Translations under genes and position numbers: made by a program | The notes under the pieces: generated by a model | The model's input: only the letters and a program-made list of their open reading frames with translations | The model's database searches: none | What the model was told of the DNA's origin: nothing | DNA from: Nostoc sp. PCC 7120 = FACHB-418 | GTDB lineage: Bacteria; Cyanobacteriota; Cyanobacteriia; Cyanobacteriales; Nostocaceae | DNA: 32,000 nucleotides | Assembly: GCF_000009705.1 (NCBI RefSeq) | Contig: NC_003272.1 | Location: 2,400,001-2,432,000 of the forward strand | Direction: 5' to 3' | Shown here: in pieces, positions 1 through 32,000 of the stretch | Layout: each line of letters begins with the position of its first letter | Position numbering within the stretch: the first letter of the stretch is position 1

Positions 1-602
1 TTGACTGCATCTGATCCCGTAATTTGCGGTTCTAGATAGTCAATTACTAGCCGAGTTGCATCTGCCGTAATCATATAAATGGGAATTGCCGCTAAACCAC
101 TAACACCTAAACCTCCTGTCACTGCCAAACCTGTCATTAAGGGAATAAATGAGACAGTCTGCTCTTTCCAAAAATCAACAGATTTCCAAGGAGCAAAGGG
201 GTCTGATAAAGGTGAATTTGGCGCTGTTTGAATATTAAGTTGTTGCAAAATACCCAACATCTGCGGTAGTGACAGTTGATGTTCATCAAAGATGACTACC
301 ATGCTGAGAGTTTGCTCATTGGTAGCAACTTCTCTGACACCTTTATAGTGTTTTAAGTGTTGGGTTATTGTTTTGACGTTGGCGCTAAAACTACCATCAG
401 TCGCCTTGATCCGTATGCGTCCATTCGTTGCGTGTACAACCTGCATACCAGTAGCAGAAAGTTGCAATTGGGGATATTCTCCCAATCTACTGCTATTCGT
501 ATTCACTTTTACTTCATCGCTTTGACGCTGATTAGAGGTTAAGTCAGAAGACAGGGTTAGATGCGGACTTAACTCTACACGACTACTAATAGTTTTTGCC
601 AT
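1..602 (-). CDS. 5'-complete, 3'-truncated ORF running off the left edge. It has a soluble N-terminal domain followed by a hydrophobic segment. It may be the N-terminus of a membrane transporter (HMA-like fold without CxxC, as in some P-type ATPases); function is tentative.
   Basis: Not in the supplied ORF track because there is no stop inside the window. ATG at 602-600 on the minus strand; I read all 200 codons down to position 3 and found no stop. It begins MAKTISSRVELSPHLTLSSD, contains QVVHATNGRIRIKATDGSFSANVKTITQHLKHYKGVREV, then the hydrophobic FIPLMTGLAVTGGLGVSGLAAIPIYMI. The + strand ORF 357..542 is its antisense shadow. Confidence 0.6.
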   Translation of the reverse strand, partial: MAKTISSRVELSPHLTLSSDLTSNQRQSDEVKVNTNSSRLGEYPQLQLSATGMQVVHATNGRIRIKATDGSFSANVKTITQHLKHYKGVREVATNEQTLSMVVIFDEHQLSLPQMLGILQQLNIQTAPNSPLSDPFAPWKSVDFWKEQTVSFIPLMTGLAVTGGLGVSGLAAIPIYMITADATRLVIDYLEPQITGSDAV

Positions 603-693
603 TTACTCGATAGCTACACCCGGCTTTCTAGGTTAACAATAGGTTAAGTATACATTAAAAAAACTTGTTGGGTTTAATTCTTAAAAAGAATTT

Positions 694-1233
694 TTATTTT
701 GTATTTTTAGTTACTAATTCTTGGTACTCTTCCTCCGTAATTGTATTTAAATTACTTTCTACGCGGTCTATAAACAGTACACCATCTAAATGATCAAATT
801 CGTGTTGAAATATACGAGCAACAAAATCAGTTAAGGTTTGTTTTTGTAAATTTCCATAACGATCCGTGTATTCGACCTCAATTGCTTGATGCCGAGGAAC
901 CAATCCTCTAATTCCCGGAACACTAAGACAACCTTCCCAACCTTCGACTATCTCTGTCGAATGTCCCACTATCTTAGGGTTGATCATGGCGGTTGGTTCC
1001 ATTTCTGGAGCATGAGGATATCTGGGGTTAGGACGAGAAGCGACGATAAATAAACGATAAGACTGTGCTACTTGAGGAGATGCGATTCCCACGCCGTTAG
1101 CCTTGGCAACTGTGGCAATTAAGTCATCAATTAATTGCTGTATAGTTGCATCATGAATATTTTCCACCCAAGCAGCTTTTTGGCGTAACGTGGGATTGCC
1201 TAATTGAATGATGGGGAGCAATTCGGGATTCAT
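694..1233 (-). CDS. def: Peptide deformylase
   Basis: 179 aa with all three PDF motifs: GVGIASPQ (GxGxAAxQ-like), EGCLSVPG, and QHEFDHLDG (HExxH metal site). Confidence 0.95.
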   Translation of the reverse strand: MNPELLPIIQLGNPTLRQKAAWVENIHDATIQQLIDDLIATVAKANGVGIASPQVAQSYRLFIVASRPNPRYPHAPEMEPTAMINPKIVGHSTEIVEGWEGCLSVPGIRGLVPRHQAIEVEYTDRYGNLQKQTLTDFVARIFQHEFDHLDGVLFIDRVESNLNTITEEEYQELVTKNTK

Positions 1234-1235
1234 TT

Positions 1236-1284
1236 GGGGAATGGGGACTGGGGACTGGGGATTGGGGATTGGGTAATCGGGAAT
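1236..1284. repeat. STRR-type heptamer array, seven units of GGGGA[A/C/T]T-like sequence
   Basis: GGGGAAT GGGGACT GGGGACT GGGGATT GGGGATT GGGTAAT CGGGAAT read directly, immediately upstream of the def start codon. Confidence 0.9.
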
Positions 1285-1428
1285 TGTAATACTCTACGCT
1301 CTGATACTAAGTACATGGTAACAATTTCAGATTTTTTGAGTCATTCGCTTATTAAAAATACGGGGGCTTTACGCTTTACAGCTAGTAATTTTGATTAATC
1401 GTAAACTATACTTAGCTATGGATTTTGA

Positions 1429-1463
1429 CCCCAGTCCCCAGTCCCCAATCCCCAATACCCAAT
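1429..1463. repeat. STRR-type heptamer array in the opposite orientation (five units of CCCCA[G/A]T)
   Basis: CCCCAGT CCCCAGT CCCCAAT CCCCAAT ACCCAAT. This is the reverse complement of the 1236-1284 array family and abuts the stop of the protease gene at 1466. Confidence 0.9.
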
Positions 1464-1465
1464 CC

Positions 1466-2716
1466 CTACCCCTCTCTCCGCGCAGGTAAAGGTGCTGGAC
1501 TGACGTTTACTTGTGTTGTTTGGCCATTGCGTTCTATTTGAATTTGTAAAGGTTGGCCAATTTGGCTATTTTCTACAATTTTTTGGACTTGTTCAACGGT
1601 TGTTACAGATTGATTATTAATGCTTTGAATGATATCTCCTGGTCTAAGTCCAGCATTGGCGGCGGGAGAGCCAGGGACAATACGAACTAGTAAAACGCCT
1701 CTATCTGCTGTAATATTGATGCGATCGCCAAATCTTTCGTTAATTCTTTCCTTAACTTGTGGCGTGAGGGTTGCCATCTGTACACCCAAATAGGGATGAT
1801 CTACCTTACCTTGAGTGATTAATTCCTGAGAGACTTTCTGCACAGTGTTGATAGGAATAGCAAATCCCAAACCTTGAGCGCCTTGGATAATAGCTGTGTT
1901 CATACCAATTACCTGACCGCGAGCATTGAGCAGGGGGCCGCCAGAGTTACCAGGATTAATCGCCGCGTCTGTTTGCAAATAGTCAACGCGCTTATCACTT
2001 GCGCCAATATCACTACCAGAACGACCTGTGGCGCTGATAATTCCTGACGTAACACTATTATTCAAGCCTAGAGGATTACCAATTGCAATAACTGCTTCAC
2101 CTGGTTGTAAAACTTCAGAATTACCGACAGCGACAGTTGGCAAGTTATTAGCGTTTATTTGAATGACGGCTACATCCGTTACCGGGTCTTCACCAAGTAC
2201 CTTACCATCAAAACTCCTACCATCCTTGAGGGTAACTGTTACCTCATCAGCACCATCAACAACATGGGCATTAGTTAAAATTTGACCAGAGGAACTAATA
2301 ATAAAACCTGAACCGCTACCCCTTTCTACTCGCTGTCTTGGTTGTGCTGGCACTCCATCTCCGAAAAAGCGGCGGAAAAAAGGATCATTAAATTCATTTG
2401 GAACCCTGGAAGTTACTGTTCTGGCAGAATCAATCCGAACTACAGCCCCTCCCACTTTTTGTACTACTCCGACGACAAAATTAGGGTCGCCGGTGGATGA
2501 AAAAATAGCTGGAGGGACAATTGCTGGACTATTATCATTAGACTGGGGCTGAGATTGATTGGCTTGGGATTGTATTGTCCTTGTGGGTAGAAAGGAGCAG
2601 CTTCCTAGAAACATAGCTGTTACCCCACCCAGCAGCATCAAAATCGCACTACTGCCCCCCTTGTGGGGCAAACTCGAAGTATGAATCTTGTTTGCTTCGC
2701 CATTATATGTCTTCAT
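1466..2716 (-). CDS. HtrA/DegP-family periplasmic serine protease with a C-terminal PDZ domain
   Basis: 416 aa. N-terminal hydrophobic anchor ([17 protein letters not shown]). Trypsin-like triad context TNAHVV / DVAVIQI / [11 protein letters not shown]-like [24 protein letters not shown]. Confidence 0.92.
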
Positions 2717-3017
2717 GTGTCTTTGTTTCTCCGTGTTGGTCAGTGAGTGCTAGGATGTTGCCTACTGGGTTTGTCTGAACTTGATTCGGACTTATGCAAC
2801 AAGACTCTTTGCGTGGGAAAAGTGTAAGGGTGTAAGGTATTTGAACACTTATAACCTTATATCCCTACACCTCACCCCAACTTTAAATTTCTCGTCTTCA
2901 TGCGTAAGTCCCAACATGATTACAACTCAAAAGCTGGTTCCAGGTCTAGAGCGTCTGAATGCTAAGTTGGTGCTTGCTTATATCTTCTATTGTGACGATT
3001 AGCAGCAAAGGTGGTAA

Positions 3018-4397
3018 ATGATGGAAATGCCCATTGACAATTTATGGAGTCAGGTACTAGAGCGTCTACAGATAGAACTATCTCGCCCCACCTTTGAAAC
3101 TTGGATTAAAACTGCTAATGCAGAACGCTTAGAAAATAATTGTCTGGTAATAATTACACCTAACCCTTTCGCGCGTAATTGGTTACAGAAGTATTACATC
3201 TCTACTATTGCTAATGTCGTACAAAGTATTTTGGGACATCCCGTAGAAATTTACATTACAGTGGCTAAAGGCGAAGAATTTGAGGAAATTGGTGGGGGTG
3301 GAGAGTGGGAACTACCAACTACAAATATTATCAACGAAACTCCGAATCAAAACAGACAACCGAATACAGAATTAAATGCCAAGTATGTATTTTCGCGGTT
3401 TGTCGTCGGAGCTAATAATCGGATGGCTCATGCAGCCTCTCTAGCTGTAGCGGAATCTCCGGGGAGAGAGTTTAATCCTTTATTTTTATGTGGTGGTGTA
3501 GGACTGGGAAAAACTCATCTCATGCAGGCAATAGGGCATTACCGTTGGGAAATTTGCCCAAATTCTAAGATATTTTACGTTTCTACCGAGCAATTTACAA
3601 ATGATCTCATCACAGCTATTCGTAACGACAGTATGCAGAGTTTCCGAGAACATTATCGAGCTGCTGATGTGTTGTTAGTAGATGATATTCAATTTATTGA
3701 GGGTAAGGAATACACCCAAGAAGAATTTTTCCATACTTTTAATACATTGCATGAGGCAGGTAAGCAAGTAGTGATTGCTTCTGACCGTCCACCAAATCAG
3801 ATTCCTAGCCTGCAAGAGCGTTTGTGTTCGCGGTTCTCGATGGGTTTGATTGCAGATATTCAAGCACCGGATTTAGAAACGAGAATGGCGATTTTGCAGA
3901 AAAAATCAGAGTACGAAAAAATCCGTCTACCTCGTGATGTCATTGAGTATATTGCTACTAACTTTACTTCTAATATTCGGGAGTTGGAAGGGGCTTTAAC
4001 TAGAGCGCTAGCGTACATTTCCATTTGGGGTTTACCCATGACTGTTGCCAATCTTGCACCAGTGTTAGTGACACCAATGGAGAAAATAGAAGCTACCCCT
4101 GAGGCCATTCTCACGGTGATTGCTGACAATTTTGATATCTCAATTGAAGACCTGAAAAGTAACTCCCGGCGGCGGGAAATTAGCTGGGCGCGCCAAATCG
4201 GGATGTATCTCATGCGCCAACATACCGATTTAAGTTTCCCTAGAATTGGTGAGGAGTTTGGCGGTAAAGATCACACAACGGTGTTATATAGTTGTGACAA
4301 GATTGCTCAATTAGTAGAAAGCGATCGCGGTTTATCTCAAACTTTACGTCAATTGAGCGATCGCATCAAGATGAATAGCCGTTCTCGAAAACCATGA
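3018..4397 (+). CDS. dnaA: Chromosomal replication initiator protein DnaA
   Basis: 459 aa. AAA+ Walker [11 protein letters not shown], Walker [10 protein letters not shown]-terminal DNA-binding helix region [22 protein letters not shown] lies just upstream of the ATG cluster at 3018/3021/3027, so the exact start is ambiguous. Confidence 0.97.
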
Positions 4398-4811
4398 TCA
4401 TAAAAATTCGACGTTTTCCACAGCCTCGCTTCAATTAATGATTTGAAAATATTAAAAATTGTATAAAGCTAGATTAAATTTAAATCTTGCCTGTGGAAAA
4501 ATAGCTGTTTTTTGTGGAAAACTTGACACTTTATGAGCAAAGATTAGCTTAAGTATAATTACCCTGTGGAAAAGAGGAAGGGTTTTTCCACAAGTTTTCC
4601 ACAGATTTAAATAGGCTGTAGACAAAGAAAACTCTTTTATATTTGGTTGTAGGATTTTCCTGTAAATGCCTGTATTAAAATGAAACCCGCTAGAAAAACA
4701 GTTAAAAAGGTGCAAATTCAGATAAGATTTTATACCACTCACTGTTTTAAAATTAAGACTACAAACTACTTTTCTTAATTTTCAATTTCCACTCCCCATT
4801 CCCCACTCCCC
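4398..4811. promoter_or_regulatory. Candidate chromosomal origin of replication (oriC) in the dnaA-dnaN spacer
   Basis: Six perfect cyanobacterial-type DnaA boxes TTTTCCACA: + orientation at 4413-4421, 4584-4592 and 4595-4603; reverse orientation (TGTGGAAAA) at 4492-4500, 4513-4521 and 4565-4573. An AT-rich stretch at about 4433-4488 could be the unwinding element. The position between dnaA and dnaN is classical. Confidence 0.85.
4789..4811. repeat. Short STRR-like heptamer run (CCCCACT/CCCCATT) directly in front of the dnaN ATG
   Basis: ccactccccattccccactcccc read at 4789-4811. Confidence 0.7.
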
Positions 4812-5975
4812 ATGAAATTAGTTTGCGCCCAAAGCGACCTCAGTACAAACCTTTCCCTCGTCAATCGTGCTGTACCATCACGACCGACTCATCCAGTACT
4901 TGCTAACGTGCTGTTGCAAGCGGATGCTGAAACTAATCAAGTAAGCTTAACAGCCTTTGATCTTAGCTTGGGTATCCGTACTAGTTTTAATGCTGACGTA
5001 TGGCAAAGTGGAGCGATCGCACTTCCTGCTAAATTATTGGTAGATATCACCTCACGTCTGCCAGAGGGAGAAATTACCCTAGATGATGAATCAGCCACCG
5101 ACGGTACAGCAACCGGAGAAGGTTTAATAGTTAGCCTGACCCCAAAAACCGGAAAGTACCAATTACGAGCAATGGGAGCGGGAGAGTTTCCCGAATTACC
5201 CCTAATTGAGAACACCACAGCTATTTATCTCACAGCTACTTCCTTAATTGAAGGATTGCGGGGTTCATTATTTGCTACTAGTGGCGACGAAACTAAGCAA
5301 GTCCTCACAGGAGTACATCTGACAGTTAAACAAGATACCTTGGAATTTGCCGCTACTGATGGGCATCGTCTAGCCGTAGTCGAAACCACTAATGAGCGTC
5401 CCTTAGAAGATAACGACCAGCAATTAGAGGTAACAGTACCAGCTAGAGCCTTACGCGAACTAGAAAGGATGTTGGCTCATAATGCCGCCTCTGAGGAACC
5501 CATAGCGTTATATTTAGACCAAGGTCAAGTCGTCTTTGCATGGCAAAACCAACGCCTAACTAGTCGCACATTAGAAGGTCAATACCCAGCTTATCGCCAA
5601 CTTATTCCCCGCCAATTTGAGCGACAAGTGACCATTGAACGCCGACAATTCTTAAGCACATTAGAAAGAATTGCTGTACTAGCAGACCAGAAAAATAATA
5701 TCGTCAAGCTAACTATTGATAGTACTGCCCAAGAGCTGACCTTATCTTGTGAAGCTCAAGAAATGGGCAGTGGGAGAGAGTCGATGAATGCGGAAATTGC
5801 TGGGGAAGATATAGAAATTGCTTTTAATGTCAAATACTTAATGGAAGGACTCAAAGCCTTACCATCCCCAGAAATTCAAATGCACATCAACCAAAATCTA
5901 ACTCCAGTAATTTTCACTCCCCTGGGTGGTTTGAAGATGACTTATTTGGCTATGCCGGTGCAATTAAGAAATTAA
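4812..5975 (+). CDS. dnaN: DNA polymerase III beta sliding clamp
   Basis: 387 aa. N-terminus MKLVCAQSDLSTNLSLVNRAVPSRPTHPVLANVLL and three-domain length are typical of DnaN. It sits directly downstream of dnaA/oriC. Confidence 0.95.
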   Translation: MKLVCAQSDLSTNLSLVNRAVPSRPTHPVLANVLLQADAETNQVSLTAFDLSLGIRTSFNADVWQSGAIALPAKLLVDITSRLPEGEITLDDESATDGTATGEGLIVSLTPKTGKYQLRAMGAGEFPELPLIENTTAIYLTATSLIEGLRGSLFATSGDETKQVLTGVHLTVKQDTLEFAATDGHRLAVVETTNERPLEDNDQQLEVTVPARALRELERMLAHNAASEEPIALYLDQGQVVFAWQNQRLTSRTLEGQYPAYRQLIPRQFERQVTIERRQFLSTLERIAVLADQKNNIVKLTIDSTAQELTLSCEAQEMGSGRESMNAEIAGEDIEIAFNVKYLMEGLKALPSPEIQMHINQNLTPVIFTPLGGLKMTYLAMPVQLRN

Positions 5976-5983
5976 CTAATTGT

Positions 5984-6069
5984 GGGGAATGGGTAATGGG
6001 TAATGGGTAATGGGTAATGAAAGAGAAGTTAATTTGTCCCCAATCACCAATTACCAATCACCAATCACC
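5984..6069. repeat. Inverted STRR heptamer arrays forming a long imperfect hairpin between convergent genes
   Basis: GGGGAAT + 4x GGGTAAT (5984-6018), a 19-nt spacer, then CCCCAAT CACCAAT TACCAAT CACCAAT CACC (6038-6069). It lies between the dnaN stop (5975) and the permease stop (6078), so it may act as a bidirectional terminator. Confidence 0.8.
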
Positions 6070-6077
6070 TAGCTAAT

Positions 6078-7019
6078 TTAAGACAATCGAGGATCAAGGG
6101 CATCCCGTAAACCATCACCTATATAGTTAATACTCAGCACAGTCAGAAATATGGCCGTCCCTGGAAAAACCACCATATAGGGCGCAAACTCCAAAAAGTT
6201 TTGTGCATCGTAAAGCATCCGCCCCCAAGTCGGGACATCAGGAGGAAAGCCCAGACCAAAAAAGCTGAGTGTAGATTCCGTGACGATGGCGGTACTCACA
6301 GAGAGAGTCGCTGCTACCAATACCGGACTGATGACATTTGGCAAAATATGAATCCAGATTAACCGTCTGGGGGAAGCACCGAGGGCGCGGGCGGCTGTGA
6401 CAAATTCCTGTTCGCGCACAGTTAAAAACCCAGCCCTAACTAACCTAGCGACAGACATCCAGTTGAGTCCGCCGATAACTAGCACGACTAAGACAAATAT
6501 ACCTAGTTCTGGGCCAGCGATCGCCTTGATGGCATCCCGAAACAAGAATATCACCAATAACAATAAGGGTAGGCGCGGTAAAGCCAAACACAAATCAGTT
6601 AACCGCATCAATACCACATCCAACCAACCGCCATAAAATCCTGAAAGTGCGCCGATGAGTATCCCCAACGTTATCGCCACCACCATCGAAAACACACCCA
6701 CAGCAATTGATATTCTGCCACCGTACAAAATCCTGGCTAATATATCTTGACCCAAATCATTAGTCCCAAATGGATGTTCCCAACTAGGTGGTAGGGTGGA
6801 CTTAGCAAAATCAATTTTATTGATAGGGACAGAGTAAATCAAAGGCCCAAACACAACACTCAAAACGATAATCAGTAATACCACAGCACCCAACATAGCC
6901 TGACGATTACCGCGAAACTTTCGCCATGCTTCTTGAGTGAGGCTTTCTTGCCCAGCGATAGTACTTATAATTGGTACTTCGGGTATTGTGGAAGTGCGAT
7001 TTAGCCAACGTTTTAACAT
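6078..7019 (-). CDS. ABC transporter permease, DppC/OppC-like (peptide/nickel family)
   Basis: 313 aa, multi-TM. N-terminal segment HPFGTNDLGQDILARILYGGRISI is typical of the DppC/OppC class. It is adjacent to a DppB-like partner. Confidence 0.85.
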   Translation of the reverse strand: MLKRWLNRTSTIPEVPIISTIAGQESLTQEAWRKFRGNRQAMLGAVVLLIIVLSVVFGPLIYSVPINKIDFAKSTLPPSWEHPFGTNDLGQDILARILYGGRISIAVGVFSMVVAITLGILIGALSGFYGGWLDVVLMRLTDLCLALPRLPLLLLVIFLFRDAIKAIAGPELGIFVLVVLVIGGLNWMSVARLVRAGFLTVREQEFVTAARALGASPRRLIWIHILPNVISPVLVAATLSVSTAIVTESTLSFFGLGFPPDVPTWGRMLYDAQNFLEFAPYMVVFPGTAIFLTVLSINYIGDGLRDALDPRLS

Positions 7020-7022
7020 AAA

Positions 7023-7985
7023 TTATTTTGTATATTTAACGCGAGGATCTAAGAAACCATAGAGAATATCGGCAACCAGATTAAAAATCACAATTAAAAT
7101 TGCATATATAAAGGTAATTGCCATCACCACTGGCGTGTCATTTTTATAAATAGAGTCAATTAATAAAGCACCAATACCAGGAACACGAAAAACTTTTTCT
7201 GTTACCAAAGCACCTGTAAACACACTAGGAATATCCAATGCTATTAATGTGACTACAGGAATTAACGCATTTCGTAAAATATGCCGTCGAATAACTACAA
7301 ATTTGGATAATCCTTTTGCATAAGCTGTCCGAACATAATCTTGGTGAATATTTTCCAAAATTTCTGAACGGACAAAGCGCATTAGCATAGCTGTTTGCCA
7401 AAGTGCTAACACCGAAATTGGCATAATAGATTGTTGGATTTGGGCTATAAAACTCTGCCAATCTTTTACTTGTAATGTACTGTTATAAATAAAGGGTAAC
7501 CATTTCAATTGAATACTAAAGATAATAATAAATAGTAACCCTGTGAAAAAAGTTGGCAGAGAAAATCCGAAAAATACTAAAGTAGTTAAAACATGATCAA
7601 TTATTGTATGGCGCTTGAGGGCAGAAATCACACCCAAAGGAATAGCCAAAATTGCACCTAGTAAATAAGCAGCACCAACTACCCATAATGTTGTCGGTAG
7701 ACGTTGCAGAATTAAATCAATTACAGGACTGCGACTAGTGAAAGAATAGCCCATATCCCCACGCACAAAAGCTATCACCCACTTGATATAACGAATATGA
7801 ATTGGTTGGTCTAATCCTAAAGACCTTTTGATATTTTCCCGCACCTCTGCCGTGATGGAAGGATTCAGGGCAAATTCACCCATTGGATCACCAGGGGCTA
7901 ATGCCAAAATAGTAAATATAACCAGACTAATAGCAATTAGTGTGGGGATAGCAACTAGTAGACGATTAATTAAATATTTATTCAT
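7023..7985 (-). CDS. ABC transporter permease, DppB/OppB-like
   Basis: The track ORF extends to 8081, but the internal ATG at 7985 gives the canonical DppB-type N-terminus MNKYLINRLLVAIPTLIAISLVIFTILALAPGDP and removes the overlap with the methyltransferase gene. Multi-TM throughout. Confidence 0.85.
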   Translation of the reverse strand: MNKYLINRLLVAIPTLIAISLVIFTILALAPGDPMGEFALNPSITAEVRENIKRSLGLDQPIHIRYIKWVIAFVRGDMGYSFTSRSPVIDLILQRLPTTLWVVGAAYLLGAILAIPLGVISALKRHTIIDHVLTTLVFFGFSLPTFFTGLLFIIIFSIQLKWLPFIYNSTLQVKDWQSFIAQIQQSIMPISVLALWQTAMLMRFVRSEILENIHQDYVRTAYAKGLSKFVVIRRHILRNALIPVVTLIALDIPSVFTGALVTEKVFRVPGIGALLIDSIYKNDTPVVMAITFIYAILIVIFNLVADILYGFLDPRVKYTK

Positions 7986-8035
7986 TTTTGAGGCAAAATC
8001 TGTCTTACCTGTTAACTTATGACTCAGCACTAACT

Positions 8036-8755
8036 TTATTTCACCCAACCGCCAAAAACGGCTAAACCATAATATTTCCAAGGTACTGCTACCGTTGTAA
8101 ATCCAGATTTTGTCAACATTTGCAAATGGGTATCTAAAGTAGCAAGTTGGTCTGGATTGGAGTATCCTTGGGGGCTACTATCGCCAACTTTAGCGCGGAC
8201 TTCTGTAAAATTGCTTCCCTGTTCACTTACCCATTCTTCTCGTGCTGCTTGGTAAATTTCCGCAAGGGTGGGTGATTCTGGTAAGATGGGGTCTGCATTC
8301 CAGAAACAACCGTTTGGTGTCAGACTAGCAGCGATGCGCTGAAATAGCTGTAACTTCATTTCATCATAGAGATGGTGAATGGCTAGGGATGATACACAAG
8401 CATCAAATTCATTACCAATATTCAACGTCTCAGGATTGATAGCCCAGTCGCCAAAGTCAGCTTGTAAACCAGTCCAACGTTCTTTATACCCAGATGCGAC
8501 GATTTTATTTTGGGCAAATTTCAGCATTCGGGGTGAATAATCCAAAGCAATGACTTGAGCATCAGGACAGCGTTGGAGTATTTTGAGACTAAGTTCGCCT
8601 GTACCACAACCTAAGTCTAAAATGCGACGACTTGTCAAAGGCAGACAACGACAGATTACCTCCAGCATTTCATCATAGCGAGGTAATAATTGGCGAATCC
8701 CAGTGTCAAAATCAGCAGTATTAGCGAAGACTTCTCCAGGGAATAACTTTGACAT
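8036..8755 (-). CDS. Class I SAM-dependent methyltransferase
   Basis: 239 aa. Motif I ILDLGCGTGELS, followed by VIALDYSPRML and a downstream acidic loop. Substrate unknown. Confidence 0.85.
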   Translation of the reverse strand: MSKLFPGEVFANTADFDTGIRQLLPRYDEMLEVICRCLPLTSRRILDLGCGTGELSLKILQRCPDAQVIALDYSPRMLKFAQNKIVASGYKERWTGLQADFGDWAINPETLNIGNEFDACVSSLAIHHLYDEMKLQLFQRIAASLTPNGCFWNADPILPESPTLAEIYQAAREEWVSEQGSNFTEVRAKVGDSSPQGYSNPDQLATLDTHLQMLTKSGFTTVAVPWKYYGLAVFGGWVK

Positions 8756-8850
8756 ATTAATTGTTGGGTTAAGGGAAGATGCAGAAAAAAGATGATTCTA
8801 GTTTATCTTGCTAATTTAGTACAGCTTTATCTAAAATCATTGTGTTTTTA

Positions 8851-8990
8851 AACGCAGAGGTATGTAAGGTTAAGCGCGGTGAACCATCGCGGCGGGAGGG
8901 TTTCCCTCTCTTACGAGACGCTTACGCGAACCGCAGGCGACTGGTGAACCCGTTGGCGCAGCCTCTTGTAGAGAAGGGAGGTACGCTGAG
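8851..8990. repeat. GC-rich structured intergenic element (dispersed-repeat/MITE-like); not coding
   Basis: An abrupt GC-rich island in an AT-rich divergent promoter region. It starts AACGCAGAGG, like the element at 16697. Internal repeats GGTGAACC (8878-8885, 8943-8950), CTTACG x2, and short hairpins such as CGCG-gtgaaccat-CGCG. The track ORF 8842..9039 only reads through it. Confidence 0.4.
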
Positions 8991-9115
8991 TTTTCTTAAG
9001 AGGAGTTGCTACGAACTTACAAAGTGTGTACTTAGTTAGCACACATAGAGATTGTTTATTCCCAATCCCCAATCCCCTGATATGCTTATTTGCAGTGAGT
9101 TAAATTTGCAGAAAA

Positions 9116-9568
9116 ATGCACATTCAATTTCGTGAATTTGATCAATTTGATGTGTGGATGTGGCTAAAATTTAGTACCATCCCTTCTCAAAGAGAAAAGC
9201 AGTATGTAGAAGAAGTCTTTAATTCCTGGTTTTATCTAGGGAAGTTGGGTGCATTTAATGCCGAAAATCTCCAGGTACAAGAAACTGGGGTTGATTTAAG
9301 TTATCTTAATTATGACTCACGAGGTTATGACAAAAGCCTATTAGCGCTGATGCACAACATGGGTGAGTTTGAGTATGAAGGACAATGGGCGCGATGTTGG
9401 TTTGATTTAGGAACTAGTGATGCGATCGCTATTGATCTTCTGATCAATGCTCTTACTCAACTCAGTGAAGAATACGTCACTATTGAAGCATTCTACGTCG
9501 GCGGCGAGAATGAAAATTGGCCGGTCGAAGATAGTGACAGTCGCCCTCACTCTATTTACGATAATTAA
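9116..9568 (+). CDS. Conserved cyanobacterial hypothetical protein (possibly the DUF3531 family, from memory only)
   Basis: 150-aa ORF, MHIQFREFDQFDVWMWLKF...SWFYLGKLGAFNAENLQV. It lies 7 nt upstream of the NUDIX gene on the same strand. Confidence 0.6.
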   Translation: MHIQFREFDQFDVWMWLKFSTIPSQREKQYVEEVFNSWFYLGKLGAFNAENLQVQETGVDLSYLNYDSRGYDKSLLALMHNMGEFEYEGQWARCWFDLGTSDAIAIDLLINALTQLSEEYVTIEAFYVGGENENWPVEDSDSRPHSIYDN

Positions 9569-9575
9569 TCTAAAA

Positions 9576-10007
9576 ATGACTAAACACGGCGAAATTCGGG
9601 TAATAGTCTTAGGATTGGTTCGAGATGGTAACCGCATTTTTGTTTCTGAAGGCTACGACCCCGTAAAGCAATCAACTTTTTATCGTGCTTTAGGTGGTGG
9701 TGTAGACTTCGGCGAAACCAGTCTAGCAGCGTTGAAACGGGAATTCCAAGAAGAAATTCAAGCAGAATTAATAAATATTCGCTATCTAGGTTGTATGGAA
9801 AACCTATTTACATTTAATGCTAGAAAGGGACATGAAATTATACAGCTTTATCAATGTGATTTCGCTGATCCCAAGTTTCATCAGTTGGAGAGTTTAGTAT
9901 TTTATGAATCTGAGCATCACAAACATAGAGCAATGTGGATAGATATTGACCGCTTTAAATCTGGTGAACTTAGATTAGTACCAGAGGAATTTTTTAAATA
10001 TTTATAA
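9576..10007 (+). CDS. NUDIX hydrolase
   Basis: Nudix box GGGVDFGETSLAALKREFQEEIQAE (Gx5Ex7REUxEE). I prefer the ATG at 9576 (MTKHGEIRVIVLGLV). The upstream part of track ORF 9447..10007 overlaps the preceding CDS. Confidence 0.85.
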   Translation: MTKHGEIRVIVLGLVRDGNRIFVSEGYDPVKQSTFYRALGGGVDFGETSLAALKREFQEEIQAELINIRYLGCMENLFTFNARKGHEIIQLYQCDFADPKFHQLESLVFYESEHHKHRAMWIDIDRFKSGELRLVPEEFFKYL

Positions 10008-10217
10008 AACTTTCATTTCCTAAGTGACAGTATTTAAAAGAGAAATAGAGTCACAATTTCAACCCTAAATACGTAAAGATTACACAAAGTTATAAATAGG
10101 GGTTCTTCCGTATTACTGTTAGTAAAGTATCTAGCAAGTTACGCATTTTTACGATTGTGCTAGTGTTTCATACCCACATAGTATTTAGCACATCGTTTTA
10201 CTACTACTGCACTAATT

Positions 10218-10511
10218 GTGAAATCTATTCTACAAACTTACCTAGAGAAAGAAATCTGGATACTGATACGAGATAAATGGTATTACGCAACCATTATTGG
10301 GATTTGGGATGATCTGTTGTGCTTTAAACATAGAACTCACAACAAAGACACGGAGGAAGATACTTTGTGGGAAATGATTGTCAAAGTCAGCGAAGTAGTT
10401 GCTATTGATAAAGTTGTCTCAGTTGTCAGTAGAAAACCTGATGTGTTTATGTCACGACTTCTAGAAACCGACAGACATACTAATAATCATCAGGAACATG
10501 AAAATTCTTAA
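10218..10511 (+). CDS. Hypothetical protein (97 aa, GTG start in the track)
   Basis: Only an ORF of moderate length with a non-ATG start and no recognisable motif. Confidence 0.3.
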   Translation: MKSILQTYLEKEIWILIRDKWYYATIIGIWDDLLCFKHRTHNKDTEEDTLWEMIVKVSEVVAIDKVVSVVSRKPDVFMSRLLETDRHTNNHQEHENS

Positions 10512-10684
10512 GTTATGGCGAAGCCTTAAGTAATCAATATCACACCACTTGCTTTCTTACTCTGGACAATTGAGATTTTCCTCACCTATATGACTATTGC
10601 TTTAGCTGAGACGATTTAAATGTTTAGTTCTGAGTATCTTACACAGCAGAGTACTATCATGTATTCTTCCTGTAGATAGAGAAA

Positions 10685-10715
10685 AGCACCGTGATGTCTC
10701 ACAGTGCTTTTTTTT
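10685..10715. terminator. Bidirectional rho-independent terminator between convergent genes
   Basis: Stem AGCACCGTGA (10685-10694) / TCACAGTGCT (10699-10708), 9 of 10 bp, with a 4-nt loop. It is followed by T8 on the + strand and by TTTTCTCT on the - strand. Confidence 0.7.
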
Positions 10716-10858
10716 GAATCCTTTCAGGTTCTTAAATCTAACGTGGAGAACAGCCACCGCTTTCCTGATGATGGTTTTCTCAGGCAATGTCTACTTGTAT
10801 CTCAAAAATTAAGTAGGAACCCTATCTATCAACATATCCAGGGACTGCTTATATGTCC

Positions 10859-11287
10859 TCAAGCAGATGCAAGCAGTTGTGACACTTCTGCGTGTGCTAG
10901 AACCACGCTAGGTTCACCTTGCAGTGCAGTGTAGTATTTTCTAGCAAATGTATTTCCCTCTTCTGATGGCGAGAGTAAAGTACGGATATCGACAATCAAG
11001 TTTTTGACGTTATCTGGCGATATGGGTTCATCTGCTGTGAGGATTTCATCAATTTGCACAATCACCTCGGAAATACTATGTAACCAAGCAAATTGCTCAT
11101 GGTTAATTACAAGTTGCAAAAATTCTCCACTTGATATTCTGCCACTCACTTGTTCATAGGTAATGCGTTCTTTGTCTAGCAAAACCTTGTGCAGCTTGAG
11201 TAATTTGTTTCGTAAATTCTTAAGGTGCTGATGTTGATTTATACGTTGTAAAAGCGTGTTAGAAGTCAATGGAATCGATCCTCCCAT
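10859..11287 (-). CDS. Hypothetical protein (142 aa)
   Basis: Clean ATG-initiated ORF (MGGSIPLTSNTLLQRINQHQ...), predicted helical, with no motif I recognise. It is transcribed divergently from the PadR gene. Confidence 0.5.
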   Translation of the reverse strand: MGGSIPLTSNTLLQRINQHQHLKNLRNKLLKLHKVLLDKERITYEQVSGRISSGEFLQLVINHEQFAWLHSISEVIVQIDEILTADEPISPDNVKNLIVDIRTLLSPSEEGNTFARKYYTALQGEPSVVLAHAEVSQLLASA

Positions 11288-11601
11288 TACGATATTCTTT
11301 AATAGCTGAAATTTCTCTTCAGGTTGGCATCACAAACGCTTCTCATCAAACTACTTTGGTCAATGCCATATCAGGAATCAGTCATCCATTCAATTATGCT
11401 TTGTGTATGATGGATTTGTGGTCTGTAAGTTCCGAAAATATAGCGCAGACTCTTTGTCTGCCATCAACAAAGTAAATATTATTGTTGAGAATGCTTTCGT
11501 TTTGGCATTTGTTTTTTATATATGAATATTCATATATTAGCATAATCAATATAGGAGCTATCAAAGGCAGTATTTACTACTTTATTTTCGGAAAACCGTC
11601 T

Positions 11602-12141
11602 ATGTCCTTAGCATATATAATTCTCGGTTTCCTACAAAAAGAAGATATGACAGGTTACGACCTCAAGACAAATTGTTTCGATCAATGTATTGCTCACTTA
11701 TGGCCAGCCGATCAAGGACAGATTTATAAGACGCTCGATAAGCTTTTTGAGCAGGGTTGGATTAATTGCCATGTTGAGATTCAGCACGATCGCCCCAACC
11801 GTAAAGTCTATAGTCTCACAGAAATGGGCAAAACCGAGTTTGTACGGTGGCTGCAATCCCCCCAGCCCTTGCCTATAGTCAGAGAACCTTTACTTGTACA
11901 ATTATTTTTTGCAGCTCAGTTATCGAATGAGGCGATCGCTAGTCTACTACAACAGCAGCTAGCAGCTCACTATGAAAAAATCAGCAATTGTGAAGCCATC
12001 AACTTTCCACCGGTTGAAGATGAAGTGGAGATTCGTGAGCAATTAATACATAGGCTAATGGTGGAATTAATCGTGCGTCGTGAGGAAACTTATATTGACT
12101 GGTTAAAGTCAGCTATCAAAACACTAACAGTTGATAATTAA
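11602..12141 (+). CDS. PadR-family transcriptional regulator
   Basis: From the ATG at 11602: MSLAYIILGFLQKEDMTGYDLKT...WPADQGQIYKTLDKLFEQGWI...RKVYSLTEMGKTEF. This is the typical PadR winged-helix signature plus a C-terminal helical domain. The upstream 40 codons of the track ORF look non-coding. Confidence 0.85.
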   Translation: MSLAYIILGFLQKEDMTGYDLKTNCFDQCIAHLWPADQGQIYKTLDKLFEQGWINCHVEIQHDRPNRKVYSLTEMGKTEFVRWLQSPQPLPIVREPLLVQLFFAAQLSNEAIASLLQQQLAAHYEKISNCEAINFPPVEDEVEIREQLIHRLMVELIVRREETYIDWLKSAIKTLTVDN

Positions 12142-12481
12142 GATACTTCCTCTAAGTAACTATTATTTTTTATTACATTAAAATTAGTATTTTGAAGTTA
12201 TCTAAAGTTATAATATCAATTATATCAAAATCCTCATTTGAGTTGATAATATTATATCAATTTAATTCTATTAATATATGATTAAAGACTAATATTATTT
12301 CTACCATGCTCAGTGCAGAGTGCAGATTTCTGAACAAAGTAAGAATTACTTGGTACTTTGGTACTACTATGAATACCCCAACCTTGACGATGCTCTCATT
12401 GGTCTTTTCCTTGTTCGCGTAGCATCACGCACACAAAGGTGAGAGTCTTTTAACTCAGCATTCTTCATCAGCATAGGAACT

Positions 12482-12910
12482 ATGAATATAGGATATTTTC
12501 AAAAAATTCCTGTGATGCCACTAGTACTGCTTTGGTTAGCTTATGCCCTTTTGGGGTGGTATCTTGCTGCACATCACATCGTTTGGTTAGTCGGAGCTTT
12601 TATCGCCACTATTGCTATAGCTGTAGTCCGCAAGAGTATTTCTTGGTTAGAAACCATAGTTTCTTTTGGTTCTCGAACTTTAGTAGTAGTTATAGTCTTA
12701 AGTGCATCTATTGCTTTAGTTGCAACTTGGTCAATGTTATTAAGTTTGTTTCTTATTCCTATAGCAACCACTCTTTTAGCTGATTTAGAACTGCGTTTTG
12801 CCGGCTTCAAAAAAATAGATTCGTTTTGGATTTTGACTGTTTTGGCAGGTTGGGGTTTAACTGTCGGGGAAATTGTGGATATTTTACTTCTGCCCAGTGG
12901 CAGATACTAG
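12482..12910 (+). CDS. Hypothetical integral membrane protein (about 4 TM segments)
   Basis: 142 aa dominated by hydrophobic helices (LVLLWLAYALLGWYLAA, VGAFIATIAIAVV, LVVVIVLSASIALVATWSMLLSLFLIPIA, FWILTVLAGWGLTV). Confidence 0.55.
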   Translation: MNIGYFQKIPVMPLVLLWLAYALLGWYLAAHHIVWLVGAFIATIAIAVVRKSISWLETIVSFGSRTLVVVIVLSASIALVATWSMLLSLFLIPIATTLLADLELRFAGFKKIDSFWILTVLAGWGLTVGEIVDILLLPSGRY

Positions 12911-13275
12911 AGTCCAGGAAAGAGGTAGGGGAAGAACTACCTACTTGGATATTTTTTATCTGGAAGTCCCTTAAATACAGCCATCCACAAAAAACAGTTT
13001 TTATTTCAGAAATCCAACACTTGGTATTGTGAAATACCCAGGCTTATATAACGAGGGAAGTAATAAGCTATTTTCACGCTTCGATTTAAATAAAAATACT
13101 TAAACAGTATTTCATTATCAAGAGGAGAAAGCCAAGTTTGTCCGGAAATTTAATCTAATTAGAGAATAAGCTTACGGTAACGGGCATTATCAAATCAATG
13201 GGTACAAAAATTTACTTGATATTTGATAGTGAATCGCATAACCTAAACGTTTAGTTATACTCTTTTAGGGAGTTT

Positions 13276-13653
13276 ATGAACAGAAAACTCATACTTAGTT
13301 TGTTCGCCAGTTCTTCAATTTTTACATCGCTGGTATCTACACTAGGGATAATCAACCCTGCCCAGGCTAACCTGACTCAGCGATTAATACACACTAATGA
13401 TGGTCGTACCTGTATTACTAATCCTCACGGTATGAAGGATTTTGTGTGTATTCGAGATTCAGAAAGAGATCCAAAGGCTGCTCCTGCACCTAAATCGATG
13501 GTAGTCTCATCCAGGCCATCTGATGATACAGTTGCAGAACTTGATTTCACCGATGAAGAAAGCGAAGCCGCAATTAGGATATTTACGTGTGACTGTCCTT
13601 TTTGCATTAATTCTTTGCGACAGTTACGTGGTACTGGCAACTTGGTGTACTAA
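13276..13653 (+). CDS. Hypothetical secreted protein with a C-terminal CDCPFC motif
   Basis: Signal-peptide-like N-terminus MNRKLILSLFASSSIFTSLVSTLGIINPAQA. It has two Cys in the middle and CDCPFC near the C-terminus. It is convergent with the cluster's last gene. Confidence 0.55.
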   Translation: MNRKLILSLFASSSIFTSLVSTLGIINPAQANLTQRLIHTNDGRTCITNPHGMKDFVCIRDSERDPKAAPAPKSMVVSSRPSDDTVAELDFTDEESEAAIRIFTCDCPFCINSLRQLRGTGNLVY

Positions 13654-13760
13654 ATTTTAAAAGTACTAGTTGTGATTTTTTTGTCATAGTCAAAATCCCA
13701 GTCTTGTAACCAAATACACTCAAATTTTCCCATCTTCGCTTCACAAAAACGAATTAACAA

Positions 13761-16619
13761 TCAAGCCATTTGTCGAGCCATCAACTGAGCAAAAATCCCT
13801 TCAGTATTTGCTAACTCTTGAAAAGTTCCCTGTTGTACTACCCGGCCTGCTTGTAATACATAGATGCGGTGAGCGTTGCGAATTGTGCTTAGTCGATGAG
13901 CGATCGCAATTCTGGTAACCTGTAATTTATCTAGACTTTCACTGACTATTGCTTGGGTTCTGTTGTCGAGGGCGCTGGTAGCTTCATCAAATAACAAAAT
14001 TCGGGGCTTTAATGCTAAGGCGCGAGCAATCAGCAATCGCTGTCTTTGTCCTCCAGACAGATTACCACCGCCTTCGCTGACTACCGTGTGCATTTGCATA
14101 GGCATGGCGGTAACATCTTCAGCAAAACCAGACATCCGCGCTGCTTCCCAGGCTTCATCTAGGGTAATCTGTGCGTCACCAGCGATATTCTCAAAAATGG
14201 AAGCTGAATTTAGCTGACCATTTTGTAACACAACACCTAACTGTCGCCTGACTGCATCCACATCTAAGCCGGAAAGGTCTTGACCATCGTAATGGATGCT
14301 GCCGGCTTGGGGTGTTTCAAATCCCAGTAGTAGCCGCAGCAGAGTTGATTTACCGCTTCCAGAACTACCTACTAGAGCAATAAATTCTCCTGGTTCAGCA
14401 GAGATACTGACATTATCCAGGGTTAAGTTGCCATCACGACGATAACAAAAAGTTACATTATCTACAGTAATTTTACCTGCCAGCCTGCCAGGGTCAGATT
14501 TGCTGAGATTCACTTCTGGTATGGTGGTTAAAATTGGCTGTGTGCGTTGCCACTGGGGAAGAATTTGTAAAATTTGGGTAACTGTATTGCTGAGGTTTGT
14601 GGTTCCTCTGGTGAAGTTGCTAAAGGCTGTGTTAAAGGCGAGAAAAGTCCCAAGGGAAAAGGCGATACTTCCGGAAGTTTGAGCTTCTTCTAAGAGCTTG
14701 GTGGTAAACCAGAATAGGACTCCAGAGGTAATGATGGGGATGATTGTATTGAAGATTACAACAAAATCTTCTACCAATTGGGTGCTGAGTTCTAGCTTGA
14801 TTTGTCGAGTGTAGTTTTTACTCCAAGCGGCGAAGGCGCGTTCTTCAGCCCCGGCAATATGCAGTTTAGAAATGCCGTTGATTAACTGTACTGTTTGCCC
14901 GAAAATATTACCCTGTACTTCTAACAGAGGTCGCACTTTTGATAATAGAAGGATACCAGAGATTGTCGTGATAGCGATCGCCACTACGGCACTAGCAACG
15001 GCAATCAGGGCTAATTTATAGTTGTAATAAAATAACTGTCCTAAGTAAAATAACGCAAATATACTAGTAATAAAATTAATCAGCGTTCTACCGCTAAGTT
15101 GACGACGGATAGCACTGACTGAGGAAATTCGTGAGAGTAAATCCCCTGTGGTGTACTCTCGGAAAAAAGAGACTGGCAAATTGAGTAATCTATCCCACAC
15201 ACCAGCTTGAGTAGAAGCATCACCAGAGGTTTCCATTCGCAGCAAGGCAAAACCTTGAGCCAGTTGAAATAAACCTGCACCTAAAGCTGCAACTAATAAC
15301 CCTAAGCCGATTTGTAATAATAAAGAGCGATCGCTATCGGGGATGGCATTATCTATAATTATTGAAGTGGCATAAGGTGTAATCATCCCCAACAGGGTAA
15401 TGAAAATACCAGTAAATAAAATTTGTAGTAAATCCCACCCGTGTCCTCGGAGGGTAAACTTGACTATATCAATAGCCCTGAGTGCTTTATCGGGTAAAGA
15501 GCGATAAAACATATAAGCCACAGGAGCTAATGTTGCAGCTACACCCTCGTTTACTACCACACGGCTATAGTTAACTGGGTCAAAAATTTCATAACGATTT
15601 CCAGCAGGTAACAGCGCCACTGGTTGATTCTCTTTAGTATAGGCGACTAAAGCACCTGCATCTTTCAGCCACCAATTATCCCGCAACAACACCCGGCGCA
15701 TTCGGATACGTGAAGCCCTGACTATCGCTTCTAATGGTTCCTTCACTCGCTGGAGATTTTCCGAACGCAATGGAGGGCTAATCTTGATACCCATAGCCCT
15801 ACCGACTGCACCAGCAGCCACTAATAAAGGAGTACCTTCTAAGAAAAAGTCACCGTCTTGAGAATTGAGGGTTGATGATAGTTCCCCTAAAGCTTCGGCT
15901 GTGACTCGACGATTCAGGCGTTGACGTTCTTGCAACCTTGTCAGTTCTGCTTGTGCTTCTTGCTCATCTAATAAAGTCACACAAGACAAGATTTGAGTAT
16001 GTAATTGAGATAAACCAGCCAGCAGTATATCTGAATTTTCGTATTCGCTAGTAGTATGAGTTGTTAGTTGCACTCCCCCGACTGGGGTTAACCACATTTT
16101 GTCATTCATGGGGAAGGCTACGTCTGTGGCTAAAATCAATTCCTCAAATCCCAGAAAACAAACATTCCCTTCCTGAAGCTGCACCCAGCAAGTTAAACCT
16201 GCGGCTGGTTGGAAATTTTGACCATTATTTAAGGAAAATCGTTCTTGTCCCTCAGTTTTTACCTGAATTTTGGGTGTGGGAATCTGGCACAATACACTAC
16301 TAAGTTCCATTAACCAATTTTCTATCCAAGCATTAGCTTTCGCTCCTAACCCGCGAAAACATTCTGGATGTAACAGCAGTAACTCAACTTCCCCAATAGG
16401 AACCGCGAGAATTTGGCGTTGCTGATAAACCGTGCCGAAAAGTGCCTCACCTTGGCTAATACTACATAAATAACGACGAGTTCCATCAATCACGCCATCT
16501 TTCACTGTGACTGCAAACAAAGCCATAGAACCAGATTGAACCACCCAAACCCGCGACGGGTCATTGAGTAAAATTGGTTCATTGCCATTAATTATGTAAG
16601 TTTGCCCCTGTAGTTTCAT
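13761..16619 (-). CDS. Bacteriocin-export ABC transporter (permease + ATPase) with an N-terminal cNMP-binding-like domain and a Cys-less C39-like segment; NHLP/Nif11 export subunit 2 type
   Basis: 952 aa. Walker A GSSGSGKST, signature LSGGQRQR, Walker B LLFDEATSALD, and a 6-TM exporter core. N-terminus VWVVQSGSMALFAV...GEALFG is beta-barrel-like. The architecture matches what I recall for TIGR03797-type proteins (needs an HMM check). Confidence 0.9.
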   Translation of the reverse strand: MKLQGQTYIINGNEPILLNDPSRVWVVQSGSMALFAVTVKDGVIDGTRRYLCSISQGEALFGTVYQQRQILAVPIGEVELLLLHPECFRGLGAKANAWIENWLMELSSVLCQIPTPKIQVKTEGQERFSLNNGQNFQPAAGLTCWVQLQEGNVCFLGFEELILATDVAFPMNDKMWLTPVGGVQLTTHTTSEYENSDILLAGLSQLHTQILSCVTLLDEQEAQAELTRLQERQRLNRRVTAEALGELSSTLNSQDGDFFLEGTPLLVAAGAVGRAMGIKISPPLRSENLQRVKEPLEAIVRASRIRMRRVLLRDNWWLKDAGALVAYTKENQPVALLPAGNRYEIFDPVNYSRVVVNEGVAATLAPVAYMFYRSLPDKALRAIDIVKFTLRGHGWDLLQILFTGIFITLLGMITPYATSIIIDNAIPDSDRSLLLQIGLGLLVAALGAGLFQLAQGFALLRMETSGDASTQAGVWDRLLNLPVSFFREYTTGDLLSRISSVSAIRRQLSGRTLINFITSIFALFYLGQLFYYNYKLALIAVASAVVAIAITTISGILLLSKVRPLLEVQGNIFGQTVQLINGISKLHIAGAEERAFAAWSKNYTRQIKLELSTQLVEDFVVIFNTIIPIITSGVLFWFTTKLLEEAQTSGSIAFSLGTFLAFNTAFSNFTRGTTNLSNTVTQILQILPQWQRTQPILTTIPEVNLSKSDPGRLAGKITVDNVTFCYRRDGNLTLDNVSISAEPGEFIALVGSSGSGKSTLLRLLLGFETPQAGSIHYDGQDLSGLDVDAVRRQLGVVLQNGQLNSASIFENIAGDAQITLDEAWEAARMSGFAEDVTAMPMQMHTVVSEGGGNLSGGQRQRLLIARALALKPRILLFDEATSALDNRTQAIVSESLDKLQVTRIAIAHRLSTIRNAHRIYVLQAGRVVQQGTFQELANTEGIFAQLMARQMA

Positions 16620-16699
16620 TTTGGCTATTTAGATTAGGTGATTGTTGTTGGTTGCTATAGCAATTCCTAAACAAGTGAGGTACGGAGTTATTTTTTTAA

Positions 16700-16740
16700 C
16701 GCAAAGGGGCGCGAAGGAAAGCGCAAAGGGGCGCGGAGGA
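16700..16740. repeat. Tandem 19-nt GC-rich direct repeat
   Basis: CGCAAAGGGGCGCGAAGGA (16700-16718) and CGCAAAGGGGCGCGGAGGA (16722-16740), 18/19 identical with period 22. It is preceded by TTAACG, like the 8851 element. Confidence 0.85.
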
Positions 16741-16784
16741 TTTTTACTTAGTACCTTAGTGGATTGGGAAATAGGGAAATAAAT

Positions 16785-16816
16785 TTTTGAATTTTGAATT
16801 TTGAATTTTGAATTGA
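16785..16816. repeat. Heptamer tandem repeat, about 4.5 units of TTTTGAA
   Basis: ttttgaa ttttgaa ttttgaa ttttgaa ttga read directly. It ends 2 nt before the stop codon of the C39-ABC gene. Confidence 0.9.
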
Positions 16817-16818
16817 TT

Positions 16819-19041
16819 TCATCCTTCCGTCCGAATCAAACGCGAATATGCACCCTCAACTTGCCAAAGTTCTTGGTGCGTACCTTGTTGTACTACTTTC
16901 CCCCGTTCCAGGACAATGATTTGGTCACAGTCGCGGATAGTGCTTAATCGGTGCGCCACGATAATACAGGTACATCCCCGACGGCGGAGATTTTGGTCAA
17001 TGATTTTTTCTGTTTCTGCGTCTAAGGCGCTGGTGGCTTCATCCATAACTAGGATAGAGGGATTATTTACCAACGCACGGGCAATTTCTAACCGTTGTCG
17101 TTGACCACCACTGAGATTAGCAGCACCTTCGATGAGTTCGGCATCATAACCTCCAGACATAGAGAAAATTACATCAGCGATCGCAGCATCTTGGCAAGCC
17201 CTCATGAGGTTTTTATCTGGTACAGTAGTATCCCAAAGGGTTAAATTGTCCCTCACCGTACCGCCAAACAGCAAAATTTCCTGCTCGACCATCGCCACAG
17301 AGTTAGTCAGTAGTTGGAGGGAAATCTCCTCTCTCGGTTGACTATCAAAGTAGATTTCCCCAGTCCAAGGTTGATACAGTCCGCTTACAAGTTTGGCAAT
17401 GGTAGACTTACCAGAACCGCTTCCCCCCACTAACGCCACACGCTGTCCTGGTTTAATTGACAGATTAAAGTTTTCAATTAAAGGCGCTTCCAAGCGGCTA
17501 TAACCAAAAGTGATATTTTTTAACTCCACATATCCTTGCAATTTAGGAAGCGCCTGGAGTGATGAAGACGATGTTTTACCCCCTACTTCCCCCACGGGGT
17601 TATCCAACACATCATCAAGACGAATCAAGTTTCCCTCTAATTCCTGGAGAGTCGTACCAAAGTTGACGAGATTGTTGACGGGTTGCTGAAAACCAGACAT
17701 TAAACCTTGAAAGGCGATGAGCATACCGATACTTAGATGTCCATCCATCACGCGGAAACCACCGACTATCAAGAGCAACATGGCGGAGAGAGCCGATAGC
17801 AGTGTGGGTAAAACTGAGAATGTCTGGTTTGTAATTCCTAGTTCCTGTTGGGAATTGAGCGCCTTGGTGTAATAACCAGACCATCGAGAAAAGAAATCAG
17901 ACTCTAACCCTGATGCTTTGAGTGTTTCTATACTTTGTAATGTAGCGATAGATATACCCGCCGCCTTCCCATATTCTTGAATTAATCGTTGATTAGCATC
18001 TATCCGTTGACGAGAAATCCATTGCAAAGTTAAGACGTTCACGGCGGCAAAACTGACCACCATCAAGGTAAGTACCCAGTCATACTGCACCATCACCAAA
18101 GCATAAAAAAGCACCATCAATGTGTCAATGATGGTTGTTGCTAACTGTCCAGCCAGAACATCGGCTACTTGGTCATTTAGGGTAGTGCGATTACTGATTT
18201 CCCCAGCAAATCTTTGAGCATAAAAGCTCACTGGTAGGCGGAGAATATGCCAGAGGAAACGGCTAGACATACCCACAGCTAGTCTAATTTTGAGTCGGCG
18301 TAGGTAGCGTAGTCGTAGTAATGTGAGTGATCCTTGCAGTATAGCAGCGATCGCCATTGCCAAAAGTAGAGGGTGCAGCCATAACATTCGTCCCTGCACC
18401 AAGATATCATCGACAAATATTTGACTAAATACGGGGATTACCAACCCAATAATCGTCAAGAAAAATCCTGCCACGATGCAGTAAACTAAAGCACTCTCAG
18501 CCCCCTGTAACCGTGACCACAAAGATGCAATCATGCTGGGTTTGCGACCACCTTTTTGGAACTCTGCGCCTGGTTCCATCACCAGTACTATTCCGGTATA
18601 TCCCTCGTCAAATTCTTGTAACGATACATGACGCGGCCCCGTAGCGGGGTCATTGATATAAACCTGATGTTTACCAAATCCCTCTACCACAACAAAATGG
18701 TTAAAGTTCCAAAAGACAATATAAGGAGGGCGTAATTGTTGTACTTGCTTCAGTTCTTTTTTAAAACCTTTAGCTTCTAGTCCATAAGTTCTGGCAGCTT
18801 TCACCATATTAGATGCCTTGCTGCCATCGCGGGAAACTCCGCAGTCTCGCCGCAGTTGTGGCAATGGTACAACTCGACCGTAGTAACCAAGAATAATTCC
18901 CAAAGCAGCCGCACCACATTCTACCGCTTCCATTTGTAGCAGCGTGGGCGTTTTCACTCGCAGCCTTCTAGGTGGTAGTATTTTTTTTACATACTGCCAA
19001 GGATTAACCAGTGTTACTACGGTAGATTTAGTAGATACCAC
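16819..19041 (-). CDS. Peptidase-C39-domain ABC transporter (double-glycine leader cleavage and export); NHLP/Nif11 export subunit 1 type
   Basis: 740 aa. C39 residues are in context: LLQMEAVECGAAALG (Gln/Cys), NFNHFVVV (His), INDPA (Asp). Walker A GGSGSGKST, LSGGQRQR, ILVMDEATSALD. The GTG start at 19041 overlaps the HlyD stop by 14 nt; the next Met would delete the catalytic Cys. Confidence 0.92.
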   Translation of the reverse strand: MVSTKSTVVTLVNPWQYVKKILPPRRLRVKTPTLLQMEAVECGAAALGIILGYYGRVVPLPQLRRDCGVSRDGSKASNMVKAARTYGLEAKGFKKELKQVQQLRPPYIVFWNFNHFVVVEGFGKHQVYINDPATGPRHVSLQEFDEGYTGIVLVMEPGAEFQKGGRKPSMIASLWSRLQGAESALVYCIVAGFFLTIIGLVIPVFSQIFVDDILVQGRMLWLHPLLLAMAIAAILQGSLTLLRLRYLRRLKIRLAVGMSSRFLWHILRLPVSFYAQRFAGEISNRTTLNDQVADVLAGQLATTIIDTLMVLFYALVMVQYDWVLTLMVVSFAAVNVLTLQWISRQRIDANQRLIQEYGKAAGISIATLQSIETLKASGLESDFFSRWSGYYTKALNSQQELGITNQTFSVLPTLLSALSAMLLLIVGGFRVMDGHLSIGMLIAFQGLMSGFQQPVNNLVNFGTTLQELEGNLIRLDDVLDNPVGEVGGKTSSSSLQALPKLQGYVELKNITFGYSRLEAPLIENFNLSIKPGQRVALVGGSGSGKSTIAKLVSGLYQPWTGEIYFDSQPREEISLQLLTNSVAMVEQEILLFGGTVRDNLTLWDTTVPDKNLMRACQDAAIADVIFSMSGGYDAELIEGAANLSGGQRQRLEIARALVNNPSILVMDEATSALDAETEKIIDQNLRRRGCTCIIVAHRLSTIRDCDQIIVLERGKVVQQGTHQELWQVEGAYSRLIRTEG

Positions 19042-20527
19042 TGGCAGACCTCAAGATTGGTAAAACAAAGGTGATGGGAGCGCGTTCTTCTACCTTGACC
19101 CGCACAACGGTAGTAGTTCCAGAAGAAATATTCAGGTGCGGCCCCGTGGAAGAAGACCACTTGTAACCGCTTGGTGTGTTGGCATCTAATTCTAAGTGAG
19201 AGAATACTTGTATTAATCCTTGCTGTTGAGATACTAAACCTTCCAGCACCTCAGAATTACCGACTTCATTAGCAGCCGCTTCCTTGGTAATCGGGAAGCG
19301 AGAAATGCTGGTGACATTACCCACAATCCCCCCAAAGCGTTCCCGCTTCACCGTTTGGGGAGTAATTTGGATAGACATCCCTGGCTGAATTTTCTTACCC
19401 TCCGCCACAGGAAAATAGGTAACACCAACCAACTTACTCTGGGGATTTTCCGCCTCTATGGTAGCTAACCGTGTACCTGCGTTAACAACTTGCCCTGGTG
19501 TCAAGGTAATTTCTAAAATGCGTCCGCTATGTTGACTAATAATCTGGCTATTATCACTCAGTTGCAGTTCTAGAGAGCCAATCTCTCGCTTCACCTCTTG
19601 AATTTCTTTATTTCTCGCCGTGACATTTTCTAAATCTTGTTGAGCCACGGAAGCCTGTTGACTATCTAATTGTTTCAACTGTGACTGCAAGTCAGCCACA
19701 AGTGTCAAATTTTCCCGATAATCTTTTTCTTGTTGAGTCTCTTTGACATCAAGTTCTTTTAATTGTGCTTGAATATCAGCAATCTTTTCTAAGTTTTGCA
19801 GATATTCCTGTTCTGCTTTGAGGGCTTCATCACCGGAAATCGCCCCTTCTTTTTGAAATAATTCTTGGCGAATTTTCATCCTCCGTAGAAACACAGCAGT
19901 CAGAGCTTGAGCTTGCTGGAGACGTTGCTGTAAGCCTTGACGTTGCTGATCAACAGAGGTGTTACCTTTGGTTTTGAGTAAAGGTGTAATAGCTTCCAAT
20001 TCCAGTATACGCTGCCGGAGGTACTGACGCTGTTGTTGCTGCGATCGCTCCTCTTGTTCCAACCTCCGCCCTTGTAGTGAGCCAACAGCTTTATCTTGCG
20101 ATTCCAGTTGTGTTAGTTTCCCTCGCTGTTGTTGCAGTTGCTTACGCAGTTCAGCTTGGTCAATTGTCGCCAACACCTGCCCTTTTTTAATCACATCCCC
20201 CACTTTCACATTCAACGCCATGATTTGCCCGGCACTTTTGGATTGTAGGGGTACAACATTGCTAGGGTAAATCAATACACCCCGACCCTCAACGGTGATG
20301 GGAATGCTACCATAAATACTCCAGATAAAAGCAACTCCCACAATAGAACCCAACGCCACAAGAGGTAGCCAGCTTTTAGGACTGACTACCTGCATCAGTT
20401 GGTCTAATCTTTCAGGAGAAGATAGACGCTCTAAGGATTCTTTGCGGAATATACTGCCTTTTTTTGTAGCATTAGTTTGGTAACAAAACCTTCTCACTAG
20501 ATTTACTATTGTGGCGACGGAACTCAT
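19028..20527 (-). CDS. HlyD-family membrane fusion/secretion protein
   Basis: N-terminal FRKESLERLSSPERLDQLM + TM (WLPLVALGSIVGVAFIW), lipoyl-like GQIMALNVKVGDVIKKGQVLATID, a long Gln-rich coiled coil, and C-terminal GRILEITLTPGQVVNAGTRLATIE. The first ATG is at 20527 (the track starts at a TTG at 20536). It overlaps the 3' end of the upstream rSAM gene by about 56 nt. Confidence 0.9.
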   Translation of the reverse strand: MSSVATIVNLVRRFCYQTNATKKGSIFRKESLERLSSPERLDQLMQVVSPKSWLPLVALGSIVGVAFIWSIYGSIPITVEGRGVLIYPSNVVPLQSKSAGQIMALNVKVGDVIKKGQVLATIDQAELRKQLQQQRGKLTQLESQDKAVGSLQGRRLEQEERSQQQQRQYLRQRILELEAITPLLKTKGNTSVDQQRQGLQQRLQQAQALTAVFLRRMKIRQELFQKEGAISGDEALKAEQEYLQNLEKIADIQAQLKELDVKETQQEKDYRENLTLVADLQSQLKQLDSQQASVAQQDLENVTARNKEIQEVKREIGSLELQLSDNSQIISQHSGRILEITLTPGQVVNAGTRLATIEAENPQSKLVGVTYFPVAEGKKIQPGMSIQITPQTVKRERFGGIVGNVTSISRFPITKEAAANEVGNSEVLEGLVSQQQGLIQVFSHLELDANTPSGYKWSSSTGPHLNISSGTTTVVRVKVEERAPITFVLPILRSASGIY

Positions 20528-22502
20528 GAAGATCAATATAGCCAGCAGGTAATTCTGAAACTGATAGATAAGGTGAACAAGACCCCTTTAATGCTAAACT
20601 GAGTAGTCTGCCATCGATATCTAACAAAATCTTACGCTCTCGTAACTCAGATACAATGGGGAATATTTCATCCCAGGATACCGGAACGTCAAGCTTTTTA
20701 TTAATTTCTGACACTACTTCTCGATAAGTCAAAGCGCGATCGCAAACTTTATAAACCCAATAAGCCAATCCTTCTAGAAACAATAGACTTTCGGTAGCGC
20801 ATGGTCTACTATCATAAATTGTAATTAAGCTACCACTATCATTCATGCTCAAAATTGGTAAATACTCTGGTTTATGTTCCTTGTAGTACAAAGACTGCCA
20901 TAAACGATTCCATTGGTTTACCCAGAGTTTCAAGTTTTCTAACCCTGGACGCTCTGTTTTTTCACTTGTTTGTTCATTTTCTTCTGTTGCATAACGAGTA
21001 ACCAAATTGTTTTGGTCTTCAAAAAAGTAGGCAAGTTCACTAAGTATTTCTGGCGCAAGTGGATATACGTATTTATAAGGGCGCAAAGGAGACAAGTTTA
21101 AACCCCAGTCCGATGGTCGCTCATAGTAAGGACTAAATCGGTCATAACGAATCTCTGATGCACCGCTTGGTGGTTGGAGATGAGCAATTAAAGGTAGCCA
21201 TTCCATCATCTCCACATACCACTCATCTGACTCCCCTGGAAAGTCCGCAAGTATATTCCAAAATACAATAATTCCTAATTCTCTAGCCCATTTCAATAAC
21301 TGCACATTCATCCAGGCTGTGTTACCTTTGTTCATCAGTTTTAAAATGGAGTTGTGCATACTTTCGATGCCTGGTTGGATGCAACGAACACCAGCTTGTG
21401 CCAATTGTTGCAGATGTTCCCACCTTAAGTTAGCTTTCGTTTCATAAAAAATATTGTAAGCTTCATCTCCAGCAGCAAGAACCGGAATAACCGTATTCAT
21501 GTGATTCATATCTAGGATATTATCGACCACCTGAAATTTACGCAGTCCATAACGTTCACATAGCTGGGTAAACTCTTTCAGCACACGATCAGGAGATTTA
21601 GAACGGTAATTTATACCACTTCCGTTCAATCCACAAAAAGTGCAATGATGTTTTTGCCCCCACCAACATCCACGAGAGGTTTCAATCAAAAGTCCAGGTT
21701 GAATGTAGGGCGAAAGTGTAGAAGCATGGAGGGTTTGAAAGTAATCATCGTAGTCAGGAATTGGTACTTGATCTAAGTTCTGTACGGAAGCTCTTGGCGC
21801 GGCTATGCTGATTTTGGTAGAAGTCCGATGAGATGGACTAATTACACCATAAGGCAATATTGATGGATCAACCTCTCGACCACCATCCAAAAGCTGATAG
21901 CAAAACTCATTAAATAAATCGTCACCCTCTCCCGAAATGATAAAATCTACCCAAGAAAAATGTGTGTGAGTAGCTAACCCCATAGCCCCTTCACAGTTAG
22001 CACCTCCCATAAAAGTAATAATTTCCGGGGCTAACTCTCGTACACGTTTCAAGAGAGCAAGTGAAGCACAATGCTGCTGAAATGTAGAACTACAGCCAAT
22101 AATACGGGGTTGTAAATTGGCTACAGACTGAGCAACACTTTCAATAAATGCTGTAGCCTGCTCACGTACTGCCAAAAATGCTTCTTTCAGGTTCCTATCA
22201 GGCAAATAATTCTCGTAGCTTTTGAAACATGGAGAAATAAGATCGAAATACTCTGAATGGTTAGGATTAAATTCAGGAAATAACACTCCAGAAAATGTCC
22301 ATTCACCCAAGAACGTTTCAATAAAATTCTCACTAATCATAGCATATACATCAAGGCCTATTTCTTCTGCAAACTGGATATTTGGGTATAAAATTGTTGG
22401 TTCAAGCTTTGCTTGTTGTAGACGAGCCTTTAATAAACCAAGAGCAATTGATGGTCTTTCAACTGCTGCATAAGGCATTAATACTAAACATACATCACTC
22501 AT
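20472..22502 (-). CDS. B12-binding-domain radical SAM RiPP maturase (candidate C-methyltransferase, TIGR03975-like from memory)
   Basis: 676 aa. N-terminal Rossmann-like B12 domain pattern (VCLVLMPYAAVERPSIALGLLKA, IIGCSSTFQQHCASLALL, FMGGANCEG). The cluster motif SRGCWWGQKHHCTFCGLNG has C-x7-C-x2-C spacing. Confidence 0.85.
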   Translation of the reverse strand: MSDVCLVLMPYAAVERPSIALGLLKARLQQAKLEPTILYPNIQFAEEIGLDVYAMISENFIETFLGEWTFSGVLFPEFNPNHSEYFDLISPCFKSYENYLPDRNLKEAFLAVREQATAFIESVAQSVANLQPRIIGCSSTFQQHCASLALLKRVRELAPEIITFMGGANCEGAMGLATHTHFSWVDFIISGEGDDLFNEFCYQLLDGGREVDPSILPYGVISPSHRTSTKISIAAPRASVQNLDQVPIPDYDDYFQTLHASTLSPYIQPGLLIETSRGCWWGQKHHCTFCGLNGSGINYRSKSPDRVLKEFTQLCERYGLRKFQVVDNILDMNHMNTVIPVLAAGDEAYNIFYETKANLRWEHLQQLAQAGVRCIQPGIESMHNSILKLMNKGNTAWMNVQLLKWARELGIIVFWNILADFPGESDEWYVEMMEWLPLIAHLQPPSGASEIRYDRFSPYYERPSDWGLNLSPLRPYKYVYPLAPEILSELAYFFEDQNNLVTRYATEENEQTSEKTERPGLENLKLWVNQWNRLWQSLYYKEHKPEYLPILSMNDSGSLITIYDSRPCATESLLFLEGLAYWVYKVCDRALTYREVVSEINKKLDVPVSWDEIFPIVSELRERKILLDIDGRLLSLALKGSCSPYLSVSELPAGYIDLHEFRRHNSKSSEKVLLPN

Positions 22503-22577
22503 GATTTTATTTATATAATTTTCGTTTATGCCGTGGAAAATAGGAATTTGTATTTTATTAATTTAAAACACTAGTTA

Positions 22578-22607
22578 TCTAGCCTAAAATCTTATTTTTA
22601 GGCTAGA
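22578..22607 (-). terminator. 12-bp perfect stem-loop immediately 3' of the NHLP-1 precursor gene (attenuator/processing hairpin candidate)
   Basis: 22578-22589 pairs with 22596-22607 (tctagcctaaaa / ttttaggctaga) with a 6-nt loop. It lies 9 nt downstream of the precursor stop and ahead of the rSAM gene. The U-run follows only after about 9 nt, so it is not a textbook terminator. Confidence 0.4.
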
Positions 22608-22615
22608 CATTTAAC

Positions 22616-22909
22616 TTAAAACTTAACTTTAACCGTAACTGAAACTTCGCCACTAATTCTACCACCTGCTACTGACTCTAGCTCTGCTTCAGATAATGTA
22701 TCTTGCTCAGAATTTGGTAACGCCTGCAAAGATAAATTTCCTGGAGTAGTTTCCACCAAATTAACATCAATACTGGATGGAAGATTAATTCCCTCTTTTT
22801 CCAGAGTAGACCGAGGATTAGATACTAAAGCCTGCTTAAAAGACTCATCTTGCCCAGCTTTTACTATAATTTTTTCTTCGAGTTCTTTCCATGTCATTAC
22901 TAGACTCAT
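22616..22909 (-). CDS. NHLP-leader RiPP precursor 1; predicted core RISGEVSVTVKVKF
   Basis: 97 aa. The nitrile-hydratase-like leader pattern WKELEEKIIVKAGQDESFKQALVSNPRSTLEKEGINLP...LSEAELESVAGG ends in a double glycine. AAGGAG Shine-Dalgarno sequence upstream of the ATG at 22909. The core is 22619-22660. Confidence 0.9.
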   Translation of the reverse strand: MSLVMTWKELEEKIIVKAGQDESFKQALVSNPRSTLEKEGINLPSSIDVNLVETTPGNLSLQALPNSEQDTLSEAELESVAGGRISGEVSVTVKVKF

Positions 22910-23194
22910 TTGTTGTTTCTCCTTAAAGGTTGCAATGGCATTTTGCCATCAAAATACTTTTCAATACAATGCACATTTTCCAGATAGAACTCACCTTTTT
23001 TTAGATTTTTTTATGCTATTTTTAAAGTAAAAAAGTACATTTTTGCCTTTGAATCGCTCTCATACAAATTTGGAAAATAATTGCAACAGATGGACATATA
23101 AAACTCATATACACCAAGCGATTTCCAATCCAAAATTTAAAATGGTGTAAGAAGTTTTATTTTGTTAACAAATTTTAACGGAAGTCTCACTCAC

Positions 23195-26100
23195 TTACTG
23201 CCATAACAATATTGAAGGTAGTAAGTCTGGACATGATAATCTCAATAGCTCATAGCCAATACCAGCTATTCCTTGACAAAAACCAAAACTATATACGTCG
23301 GCTGGTAAATGAGGAAGAAGTTGAAAATAACCAATCTGGTTTGCTCTAGACAAAACTTGAGTTGCTCGATTATTTGCTGTTTCTAGTAATTCTGGGTGTG
23401 AAAGTTGCTTAGATGCAACTAATAACATTTCTATATGACTAAAATTGCCACAGCAGATGTTATCTAAAACCTGTAAACTTGAGTGATGTATTGTATGTAA
23501 ATTTATATCTAATTCTTGACGAATTTCATCTGTATCGAGGATGTTTAAAGTTCCTAACCGAGCCACAGAAATACCAATTAGCCCAGAACACCATTCAGTT
23601 GTAGATGAGAGTAAGCTATTGTCAATGCTAACTAAATCCAAGTCTTGGCAATTGCTGCTTAACGAGAATAAACGTTGTTCTAAAGTAATAGCTTCTCGAG
23701 CTGCTGATGCAAAGATTGGCTCATCAGTAGCTGCATATAATTGAAGCAGTGCATAGGCAATACCCGCAGCACCATGAGAAAATCCTAGTAGTACCTTGCC
23801 TTCAGCATTAGTCCAGGCTTGATAGACTTCATCTACGGTTACACGAGTATCTAGTAAATAATTGCCCCAGCTAATAGCCTGCTGTAAAGTAGCAGGTTCT
23901 TTTGTAGCTTTGTACAAAGCTAATAAGCTAAGAATTGTACCAGCAACACCAGTCATTACTCCAGGTGCTTGATTAACGGTCGCTTCATTTATTACCATCA
24001 AAGAAGCTAGTTGTTGAGCATCCTGAATCAGCTCTACTTCGCCGAGAAACTCACTAATACGAACTAGGGCATAAACAATAGAAGCTAATCCTGTAGCACC
24101 ACCAATACCCATTTGTCCAATTAGCTTTTGCTGAAGGTCAATATGTGGATCTTGTAAAGTTTTGCGTAGGGACTGTAAAGATGCTAAGGATAATTCACCA
24201 AATTCTGCTCGATTCGTAACAGACGCTAGTGCTGCTAAAAATAAAGATATGCCACAACAACCATCATATAAACTATTGCCTACTGGCTGTAATTGAAACC
24301 TTTGCGCCTCAAACAAGTATCCCATCCCAATCCAGGTAACACTATTGTCCTTTCCGCGAATAGCTTGCTGCTCTAGTTGTTGAGCGATGGCGATCGCCTG
24401 CTGTAACATACCTCGTCTTTCTATGGGGGCAACTATGTCCATGTACAGGTTAGGATTCTCTAATGGTAAAGAATTTAGTTGTTCATTAGTCAGACATGAG
24501 TAAAGTGAACCTCTAATCAGGCTAATCTGCTTCGCTAAATCTGCATCATCCATCTGTCGCAGATGGGCAATAACATCGTCATAACTAGAACTACTCAAAA
24601 ATTTATTGATAGTTTGCTCTGAACTAATATCTATTACATTACTATCTGAATATGCCGTGAAATAAGGAATATCTAACTGTTCTAAAGCTTGCTTTTCTGC
24701 TGCTAATAATGGCCATAAAGGATGTTTATCTTCTGAAGAGAGAAATGCTCTGCTTAGTAAGTCTAACTGAATACTATGTTCTACTCCAGTTCGCAAGCAT
24801 TTATGATTTAAAGAGTTCTGCAAAATAGAAGCGTAAACAGTAGTATTGCGAATTACAAGCCGTACTTTCTGGTTGCTAAATGCCGTTATTGGACTATCAC
24901 TTGCTAACAGTTCTTCTTTTCTTTGTTGCAAGAACTGGTACATCTGCCGAAATCCATCTATGAGTTCTTTGCTGTGGTTATTCAGCGAGGTATCAATATT
25001 CTCACCAAAAGGTCGATTTTTTTTTGGTAGTAATTTAGTGTACTCGCGTACAATAACCATGCTATCTGTATTAATGTGCTTCCATTTCATTGCTCGGTAA
25101 GGCATCTCTTGTTCACCAAAACCTCCCAATCCACTGAAGTCTAACTTCAGTATCTCAGTTTGCTCATAAGGCAAAATTTGCCATCCTGGTAAGAAACCAG
25201 TACCAACAACAGAATCTTGTAAACATTCATTTGCTATAGATTTAGCATCAGCATCATCTTTACTTAACCAAGTACGGTGATGTAAAAGTGTCTCTAAATC
25301 TACAAGAACTGGCTGATCTCCACAAGCAATTAAGTTTTCACAATGACAGTCGTTCCCTTTTAAGAGGTACACAATACACAGCACCATACCGGCACGCTGA
25401 TAATAGTGTTTCACTGCGTCTTGATCTTGACATGGCAAAGCTTCAGCGAACTCCATCCAACCGTAGTTAGAGCAATTAATTATCTTCAGCAGCTTCAGGG
25501 GCAAGTTAATTTTTTGTTGATTAATCCAATCTAAAAAATCAAAATAAGCCTTTTCTAAGCCTAAGCTTTTAGGTTTGTAAACTAGCTTGAAACCTGAAGC
25601 AAACTTAATCACAATTACAGCACGGCCACGATTATGAAAATCAGACATTGCTAATTGAACACTAACAACTTGCCCTAATTTTTGCTCTGGCTGAAAAGTC
25701 AACTGAATTTTATCCGAGTCTGATGCCAATCTTGAGAGAAATTCTCCAGTCGCTTCTACCCAGAAGTCTACAGATGTTGCTATCAATCTAGCTAATACAC
25801 TGTACTCTTGGAAGAAAGACAGTAGTCCGTCTTTAAGTAATTTGTTAACAAAATCTGTGTACTGCTGCTTAGAACAATTACTTTGCAACTGATTAATAAA
25901 ACGAACTAAGGGAGAACTTTTTAAAGAGCGAAAAATTGAGAACTCCAGTTCCAAAGGAGAGATGCAAATACCAGTCAAATGCTCCAGGAGACTTCGTTCC
26001 ATTTGAATATGAGCATTTTGTGATAATAAATAATAGCTAGATCCAGCAGACTCAATTAATTTTTTTTTAGCAACATCAACAAATGGTACCAGAATTTCTT

Positions 26101-26488
26101 CAAACGGAAACGGACGTTCAGGATCTAAATACCGATGCTGCTGTAAGAATTTGTTGTTTGAATTTTCTGGAATAACAAAAGTAGCAACTTGCATTCCTGC
26201 TTTTAAAGTTTCCACCCAGTTGGGTAGATATTTTTCATCAGCTAGATTAACATTACCTAAAACACAGCTAATAGTATTAGTATCTAAGCCATCCCACAAT
26301 AAACGCTTTTCAAAATTATGTTGATTTCCTTTAGCGATAAATTGATACCATTTTTCTAATTTAGCATTATTTTGATTTGCATTTATTTGACGGTCATTGA
26401 AAATAAAACTACTACTAAGACGTTCAGAAATATTACTAGAACGCTCTATTATTTTAATTAAAGATTGCTTAGAAACGTTCATAATCAA
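23195..26488 (-). CDS. lanM: Class II lanthipeptide synthetase (LanM), ProcM-like CCG subtype
   Basis: 1097 aa. Dehydratase/kinase-like motifs DFHNRGRAVIVIKF..KLVYKPKSL and GNDCHCENLIACGDQPVLVDLETLL. C-terminal LanC-like motifs GFSHGAAGIAYAL, EWCSGLIGI and NICCGNFSH (the CCG codons are at 23447-23455). Confidence 0.95.
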   Translation of the reverse strand: MIMNVSKQSLIKIIERSSNISERLSSSFIFNDRQINANQNNAKLEKWYQFIAKGNQHNFEKRLLWDGLDTNTISCVLGNVNLADEKYLPNWVETLKAGMQVATFVIPENSNNKFLQQHRYLDPERPFPFEEILVPFVDVAKKKLIESAGSSYYLLSQNAHIQMERSLLEHLTGICISPLELEFSIFRSLKSSPLVRFINQLQSNCSKQQYTDFVNKLLKDGLLSFFQEYSVLARLIATSVDFWVEATGEFLSRLASDSDKIQLTFQPEQKLGQVVSVQLAMSDFHNRGRAVIVIKFASGFKLVYKPKSLGLEKAYFDFLDWINQQKINLPLKLLKIINCSNYGWMEFAEALPCQDQDAVKHYYQRAGMVLCIVYLLKGNDCHCENLIACGDQPVLVDLETLLHHRTWLSKDDADAKSIANECLQDSVVGTGFLPGWQILPYEQTEILKLDFSGLGGFGEQEMPYRAMKWKHINTDSMVIVREYTKLLPKKNRPFGENIDTSLNNHSKELIDGFRQMYQFLQQRKEELLASDSPITAFSNQKVRLVIRNTTVYASILQNSLNHKCLRTGVEHSIQLDLLSRAFLSSEDKHPLWPLLAAEKQALEQLDIPYFTAYSDSNVIDISSEQTINKFLSSSSYDDVIAHLRQMDDADLAKQISLIRGSLYSCLTNEQLNSLPLENPNLYMDIVAPIERRGMLQQAIAIAQQLEQQAIRGKDNSVTWIGMGYLFEAQRFQLQPVGNSLYDGCCGISLFLAALASVTNRAEFGELSLASLQSLRKTLQDPHIDLQQKLIGQMGIGGATGLASIVYALVRISEFLGEVELIQDAQQLASLMVINEATVNQAPGVMTGVAGTILSLLALYKATKEPATLQQAISWGNYLLDTRVTVDEVYQAWTNAEGKVLLGFSHGAAGIAYALLQLYAATDEPIFASAAREAITLEQRLFSLSSNCQDLDLVSIDNSLLSSTTEWCSGLIGISVARLGTLNILDTDEIRQELDINLHTIHHSSLQVLDNICCGNFSHIEMLLVASKQLSHPELLETANNRATQVLSRANQIGYFQLLPHLPADVYSFGFCQGIAGIGYELLRLSCPDLLPSILLWQ

Positions 26489-26561
26489 TTTAAAATAATT
26501 AATTTATTACTTTTTATGAAAAACCTCTCCGGTTTCATTGTAAATGTTTTAATGATTTGTA

Positions 26562-26714
26562 TTATTTAGGACTTGGAAAAAAGAATTTATAGATTTCGGC
26601 ACCAAAATCTTTTCCCTGATCATAAAGCATTGCTCCATTTAAAATAACAACAATCACAAAAATGCTTATGATTACGAATTTAATAATAACTTTAGGATCA
26701 TTTAAATTTTGCAT
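26562..26714 (-). CDS. Unannotated 50-aa single-pass membrane ORF; candidate immunity/accessory peptide
   Basis: Below the track's size cutoff. I translated it codon by codon: MQNLNDPKVIIKFVIISIFVIVVILNGAMLYDQGKDFGAEIYKFFFPSPK, with a TAA stop at 26562-26564. It has one hydrophobic helix, and its tail resembles the core of precursor 2. It sits between precursor 2 and lanM on the same strand. Confidence 0.45.
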   Translation of the reverse strand: MQNLNDPKVIIKFVIISIFVIVVILNGAMLYDQGKDFGAEIYKFFFPSPK

Positions 26715-26759
26715 AATAATTTAATGTATTATCCATCGTCCATGATGAGTTTTTTTGCT

Positions 26760-26783
26760 GGTGTAAGAAAAAACTCCTACACC
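26760..26783 (-). other. Weak stem-loop 3' of the NHLP-2 precursor
   Basis: GGTGTAAG (26760-26767) / CCTACACC (26776-26783), 7 of 8 bp, with an 8-nt loop. No U-tract follows on the sense strand. Confidence 0.25.
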
Positions 26784-26848
26784 AACTTGATTTACAGCGA
26801 AGTGTGATTTTTAGAACAATCTATGATCACAGTGTTTTCTGGAGAAAA

Positions 26849-26924
26849 GCTTTGTGTATTTCTTTACCAAAACCTTTTAATCTACAATGGCTTTATATAT
26901 TTCTTTGCCAAAGTCTTTTAATCT
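26849..26924. repeat. Tandem 35-nt direct duplication (period 41) spanning the 3' end of the NHLP-2 core
   Basis: 26849-26883 versus 26890-26924: 30/35 identical by my position-by-position comparison. Copy 1 encodes RLKDFGKEIYKA in frame. Copy 2 is out of frame and contains the gene's TAA stop (26877-26879). Confidence 0.85.
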
Positions 26925-27227
26925 ATCATAAGTTTTCTCAACAAAAGTGAATATATCTCCAAGACTTCCACCGGCAACCGCTTCTAACTGCTCTTCAGAT
27001 AACTCTACATCTTCTAAATTGGGACGTGCAGGAATTACGAAGTAGAAATTGGAATCATTCTCTTCCACTACATGAACATTTATTTCTTCTGGTAATTGAA
27101 TAGCAAATTCTCTTTCAATTACAGCTTTAGAGTTGTTTAATAACTCTTGCCTGTAGGTTTCGTCTTTCCAGGCTTGAACAATTATTTGTGCTTCAATTTC
27201 TTTACGAGTCTTTGTTTGTTCGCTCAT
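26877..27227 (-). CDS. NHLP-leader RiPP precursor 2; predicted core SLGDIFTFVEKTYDRLKDFGKEIYKAIVD
   Basis: 116 aa. The leader RKEIEAQIIVQAWKDETYRQELLNNSKAVIEREFAIQLPEEINVHVVEEN..FVIPARPN..LSEEQLEAVAGG is a near-consensus NHLP leader. The core is 26880-26966. Confidence 0.92.
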   Translation of the reverse strand: MSEQTKTRKEIEAQIIVQAWKDETYRQELLNNSKAVIEREFAIQLPEEINVHVVEENDSNFYFVIPARPNLEDVELSEEQLEAVAGGSLGDIFTFVEKTYDRLKDFGKEIYKAIVD

Positions 27228-27384
27228 TTTGGTTATTTCCTACTTAAACTAATTAAGGGTTTAATTGATTGGTGGACTGATGAATTCAAGAAAAGAATAG
27301 TAAGTTTTATCAGATGTAATACTAGTTTAAGCTTCCATCTGTATGAGACTTACATAATCATGAATTCTTTAATTTTTAGATTGA

Positions 27385-27720
27385 TTATTTTCTAGAATTA
27401 TGTTCTTCAAGAGCGCCATGAGCGATAGGAATTAAAAGGAGCGTAAGTGTCCATAACGCTCCACCAGCAACGGCTTCTAGCTGCTCATCTGATAATTCTA
27501 CATCTTCTAAGTTAGGGCGTGCAGGAATTACAAAATAGAGGTTAGAAGCATTTTCTTCCATGACGTGAACTGTTATTCCCTCTGGTAATTGAACACCAAA
27601 TTCTTGTTCAACTATTTTTTTAGGATTGTTCAGTAATTCCTGTCTGTAAGCTTCATCTTTCCATGCTTGCACAATGATTTGTGCTTCAACATCTTTACGA
27701 GTTTTAGTTTGCTCACTCAT
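27385..27720 (-). CDS. NHLP-leader RiPP precursor 3; predicted core ALWTLTLLLIPIAHGALEEHNSRK
   Basis: 111 aa. The leader is 71/87 identical to that of precursor 2. AGGAGA Shine-Dalgarno sequence upstream. The core is 27388-27459. Confidence 0.92.
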   Translation of the reverse strand: MSEQTKTRKDVEAQIIVQAWKDEAYRQELLNNPKKIVEQEFGVQLPEGITVHVMEENASNLYFVIPARPNLEDVELSDEQLEAVAGGALWTLTLLLIPIAHGALEEHNSRK

Positions 27721-27853
27721 TCCATTTATCTCCTAACACTACTAAGGTGGAAATTAAGTTATTACTTAAATTAAGTTTATAAAAAAAACGCTAAGGACAC
27801 AATGTACTTTTTTTAGTTAATACTACGTTTTTTTTATTTTAATTTTAAATATG

Positions 27854-28042
27854 TTAATGATTTGTTTTTTGCCAAATAATAGCAGTCAATTCTGCTATAT
27901 CTAAAGCCTGTTTAGCCTTAATTACTTCTCTCAAAAAAGCTCGTTCATCTTCCCAAGCAAACCGAGGTAGGAGAGGTTGAGAAACTAACAGTTCTTCAGA
28001 GGAAATGTTTGCGTCCTGATTTTCTTCGTTTAAATGATTCAT
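27854..28042 (-). CDS. 62-aa acidic/helical hypothetical protein translationally coupled to the rSAM/SPASM gene (possible accessory subunit)
   Basis: Its ATG (28042-28040) overlaps the TGA of the upstream rSAM gene (28041-28039) as ATGA. MNHLNEENQDANISSEELLVSQPLLPRFAWEDERAFLREVIKAKQALDIAELTAIIWQKTNH. No recognisable motif. Confidence 0.5.
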   Translation of the reverse strand: MNHLNEENQDANISSEELLVSQPLLPRFAWEDERAFLREVIKAKQALDIAELTAIIWQKTNH

Positions 28043-29301
28043 CTTGCTACAGAATAAAAAAGTTCAGATTTACTTTGCCAACTATCCGGCCATTGGATGG
28101 AGTCAGCCGTAAAGTGGAGTGGATCATTTTCTATCCAGGGTGCATCAAGTGGTTCTTCAATGATGGTAAATTCGCCATTATCGAAGGGAACTCCTGGGGC
28201 TGACACTTTTGGATAAACTCGCTCTCGTAAGCCACGCTTTGCTAATTCTAGGGCGCGATGGTGGCAGTAAGGATTGTTACCCCGACGATTGAAGAATACG
28301 TGTGCTGTCCAAGTGCAACCCCCGCGACACAATTCGGCAAATTTACAAGTCTTGCAGAATCCCCACAAGTACGCTGTTCCTTCGGGTGTACCAGCATAGA
28401 GATTGAACTGCAATTCTTCGGATTGTTCTACAATTTCCCTTAGTGGACGTTCTCGGATATTGCCACCTGCATAAGCGGTTGTTGGTAGGGAAGGGCAGCC
28501 TTTAATTGTGCCGTCCGCCTCTAAACCTAAAGTTGATAGCCCAGCACCGCAACCCCGCCAAAATCCCCACTCTTTACCTTGTCCCCGCAGCAACCGTTCA
28601 TAAGGCCCGTAGTAACCGATGTTGTTACCAGCAGCAACTCTTACCCCTTCGGTGTTAGCTCGTTGAGCAACACGAGCCAGCATAGGATATAAGTCTAATA
28701 GCTCAGAGGGTTGGAGAAGGATATCTGCATTGTCGGCGGCATTTCCCATTGGCACAGTTAGTTGAATTTGCCATGCTCGCGCGCCTGCATCGCGGATATG
28801 CTCATAAATACTAGGAAATTCAGGGGCAGACAGACGGTTGATTTGGGTATTACAGCCGAAGAGAATGCCAACTTCTTTAAGGTAGCTCATGGTTCTTAAG
28901 CCAGACTTCCAAGAGCCTTTTCGTCCCCGTAAATGATCATGGGTTGCTTCCATGCCATCGGTAGAAACAGAAACTTTTGCAATTCCTGCTTCTTTCATAC
29001 GCTGTGCCATTTCCAAAGAGATGCCATAACCCCCCGTAGTCATGCCGCAGAGCATACCAGCATCGGTAATAGCTTTCGCAATTACTAACCAGTCTGGACG
29101 TAGAAAAGCCTCTCCGCCAATGAGAGTTACTTCTTTAATTCCCACCTCAGCTAATTGCTGAACAAGGTTAAGAGCTTCTGCTGTCGAGAGTTCTTGATGC
29201 CTTGCCTGTCCTGCCCGTGAACCACAATGACTACAAGCAAGATTGCATTTCAATGTGATTTCCCAAACGGCATAACTGGTTCGATGGTGTTTTTCAGACA
29301 T
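28039..29301 (-). CDS. Radical SAM/SPASM-domain RiPP maturase (splicease-like or epimerase-like; chemistry unresolved)
   Basis: CNLACSHCGS (C-x3-C-x2-C) lies near the N-terminus. C-terminal Cys-rich SPASM-type region GCGAGL...GCPSLP...WGFCKTCKFAELCRGGCTWTAHV...YCHH. The track start at 29340 is a TTG; I prefer the ATG at 29301 (MSEKHHRTSYAVWEITLK). Confidence 0.9.
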   Translation of the reverse strand: MSEKHHRTSYAVWEITLKCNLACSHCGSRAGQARHQELSTAEALNLVQQLAEVGIKEVTLIGGEAFLRPDWLVIAKAITDAGMLCGMTTGGYGISLEMAQRMKEAGIAKVSVSTDGMEATHDHLRGRKGSWKSGLRTMSYLKEVGILFGCNTQINRLSAPEFPSIYEHIRDAGARAWQIQLTVPMGNAADNADILLQPSELLDLYPMLARVAQRANTEGVRVAAGNNIGYYGPYERLLRGQGKEWGFWRGCGAGLSTLGLEADGTIKGCPSLPTTAYAGGNIRERPLREIVEQSEELQFNLYAGTPEGTAYLWGFCKTCKFAELCRGGCTWTAHVFFNRRGNNPYCHHRALELAKRGLRERVYPKVSAPGVPFDNGEFTIIEEPLDAPWIENDPLHFTADSIQWPDSWQSKSELFYSVAR

Positions 29302-29339
29302 AGTTTTGCCCAGTGTTTTGGTATTAGCTGTGTAAGTCA

Positions 29340-29378
29340 AAAGCTGTTATGGATTTATATGATGCGTATAACAGCTTT
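29340..29378 (-). terminator. 11-bp perfect stem-loop between the Nif11 precursor and the rSAM/SPASM gene (attenuator candidate)
   Basis: aaagctgttat (29340-29350) pairs with ataacagcttt (29368-29378) with a 17-nt loop. On the sense strand the stem ends in UUU followed by U. Confidence 0.35.
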
Positions 29379-29405
29379 TATAATTACGGCGATGACGTTT
29401 GATAG

Positions 29406-29729
29406 CTATGAAAGATAATCGCGTGGATCAAGTGGATCAAGAATTACACCGTACAGAGCAACTACACCAGGGAAGATACCTTTGATCCAATGAATAGTTT
29501 TTGTTCCACCAGCGATCGCTGCTAATTCCGCTTCGTTAAGTTCCTCATCAGGGGAACTAGTTTCTAAAATCTCAGCAGTAGCAGTTTCCCATTCTTCTTC
29601 TGTGAAATTATATCCTGTTCCTTGTAAGAAACTTATACGTTCTTCGCTGGAATAACTTTCAATTTGAGTGCGGAAAGTTGGATCTGTTGTGATTCTCTGA
29701 TAAAAAGCTTTTGCGCTTTCAATAGACAT
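29406..29729 (-). CDS. Nif11-leader RiPP precursor; predicted core TKTIHWIKGIFPGVVALYGVILDPLDPRDYLS
   Basis: From the ATG at 29729 (AAGAGG Shine-Dalgarno sequence upstream): MSIESAKAFYQRITTDPTFRTQIES...GYNFTEEEW...ELNEAELAAIAGG, a Nif11-type leader with a double glycine. The core is 29409-29504. The Tyr-Gly codons are at 29448-29453. Confidence 0.88.
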   Translation of the reverse strand: MSIESAKAFYQRITTDPTFRTQIESYSSEERISFLQGTGYNFTEEEWETATAEILETSSPDEELNEAELAAIAGGTKTIHWIKGIFPGVVALYGVILDPLDPRDYLS

Positions 29730-29841
29730 ACAAATACCTCTTATGAATAACAAAAACATTAAAAGAAATAAACTAATAGAACAATGCAGAATTTTTGGAT
29801 AAGACTCTGTTTTTTTTCGTTAGATATTTATTAGGAAAAAT

Positions 29842-30936
29842 TTAACTTACTTTTAATCTTCCCAACATCCAATCAAATCTTTTACCAGCGATCGCCATCC
29901 TATCTAAAGTGTTAATATCTAATTCATCGTCATACTCTAGCCCTTCACGTAAAGATTGACCCCGGCTATAAACTCGCCTACCATAACCAAGCTGACTCAC
30001 CATTGCTTGCGATCGCTGGGACAGTAAAGACGCAATTACTCGGTAAAATCTTGATGCAAATCCCACATCTTGTTGTAACTTTGCGGCTAGTTGCTGTCGG
30101 GGAATTGCTAAGACTACAGAATTTTCAATTGCCTTAACAGTTGCAGGGGGTAAACTACCATCTATAAAGGGTGTTTCGCCGATGATTTCACCTTTAGATA
30201 ATTTGGCTATTTCTCTACCAGGAATTTCATGACCCTCAATAGCTGCAAAAGCACGCGCTAAAGGATTCTGTTCATCTGGGGAAATAGACAAGGACATTTT
30301 TCCATAGAGGAGAATATACAGTGCGTCTACAGTTCCTTGTTCATGGATGAGTATGGTATTAGCTGGGATTTTTTGGGGAGTACCAGAAGCCATCATCCAA
30401 TCTATGTCACTATCGTGTAATTCTCCCAGGATAAACAGCACATCTCGTAGATGTTGACTTTGTGCTAGGTTACGACGACCAAGTTGATGGATGGTATTTT
30501 GTATTCTATCGGAAATAATGATGGCGATCGCTCGATAAAAATGCGCCGCAAAACCCACATCTTGCTGTAATTTCGCCGCTAATTCTCCAACCGGAATTGA
30601 CATCACCAGGGACTTTTCCACAGCTTTAATCGTAGTAGCTGGTGGACGTGTCCCAATTAAGGGACTTTCTCCCATTATCTCACCCCTAGATAATCTCCCA
30701 ATCTCCTTACCGAAGATTTCGTTCCCCTCAATAGCTGCAAAAGCACGAGTTAGGGGATTATCTTCTGGTTGCGGGATAGTAACGCTGAATGTACCATCTA
30801 ATAAAATATGTAAAAAATCAGCAGCTTTTCCTGGTTGAATAAGTGTAGTACCAGCCGCTATTTCTCTTTGATGACCTATCGCAACCATCCAGTCAATATC
30901 ACTTTTAGTTAGTTCTTTGAGTAAAACTTCTGTCAT
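29842..30936 (-). CDS. Tandem cyclic-nucleotide-binding-like domain protein (bacteriocin transport-associated type)
   Basis: There are two internally homologous halves (SDIDWMVAIG...RGEIMGESPLIGTRPPATTIKAVE...LQQDVGFAAHFYR and SDIDWMMASG...KGEIIGETPFIDGSLPPATVKAIE...LQQDVGFASRFYR). I prefer the ATG at 30936 (MTEVLLKEL); the track start at 30948 is a TTG. Confidence 0.85.
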   Translation of the reverse strand: MTEVLLKELTKSDIDWMVAIGHQREIAAGTTLIQPGKAADFLHILLDGTFSVTIPQPEDNPLTRAFAAIEGNEIFGKEIGRLSRGEIMGESPLIGTRPPATTIKAVEKSLVMSIPVGELAAKLQQDVGFAAHFYRAIAIIISDRIQNTIHQLGRRNLAQSQHLRDVLFILGELHDSDIDWMMASGTPQKIPANTILIHEQGTVDALYILLYGKMSLSISPDEQNPLARAFAAIEGHEIPGREIAKLSKGEIIGETPFIDGSLPPATVKAIENSVVLAIPRQQLAAKLQQDVGFASRFYRVIASLLSQRSQAMVSQLGYGRRVYSRGQSLREGLEYDDELDINTLDRMAIAGKRFDWMLGRLKVS

Positions 30937-30973
30937 AACTAAGACCAATTATTTATCTACGTTGATACAAAAT

Positions 30974-31957
30974 CTATGACGCTGGTGTAAGTCCCAAGCA
31001 ATTACTCTGTAATCTGTCTAAAGTGTTCTGGATGAAAAAGTGTGCTTCTTGGGTAGCCAATTCTTCTAATGTCAAATATGTCAAAGTGATTAACATTAGG
31101 ATTTGCATATTAGTATCTGTTAGCTTTTGGGCGTATTGAGCATGGAAACGCTGTAAGTTTTCGGCGGCGGCTTTTACCAATGCTTGTAAAATTACAAAAG
31201 CTCCATCAGAAAGTGGCGGTTTACCGCGATAGTTTTGCAGTCTACCTCCTTCTCGATATTGAGGAAATGATTCTAAGCCTAAAAATCGTAAGAACCAGTT
31301 TGCTTGGTAATAACCAGTAGCAGCAATAATGCCTCTATAGTCGGCAATTAATTCGTCAAATATATTATTTCGCATAGAGTTAAATAGACGATATGTTAAA
31401 TAGTGAGTACATTCATGTTCTAGACGAATTGTGAGTGACAATTTTTGCCATTGTGATGCTTTTAGTCCTATTTCTTCGGCTGAAATATTGCTATATGGGA
31501 TATTACTTAAAATAATAAATGTATCTTGATAGAGATGTTTCTGTAGGATTAATCGTTGAAACTCTGTATTCCAATTAGAGGCAAAATGCTCTACTTCCCA
31601 TTTTTGGCGATATTGACGAATCCTGTCCCAATTGTTGAACCCACGAACTATACAAGCTCCCATTGATTGAGGAATAGGTTGGGGTTCGTTATGCTTTGTT
31701 AAGGCTTGCACTAGAGACACAAAATCTTCTCTGTTTTCAGTTAGTAATACGGGGATTGTTCCCGCCAAACTTTGATGGAGGATTAATTGGAGTTTTTGGG
31801 GTTGCTGTAAGACTAAACCAGATGCTTCTAACATCCCATTTGTTGATACACCCTTACGAGTGGCTTTTCTATAGGCTTCTGTCTGAGAGATCCCTTTTTG
31901 GATGGGAAATTGTAACTGTACTAACTTCTGTTTGAGTACTGCAAATGCGCCTATCAT
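30974..31957 (-). CDS. Hypothetical protein with an HExxH motif (LEHECTHY); first gene of the co-directional cluster within the window
   Basis: 327-aa ATG-initiated ORF that is mostly helical. The only recognisable feature is HECTH followed 20 residues later by DELIADY. It lies 25 nt upstream of the cNMP-like gene on the same strand. Confidence 0.7.
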   Translation of the reverse strand: MIGAFAVLKQKLVQLQFPIQKGISQTEAYRKATRKGVSTNGMLEASGLVLQQPQKLQLILHQSLAGTIPVLLTENREDFVSLVQALTKHNEPQPIPQSMGACIVRGFNNWDRIRQYRQKWEVEHFASNWNTEFQRLILQKHLYQDTFIILSNIPYSNISAEEIGLKASQWQKLSLTIRLEHECTHYLTYRLFNSMRNNIFDELIADYRGIIAATGYYQANWFLRFLGLESFPQYREGGRLQNYRGKPPLSDGAFVILQALVKAAAENLQRFHAQYAQKLTDTNMQILMLITLTYLTLEELATQEAHFFIQNTLDRLQSNCLGLTPAS

Positions 31958-32000
31958 TTTGGCTGTAACTGCATATTTTTCCCAAGCTTCTATATGGAGT

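What the first reader, a model, noticed from the sequence alone, without database searches (positions are those of the whole stretch)
13761..31957. Hybrid NHLP/Nif11 RiPP cluster combining three unrelated maturase classes with a complete dedicated exporter
At least 13 co-directional minus-strand genes have tight spacing or overlaps: ATGA at 28039-28042, a 14-nt overlap at 19028-19041, and about 56 nt at 20472-20527. In order they are an HExxH protein, a tandem cNMP-like protein, a Nif11 precursor, rSAM/SPASM + a 62-aa ORF, two NHLP precursors, a 50-aa TM ORF, LanM, a third NHLP precursor, a B12-type rSAM, HlyD, a C39-ABC and a cNMP-ABC. Each part belongs to families known from NHLP/Nif11 systems (prochlorosins, proteusins, spliceotides). 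However, a lanthipeptide synthetase, a cobalamin-type rSAM and a SPASM rSAM grouped around four short Cys-free cores does not match any characterised pathway I can name. The products cannot be predicted from existing rules.
Basis: partly seen in the sequence, partly recalled or inferred. Interest (0 to 1): 0.8.

Follow-up and report, generated by a model that had tools for sequence, protein, structure and literature searches.

The report
Three-module RiPP locus of Anabaena 7120
This is the long-catalogued all2020–all2032 peptide-antibiotic-type gene cluster of the model cyanobacterium Anabaena/Nostoc sp. PCC 7120, and it is best read as three separate "precursor plus enzyme" modules (tyramine-splicing, LanM dehydration, B12 radical-SAM methylation) sharing one exporter, each with a characterised precedent but none with an isolated product.

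Summary
Fourteen co-directional minus-strand genes sit at the stated coordinates, and HMMs confirm every family call except the "cNMP" label on the second ABC protein. All four cores lack Cys. The DUF7005/HExxH gene is cut by the window edge.

The window is Nostoc/Anabaena sp. PCC 7120. Haft et al. 2010 used this same locus as a founding NHLP/LanM example and already noted the Cys-free cores, so the locus is not new.

- **Splicing module:** Nif11 precursor + TIGR04103 rSAM/SPASM + overlapping 62-aa ORF has the ternary A/X/Y architecture of type I spliceotides. YG is the only invariant core motif in 8 of 8 precursors next to X.
- **LanM module:** NHLP1–NHLP2–orf50–LanM is a conserved four-gene unit, also found in Scytonema UIC 10036. 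The LanM is fully intact and ProcM-like (CCG). The likely products are dehydrated linear peptides.
- **Methylation module:** NHLP3 + PoyC-like B12 rSAM (Cx7Cx2C) predicts C-methylation.

In seven related loci the modules recombine independently around a conserved exporter/regulator chassis. This favours co-located modules over one integrated hybrid pathway. No product has been characterised. Interest is moderate: this is a genetically tractable host in which to find a native spliceotide.

The parts
30974..32000 (-). DUF7005 protein with an HExxH motif (EHECTH). By gene numbering probably all2032. Its 5' end lies beyond the window.
   Evidence: Pfam PF22541, E = 2e-154, matching profile positions 56-360 only. 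The ORF is still open at the window end. 72% identical orthologues sit next to the cNMP protein or exporter in L008/L009 and next to the X-Y modules in L002 and L005.
29842..30948 (-). Bacteriocin-type transport-associated protein with two cNMP-binding domains (probably all2031).
   Evidence: TIGR03896, 528.7 bits vs cut-off 161. Pfam cNMP_binding twice. A 73% identical orthologue lies next to DUF7005 and upstream of the exporter in L008.
29406..29729 (-). Nif11-leader precursor all2030. Core after AGG is TKTIHWIKGIFPGVVALYGVILDPLDPRDYLS, with the predicted splice site LYG at 29448-29456.
   Evidence: TIGR03798, 88.9 bits. The exact protein is BAB73729, all2030. Y and G are the only invariant core columns in 8 precursors adjacent to X. 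Coordinates.
28039..29301 (-). Radical SAM/SPASM maturase, the predicted tyramine splicease 'X' (probably all2029; annotated 'heme biosynthesis protein' in older records).
   Evidence: TIGR04103 equivalog, 889.7 bits vs 725. CX3CX2C at residues 32-39 plus 7 SPASM cysteines. 75-86% identical homologues occur across cyanobacteria.
27854..28042 (-). 62-aa 'Y' protein asl2028, the predicted splicease partner. It overlaps the X stop by 4 nt (ATGA).
   Evidence: Small ORF directly downstream of X in 5 other loci, with a conserved P.LPR..W....A.....K.K..LD.AE block. Its position and size match the PlpY description. No Pfam or NCBIfam hit.
28040..28339 (-). Published 'asl2028 promoter' fragment inside the 3' end of X. 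The stretch 28271-28339 is required for activity.
   Evidence: Primers from Flaherty et al. 2014 mapped onto the window. The gfp fusion was active in vegetative cells, off in heterocysts and weaker in a hetR mutant; the truncated fragment was inactive.
27385..27720 (-). NHLP precursor all2027 (NHLP1). Core ALWTLTLLLIPIAHGALEEHNSRK; hydrophobic, no Cys.
   Evidence: TIGR03793, 113.4 bits. An orthologous core, VTWTVTIIAIPIIHGFIEEHNRQNP, occurs in Scytonema UIC 10036.
26877..27227 (-). NHLP precursor all2026 (NHLP2). Core SLGDIFTFVEKTYDRLKDFGKEIYKAIVD; amphipathic helix, no Cys.
   Evidence: TIGR03793, 102.7 bits. The orthologous core in Scytonema UIC 10036 is 20/29 identical. Helical hydrophobic moment 1.69.
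26757..26786 (-). 13-bp stem-loop after NHLP2, a likely transcript-stabilising or attenuating hairpin.
   Evidence: Fold of the intergenic region, -40.1 kcal/mol for 162 nt; coordinates. A different hairpin sits at the same position in Scytonema L010.
26562..26714 (-). orf50, a conserved small membrane protein. Its C-terminus (GKDFGAEIYKFF) resembles the C-terminus of the NHLP2 core. It is a candidate immunity or partner peptide.
   Evidence: TM segment at residues 9-27, KD 2.8. A 46% identical 53-aa orthologue lies in the same position in Scytonema UIC 10036. Only 2 families were found among 1.84 billion representatives.
23195..26488 (-). Class II lanthipeptide synthetase LanM (probably all2025), ProcM-like.
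   Evidence: TIGR03897, 1014 bits; DUF4135 + LANC_like. All CylM catalytic residues align (D/H P-loop, K, DxHxxN, D, R/T), and the Zn ligands are WCSG-966 and CCG-1012.
22616..22909 (-). NHLP precursor asl2024 (NHLP3). Core RISGEVSVTVKVKF; amphipathic beta-strand pattern with four Val and one Ile.
   Evidence: TIGR03793, 100.8 bits. Its leader is only 40-46% identical to every other NHLP leader compared. Strand moment 2.22.
22576..22609 (-). 14-bp stem-loop directly after NHLP3, terminator- or attenuator-like.
20472..22502 (-). Class B (cobalamin) radical SAM RiPP C-methyltransferase (BAB73722, probably all2023).
   Evidence: TIGR03975, 869 bits vs 282; B12-binding + Radical_SAM. It has a Cx7Cx2C motif at residue 279, like PoyC.
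19028..20527 (-). HlyD-type periplasmic adaptor of the NHLP export cassette.
   Evidence: TIGR03794, 584 bits vs 156. 68% identical orthologue in L008.
16819..19041 (-). C39 peptidase/permease/ATPase that cleaves the leader after GG and exports the peptide.
   Evidence: TIGR03796, 1213.8 bits vs 853; Peptidase_C39, E = 9e-36. The catalytic Cys motif ECGAA (Cys42) and the HFVVV...DP His motif are present.
13761..16619 (-). Second ABC permease/ATPase of the cassette, with an unassigned ~260-380 residue N-terminal extension.
   Evidence: TIGR03797, 1051.7 bits vs 709, covering residues 262-951 only. The N-terminus has no Pfam hit.

Best explanation
The region is the all2020-all2032 RiPP locus of Nostoc/Anabaena sp. 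PCC 7120. It is most likely three precursor-plus-maturase modules placed side by side on one shared export and regulatory chassis.

**Module 1, type I spliceotide.** The Y protein (asl2028) activates the radical SAM/SPASM enzyme X. X excises a tyramine equivalent from the Tyr of the single LYG motif in the Nif11 precursor all2030. This leaves an alpha-keto-beta-leucine residue, a protease-inhibitor-type warhead.

**Module 2, LanM unit.** The intact, ProcM-like LanM phosphorylates and dehydrates conserved Thr/Ser residues of the two co-conserved Cys-free NHLP cores all2027 and all2026. The products would be Dhb/Dha-containing linear peptides, possibly a hydrophobic plus amphipathic two-peptide pair. 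The conserved small membrane protein orf50, whose C-terminus mimics the all2026 core, would be the partner or immunity factor.

**Module 3, proteusin-type.** The PoyC-like cobalamin rSAM C-methylates unactivated carbons in asl2024, probably the Val/Ile beta-carbons.

**Export.** All four precursors carry a GG site. The C39-ABC protein cleaves them, and ABC1/ABC2/HlyD export them. The tandem cNMP protein and DUF7005 are conserved chassis accessories.

**Shown versus inferred.** Shown: gene content, family membership, catalytic motifs, conservation and shuffling of modules, and a published promoter active in vegetative cells. Inferred: every chemical step and the pairing of each enzyme with its substrate.
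For: - **Identity of the locus:** exact protein matches to BAB73722-BAB73729, including all2030. Haft 2010 lists the same NHLP, transporter and LanM genes.
- **Module 1:** TIGR04103 equivalog hit. rSAM plus 7-Cys SPASM motifs. Y overlaps the X stop and is conserved downstream of X in 5 other loci. YG is invariant in 8/8 Nif11 cores adjacent to X, with M, L or V before it. The core GVVALYGVIL resembles the PlpA3 splice tag AVAA(M/G)YGVVFP, and PlpXY acts on MYG and LYG sites. The architecture matches published type I A/X/Y systems.
- **Module 2:** all LanM catalytic and Zn-ligand residues are conserved, with the ProcM-type CCG. NHLP1, NHLP2, orf50 and LanM are conserved in the same order in Scytonema UIC 10036, with cores 50-69% identical, which is as conserved as the leaders. 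The closest LanM (66%, Nostoc FACHB-888) also serves five Cys-free NHLP cores and sits next to a Zn-ADH, like the characterised NpnJ system.
- **Module 3:** TIGR03975 hit and the Cx7Cx2C motif described as unique to PoyC. The gene lies next to a Val-rich core. Polytheonamide and nostatin A are precedents.
- **Modularity:** X-Y with LanM but without B12 in L002, L005 and L010. B12 with X but without LanM in L007 and L011. LanM, B12 and the chassis without X in L008/L009. The NHLP1/2 leaders cluster with leaders from the same LanM clade (61-68%), while the NHLP3 leader is an outlier.
- **Expression:** the asl2028 promoter-gfp fusion is active in vegetative cells.
Against: - No product or enzyme activity from this locus has been measured.
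- I could not compare X and Y directly with the PlpX and PlpY sequences. The link between TIGR04103 and PlpX rests on architecture, the motif and my recollection.
- LanM keeps a complete cyclase Zn site although no local core has Cys. This is unexplained if it only dehydrates.
- The NHLP3 leader shows no special affinity to B12-adjacent leaders elsewhere, so pairing asl2024 with the B12 rSAM rests on adjacency and composition only.
- X modules recur next to LanM or B12 modules in six other genomes, which could mean functional coupling rather than mere co-location.
- The triple combination itself was seen only in PCC 7120-type strains.
Confidence: 0.65

Rival explanations
1. One integrated hybrid pathway. 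The three maturases act combinatorially on the same precursors, for example all2030 is spliced, dehydrated and C-methylated, giving peptides that carry several modification classes at once.
For: - All genes are co-directional and tightly spaced.
- NHLP and Nif11 leaders are related families that share the GG-proximal motif.
- ProcM-type CCG LanMs are promiscuous and naturally use Nif11-type leaders.
- Characterised proteusins combine a LanM-like dehydratase with class-B rSAM methylation on one peptide.
- X modules recur beside LanM or B12 modules in six other loci.
- Every core has Ser/Thr and hydrophobic residues.
Against: - Each maturase sits next to its own precursor type.
- YG occurs only in the Nif11 core.
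- The modules are found in different pairings and orders in relatives, and the LanM four-gene unit is conserved without the B12 rSAM.
- One spliceotide core next to a LanM (Scytonema, LRFIYPWPPEKFPPVQPLYGAPLDLL) has no Ser or Thr at all.
- The NHLP3 leader is divergent.
Confidence: 0.17
2. LanM does not modify the local NHLP peptides. all2027 and all2026 would be exported essentially unmodified, as a class-II-like two-peptide bacteriocin with orf50 as immunity protein. LanM would serve Cys-containing precursors encoded elsewhere in the genome, as ProcM does.
For: - The cores lack Cys although the LanM cyclase site is intact.
- The all2026 core is a strongly amphipathic helix and the all2027 core is hydrophobic.
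- A small TM protein lies next to them, as in class IIb bacteriocin loci. The class IIb comparison rests on my own knowledge.
- ProcM-type enzymes are known to act on dispersed precursors.
Against: - The same cores stay linked to LanM in Scytonema UIC 10036 at 58% LanM identity.
- Thr positions are conserved (WTxT, FTF, KTY).
- The nearest LanM clade is again paired with Cys-free NHLP cores plus a LanJ-like reductase.
- The NHLP1/2 leaders co-vary with that LanM clade.
- I could not scan the rest of the PCC 7120 genome for Cys-containing precursors.
Confidence: 0.13
3. Unrelated neighbouring operons that are adjacent by chance, with no shared function.
For: An internal promoter lies inside X. 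There are hairpins after NHLP2 and NHLP3 and a 285-nt gap between LanM and NHLP3. These show more than one transcription unit.
Against: - All four precursors need the GG-cleaving C39 exporter, and the cluster has only one.
- The same families co-cluster in seven other loci from at least four genera.
- The DUF7005/cNMP/exporter chassis is 68-79% conserved in L008.
Confidence: 0.05

Closest known systems
Type I spliceotide systems PlpA/PlpX/PlpY and PcpA/X/Y of Pleurocapsa spp. (Morinaka et al. 2018)
   Same: Nif11-type precursor with a GG site and a single XYG motif (here LYG). rSAM/SPASM enzyme. Small hypothetical ORF directly downstream of the enzyme. The core around YG resembles the PlpA3 splice tag.
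   Different: No activity has been shown here. The module is embedded between a cNMP/DUF7005 chassis and a LanM module. The dCache-HAMP sensor that follows Y in four relatives is absent from the window. Identity to PlpX itself could not be measured.
Cys-free LanM systems of Nostoc punctiforme (NpnA/NpnM/NpnJ; Yang & van der Donk 2015, as summarised) and ProcM/prochlorosins
   Same: Cyanobacterial LanM with NHLP/Nif11-type leaders. CCG (three-Cys) zinc site as in ProcM. Cores without Cys that can only be dehydrated. Several precursors per enzyme.
   Different: The window has no LanJ-type reductase, whereas the closest LanM clade in Nostoc FACHB-888 has one. The cores are conserved rather than hypervariable. 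A conserved small membrane protein that mimics a core C-terminus accompanies them.
Proteusins: polytheonamide (PoyA, PoyB/C, PoyF) and nostatin A (NstA, NstG)
   Same: NHLP leader. Class-B cobalamin rSAM C-methyltransferase with the PoyC-type Cx7Cx2C motif. A LanM-type dehydratase in the same cluster.
   Different: The 14-residue core is very short. The window contains no PoyD-type epimerase, N-methyltransferase or cyclodehydratase. The dehydratase is a full-length LanM rather than a dehydratase-only protein.
The NHLP/Nif11 'microcin' export cassette defined by Haft, Basu & Mitchell 2010 (TIGR03794/03796/03797, with TIGR03896)
   Same: This is literally one of the loci from which the cassette and the NHLP family were defined.
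   Different: The 2010 text I could read names neither the rSAM genes, the Y gene nor orf50. Their assignment here is new only in the sense of applying later knowledge.

Membership tests
Type I spliceotide (A/X/Y tyramine-splicing RiPP) | Radical SAM enzyme with a CX3CX2C cluster site and a SPASM auxiliary-cluster domain | tested here: met
   C32-x3-C36-x2-C39 plus C264, C282, C329-x2-C332-x5-C338-x3-C342 and C359. Pfam Radical_SAM + SPASM. TIGR04103, 889.7 bits vs 725.
Type I spliceotide (A/X/Y tyramine-splicing RiPP) | Small 'Y' protein encoded directly downstream of X and required for activity | tested here: met
   The presence and position are met: a 62-aa ORF overlaps the X stop (ATGA) and is conserved downstream of X in L002, L005, L007 (two copies), L010 and L011. 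Whether it is required for activity was not testable.
Type I spliceotide (A/X/Y tyramine-splicing RiPP) | Precursor with a leader, a GG site and an XYG motif in the core | tested here: met
   The all2030 core contains one LYG. Y and G are invariant in 8/8 Nif11 cores adjacent to X.
Type I spliceotide (A/X/Y tyramine-splicing RiPP) | Orthology of X to the characterised PlpX/PcpX | not testable with these tools
Homologues from Pleurocapsales-type MAGs are 75% identical.
Type I spliceotide (A/X/Y tyramine-splicing RiPP) | [quoted passage not shown] | not testable with these tools
   This needs co-expression and HR-MS/MS.
Class II lanthipeptide | LanM with an active dehydratase (kinase-like) domain and a LanC-like cyclase domain | tested here: met
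   TIGR03897 hit. Residues aligning with CylM D252/H254, K274, D347/H349/N352, D364 and R506/T512 are all conserved. Zn ligands are C967 and C1012/C1013.
Class II lanthipeptide | Core peptide with Ser/Thr and Cys so that (methyl)lanthionine rings can form | tested here: not met
   None of the four cores has Cys. The local products therefore cannot be lanthipeptides in the strict sense.
LanM/LanJ linear D-amino-acid peptides (NpnA-type) | Dehydroalanine/dehydrobutyrine reductase (LanJ) in the cluster | tested here: not met
   The window has no ADH- or flavin-type reductase. One is present beside the closest LanM in L005, and another in L007.
Proteusin (NHLP-leader RiPP with rSAM tailoring) | Nitrile-hydratase-like leader peptide | tested here: met
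   Three precursors hit TIGR03793 at 101-113 bits vs cut-off 50.9.
Proteusin (NHLP-leader RiPP with rSAM tailoring) | PoyB/C-type cobalamin rSAM C-methyltransferase | tested here: met
   TIGR03975, 869 bits. B12-binding + Radical_SAM domains. Cx7Cx2C motif as reported for PoyC.
Proteusin (NHLP-leader RiPP with rSAM tailoring) | PoyD-type rSAM epimerase (typical of proteusins but not universal) | tested here: not met
   The window contains only two rSAM genes, and neither matches an epimerase family.
NHLP bacteriocin export cassette | HlyD adaptor + C39-peptidase ABC + second ABC, all at equivalog level | tested here: met
   TIGR03794, TIGR03796 and TIGR03797 all score above their cut-offs. The C39 Cys and His motifs are present. 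The cluster encodes no outer-membrane channel.

The most novel reading that the evidence does not exclude
The recurrent side-by-side placement of splicease, LanM and B12-rSAM modules reflects real cross-talk. At least one PCC 7120 peptide would then carry two or three chemically unrelated modification classes: a ketoamide splice, dehydro-residues and C-methyls. Alternatively, the fully intact ProcM-type cyclase domain, kept together with strictly Cys-free conserved cores, catalyses an addition other than Cys-to-Dhb. Candidates are a His or Lys nucleophile in the IPIxHG/EEHN core, or a small-molecule thiol. In this reading orf50 would be a core-mimicking immunity protein.
Probability: 0.12. Interest if true: 0.75.

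Novelty: new member of a known kind. Interest (0 to 1): 0.38.

Why it matters
Reviews state that no native spliceotide has been isolated from a producer and that the biological role of spliceotides is unknown. This locus puts a complete type I splicease module in Anabaena PCC 7120, a genetically tractable model organism. A published promoter inside the module is active in vegetative cells and silent in heterocysts. Knock-out plus LC-MS experiments for the native peptides are therefore practical.

The conserved NHLP1–NHLP2–orf50–LanM unit raises a specific question: why is a complete lanthionine cyclase kept with conserved Cys-free cores? The comparative data also show how cyanobacterial RiPP modules are swapped around a constant exporter/regulator chassis. 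This matters for how genome-mining tools draw cluster borders.

It is not a new class of system.

Tried and rejected
- **DUF7005 structure.** AlphaFold2 on a single sequence gave mean pLDDT 33.5. The model is unusable, so I ran no fold search.
- **Direct X/Y comparison with PlpX/PlpY.** The Science 2018 and Chem 2022 papers are not held. The Chem Sci paper has no supplement held. 'TIGR04103' and its family name appear in no paper.
- **Canonical HetR site.** No GAGGGGN5CCCCTC or GGGN5CCC site lies near asl2028. The ChIP peak itself is taken from the paper only.
- **cNMP domain in ABC2.** Pfam at E <= 10 and BLASTP against all2031 were both negative.
- **PDB.** Sequence search gave only generic SPASM enzymes for X and nothing for the B12 rSAM.
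- **Rfam.** No RNA family was found in the window, so no cobalamin riboswitch.
- **Leader affinity.** I tested whether the NHLP3 leader groups with B12-adjacent leaders elsewhere. It does not.
- **orf50 as a decayed precursor copy.** DNA alignment shows no leader remnant. Its conservation in Scytonema argues that it is a real gene.
- **40-aa TTG ORF at 23011-23133.** No hits; treated as spurious.
- **Genome-collection scan with LanM.** It returned only relatives at 48% identity or less. The organism was identified by exact protein look-up instead.

Full report
**1. Observation**

ORF listing and translation show fourteen minus-strand genes between 13761 and the window end.

| Gene product | Family | Bits (cut-off) |
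|---|---|---|
| ABC2 | TIGR03797 | 1051.7 (709) |
| C39-ABC | TIGR03796 | 1213.8 (853) |
| HlyD | TIGR03794 | 584 (156) |
| B12 rSAM | TIGR03975 | 869 (282) |
| LanM | TIGR03897 | 1014 (304) |
| Three NHLP precursors | TIGR03793 | 101–113 (50.9) |
| Nif11 precursor | TIGR03798 | 88.9 (32) |
| rSAM/SPASM | TIGR04103 | 889.7 (725) |
| Tandem cNMP protein | TIGR03896 | 528.7 (161) |
| HExxH protein | Pfam DUF7005 | E = 2e-154 |

The overlaps are as described: ATGA at 28039–28042, 14 nt at 19028–19041, and 56–65 nt at the B12/HlyD junction depending on the HlyD start. None of the four cores contains Cys.

Three corrections apply.
- The N-terminal extension of ABC2 has no detectable cNMP domain.
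- The DUF7005 ORF is still open at the window edge, and its Pfam match begins at profile position 56. The gene, and possibly the cluster, therefore continues beyond position 32000.
- X and the Nif11 precursor most likely start at internal ATGs, giving 420 aa and 107 aa, as in public annotations.

**2. Identity of the locus**

Exact-sequence look-up places the window in Nostoc/Anabaena sp. PCC 7120 and its near-identical strains. The proteins match BAB73722–BAB73729, and the Nif11 precursor is all2030. dnaA and dnaN lie about 8 kb away in the same window.

The literature already knows this locus.
- Haft, Basu & Mitchell 2010 list its three NHLPs and three transporter genes in their phylogenetic-profiling table.
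- They show the cluster in their Fig. 2 and note that it contains a LanM. [quoted passage not shown]
- Wang et al. 2011 put all LanM-encoding cyanobacterial clusters in their group IV. I could not see where they place this particular locus.
- A 2025 biofilm study mentions Asl2024, All2026 and All2027 as GG-motif proteins.

None of the papers I could search characterises a product.

**3. The splicease module**

Published type I spliceotide systems consist of three parts. There is a Nif11-type precursor with an XYG motif and a radical SAM enzyme X. A small, previously unannotated protein Y is encoded directly downstream of X and is required for activity. [quoted passage not shown]

The window matches this anatomy.
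- X has the CX3CX2C site plus the seven-Cys SPASM pattern.
- The 62-aa ORF overlaps the X stop codon.
- The Nif11 core contains one LYG.

In five further loci the same small ORF follows X, with a conserved P.LPR..W....A.....K.K..LD.AE block. In an alignment of eight Nif11 precursors adjacent to X from five genomes, Y and G are the only invariant core residues, preceded by L, M or V.

[quoted passage not shown] I could not obtain the PlpX or PlpY sequences. Orthology is therefore inferred from architecture, the motif and family membership, not from a direct comparison.

**4. The LanM module**

LanM aligns over its full length with LicM2 and CylM. It retains every residue shown by mutagenesis to matter in CylM: the D/H P-loop pair, the Lys, DxHxxN, the Mg-binding Asp, and the Arg/Thr elimination pair. 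It also keeps the cyclase His and the zinc ligands. The third ligand forms a CCG motif, the published hallmark of ProcM-like enzymes.

The most informative relative is Scytonema sp. UIC 10036 (LanM 58% identical). It has two NHLP genes, a 53-aa gene and LanM in the same order. Its cores are clear orthologues:

| PCC 7120 | Scytonema UIC 10036 |
|---|---|
| ALWTLTLLLIPIAHGALEEHNSRK | VTWTVTIIAIPIIHGFIEEHNRQNP |
| SLGDIFTFVEKTYDRLKDFGKEIYKAIVD | ASVGDVFTFVEKTYAELKDFGAEIYRAIF |

The 53-aa protein is an orthologue of orf50 (46% identity). The Cys-free cores are thus conserved about as well as their leaders, with conserved Thr positions.

orf50 is a real gene but a rare one: only two families were found among 1.84 billion representatives. 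It has a single TM helix and a C-terminal GK..GAEIYK motif that echoes the C-terminus of the NHLP2 core.

The closest LanM of all (66%, Nostoc FACHB-888) is flanked by five Cys-free NHLP precursors and a zinc-ADH. This is the arrangement of the characterised N. punctiforme NpnA/NpnJ system, which makes linear D-amino-acid peptides. PCC 7120 has no such reductase in the window.

My best reading is dehydration without ring formation. The products may form a two-peptide pair, one hydrophobic and one amphipathic (helical moment 1.69), with orf50 as immunity or partner protein. Why the cyclase site is kept remains unexplained.

**5. The B12 rSAM module**

The enzyme is a TIGR03975 member with a B12-binding domain. 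It carries the Cx7Cx2C motif that a review describes as unique to PoyC, the valine C-beta-methyltransferase of polytheonamide biosynthesis.

The gene follows the precursor asl2024. Its 14-residue core RISGEVSVTVKVKF has four Val and one Ile in an alternating, strand-like pattern. Nostatin A provides a cyanobacterial precedent for an NHLP precursor, a LanM-like dehydratase and a class-B rSAM methylase in one cluster.

The pairing of asl2024 with this enzyme is inferred from adjacency. The asl2024 leader is an outlier, 40–46% identical to every NHLP leader compared, and it does not group with B12-adjacent leaders elsewhere.

**6. One pathway or three modules?**

Seven related loci were examined.

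| Locus | Gene order |
|---|---|
| Brasilonema UFV-L1 (L002) | NHLP (Cys core) – LanM – three Nif11 – X – Y – sensor – ParA – DUF7005 |
| Nostoc FACHB-888 (L005) | DUF7005 – ParA – Nif11-fused dCache sensor – Y – X – Nif11, divergent from five NHLP – ADH – LanM |
| Scytonema UIC 10036 (L010) | sensor – Y – X – two Nif11, divergent from NHLP – NHLP – 53 aa – LanM |
| Metagenomic contig (L008/L009) | two Cys-containing NHLP – LanM – SbmA-like ABC – Nif11 – sensor – 871 aa – ParA – DUF7005 – cNMP – truncated B12 rSAM – HlyD – ABC1 – ABC2; no X |
| Scytonema NUACC26 (L007) | B12 rSAM with NHLPs and X–Y copies; no LanM |
| Metagenomic contig (L011) | B12 rSAM with NHLPs and X–Y; no LanM |
| Pleurocapsa PCC 7319 (L006) | LanM with Cys-containing NHLPs and the exporter |

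In L008/L009 the chassis proteins are 68–79% identical to those of PCC 7120.

The families clearly attract each other, so chance adjacency is excluded. They recombine as units, however, and each maturase travels with its own precursor type. That pattern, plus the internal promoter and the post-precursor hairpins, favours co-located modules sharing export and regulation over an obligatorily integrated pathway. Cross-talk is not excluded, and I give it about 0.17.

**7. Regulation**

Flaherty et al. 2014 reported a HetR ChIP-seq peak between all2027 and asl2028. They also tested an 'asl2028 promoter'–gfp fusion. It is expressed in vegetative cells, switched off in heterocysts and weaker in a hetR mutant.

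Mapping their primers shows that the active fragment is window 28040–28339, inside the 3' end of X. Activity needs 28271–28339. I found no canonical HetR inverted repeat there.

**8. Verdict**

The locus is real and composite, and no product is known. It has, however, been catalogued since 2010. Each module belongs to a characterised kind, and most of its chemistry can be predicted.

What remains interesting:
- a complete splicease module in a tractable model organism, when native spliceotides have never been isolated;
- the conserved Cys-free NHLP1/NHLP2/orf50/LanM unit with an intact cyclase;
- the modular shuffling around a constant chassis.

I score interest at 0.38 and novelty as "new member of a known kind".

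Noticed in passing
window 26827-26877: Directly after the NHLP2 (all2026) stop codon there is an out-of-frame second copy of the core C-terminus: LKGFGKEIHKAF versus LKDFGKEIYKAI, a 23-nt near-repeat of 26889-26918. It is absent from the orthologous Scytonema locus, so it looks like a recent local duplication scar.
   Followed up: partly
window 26562-26714 and L010 9801-9962: The C-terminus of orf50 (GKDFGAEIYKFF) mimics the C-terminus of the neighbouring NHLP2 core. The family has only two clusters among 1.84 billion protein representatives.
   Followed up: yes
L005 1421-3130; L008 616-897 + 904-2325; L002 13456-14982; L010 3366-4784; L011 15056-16474: In relatives a dCache-HAMP sensor protein follows the Y gene. 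In Nostoc FACHB-888 it is fused to an N-terminal Nif11 leader with an AIAGG cleavage-type motif. In the L008 contig a separate Nif11 peptide gene sits 7 nt upstream of the sensor. This could be a peptide-sensing regulatory unit. It is not present in this window.
   Followed up: no
window 28040-28339: The published 'asl2028 promoter' fragment (Flaherty et al. 2014) lies inside the coding region of the splicease gene X. That paper treated asl2028 as a hypothetical gene next to 'nitrile hydratases' and a 'heme biosynthesis protein', without recognising it as part of a RiPP cluster.
   Followed up: partly
window 13761-16619 (ABC2 residues 1-380): The TIGR03797-type ABC protein has a long N-terminal extension with no recognisable domain at sequence level. 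Its function is unknown.
   Followed up: partly
window 16620-16818: The 199-nt gap between the two ABC genes holds short tandem repeats: TTTTGAA x4.3 at 16785-16814 and CGCAAAGGGG x3.3 at 16700-16734.
   Followed up: no
window 3018-5975: dnaA (3018-4397, +) and dnaN (4812-5975, +) lie about 8 kb from the RiPP locus, so the cluster is close to the dnaA-dnaN region of the chromosome.
   Followed up: no
L009 2920-3267: A Cys-containing NHLP core in the metagenomic relative (TWTVTIPLTVSAIKTLIGGIQKCLS) shares the N-terminal WTVT motif with the Cys-free NHLP1-type cores. This hints that the Cys-free cores descend from a conventional lanthipeptide core.
   Followed up: no
L008 10001-11392: The B12 rSAM orthologue in the closest chassis relative is truncated: 463 aa, aligning to residues 1-416 only. 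It may be a decaying copy, which would show that the module is dispensable there.
   Followed up: no

Follow-up and report, generated by a model that had tools for sequence, protein, structure and literature searches.

Cys-free precursors beside a class II lanthipeptide synthetase in Nostoc sp. PCC 7120: a mosaic RiPP locus with a putative dehydratase-only LanM

What can a full-length class II lanthipeptide synthetase (LanM) make when none of the precursors encoded around it contains a cysteine from which a lanthionine could be formed? This question is raised by the asl2024-all2030 locus of Nostoc sp. PCC 7120, which was analyzed here within a stretch of 32,000 nucleotides (the window; Table 1). 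A LanM beside Cys-free precursors is not new: it has already been recognized in related Nostoc clusters, and Haft et al. (2010) already showed the PCC 7120 locus and predicted a dehydration-only outcome. An initial annotation left three options: real substrates elsewhere in the genome, a LanM acting as a dehydratase only, or capture of dehydro residues by Lys or His. Comparative evidence favors the second option, and we consider it likely that several RiPP pathways are combined here in a mosaic supercluster, in which a dehydratase-only LanM yields linear Dhb/Dha peptides from all2027 and all2026, with no rings.

Table 1. Features of the window, with positions counted from its first nucleotide (first row: chromosome positions)
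Feature	Position	Strand	Description
Window	2,400,001-2,432,000		Nostoc/Anabaena sp. PCC 7120 chromosome; asl2024-all2030
Second ABC subunit	13761-16619	-	TIGR03797, 1052 bits
C39-peptidase ABC transporter	16819-19041	-	TIGR03796, 1214 bits
HlyD	19028-20536	-	TIGR03794, 584 bits
all2023	20472-22502	-	B12-binding radical SAM, annotated RiPP C-methyltransferase; TIGR03975, 869 bits; PF04055 + PF02310
Terminator-like hairpin	22576-22609		3' of asl2024; 14-bp stem
asl2024	22616-22909	-	Divergent NHLP precursor, 97 aa; TIGR03793, 101 bits
all2025	23195-26482	-	Class II lanthipeptide synthetase LanM, 1095 aa from ATG; TIGR03897, 1014 bits; PF13575 + PF05147
all2025, LanC-like domain	~23204-24286	-	
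all2025, retained cyclase residues	23450-23776	-	From alignments: His903 23774-23776; Cys965 23588-23590; Cys1010 + Cys1011 23450-23455
all2025, Gly841 codon	23960-23962	-	Position of the LanC catalytic Asp (NisC D141)
all2025, dehydratase domain	~24653-25804	-	
50-aa ORF	26562-26714	-	Not annotated in BA000019; exact match to WP_158629505; one predicted transmembrane helix
all2026	26877-27227	-	NHLP precursor, 116 aa; TIGR03793, 103 bits
all2027	27385-27720	-	NHLP precursor, 111 aa; TIGR03793, 113 bits
asl2028	27854-28042	-	62-aa ORF; 4-bp overlap with radical SAM stop
all2029	28039-29301	-	Radical SAM/SPASM maturase, 420 aa from ATG; TIGR04103, 890 bits (cutoff 725)
all2030	29406-29729	-	Nif11 precursor, 107 aa; TIGR03798, 89 bits
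Cyclic-nucleotide-binding protein	29842-30948	-	Two cyclic-nucleotide-binding domains; TIGR03896, 529 bits; bacteriocin-type transport-associated family

Cys-free precursors and their maturases

The leader families of the four precursors were assigned by NCBIfam. The predicted cores are RISGEVSVTVKVKF (asl2024; short and beta-strand-like), SLGDIFTFVEKTYDRLKDFGKEIYKAIVD (all2026), ALWTLTLLLIPIAHGALEEHNSRK (all2027) and TKTIHWIKGIFPGVVALYGVILDPLDPRDYLS (all2030; containing ALYG, an X-Y-G splice-type motif). All four ORFs are present and Cys is absent from both leader and core of each, in agreement with the initial annotation. An older call of all2030 (117 aa, start at 29759) includes one Cys, which lies inside a spurious N-terminal extension. 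Leader HMMs were made from 71 NHLP and 11 Nif11 leaders and applied to every stop-to-stop segment of 20 aa or more in the whole window (888 segments); the only leader-bearing ORFs found were asl2024, all2026, all2027 and all2030. None of the 888 segments, in any frame, combined a double-glycine motif with a Cys-containing tail, and the search for a Cys-bearing precursor in a previously unread small ORF of the locus was thus negative in the window.

All four peptides had been taken as potential LanM substrates, a view that does not hold for all2030 and probably not for asl2024. The family of all2029 is named "nif11-class peptide radical SAM maturase 3", and its sequence suggests a splicease-like X protein, with asl2028 as a candidate Y activator. 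In cyanobacterial spliceases, a small Y gene is located immediately 3' of X (PMC5995677, PMC11414181), and a small ORF immediately 3' of the radical SAM gene is kept in L001, L006, L011, L015, L020 and L021. The XYG motif is found in Nif11 cores adjoining homologous radical SAM genes in eight loci (L006, L008, L011, L015, L017, L020, L021 and L045). In Nostoc sp. C057, a trio of the all2030/all2029/asl2028 type occurs without a LanM, beside a TOMM leader-binding protein and a SagB dehydrogenase (TOMM-type). Given the conserved motif and this LanM-less trio, we assign all2030 (LYG) to all2029 and asl2028, whose substrate it would be. The cyclic-nucleotide-binding protein is co-conserved with the radical SAM/Nif11 module.

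For asl2024, the probable partner is the adjacent all2023, which would act on it as a C-methyltransferase. Homologues of asl2024 have the cores RVKISVSVEF, RITINVWKC and IYIAIKI, the last without Ser/Thr, and occur without a LanM in L018; asl2024 and the B12 radical SAM gene are both absent from L011, L012 and L021. HlyD, the C39 ABC transporter and the second ABC subunit (13761-20536, minus strand) are the shared export and leader-cleavage system, and three precursor-maturase pairs would use this one NHLP-type machinery.

The LanM all2025 and its clade

all2025 is an exact match to BAB73724 (Nostoc sp. PCC 7120). Its kinase and elimination motifs VYKPK, DCHCEN, VDLET and IRNTT align to CylM/LicM2, and judged by this alignment the catalytic motifs of the dehydratase are intact. 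The enzyme is full length and has the cyclase motifs FSHGA (H903), WCSG (C965) and ICCGN (C1010, C1011), as first described, but a fifth canonical catalytic residue had been overlooked: the Asp is replaced by Gly841, in the context PGVMTG, compared with FDxxxG in canonical LanMs and PDFIAG in LicM2. Functionally essential roles are ascribed to Asp141 and His212 (PMC10604976). Compared with its orthologues, all2025 has 69-71% identity in the dehydratase domain, which is the best-conserved part, and 61% in the cyclase domain.

This Asp is missing in 32 of the 123 cyanobacterial LanMs compared. Within the group of 32, the His is kept in four, all three Cys in 18 and both in two, one of which is all2025 of PCC 7120; the 91 Asp-bearing enzymes, by comparison, keep the His in 89 cases and each Cys in 88-90. 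The cyclase/dehydratase identity ratio is 0.85-0.95 in the all2025 clade and 1.01-1.08 in canonical LanMs, and when residues 1-700 were clustered alone, the degenerate LanMs fell into one 34-member group. On these comparisons, all2025 is a member of a separate LanM clade with a decaying cyclase site, in which the His and the zinc-binding Cys are variably lost.

The state of the LanM is associated with the presence of Cys in the neighboring cores. At least one Cys-bearing core was found in 29 of 31 canonical-LanM loci, but in 4 of 14 non-canonical ones (45 distinct loci; Fisher p = 1.7e-5, uncorrected for phylogeny). Counted singly, 43 of 48 cores beside canonical LanMs bear Cys, compared with 7 of 44 beside non-canonical LanMs. 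The association is seen in two or more independent degenerate lineages. Ligand loss is not cleanly equivalent to loss of ring formation, since a LanM with a single remaining zinc ligand adjoins four STPxC cores in L015, and class III cyclases function without zinc.

A conserved module and the fate of its peptides

The gene order all2027-type, all2026-type (always second), 50-aa ORF and LanM is kept in three further distinct loci, namely in Trichocoleus FACHB-90 (L011), a metagenome lineage represented by three contigs (L012-14) and Scytonema UIC 10036 (L021). All double-glycine ORFs within 10 kb of these modules are Cys-free. The all2027 core family reads xxWTxTxxxIPIxHGxLEEHN, with conserved Thr, Pro and HG..EEHN, and that of all2026 reads FVxxTYxxLKDFGxEIYKA, with a single conserved Thr. 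Cys occurs in 0 of 11 distinct close homologous cores of the former and in 0 of 11 distinct homologous cores of the latter. Both families are conserved and not hypervariable, and each has one position with Thr conserved to at least 80%. The 50-aa ORF, whose C-terminus GKDFGAEIYKF echoes the all2026 core, lies between the second precursor and the LanM in L001-L005, L011, L012-14 and L021; it matched no family among protein-family profiles and is a candidate immunity or partner protein. Within the locus, only all2027, all2026 and this membrane ORF form a module with the LanM.

These observations bear on the ProcM-style option, in which all2025 would really act on Cys-containing NHLP/Nif11 precursors from other parts of the PCC 7120 genome, while the local peptides would be handled by different enzymes or secreted without modification. 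Consistent with it, all2025 retains the His and a three-Cys (CCG) zinc site, closely similar leaders elsewhere bear STPxC cores, and about 30 other loosely classified GG-peptides are listed for PCC 7120, including asr1202-1204, asr5139-5146, all4236, all7013 and asl7296 (Wang 2011). However, CCG is common to nearly all 123 LanMs compared and is therefore no marker of ProcM-like behavior, the essential Asp is absent in a clade with a decaying cyclase site, and the LanM is tightly syntenic with two Cys-free genes whose cores are conserved. When all2027 was queried against 5.8 billion proteins, all2026 was the only close leader paralogue from PCC 7120; a Nif11-leader search gave no match on PCC 7120 plasmids, and the phylogenetic-profiling table of top-scoring genes in Haft et al. 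(2010) lists only the three local NHLPs for this strain. The option is weakened by this evidence and retains a small probability; we regard it as unlikely.

We return to the dehydratase-only reading, for which NpnM/NpnJ of N. punctiforme, PoyF and CcaM are known precedents. In this reading, all2025 would recognize all2027 and all2026 by their NHLP leaders, and its kinase-like dehydratase domain would phosphorylate conserved Thr/Ser and then eliminate the phosphate, giving Dhb/Dha. In the all2027 core, the candidate sites are Thr4 and Thr6; in the all2026 core, which might receive no modification, the candidate is the Thr of TY. No lanthionine would be made by all2025, and its LanC-like domain would be a decaying remnant, retained for folding or substrate handling. 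Among the five LanMs linked to the module, all three Cys are present in four, the His is changed to Asn in three and the Asp is lost in all; this retention of the Cys, together with the His kept in all2025, suggests that the zinc site may still be selected for some function. The C39 ABC transporter would cleave after Gly-Gly and export the two dehydrated peptides, which would be linear and probably act as a pair, either in signaling or like a two-peptide bacteriocin.

The retained zinc ligands could also point to ring formation through another nucleophile. Dhb/Dha might be captured by a conserved His (H14 or H20, in the HGALEEHN stretch) or by a Lys in LKDFGKEIYK, giving a histidinobutyrine- or lysinoalanine-type ring, perhaps assisted by the zinc-site cyclase domain. 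Comparable bridges are the lysinoalanine of cinnamycin/duramycin and a link between His and butyrine in a class III-type product. In the all2027 family, Thr4/Thr6 and the two His are conserved, and in that of all2026 the Thr and two Lys; apart from these residues and the mostly kept zinc ligands of the module-linked LanMs, nothing found here speaks for the option. No additional dedicated enzyme like DurN is encoded in the module, the universal loss of the Asp and the recurrent His-to-Asn change argue against a conserved catalytic role of the site, and the conserved His, Glu and Lys are equally explained by binding to a target or partner. Such rings thus appear very unlikely.

Alternatively, all2026 and all2027 could leave the cell without modification, as a two-peptide bacteriocin of a class IIb-like kind, with the LanM as a relic or leader-binding chaperone. 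The annotation "class IIb bacteriocin, lactobin A/cerein 7B family" is given to several homologous precursors, the all2026 core resembles an amphipathic helix with few Ser/Thr, and the cyclase domain is under relaxed constraint. We find this improbable, given the intact motifs and superior conservation of the dehydratase domain, the Thr conserved in each core family, and an intact 1095-aa ORF whose synteny in three further loci argues for function.

As a last alternative, a reductase encoded outside the locus could hydrogenate the Dhb/Dha from all2025 to D-Abu/D-Ala, for which Npn provides a precedent (PMC5808125). In L020 and L017, an MDR/ADH-zinc reductase adjoins both the degenerate-clade LanM and Cys-free Ser/Thr/Ala-rich cores. 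No MDR/ADH-zinc-type reductase was found in the 32-kb window, however, nor in the all2026/all2027-type modules of L011, L012 and L021, which makes this route highly improbable.

Comparison with known systems

Like all2025, ProcM of Prochlorococcus MIT9313 is a class II synthetase whose zinc site is Cys-Cys-Cys; both systems also use NHLP/Nif11-type leaders and export through a C39 ABC transporter. ProcA peptides have hypervariable, Cys-rich cores encoded at scattered places in the genome, whereas those of PCC 7120 are conserved, Cys-free and syntenic, and all2025 lacks the catalytic Asp. In PoyF and CcaM, as proposed for all2025, a DUF4135 dehydratase yields dehydro residues without lanthionine. 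In contrast to PoyF, which is not known to carry any cyclase domain, all2025 still has a class II LanC domain and its three Cys. CcaM makes no rings, and its zinc-free, non-catalytic cyclase domain is required for dehydration (PMC10676384); unlike in all2025, this domain is class III-type and lacks a zinc site, and CcaM acts independently of a leader and depends on azoles.

The trio all2030/all2029/asl2028 resembles the spliceotide system PlpA/PlpX/PlpY of Pleurocapsa (PMC5995677, PMC11414181) in its Nif11-type precursor with X-Y-G, its radical SAM/SPASM protein and the small ORF immediately 3'. all2029 and asl2028 are likened to PlpX and PlpY by motif and gene layout, and tyramine excision is putative for PCC 7120. 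With class IIb two-peptide bacteriocins and two-component lantibiotics, the locus shares two adjacent co-conserved double-glycine precursors, a small membrane ORF (possibly for immunity) and a dedicated C39 ABC exporter; it differs in its NHLP-type leaders of ~87 aa and the LanM in the module, and the pair is known here from its genes.

In Nostoc punctiforme PCC 73102, the Cys-free NpnA prepeptides are first dehydrated by NpnM and afterwards reduced by the reductase NpnJA (the Npn system; Yang & van der Donk 2015, as summarized in PMC5808125). The PCC 7120 window and the all2026/all2027-type modules have no reductase, and the two conserved core families of PCC 7120 differ from the Ser/Ala-rich Npn sequences. 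The zinc-ADH/MDR reductases of L020 and L017 are of the Npn kind. The NpnA leader is presumably NHLP-type, and NpnM, compared by its description in that summary, is likewise a cyanobacterial LanM-type enzyme beside Ser/Thr-containing, Cys-free prepeptides with a predicted linear product.

Precursors and maturases of the cluster

The four double-glycine precursors reported beside the full-length LanM in the initial annotation were recovered as ORFs on the minus strand, and the claim that none of them contains a cysteine was confirmed. All four, and the LanM itself (1095 aa, ATG start), are identical to BAB73723-BAB73729 from PCC 7120 and sister strains. Adding 2,400,000 to window positions reproduces the gene coordinates listed by Wang et al. 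2011 (Table S3), which places the window at BA000019 2,400,001-2,432,000; besides dnaA and dnaN, it contains asl2024 to all2030. By NCBIfam, three of the precursors carry NHLP leaders (TIGR03793, 101-113 bits) and one a Nif11 leader (TIGR03798, 89 bits). With our own leader HMMs, built from 71 NHLP and 11 Nif11 leaders, we searched the window's complete set of 888 stop-to-stop segments and recovered the four known precursors only. A cysteine-bearing precursor in an unread small ORF, the counter-case named at the outset, was not found, as a double glycine with a cysteine-containing tail is absent from every frame of the window. None of the four cores combines Ser/Thr with Cys, the pairing expected of a lanthipeptide precursor. 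The genes alr2014/alr2015, listed as bacteriocin precursors of the cluster by Wang et al. 2011, actually encode a DUF3531 protein and a NUDIX hydrolase. A promoter scan of the window gave matches no better than chance.

The assumption that all four precursors are substrates of the LanM probably does not hold. The cluster is a mosaic, in which four precursors are split among three maturases, and not one LanM with four substrates. Downstream of the Nif11 precursor all2030 lie the radical SAM/SPASM gene all2029 (TIGR04103, 890 bits) and the 62-aa ORF asl2028, which overlaps the all2029 stop by 4 bp; a small ORF after the radical SAM gene is kept in six loci. The same trio is found without a LanM on a plasmid of Nostoc sp. 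C057, where the neighbors are TOMM-type enzymes (a TOMM leader-binding protein and a SagB dehydrogenase). Nif11 cores that adjoin a homologous radical SAM gene always contain an X-Y-G motif, which was seen in all2030 (ALYG) and in eight other loci; further examples are SIALYG, VALYG, YPLYG, TPLYG, QAIYG, PMYG, PVYG and QLMYG. Spliceases are radical SAM "X" proteins that excise a tyramine unit at the XYG of Nif11-like precursors, and the cyanobacterial ones depend on a small "Y" gene that comes next after the X gene (PMC5995677, PMC11414181). Based on the gene trio, its LanM-free counterpart in C057, the XYG motif and the splicease X/Y architecture, all2030 most likely belongs to all2029/asl2028 as a putative splicease-type system. 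A PoyD/AvpD-type epimerase, suggested by an AvpD/AvpA lead, was also considered for all2029; the literature offered nothing specific, and the XYG motif with the small downstream ORF pointed to the splicease type.

Several other genes travel with the radical SAM/Nif11 module, both in the window and in five comparison loci (L001, L006, L011, L012 and L020). They encode a TIGR03896 protein with two cyclic-nucleotide-binding domains, a DUF7005 protein, a MinD/ParA ATPase and a dCache/HAMP protein, the last with an N-terminal Nif11 domain in some loci. The DUF7005 protein has 390 aa in GCA_003990585.1 (L001), a length that would overrun the window end; the complete ORF in the window encodes 327 aa. 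The mismatch points to a frameshift or another discrepancy in sequence between two PCC 7120 assemblies.

In the precursor asl2024 the leader is divergent, and the core is short with residues that alternate. The gene is followed by a strong hairpin and by the gene of its candidate maturase all2023, a B12 radical SAM C-methyltransferase (TIGR03975, 869 bits, cutoff 282), and the two genes are jointly absent from three otherwise syntenic loci (L011, L012, L021). Located right behind the stop codon of asl2024, the hairpin has a perfect-looking 14-bp stem and fits a terminator pattern on either strand; it might act as an attenuator and thereby control the ratio of precursor to enzyme. A protein search with asl2024 gave eight matches, with the homolog P0198 as the closest, and a metagenome scan gave no match. 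One homolog has a core without any Ser/Thr (IYIAIKI), and homologs occur in a LanM-less locus, L018. This was the only other asl2024-type context found, and it encodes a different radical SAM/SPASM enzyme. Two L018 proteins were compared with all2023 as a possible split version of it, with a negative result; the L018 radical SAM protein is of an unrelated SPASM type.

Positions of the features discussed, in the window and in comparison loci
Feature	Location	Positions	Strand
dnaA + dnaN	window	3018-5975	
alr2014/alr2015	window	9116-10007	+
Hairpin between asl2024 and all2023	window	22576-22609	
asl2024, NHLP precursor	window	22616-22909	-
50-aa membrane ORF	window	26562-26714	-
all2026, NHLP precursor	window	26877-27227	-
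all2027, NHLP precursor	window	27385-27720	-
HetR ChIP-seq peak	window	27714-28147	
all2030, Nif11 precursor	window	29406-29729	-
Genes travelling with the radical SAM/Nif11 module	window	29842-31957 and beyond	
DUF7005 gene	window	30974-32000 (complete ORF from 31957)	
DUF7005 gene	L001	4337-5509	
LanM downstream of reductase, NHLP cores	L017	5977-13288	
LanM downstream of reductase, NHLP cores	L020	8825-13342	
LanM P0098 and preceding NHLP precursors	L015	6122-11693	
AGKDF(G/V)GD family	L011	9168-9395	
AGKDF(G/V)GD family	L012	6182-6484	
AGKDF(G/V)GD family	L015	1852-2055	

The LanM module and the cyclase site of all2025

The LanM gene all2025 is part of a four-gene unit with a fixed order: an all2027-type NHLP precursor, an all2026-type NHLP precursor, a 50-aa membrane ORF and the LanM. 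The identical order was found in Trichocoleus sp. FACHB-90 (L011), a metagenome lineage on three contigs (L012-14) and Scytonema sp. UIC 10036 (L021), and within 10 kb of the module in these loci there is no cysteine-bearing precursor. By this synteny, cysteine-free Ser/Thr cores are co-localized and co-conserved with the LanM. The all2027-type cores follow the pattern xxWTxTxxxIPIxHGxLEEHN (11 close members, all cysteine-free) and the all2026-type cores FVxxTYxxLKDFGxEIYKA (cysteine-free in 11/11 members).

Both core types are conserved and not hypervariable, which, together with the synteny of the LanM with cysteine-free precursors, weakens the case for a ProcM-style arrangement with the all2025 substrates encoded elsewhere in the genome. 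A protein search with all2027 returned all2026 as the only close leader paralog from PCC 7120, and the top-scoring genes in the profiling table of Haft et al. 2010 include the three local NHLP precursors only. Although Wang et al. 2011 list approximately 30 other, loosely classified GG-peptides in PCC 7120, we consider such an arrangement unlikely. A tblastn against plasmids with the Nif11 precursor gave no paralog from a PCC 7120 plasmid.

The 50-aa ORF lies between the second precursor and the LanM in all module loci. It has one hydrophobic helix and ends with QGKDFGAEIYKFF, nearly the same motif as in the all2026 core (LKDFGKEIYKAI); the corresponding motifs are QGKNFGAELYR in L011, QGKNLGVELYR in L012 and QGKALGAEIYK in L021. 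Its product may confer immunity or serve as a peptide-mimicking membrane partner. A double-glycine family with repeated AGKDF(G/V)GD (example core SGERPVVDALIDAGKDFGGDLVDAGKDLISDVRDVLPLI) also adjoins LanM modules; it has a weak match to Pfam CTB and shares the KDFG motif with the all2026 family.

A HetR ChIP-seq peak has been mapped to the asl2028/all2027 promoter region, and an asl2028 promoter-gfp fusion was active in vegetative cells and silent in heterocysts, with reduced activity when hetR was mutated (PMC4192349). Part of the cluster is linked to HetR and expressed in vegetative cells only, and the conserved two-peptide module with its 50-aa membrane ORF sits in a genetically tractable model organism. 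The neighboring genes labeled "nitrile hydratases" and "heme biosynthesis protein" in that study are actually the NHLP precursors and the radical SAM maturase.

The LanM proved to be full length, as first described (TIGR03897, 1014 bits; PF13575, 455 bits; PF05147, 241 bits). A TTG start was looked up without a match, the annotated start being ATG. The dehydratase motifs VYKPK, DxHxEN, VDxET and IRxT align with those of CylM and LicM2, and the catalytic motifs are intact. The cyclase motifs were also retained as described, with His903 in FSHGA and all three zinc ligands of the LanC-like domain present (C965 in WCSG, C1010/C1011 in ICCGN), but the site as a whole is not intact, as Gly841 occupies the position of the acid/base Asp. 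This residue (NisC Asp141) is held by the motif D-x-x-x-G-x-x-G, which reads PGVMTG in all2025 when aligned with the solved LicM2 structure and canonical cyanobacterial LanMs; Asp141 and His212 are both described as functionally essential (PMC10604976). The phmmer match to NisC spanned the His-to-Cys region only, so the Asp equivalence rests on LicM2, the D-x-x-x-G-x-x-G motif and the canonical LanM clade.

Cyclase state and core cysteines across LanM loci

A scan of a genome collection with the LanM gave at least four loci, and PCC 7120 was not among the matches listed. We aligned 123 LanMs, comprising the query, 118 of 120 listed homologs and four enzymes from fetched loci, and the cyclase-site substitutions in this alignment were unambiguous. 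The Asp is replaced in 32 enzymes (31 Gly, 1 Asn), of which four keep the His and 18 all three zinc Cys; among the 91 Asp-bearing LanMs, 89 keep the His and 88-90 the Cys at each zinc position. Of the non-Asp group, no more than two members have both the His and all three Cys, namely the LanM of PCC 7120 and the LanM P0081. At matched dehydratase divergence, the cyclase/dehydratase conservation ratio was 0.85-0.95 in the non-Asp group versus 1.01-1.08 in canonical LanMs; conservation of the cyclase domain thus falls below that of the dehydratase domain in the former and slightly exceeds it in the latter. UPGMA clustering of residues 1-700 alone, with the cyclase domain excluded, split at the root into 89 canonical enzymes and a 34-member group, made up of 31/32 non-Asp enzymes plus three LanMs with degeneration at other positions.

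A metagenome scan with a LanM profile provided 80 more loci. LanMs were sorted by the five catalytic positions and neighboring leader-bearing ORFs by cysteine content, with XYG-type Nif11 cores left out. At least one cysteine-containing core was present in 29/31 loci with a canonical LanM (D-H-C-C-C; 43/48 cores with Cys) versus 4/14 loci with a non-canonical one (7/44 cores; Fisher p = 1.7e-5 for loci, with kinship between loci ignored). The same trend was seen in two separate degenerate lineages, of which one is the Gly type and the other a "D-Q-A-C-W" type whose cores end in KW. A clade of cyanobacterial LanMs has a decaying cyclase site that tracks with cysteine-free substrates, and the Asp/His/Cys3 state offers a simple sequence rule for predicting ring formation by a LanM cluster. 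Ligand loss is not a clean read-out of lost ring formation, since at the locus L015 a LanM with a single remaining zinc ligand lies beside four STPxC cores. There, and at L016, either the enzyme is dispensable for closing the small N-terminal ring or its domain has no need of zinc.

The LanM of L015 and L016 (P0098) has lost the Asp, the His and two of the three zinc ligands, and five NHLP precursors lie ahead of it, four of them beginning with STPxC. In the DQACW lineage (L051, L052, L055, L063, L064, L075, L083), the Asp is kept, the His is replaced by Gln, the first Cys by Ala/Ser and the third by Trp; the adjoining Nif11 cores in these metagenome loci are Thr/Ala-rich and mostly cysteine-free, and nearly all end in KW, e.g. 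ISPVFVPITTIITSKIKW. At two Gly-type loci, L017 and L020, the LanM is directly downstream of a 374-aa MDR/zinc-ADH-type reductase and accompanied by cysteine-free or nearly cysteine-free, Ser/Thr/Ala-rich cores. Two unassigned proteins of 375 and 599 aa are encoded in the L017 operon, and L017 also has another LanM, which is canonical and comes with a 3-Cys core.

For the local peptides, the initial annotation had offered dehydration alone, substrates encoded in trans and capture of the dehydro residues by a non-thiol nucleophile. The second is weakened by the evidence from leaders and synteny, and the first is favored: all2025 is probably a dehydratase of all2027 and all2026 that acts without ring formation, the peptides then being exported. 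It would bind both NHLP leaders and turn the conserved Thr/Ser into Dhb/Dha but make no thioether, and the LanC-like domain would persist as a structural or substrate-handling part. A C39 ABC transporter would cut after Gly-Gly and export the peptides; the export genes match TIGR03794, TIGR03796 and TIGR03797. A precedent for the surviving LanC-like domain is CcaM, whose non-catalytic cyclase domain is still needed for dehydration (PMC10676384). The retention of the three Cys in 4/5 LanMs tied to the all2027/all2026 module, and of the His together with all three Cys in the PCC 7120 enzyme, unusual in its clade, counts against a dehydratase without ring formation. Crosslinking by His or Lys has the conserved His and Lys of the cores in its favor and nothing else; it is quite unlikely, as the Asp is lost everywhere and the His is absent in three of the five module-linked orthologs. 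It is very doubtful that the module LanM still uses its three-Cys zinc site to guide a non-thiol addition to Dhb, the candidate nucleophiles being an invariant His (in HGALEEHN) and a Lys (in LKDFGxEIYK). If it did, a class II enzyme would make a cysteine-free, crosslinked two-peptide product, and the replacement of Asp by Gly would be the sign of an active site that has been re-tooled and is not decaying. That the LanM leaves the local peptides unmodified is improbable, given the well-conserved dehydratase domain of all2025.

Relation to known systems

The all2025 locus is drawn in Figure 2 of Haft et al. 2010, and a LanM beside cysteine-free precursors has been on record since then for exactly this locus; Walker et al. 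is cited beside that study as prior knowledge. In our literature search, no paper was found on the product of all2025. The cysteine-free feature is real and was correctly read, and it is not new chemistry. It would surprise a RiPP specialist little, since the locus has been noted since 2010 and the biochemistry of a sister case, the Npn system of Nostoc punctiforme, has been worked out. New here are the assignment of the four precursors to three different maturases, the four-gene module with its conservation, and the link between a degenerate-cyclase clade and cysteine-free substrates. Mining tools that drop cysteine-free cores, or give a LanM every nearby precursor, will misread such mosaic clusters.

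The cysteine-free Npn prepeptides undergo dehydration, after which the Dha is reduced to D-Ala (PMC5808125). The all2025 module resembles such systems in having a cysteine-free Ser/Thr core co-conserved with a LanM, and L017 and L020 share the reductase pattern at the level of their genes and look like Npn-type D-amino-acid peptide clusters. The PCC 7120 locus differs in the companion LanJ reductase of the Npn system, as neither an ADH-zinc/MDR nor a flavin reductase was found in the window. This absence also makes it most improbable that, as a variant of dehydration without ring formation, Dhb/Dha is reduced by a LanJ encoded in trans. ProcM has many hypervariable cysteine-containing precursors located away from the enzyme, in contrast to the conserved local cores of all2025. 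The all2030/all2029/asl2028 trio, as judged from its genes, is similar to PlpXY-type spliceotide systems in its XYG Nif11 core, its radical SAM X protein and the small downstream Y gene.

Follow-up and report, generated by a model that had tools for sequence, protein, structure and literature searches.

We analysed a window of 32,000 nucleotides from contig NC_003272.1 of Nostoc sp. PCC 7120; all coordinates given here are positions in this window, and all features described lie on its minus strand. The window holds a peptide cluster whose arrangement of NHLP, LanM and transporter genes in PCC 7120 has been described (Haft et al. 2010, PMC2887384). Read in the direction of transcription, it contains a cNMP-binding "bacteriocin-type transport-associated" protein (29842-30948), a Nif11-leader precursor (29406-29759), a radical SAM/SPASM maturase (28039-29340, TIGR04103) and a 62-aa ORF (27854-28042), followed by two NHLP precursors, NHLP-1 and NHLP-2. 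A 50-aa ORF, which we call ORF50, comes next, and after it a LanM-type class II lanthipeptide synthetase of 1095 aa with DUF4135 and LANC_like domains (23195-26482). Beyond the synthetase lie NHLP-3 (22616-22909, TIGR03793), a B12-radical SAM enzyme (20472-22502), HlyD (19028-20536), an ABC exporter with a C39 peptidase (16819-19041) and a second ABC protein (13761-16619).

The NHLP-1 precursor (111 aa, 27385-27720) matched TIGR03793 with E = 3e-33 and carries the hydrophobic core ALWTLTLLLIPIAHGALEEHNSRK. NHLP-2 (116 aa, 26877-27227) has an NHLP leader ending in GG (TIGR03793 leader_NHLP, E = 7e-30) and a 29-aa core at 26880-26966, within which positions 26886-26930 encode the motif YDRLKDFGKEIYKAI that is shared with ORF50. 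TIGR03793 scored NHLP-1, NHLP-2 and NHLP-3 at E values of 3e-29 to 3e-33. The NHLP-2 core family comprised 11 sequences with the consensus ..F.FV..TY.ELKDFG.EIYKA.., and NHLP-1 cores shared the motif ..WT.T..IP..HGA.EEHN..

Starting within the last codons of NHLP-2, an out-of-frame and degenerate tandem copy of the core tail was found at 26827-26883 (RLKGFGKEIHKAFLQKTL followed by a stop, in the frame-3 translation). This copy was restricted to the PCC 7120 lineage: it has an in-frame TGA in the nearest variant (L008) and was missing at the other loci described below. By comparison across loci it is a true lineage-specific duplicate in decay, unlike ORF50. We found no further copies of the NHLP-1, NHLP-3 or Nif11 cores within the window.

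Between NHLP-2 and ORF50, RNAfold predicted a 13-bp stem-loop at 26757-26786 (GTTGGTGTAGGAG TTTT TTCTTACACCAGC). A strong hairpin was predicted by RNAfold in the intergenic region between these two genes in eight of eight loci, and its sequence is conserved in the window, L008, L012, L024, L018 and L015, with a T-run after the hairpin in L012 and L024. The hairpin had no match when positions 26300-27500 were compared with Rfam, and a simple terminator scan of the window found none. It is probably an attenuator or a transcript-processing element, setting the precursor genes apart from ORF50 and LanM; attenuators are usually placed in this way, between strongly expressed precursor genes and the machinery genes downstream of them. 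Since LanM starts 79 nt downstream of the ORF50 stop, co-transcription of ORF50 and LanM is probable; across loci, the gap between them ranged from 10 to 200 nt.

The ORF50 gene and its annotation

ORF50 occupies positions 26562-26714 on the minus strand, from an ATG start to a TAA stop, and encodes the small membrane protein MQNLNDPKVIIKFVIISIFVIVVILNGAMLYDQGKDFGAEIYKFFFPSPK. An earlier reading of the window, made from the sequence alone, had proposed a 50-aa ORF here, and its sequence and coordinates agreed exactly with the ORF list and translation. That sequence-only reading had also called the ORF unannotated, which is correct for the original PCC 7120 record and no longer correct today. 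In the original record, the GI numbers of LanM and NHLP-2 are consecutive with no gene between them (Haft et al. 2010, PMC2887384), and ORF50 was therefore absent from the original annotation. An identical protein now has an entry in both NCBI nr and UniRef; we found the exact protein on 62 contigs, and the Scytonema homologue has been deposited as a hypothetical protein. ORF50 is not preceded by a clear Shine-Dalgarno sequence in the window, and the same holds for its homologue in L013.

Similarity of the ORF50 tail to the NHLP-2 core

To compare ORF50 with its neighbour, we aligned its residues 31-45 (YDQGKDFGAEIYKFF) with the shared motif of the NHLP-2 core. Ten of the 15 positions were identical, reproducing the match that had been reported from the sequence alone. 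Over 16 codons, 32 of 48 nucleotides were identical between the ORF50 tail and the core, and the codon pairs that had been singled out as differing at third positions only (GAC/GAT, GGC/GGT, ATA/ATC) were found again. The BLOSUM62 local score between ORF50 and the core was 53, a value reached by none of 20,000 shuffles of the ORF (maximum 47). When the whole window was translated in six frames, only NHLP-2 and its out-of-frame copy, besides ORF50, scored above 35 against the core, and the next best score was 35.

At the level of families, hhalign aligned the ORF50 family with the NHLP-2 core family at E = 6.3e-9 (probability 95.9 %), pairing ORF residues 28-49 with core residues 10-29. When we ran the ORF50-family HMM on six-frame translations of the loci, the ten family members, including two distant ones, ranked at the top, and the NHLP-2 precursor of each locus came next. 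The ORF50 family has nine invariant columns, six of which fall in the tail (L30, Y31, K35, G38, E40 and Y42). Four of these residues, Y31, K35, G38 and Y42, align with positions that are invariant in the core as well (Y13, K17, G20 and Y24). Judging by the geometry that this spacing implies (i, i+4, i+7, i+11), the Y-K-G-Y residues would lie on one face of a helix, no more than about 60 degrees apart on a helical wheel and with the glycine in the centre. These comparisons establish homology between the ORF50 tail and the NHLP-2 core. It covers the helix that bears the core family motif TY..LKDFG.EIYKA and is concentrated on the one face that neither family varies.

We also compared cores and tails between genomes. 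Tails formed one group (LYQQGK, NSP) and cores another (TY.ELKDFG), and a core and a tail from one genome did not resemble each other significantly more than a core and a tail taken from two genomes (p = 0.11 for amino acids, p = 0.15 for nucleotides). This comparison thus gave no signal of co-evolution, and we dropped the idea that core and tail co-vary, or undergo gene conversion, within a genome. Since tails group with tails and cores with cores, and same-genome pairs are no closer, the simplest history that the sequences suggest is a single old duplication, after which the same face was kept in both contexts; repeated gene conversion is unnecessary. Two same-genome cases were suggestive: core and tail both end in GGC in L015, and L021 has YNA.

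Conservation and selection across homologous loci

We reached homologous loci through a search with NHLP-2, look-ups of the contigs of full-length homologues, and then an alignment search; a word-indexed protein search with ORF50 alone as the query returned only its own cluster. In eight loci from at least six lineages, an intact ORF of 50-56 aa occupied the place of ORF50, with the NHLP-2 homologue on one side and LanM on the other. ORF50-bearing loci include those of Scytonema sp. UIC 10036 (L011), Trichocoleus sp. FACHB-90 (L012) and a locus closely related to the latter (L024), as well as L008 and the metagenomic contigs L018, L013/L014 and L015. The homologous products shared 29-50 % identity with ORF50. 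In the eight loci, the ORF lies on the same strand as the NHLP-2 homologue and directly downstream of it, as would be expected of a bacteriocin or RiPP immunity gene of the small membrane type, and LanM comes after ORF50 wherever LanM still exists. The frame of ORF50 relative to NHLP-2 varies between loci, and the frame that the two genes share in the window is therefore coincidental, with no read-through.

Members of the family have a common anatomy: an N-terminal M-x-N-L-x-x-P-K, a hydrophobic helix, a break, the motif LY.QGK.FG.E(I/L)Y(K/R) and a short variable end. The break between the helices reads N-G-A in the window and N-S-P in most homologues. A purine-rich, Shine-Dalgarno-like run precedes the ATG by about 10-15 nt in L012, L024, L015 and L018 (GGAGG or GGAG) and in L011 (AGAGG).

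To assess selection, we calculated Nei-Gojobori dN/dS for every pair of ORF50 sequences and obtained values of 0.2-0.47, with synonymous sites near or at saturation between genera. The nearest variant, L008, has 92 % nucleotide identity, and its ORF50 carries 4 synonymous and 4 non-synonymous changes, a divergence too small to decide. Neither disruption of the frame in relatives nor neutral evolution, as would mark a pseudogene, was found. The sequence-only reading had argued for conservation at the protein level as opposed to a fresh copy, and the intact ORF in eight loci, together with low dN/dS at near-saturated synonymous divergence, bears this out. It had also named what would speak against it, namely an ORF that is broken in relatives or represents no more than a third, decaying copy from the duplication of the core tail; neither is the case in these loci. 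A spurious frame over such a decaying copy would have some appeal in the window itself, where a truly decaying out-of-frame copy lies 110 nt upstream and ORF50 has no clear Shine-Dalgarno sequence. The length, N-terminus, TM segment and tail are nonetheless conserved in the eight loci under the dN/dS values given above, and Shine-Dalgarno-like runs stand before the ORF in five of them. The intact homologues and the dN/dS range refute the decaying-copy reading, and we consider a spurious frame extremely unlikely. ORF50 is a genuine conserved gene under purifying, protein-level selection.

Wider searches added little to this set. A tblastn search of plasmids gave no match. Among metagenome contigs, one alignment-based scan (A6) gave pattern matches and tblastn gave no relative, and a degenerate DNA pattern for KDFG.EIYK hit 29 loci in metagenome contigs, all of them in unrelated proteins.

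Predicted structure and topology

We predicted the structure of ORF50 with AlphaFold2 from a 6-sequence alignment. The model (mean pLDDT 86.5) has a helix at residues 7-25, a break at residue 26 and a second helix at residues 27-45. The first helix, encoded at 26640-26696, is a predicted TM helix (pLDDT > 90); residues 9-27 have a mean Eisenberg hydrophobicity of 0.87 and no amphipathic moment. The single TM helix that had been proposed from the sequence alone is thus matched by the model, and a hydrophobic segment is kept in all homologues. The second helix, encoded at 26580-26636, is predicted to be amphipathic and contains the motif LYDQGKDFGAEIYKFF, which hhalign indicates to be homologous to the NHLP-2 core. 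Its hydrophobic moment of 0.42 was reached in 3.5 % of shuffles, and the NHLP-2 core likewise has a significant amphipathic moment. By these predictions, ORF50 is a small, integral membrane protein that crosses the membrane once.

The orientation of this helix is probably N-in with the tail outside. In the cyanobacterial members, the charges on the two sides of the TM helix give no clear orientation, and two distant members of the family, P0055 and P0056, have strongly cationic N-termini that favour N-in/tail-out.

Association of ORF50 with NHLP-1 and NHLP-2

Next, we asked which genes ORF50 occurs with. At every ORF50 locus, an NHLP-1 core with HGA.EEHN lies directly upstream of NHLP-2. The full NHLP-1 core motif precedes the NHLP-2 homologue directly in L008, L011, L012, L013, L018 and L024, and in L015 it is present only as its HGALEEHN part. 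As negative controls, we used the closest relatives of LanM in GTDB representative genomes (L001-L004, at most 48 % identity). These LanM clusters contain cores of other types, and ORF50 is missing from them. In L015, all that is left of LanM is a fragment beside a transposase, and NHLP-1, NHLP-2 and ORF50 are all intact. Because ORF50 is absent from L001-L004 and is kept in L015 without LanM, it tracks the peptide and not the enzyme. The conserved unit that emerges from these loci is NHLP-1 with NHLP-2 and ORF50, with LanM usually next to them.

One lineage departs from this pattern. In L021-23, LanM survives only as a frameshifted N-terminal remnant, the NHLP-1 core has no HGALEEHN motif, and the most divergent NHLP-2 core, IYNAGKDFGDTIYDAFH, is retained. 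The ORF50 HMM found no member in these loci. We considered NYNAKNRFGKVVYKYY as a possible remnant of ORF50 in L021-23 and rejected it, as the family HMM does not detect it. L021-23 keep an NHLP-2-type precursor without ORF50, and ORF50 is therefore not required by every lineage that bears such a core.

Finally, an exhaustive HMMER pass over 1.84 billion representatives returned only five proteins, three of which were known cluster members and two of which were new. Both new proteins have the same architecture as ORF50: P0055 (E = 3e-5) has the tail YDQLKDFGAALYQFF and P0056 (E = 7e-4) has the tail WDQLTDFGAEIYRAF. P0055 (L027) stands alone on a contig of 45 % GC, flanked by DUF1569 and GH2 genes and preceded by a strong Shine-Dalgarno sequence; P0056 (L029) is on a 686-bp contig of 63 % GC. 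Neither protein is adjacent to NHLP genes, and both are outside RiPP clusters. They could be orphan immunity genes, or they could indicate that the family also exists independently of such clusters.

The second possibility leads to a different account of the locus, in which ORF50 would be one of a separate family of small membrane proteins that have a housekeeping task of their own. The NHLP-2 core would then be a copy of the ORF50 tail fused to an NHLP leader, and their adjacency would be historical. The two distant members are what this account has to offer: they share the ORF50 architecture outside RiPP contexts, P0055 with its strong Shine-Dalgarno sequence and P0056 on its contig of 63 % GC, and their tails (YDQLKDFGA and WDQLTDFGAEIY) are equally close to the core consensus and to the cyanobacterial ORFs. 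They are, however, just two among the 1.84 billion representatives, at the E values given above, against eight loci in which ORF50 is strictly adjacent to its partners across deep divergence. The motif residues are also invariant in both the ORF50 and the core families, LanM clusters that have different cores do not contain ORF50, and orphan immunity genes would look alike. We judge an independent family to be rather improbable.

Comparison with known families and systems

We searched curated libraries for relatives of ORF50. No family in Pfam, NCBIfam or PDB matched any member, and a PDB profile search with the core family also returned nothing significant. As regards described immunity families in particular, NCBIfam gave 0 matches, and the best Pfam result was noise (Imm17, for one homologue, E = 0.023, 15 bits against a cut-off of 25). 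On these searches, ORF50 represents a small-protein family new to Pfam, NCBIfam and PDB. In the papers that we could search, we found no description of ORF50 or of core-mimicking immunity proteins, and the cluster itself appeared only in genome-mining mentions.

ORF50 differs from the precursors that surround it. It has no TIGR03793 match and hence no N-terminal NHLP leader, and in no homologue does a GG precede the shared motif, the junction being N-G-A, N-S-P or absent. Compared with NHLP-leader precursors (TIGR03793; Haft et al. 2010, PMC2887384), it has a tail homologous to the core of one precursor family, and a TM helix in place of the leader and GG site. ORF50 might still be a leaderless substrate or structural peptide, modified by LanM or acting directly in the membrane together with NHLP-1 and NHLP-2, given its place immediately upstream of LanM and the homology of its tail to a genuine core. 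It has neither an NHLP nor a Nif11 leader and no GG site, though, its tail has no conserved Ser, Thr or Cys, and it is kept in L015 without LanM. We regard this role as very unlikely.

Several known systems resemble parts of this arrangement. In operons for two-peptide bacteriocins, the immunity gene usually follows two structural genes with GG leaders, and the cluster includes a C39 exporter; the lactococcin G operon of this class IIb type has lagA-lagB-lagC and the C39 ABC exporter LagD. The ORF50 cluster is similar in that two adjacent GG-leader genes are followed by the gene for a small membrane protein, with a C39-peptidase ABC exporter in the cluster, and it differs in its NHLP-type leaders and in its LanM, radical SAM and B12-rSAM enzymes. 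The immunity proteins known for class IIb have about 110 aa or belong to the Abi/CAAX proteins, and to our knowledge they do not resemble their own peptides. NHLP-2 itself scored 16.9 bits against LcnG-beta (PF11632, E = 0.007), below the cut-off of 29.4, so that the score does not place its core in that family, and the PDB profile search with the core family returned no lactococcin G chain.

Immunity peptides of circular and leaderless bacteriocins, such as As-48D1 and CclI, have about 50 aa and one or two TM helices. They are like ORF50 in size, in membrane location and in their place within a bacteriocin cluster; unlike for ORF50, we know of no reported similarity between these peptides and their own bacteriocins. 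A further parallel is the holin S105 and antiholin S107 of phage lambda, which are made from one gene with two starts and function in the timing of lysis. There, a near-identical membrane inhibitor pairs with the effector. Pairing of an inhibitor with a near-identical effector is the mechanism we propose for ORF50, with the difference that ORF50 and NHLP-2 are two genes sharing only a helix of about 20 residues, and that inhibition is so far a proposal for this pair. In the yeast killer toxins K1 and K28, which are eukaryotic and virus-encoded, the unprocessed preprotoxin confers immunity. The likeness lies in self-protection through the toxin's own sequence retained in the producer; the difference is that one polypeptide serves as both precursor and immunity factor, and that there is no membrane-tethered paralogue.

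A possible role of ORF50 in self-protection

Taken together, the data led us to a tentative proposal. The cluster's C39-peptidase ABC transporter would cut NHLP-1 and NHLP-2 at GG and carry them out of the cell (Haft et al. 2010, PMC2887384). Lacking both a leader and a GG site, ORF50 would remain in the producer membrane. There, its tethered helix would show the same Y-K-G-Y face as the free NHLP-2 peptide and would occupy the partner of that face, which may be NHLP-1, NHLP-2 itself or a membrane receptor. With the partner occupied, the active peptide complex would not be assembled in the producer. By analogy, ORF50 would stand toward the peptide as an antiholin does toward its holin, from an operon slot like that of a class IIb immunity gene. 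We infer the N-in/tail-out topology, the binding, the protection and the nature of the NHLP-1 and NHLP-2 products as membrane-active toxins.

That ORF50 protects the producer as a membrane-tethered, non-exported paralogue, competing for the partner of the exported peptide, is the reading we favour among those considered, at less than an even chance. The sequence-only reading had suggested a self-immunity or decoy protein derived from the toxin core, and the position, size and predicted membrane anchoring of ORF50, along with its co-occurrence with NHLP-2-type cores, would fit an immunity or decoy role. The more specific version, in which a tethered and leaderless paralogue of the core achieves self-protection as a dominant-negative subunit or decoy through the same Y-K-G-Y face, we hold to be somewhat doubtful. 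Synteny in eight loci, purifying selection, the homology of tail and core, the shared helix face and the co-occurrence with NHLP-2-type cores all speak for a tethered mimic. Against it stand the loci L021-23 without ORF50, the out-of-context P0055 and P0056, the missing co-evolution signal and the lack of a match to any immunity family. The ambiguous charge balance of the TM helix and the want of a clear Shine-Dalgarno sequence in the window also count against it. Most membrane-active bacteriocins are cationic, and the mature NHLP-2 peptide, which is not (net charge about -1), weighs against immunity as well.

Part of this evidence would serve another role equally well. ORF50 could be a non-exported third component or docking partner of NHLP-1 and NHLP-2, acting as a receptor, sensor or escort in export, assembly or auto-induction and not as an inhibitor. 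Synteny, co-occurrence and the shared helix face support docking to the same degree. ORF50 also lies after the conserved hairpin and near LanM, and so in the low-expression "machinery" part of the operon, and related clusters contain sensor kinases, HAMP/dCache proteins bearing a Nif11 domain and AraC-type response regulators. Yet ORF50 is kept in L015 despite the loss of LanM, and it has no conserved contact with transporter genes, L013 having no C39 transporter within 8 kb. The data here do not distinguish helping from inhibiting, and we consider a docking role unlikely.

Implications

The tethered mimic offers a concrete hypothesis, in which one helix face is common to an exported peptide and its membrane-anchored copy, and it is testable in Anabaena/Nostoc PCC 7120, which is genetically tractable. 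If it is true, it would be an immunity principle without a described counterpart among NHLP, lanthipeptide or class II bacteriocin systems. Should the mimic prove to confer immunity, leaderless, TM-anchored copies of cores downstream of their precursors may be a general route to immunity genes, and the same search would flag cryptic RiPPs that are toxins. As older annotations miss biosynthetic-cluster ORFs of at most 50 aa, ORF50 is also a reminder of what such records may leave out. The finding defines a conserved module of four genes, NHLP-1, NHLP-2, ORF50 and LanM, and it bears on how cyanobacteria that produce many NHLP- and Nif11-leader peptides avoid harming themselves and on the roles that these peptides play.

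Pairing of the NHLP-1 and NHLP-2 precursors

The core encoded by NHLP-1 (window 27385-27720) carries the motif ..WT.T..IP..HGA.EEHN.. and defines a second conserved core family. Homologues sit upstream of NHLP-2 in seven related loci (the nearest variant L008, L011 from Scytonema, L012 from Trichocoleus and its close relative L024, and the metagenomic contigs L013, L015 and L018), and in every case this family is accompanied by an NHLP-2-type core and by ORF50, the predicted small membrane protein gene. The HGALEEHN motif is also missing in L021-23, the sole lineage without ORF50. This constant pairing, together with the joint loss of ORF50 and HGALEEHN, suggests that NHLP-1 and NHLP-2 form a two-peptide system. 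In two-peptide bacteriocins, helix pairing is mediated by GxxxG motifs; most ORF50 tails, including those of homologues, contain a GxxxG (QGKDFG; residues 34-38 of the window's ORF50, 26601-26615), and NHLP-2 cores have LxxxG (RLKDFG) at this place.

A strong stem-loop (26757-26786, minus strand) sits in the gap that separates the end of the NHLP-2 gene from the beginning of ORF50, and one was found at the same position in all seven of these loci. Its sequence (TTGGTGTGGG..CCCACACCAA) is kept in six loci, the window among them, with a T-run behind it in L012 and L024. The hairpin had no family match in Rfam and probably acts in transcript attenuation or processing. A degenerate, out-of-frame tandem copy of the NHLP-2 core's final ~36 nt (RLKGFGKEIHKAFLQKTL, then stop) occupies 26827-26883 (minus strand), and NHLP-2 takes its stop codon from the beginning of this repeat. 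This copy is restricted to the PCC 7120 lineage, and in L008 it is already interrupted by an in-frame stop.

Modification enzymes and possible regulation

Cysteine is absent from all four precursor cores in the window (22616-22909, 26877-27227, 27385-27720 and 29406-29759), despite which the lanthipeptide synthetase LanM (23195-26482) is full-length. The LanM homologue of L013/L014 is just 664 aa (L013:8645-10639) and comprises only the DUF4135 dehydratase part. The LanM of the NHLP-1/NHLP-2/ORF50 module is probably limited to Ser/Thr dehydration or phosphorylation, a proposed role that resembles that of PoyF-type enzymes of proteusin pathways, which dehydrate or phosphorylate Ser/Thr only. 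Separately, LanM is broken into 141-aa and 935-aa ORFs in an otherwise near-identical strain with unaltered precursors and ORF50 (L006:6233-9519; Logan SRR34065954, one sequencing run); this split is a frameshift or assembly variant.

A 62-aa ORF (27854-28042, minus strand) and the radical SAM maturase gene share an ATGA, in which the ORF starts and the maturase gene stops. The ORF had no family match in Pfam or NCBIfam, and a comparable small ORF follows the maturase gene in L005-L008, L011, L012, L015 and L018; its product may serve the radical SAM enzyme as an accessory or recognition protein.

The flanks of L011, L012 and L015 contain a Nif11-domain dCache/HAMP sensor, AraC-type response regulators and PAS histidine kinases, as well as a ParA-like ATPase and DUF7005, and the window, in its region 29842-31957, encodes a cNMP-binding "bacteriocin-type transport-associated" protein (TIGR03896). 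The sensor and regulator genes of the related clusters, taken with the TIGR03896 protein, hint at dedicated signalling control of the NHLP-1/NHLP-2/ORF50 module.

Follow-up and report, generated by a model that had tools for sequence, protein, structure and literature searches.

all2030, all2029, and asl2028 of Nostoc sp. PCC 7120 very probably form a three-component spliceotide system of the PlpA/PlpX/PlpY type

Pleurocapsa sp. PCC 7319 has the prototype spliceotide pathway, PlpA2/A3-PlpX-PlpY (Morinaka et al., Science 2018, as presented in PMC5995677, PMC11002830, and PMC11414181). In the published PlpA/PlpX/PlpY system, a tyramine unit is cut from a Tyr-Gly site and a beta-amino acid is left behind. 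Among published cyanobacterial systems of type I, those that were tested needed the Y protein for X enzyme activity, in vivo as well as in vitro. Y proteins bind the splicease via an alpha-helical region (PMC11414181), and in the literature they have been called distantly PqqD-like or a 'truncated RRE'. In a second system, PcpA-PcpX-PcpY of Pleurocapsa sp. PCC 7327, PcpY is essential and bridges X and the precursor, and PcpA contains two splice sites. Known systems do not splice every YG motif: in RcsA, the DYG site was left unmodified.

The window analyzed here is a stretch of 32,000 nucleotides from the model cyanobacterium Nostoc/Anabaena sp. PCC 7120. The following features of its minus strand are central to the comparison:

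29406..29729, minus strand: all2030, Nif11-leader precursor (TIGR03798 and PF07862) of 107 aa plus stop, similar to PlpA2
29448..29456, minus strand: predicted splice site Leu-Tyr-Gly, precursor residues L92-Y93-G94, core positions 17–19, the sole YG of the core
28039..29301, minus strand: all2029, rSAM/SPASM protein of 420 aa plus stop, PlpX orthologue and predicted tyramine splicease
27854..28042, minus strand: asl2028, ORF of 62 aa, PlpY/PcpY-family Y protein by homology to PlpY and predicted splicease activator

The all2030/all2029/asl2028 trio very probably constitutes a cyanobacterial spliceotide system of type I with three components: a precursor, a PlpX orthologue, and a PlpY homologue. 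Orthology of all three parts is directly established. By sequence, the trio appears to be an ordinary member of a known family, because its genes are clearly orthologous to those of the published PlpA/PlpX/PlpY system; it reveals neither new chemistry nor a new accessory protein. The original prediction had given the order precursor, rSAM/SPASM gene, and 62-aa ORF with an ATGA overlap, and every feature was found on the minus strand. It had also favored a splicease-like (PlpX/PlpY) function over an epimerase, and the comparisons of the rSAM enzyme, the small ORF, the precursor, and the family-wide x-Y-G motif all agree with this reading. In the records and literature found, all2029 was mislabelled as 'heme biosynthesis protein' and asl2028 was unlabelled ('hypothetical').

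The mechanical ORF of all2029 covers 28039-29340; the likely start is the ATG at 29301, in agreement with current NCBI records. The protein scored 889.7 bits on the equivalog-level NCBIfam model TIGR04103 (cut-off 725), covering profile positions 1–411 of 412. Compared with the exact PlpX sequence, taken from the plp locus of Pleurocapsa sp. PCC 7319 (locus L081), it had 76% identity and 87% positives over 420 aa. This PlpX-orthologous rSAM protein carries CX3CX2C at residues 19–26 and a SPASM domain with the full seven-Cys motif (residues 251–269 and 316–346), and all of its 12 Cys are common to PlpX. Among its 25 best families, no NCBIfam family apart from TIGR04103 reached its own cut-off. 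The nearest sister family, the GDL-motif peptide-associated maturase TIGR03913, was rejected with 416.5 bits, which is below its cut-off of 591.75 and below the TIGR04103 score.

The profile comparison proposed in the original prediction thus placed all2029 in TIGR04103 and not in epimerase or crosslinker models, and neither of the alternatives named there, a PoyD/OspD-type epimerase and a cyclophane or crosslink former, was supported by the family models. As an epimerase, all2029 would turn L-residues of the core into D-residues, and the small ORF would play no part. Such a role would suit the Nif11/NHLP precursors, which are substrates of both enzyme types, and the first spliceases came from proteusin-type clusters in which epimerases were their neighbors, as PlpD is in the plp locus. 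The model TIGR04517 (cut-off 325), on which PlpD as the positive control scored 617.8 bits, did not figure, however, among the 25 best families of all2029, of which the weakest had 55 bits and all below rank 2 were under 160 bits. With its 76% identity, all2029 matches PlpX, a protein distinct from PlpD, and no PoyD-like gene was found in the window. We consider epimerization by all2029 extremely improbable.

The ATG of asl2028 (28040-28042) overlaps the TGA of the rSAM gene (28039-28041) in ...GCAAGATGAATC..., and a PlpY/PcpY-homologous small protein is encoded directly downstream of X. Alignment with the exact PlpY gave 52% identity and 85% positives over residues 21–53 (33 residues; pairwise E = 4e-13). 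The reference was WP_019503879.1, the accession named PlpY in PMC11002830; it was rebuilt from the protein and DNA text of the PMC9484694 supplement, and the exact database entry was confirmed. The invariant residues of Y proteins (L25, P26, R27, W30, K44, L47, and D48) are intact in asl2028. The AF2 model showed a short turn and a single long helix, with low confidence for residues 1–22 (a predicted disordered head) and pLDDT above 90 for the helix at residues 33–61. This predicted fold fits the published helix-mediated binding of Y proteins. The original prediction had proposed a comparison of the small ORF with PlpY, and the homology and the long-helix model bear out this idea; its suggestion that the 62-aa protein could be a new accessory type was not upheld, as the protein belongs to the known Y-protein family.

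No Pfam or NCBIfam family, PqqD included, matched asl2028 at E <= 0.01. A single-sequence word search retrieved 5 relatives only; an alignment-based search reached 584 clusters (E <= 0.001), none of them with a Pfam domain and every one labelled hypothetical. A PqqD-like RRE was also considered for asl2028 and rejected: no PqqD/RRE profile matched at the same threshold, and the AF2 model contained no winged helix. In our literature search, no paper connecting asl2028 with PlpY was found.

The reading frame of all2030 runs from the ATG at 29729 to the stop at 29406-29408. A longer 117-aa ORF starting at 29759 corresponds to the old all2030 annotation. NCBI records for PCC 7120 and for relatives contain the exact protein. 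Its Nif11 leader (29505-29729, ending in AIAGG) scored 88.9 bits on TIGR03798 (cut-off 32.3) and also matched PF07862; it was 50% identical to the PlpA2 leader, with the first 12 residues the same. The 32-aa core, TKTIHWIKGIFPGVVALYGVILDPLDPRDYLS (29409-29504), gives this precursor of the Nif11/NHLP-leader type one X-Tyr-Gly, namely LYG. The single Tyr-Gly that had been placed at 29448-29453 was confirmed, with Tyr TAC at 29451-29453, Gly GGT at 29448-29450, and no second YG in the core. The other three cores had been said to lack YG, and the translations of their precursors (22616-22909, 26877-27227, and 27385-27720) indeed contained none. The predicted site GVVALYGVILDP is similar to AVAAMYGVVFP, where PlpA2 is spliced, and its context VALYGVI matches the family pattern [PA][LM]YG[V][VI]. 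Position −3 is Val, and Gln occupies this position in 131 of 160 family sites. Gln is likewise absent from the PlpA2 site.

Conservation was assessed in the 80 closest loci of a genome scan (identity of 75% or more), a set without Pleurocapsa. Both the gene trio and the YG motif were conserved. A homologue of asl2028 was located directly downstream of the rSAM gene in 78 of the 80 loci, and the small ORF is thus kept in relatives, the loss of which had been named in the original prediction as a ground for rejection. At one of the two exceptional loci, the contig ends right there. The start of Y overlapped the rSAM stop or lay within 15 nt of it in 46 of the 78 loci with a Y homologue. At least one YG occurred in an upstream precursor at 76 of 78 related loci. 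Related rSAM genes had 97 precursors upstream on the same strand, and these contained 167 YG in total versus 26.1 ± 5.0 after shuffling (500 shuffles, maximum 39), an approximately 6-fold enrichment. The residue after Y in these precursors was by far most frequently G, and the family consensus was Q-[PA]-[LM]-Y-G-V-[VI].

These data also bear on a side-chain crosslinker, which would join W-I-K into a three-residue cyclophane, for instance, or make a Tyr-centered link, with a mass change of −2 Da and no excision. SPASM rSAM enzymes often form crosslinks, the all2030 core has W-I-K and two Tyr, and all2029 gave weak NCBIfam matches to WgkB (68.5 bits) and DynA (55.4 bits). These scores were far under the cut-offs of 650 and 450, as were those for StsB (89.7 against 625) and SkfB (84.1 against 300), whereas the cut-off of TIGR04103 was exceeded. 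No model of a crosslink-forming maturase, sactisynthases and SCIFF-type enzymes included, reached its cut-off. Moreover, the cores of relatives keep x-Y-G but not W-I-K, and all2029 is orthologous, at 76% identity, to a characterized splicease. Crosslinking is accordingly very improbable, and splicing remains the preferred function.

One further feature lies in the interval from the precursor stop to the rSAM start:

29338..29380, minus strand: 13-bp perfect stem with a 17-nt loop

The folding of this hairpin had an MFE of −19.8 kcal/mol and z = −3.2. It may be an attenuator or a processing hairpin. A hairpin at this place was not general in relatives, with a median z of −0.85 and z < −2 in 22% of 27 loci. 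A consensus promoter/terminator scan of 27300-30100 gave counts no higher than in shuffles.

asl2028 appears in a 2014 study (PMC4192349) as a HetR ChIP-seq target that is HetR-bound, expressed in vegetative cells, and of unknown function. This study is older than the splicease discovery. It reports RNA-seq reads for asl2028 and a 300-bp upstream fragment that drives gfp in Anabaena vegetative cells (a transcriptional readout), with lower expression in a hetR mutant. The binding site listed there maps as follows:

28271..28285, minus strand: published putative HetR-binding site TCGGGGTAACAATCC (PMC4192349, Table 2)

This 15-mer has one exact match only in the window and lies inside the rSAM coding region (codons R-R-G-N-N-P), approximately 230 nt upstream of asl2028. 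The published promoter-gfp fragment maps to 28040-28339, wholly within the rSAM gene, and the truncated, inactive fragment begins at 28270. In relatives, the synonymous positions of the 15-mer vary, and the closest relatives have AGAGG, not CGGGG. Because the conserved codons R-G-N-N-P largely fix the 15-mer and its synonymous positions vary, conservation lends the putative HetR site no independent support.

A HetR-dependent asl2028 promoter located within the splicease gene, at its 3' end, on in vegetative cells and off in heterocysts, might let the supply of the Y activator gate the splicease by cell type; we regard this as doubtful. If it is true, vegetative cells alone would produce the ketoamide peptide, which would be part of the HetR regulon. 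A related and somewhat less plausible reading is that the PlpAXY-orthologous trio is cryptic or conditional in PCC 7120, owing, for example, to a HetR-dependent promoter of its own for Y, to substrates encoded elsewhere, or to poor conversion at the single site. The gfp expression driven from within the rSAM gene and lowered in the hetR mutant would suit it, as would Val at position −3 in place of the usual Gln and the merely moderate conversion by many characterized spliceases. On the other hand, every catalytic Cys and every invariant Y residue is intact, the ATGA overlap argues for co-translation of asl2028 with the rSAM gene, and the HetR motif falls on conserved codons without its synonymous positions being kept. 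We therefore consider a cryptic trio unlikely and retain a functional splicease system as the preferred reading.

The surrounding genes include the following:

29842..30948, minus strand: double cNMP-binding 'bacteriocin-type transport-associated protein' (TIGR03896, 528.7 bits)
30974..31957, minus strand: DUF7005 protein (PF22541, 514 bits)
13761..20536, minus strand: export and leader-cleavage module with ABC2 (13761-16619), C39-peptidase ABC1 (16819-19041), and HlyD-type adaptor (19028-20536)

The cNMP-binding and DUF7005 proteins were 48% and 60% identical, respectively, to their homologues in the plp locus. The export genes matched TIGR03797 (1051.7 bits), TIGR03796 (1213.8 bits), and TIGR03794 (584.3 bits), all exceeding the cut-offs. 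Other neighbors of the trio are a LanM and also a B12-rSAM C-methyltransferase; both have NHLP precursors of their own. The export module probably cleaves after GG and exports all precursors of the locus.

From homology to PlpAXY and PcpAXY, we infer the chemistry, exact site, leader removal, and bioactivity of the predicted PCC 7120 spliceotide. The conserved C-terminal helix of the Y protein would dock on the rSAM enzyme, bridge it to the Nif11 leader, and activate it. The enzyme, which also has two SPASM auxiliary clusters, would cleave SAM reductively at the CX3CX2C cluster, and the radical chemistry would excise the equivalent of tyramine (C8H9NO, 135.068 Da) at Tyr93 in the site L92-Y93-G94. 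Calculated monoisotopic masses would change from 3595.981 to 3460.912 Da for the core and from 11962.888 to 11827.820 Da for the full precursor. The ABC exporter with its C39 peptidase, whose genes lie 8 kb downstream, would then cut after GG and export a peptide of roughly 3.46 kDa, which by analogy with characterized spliceotides is most likely a protease inhibitor.

These data give three genes of PCC 7120 a concrete, testable function. The predicted product, derived from 32 residues, would contain one leucine-type alpha-keto-beta-amino acid, the pharmacophore behind protease inhibition by characterized spliceotides. The HetR ChIP-seq target asl2028 is tied to a biochemical role as the predicted splicease activator, which allows cell-type-specific RiPP maturation to be tested in a host that is genetically tractable. 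Our literature search found no biochemical or mass-spectrometric work on the PCC 7120 trio and nothing for the family identifier TIGR04103; a search joining splicease with PCC 7120, the reach of which did not extend to Morinaka 2018 and Scott 2022, also returned nothing.

Among other known systems, PqqD/PqqE and RRE-dependent maturases likewise combine an rSAM/SPASM enzyme with a small partner for precursor recognition; unlike the winged-helix RRE of PqqD, asl2028 is predicted to be essentially one long helix. The type II binary spliceases of Rheinheimera (RhaX/RhaA, RcsX, and RasX) share tyramine excision at XYG, as predicted here, with LYG present in RasA, but have no Y protein, and the leader alpha-helix fills the Y-helix site on the enzyme. 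The PCC 7120 trio is not of type II, because a separate Y gene is present. With PcpA-PcpX-PcpY (type I), it has in common the three components and the motif LLPR.AW...LK..LKAKQ.LD. PcpY-type proteins end in ...DRIEKR, whereas asl2028 has the PlpY-type ...IAE(L/I), and in contrast to PcpA-like precursors with long cores and repeated QP[LM]YGV, as in most Nostoc loci, the core of all2030 is short with one site. The agreement with PlpA2/A3-PlpX-PlpY comprises the following: the same order of Nif11 precursor, rSAM/SPASM gene, and small Y; X 76% identical; a Y core 52% identical with the PlpY-type tail (...LDIAELT.. / ..LEIAEIS..); a leader 50% identical and a single [LM]YG site after small hydrophobic residues; and DUF7005, cNMP-binding protein, and HlyD/C39-ABC genes in the locus. 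The two differ in that the trio has one precursor vs. two Nif11 precursors in plp, the all2030 core deviates from PlpA outside the YG context, and LanM and the B12-rSAM C-methyltransferase are neighbors here, in a window without the PlpD epimerase of the plp locus.

The genes of interest were all found on the minus strand of the window. The three genes of the trio were assigned by exact-sequence look-up.

Features of the locus in 5'→3' order of the minus strand, followed by one region on the plus strand
30974-31957, minus strand: DUF7005 gene, the first in this order
29842-30948, minus strand: double cNMP-binding 'bacteriocin-type transport-associated' gene (TIGR03896), after the DUF7005 gene
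29730-29759 and 29302-29340, minus strand: upstream extensions of mechanical ORFs and old annotation, preceding the likely ATGs of the next two genes
29406-29729, minus strand: Nif11-leader precursor, all2030 (BAB73729)
28039-29301, minus strand: rSAM/SPASM gene (BAB73728)
28271-28285, minus strand: putative HetR site (PMC4192349), a 15-mer located in the window
27854-28042, minus strand: 62-aa ORF (BAB73727)
3018-5975, plus strand: DnaA-/DnaN-like region, from translations

Two NHLP precursors, LanM, a third NHLP precursor, a B12-rSAM gene, and an HlyD/ABC export module follow in this order 3' of the 62-aa ORF. This ORF is asl2028: the published asl2028 primer set matches its start exactly. 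Its ATG overlaps the rSAM stop (ATGA). The likely true ATG starts of the precursor and the rSAM gene are 29729 and 29301, respectively, where the family profiles and the alignments with PlpA2 and PlpX begin; longer versions start upstream (117 aa for all2030; 433 aa for the rSAM in one record). Between the precursor and rSAM genes, at 29338-29380 (minus strand), is a hairpin of 13 uninterrupted base pairs and a 17-nt loop (z = -3.2). A comparable structure was present in only about one fifth of the related loci and is thus not a family feature.

The rSAM matched the whole length of NCBIfam TIGR04103 ('nif11-class peptide radical SAM maturase 3') with 889.7 bits (cut-off 725), and no other family in the NCBIfam search attained its own cut-off. 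InterPro entry IPR026482 is presumably built on TIGR04103. PlpX is assigned to IPR026482, and WP_019503879.1 is PlpY, according to a review (PMC11002830); through this exact entry, the reference plp locus was located on contig L081 of Pleurocapsa sp. PCC 7319. Full-length alignment of the window rSAM with PlpX (420 residues, three gap positions) showed 76% identity and 87% similarity, and 12 of 12 cysteines were in common. The CX3CX2C motif is at residues 19-26, and the seven-Cys SPASM pattern reads C251-x17-C269 ... C316-x2-C-x5-C-x3-C329 ... C346. Judged by sequence, the window rSAM is an ortholog of PlpX and a predicted splicease, and comparison with the PlpX and epimerase families supported the original prediction of a splicease-like enzyme. 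That it is instead an epimerase is extremely improbable, as the model recognizing PlpD (TIGR04517) was absent from its best 25 families. A crosslinking or cyclophane-forming enzyme is also very improbable: matches to WgkB, DynA, StsB, and SkfB were far under their own cut-offs, and the W-I-K of the core was not kept in relatives, whereas YG was. A trio that is cryptic or only conditionally active seems unlikely.

The 62-aa ORF had seemed novel because it matches nothing in Pfam or NCBIfam profile searches. Over residues 21-53, it aligned with the exact PlpY at 52% identity (85% positives; pairwise E-value 4e-13). Using tblastn, a Y homolog was detected on the same strand just 3' of the rSAM in 78 of the 80 closest genomes (rSAM at least 75% identical to that of the window); one exception was a 1.4-kb contig ending there and the other had a weak match only. 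The Y start overlapped the rSAM stop by 4 nt in eight loci and was at most 15 nt away in 38 further loci. The family shares the motif LLPR-x-x-W ... LK..LKAKQ.LD, and all its invariant residues (L25, P26, R27, W30, K44, L47, and D48) occur in the window protein. Homology, synteny, and the shared motif contradict the proposal of a new accessory type. The Y profile search yielded 584 clusters, every named one of which was labelled hypothetical. In the AlphaFold2 model (input alignment of 42 sequences), the N-terminal third is of low confidence and residues 33-61 form a single long helix; 22 residues exceed pLDDT 90. This model agrees with the published picture, in which Y proteins attach to the splicease through an alpha-helical part, link the enzyme with the leader, and are needed for activity (PMC11414181; PMC5995677). 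The tail of the window protein (..LDIAELTAII) is of the same kind as that of PlpY (..LEIAEISNFL) and not of that of PcpY (..LDRIEKR). Taken together, PlpY homology, downstream conservation, the family motif, and the helix model make the 62-aa ORF a member of the PlpY family and, by that homology, the splicease activator.

The precursor leader ends with AIAGG, is 50% identical to that of PlpA2, and has the same first 12 residues. The core, TKTIHWIKGIFPGVVALYGVILDPLDPRDYLS, contains a single Tyr-Gly (codons 29448-29453), and YG is absent from the other three precursor cores of the window. The original prediction was right on these points, as on gene order and the ATGA overlap. Across the 80 closest loci, the 2 kb upstream of the rSAM gene contained 97 Nif11/NHLP precursors in the same orientation; YG was present in 89 of them and at least once in 76 of 78 loci, the precursor being interrupted by Ns or truncated in the other two. 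In total, 167 YG were observed vs. 26.1 ± 5.0 in shuffles. The candidate splice site, GVVALYGVILDP, compares with AVAAMYGVVFP in PlpA2 and PIRPLYGLPI in PlpA3. It fits the family consensus Q-[P/A]-[L/M]-Y-G-V-[V/I]-[V/I] at -2 (A), -1 (L), +2 (V), and +3 (I) but has V at -3, where most family sites have Q; PlpA2 likewise lacks this Q. The closest relatives (L001-L004) have similarly short cores with ..ALYG... All three parts are thus orthologous to the reference system, and the gene trio and the YG motif are conserved.

We infer the splicing chemistry, its site, and leader removal as follows. Y would dock its helix on X, recruiting or activating it on the precursor; X chemistry would remove a tyramine equivalent (135.068 Da), lowering the calculated monoisotopic core mass from 3595.981 to 3460.912 Da; and the C39-ABC transporter would cut after GG and export the peptide. 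By analogy with tested spliceotides (PMC11626197), the product may be a protease inhibitor.

In Anabaena PCC 7120, asl2028 was listed in 2014 as a HetR ChIP-seq target of 'unknown' function (PMC4192349). The promoter-gfp fragment of that study corresponds to window positions 28040-28339 (minus strand), wholly within the 3' end of the splicease gene; a fragment cut short just downstream of the putative HetR site was inactive. Vegetative cells expressed the reporter whereas mature heterocysts did not, and a hetR mutant gave a dimmer signal; the authors considered HetR regulation inconclusive (PMC4192349). These data show that transcription reads into the Y gene. An internal HetR-influenced promoter possibly sets Y supply. 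One caution is that the 15-mer falls on the conserved codons R-R-G-N-N-P, the synonymous positions of which are not maintained in relatives. In the literature searched, no paper connecting asl2028 with PlpY was found.

Other features of the window were also noted. One is a 50-aa ORF (26562-26714, minus strand) that includes a hydrophobic stretch and the sequence YDQGKDFGAEIYK, which shares 10 of 13 residues with YDRLKDFGKEIYK from the neighboring NHLP precursor core (26877-27227); this may reflect a leaderless remnant, an immunity-like protein, or chance. LanM (TIGR03897, 1014 bits; within 23195-27720, minus strand), the translation of which includes ..NICCGNFSH.. and ..FCQGIAG.., adjoins two NHLP precursors whose cores, SLGDIFTFVEKTYDRLKDFGKEIYKAIVD and ALWTLTLLLIPIAHGALEEHNSRK, have Ser/Thr but no Cys, so lanthionine rings cannot form in them; LanM could only dehydrate these precursors, or its true substrates could be elsewhere. 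The B12-binding rSAM (TIGR03975, 'RiPP maturation radical SAM C-methyltransferase', 869 bits) is paired with an NHLP precursor whose core is very short and alternating, GG|RISGEVSVTVKVKF (both genes within 20472-22909, minus strand). Relatives have comparably short cores close to the splicease (KAEVSISITIKF and FKLSWTFSLEF; L001:7430-7705 and L003:7448-7759). By translations alone, 3018-4397 and 4812-5975 (plus strand) resemble DnaA and DnaN (the DNA polymerase III beta clamp); if this is right, about 8 kb separate the chromosomal dnaA-dnaN region from the multi-RiPP locus.

The surroundings resemble the plp locus, which has the DUF7005 protein (60% identity; a HExxH-like stretch, 'LEHECTHY', was noted in it) and the double cNMP-binding protein (TIGR03896, 48% identity) in common with the window, although in different gene order (L081:10411-12710 vs. 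29842-31957, minus strand). Both loci encode HlyD and a C39-peptidase ABC exporter, which presumably removes GG leaders; the PlpD epimerase (TIGR04517, 617.8 bits) has no counterpart in the window. PlpX-like YG-associated enzymes are known from 189 genera, with 27 confirmed enzyme-substrate pairs (review PMC10849128). The spliceotide family has been widely mined, and this locus is not a new kind of system but an uncharacterized, straightforward member of the known splicease family, to which the model host and the HetR link add some interest.
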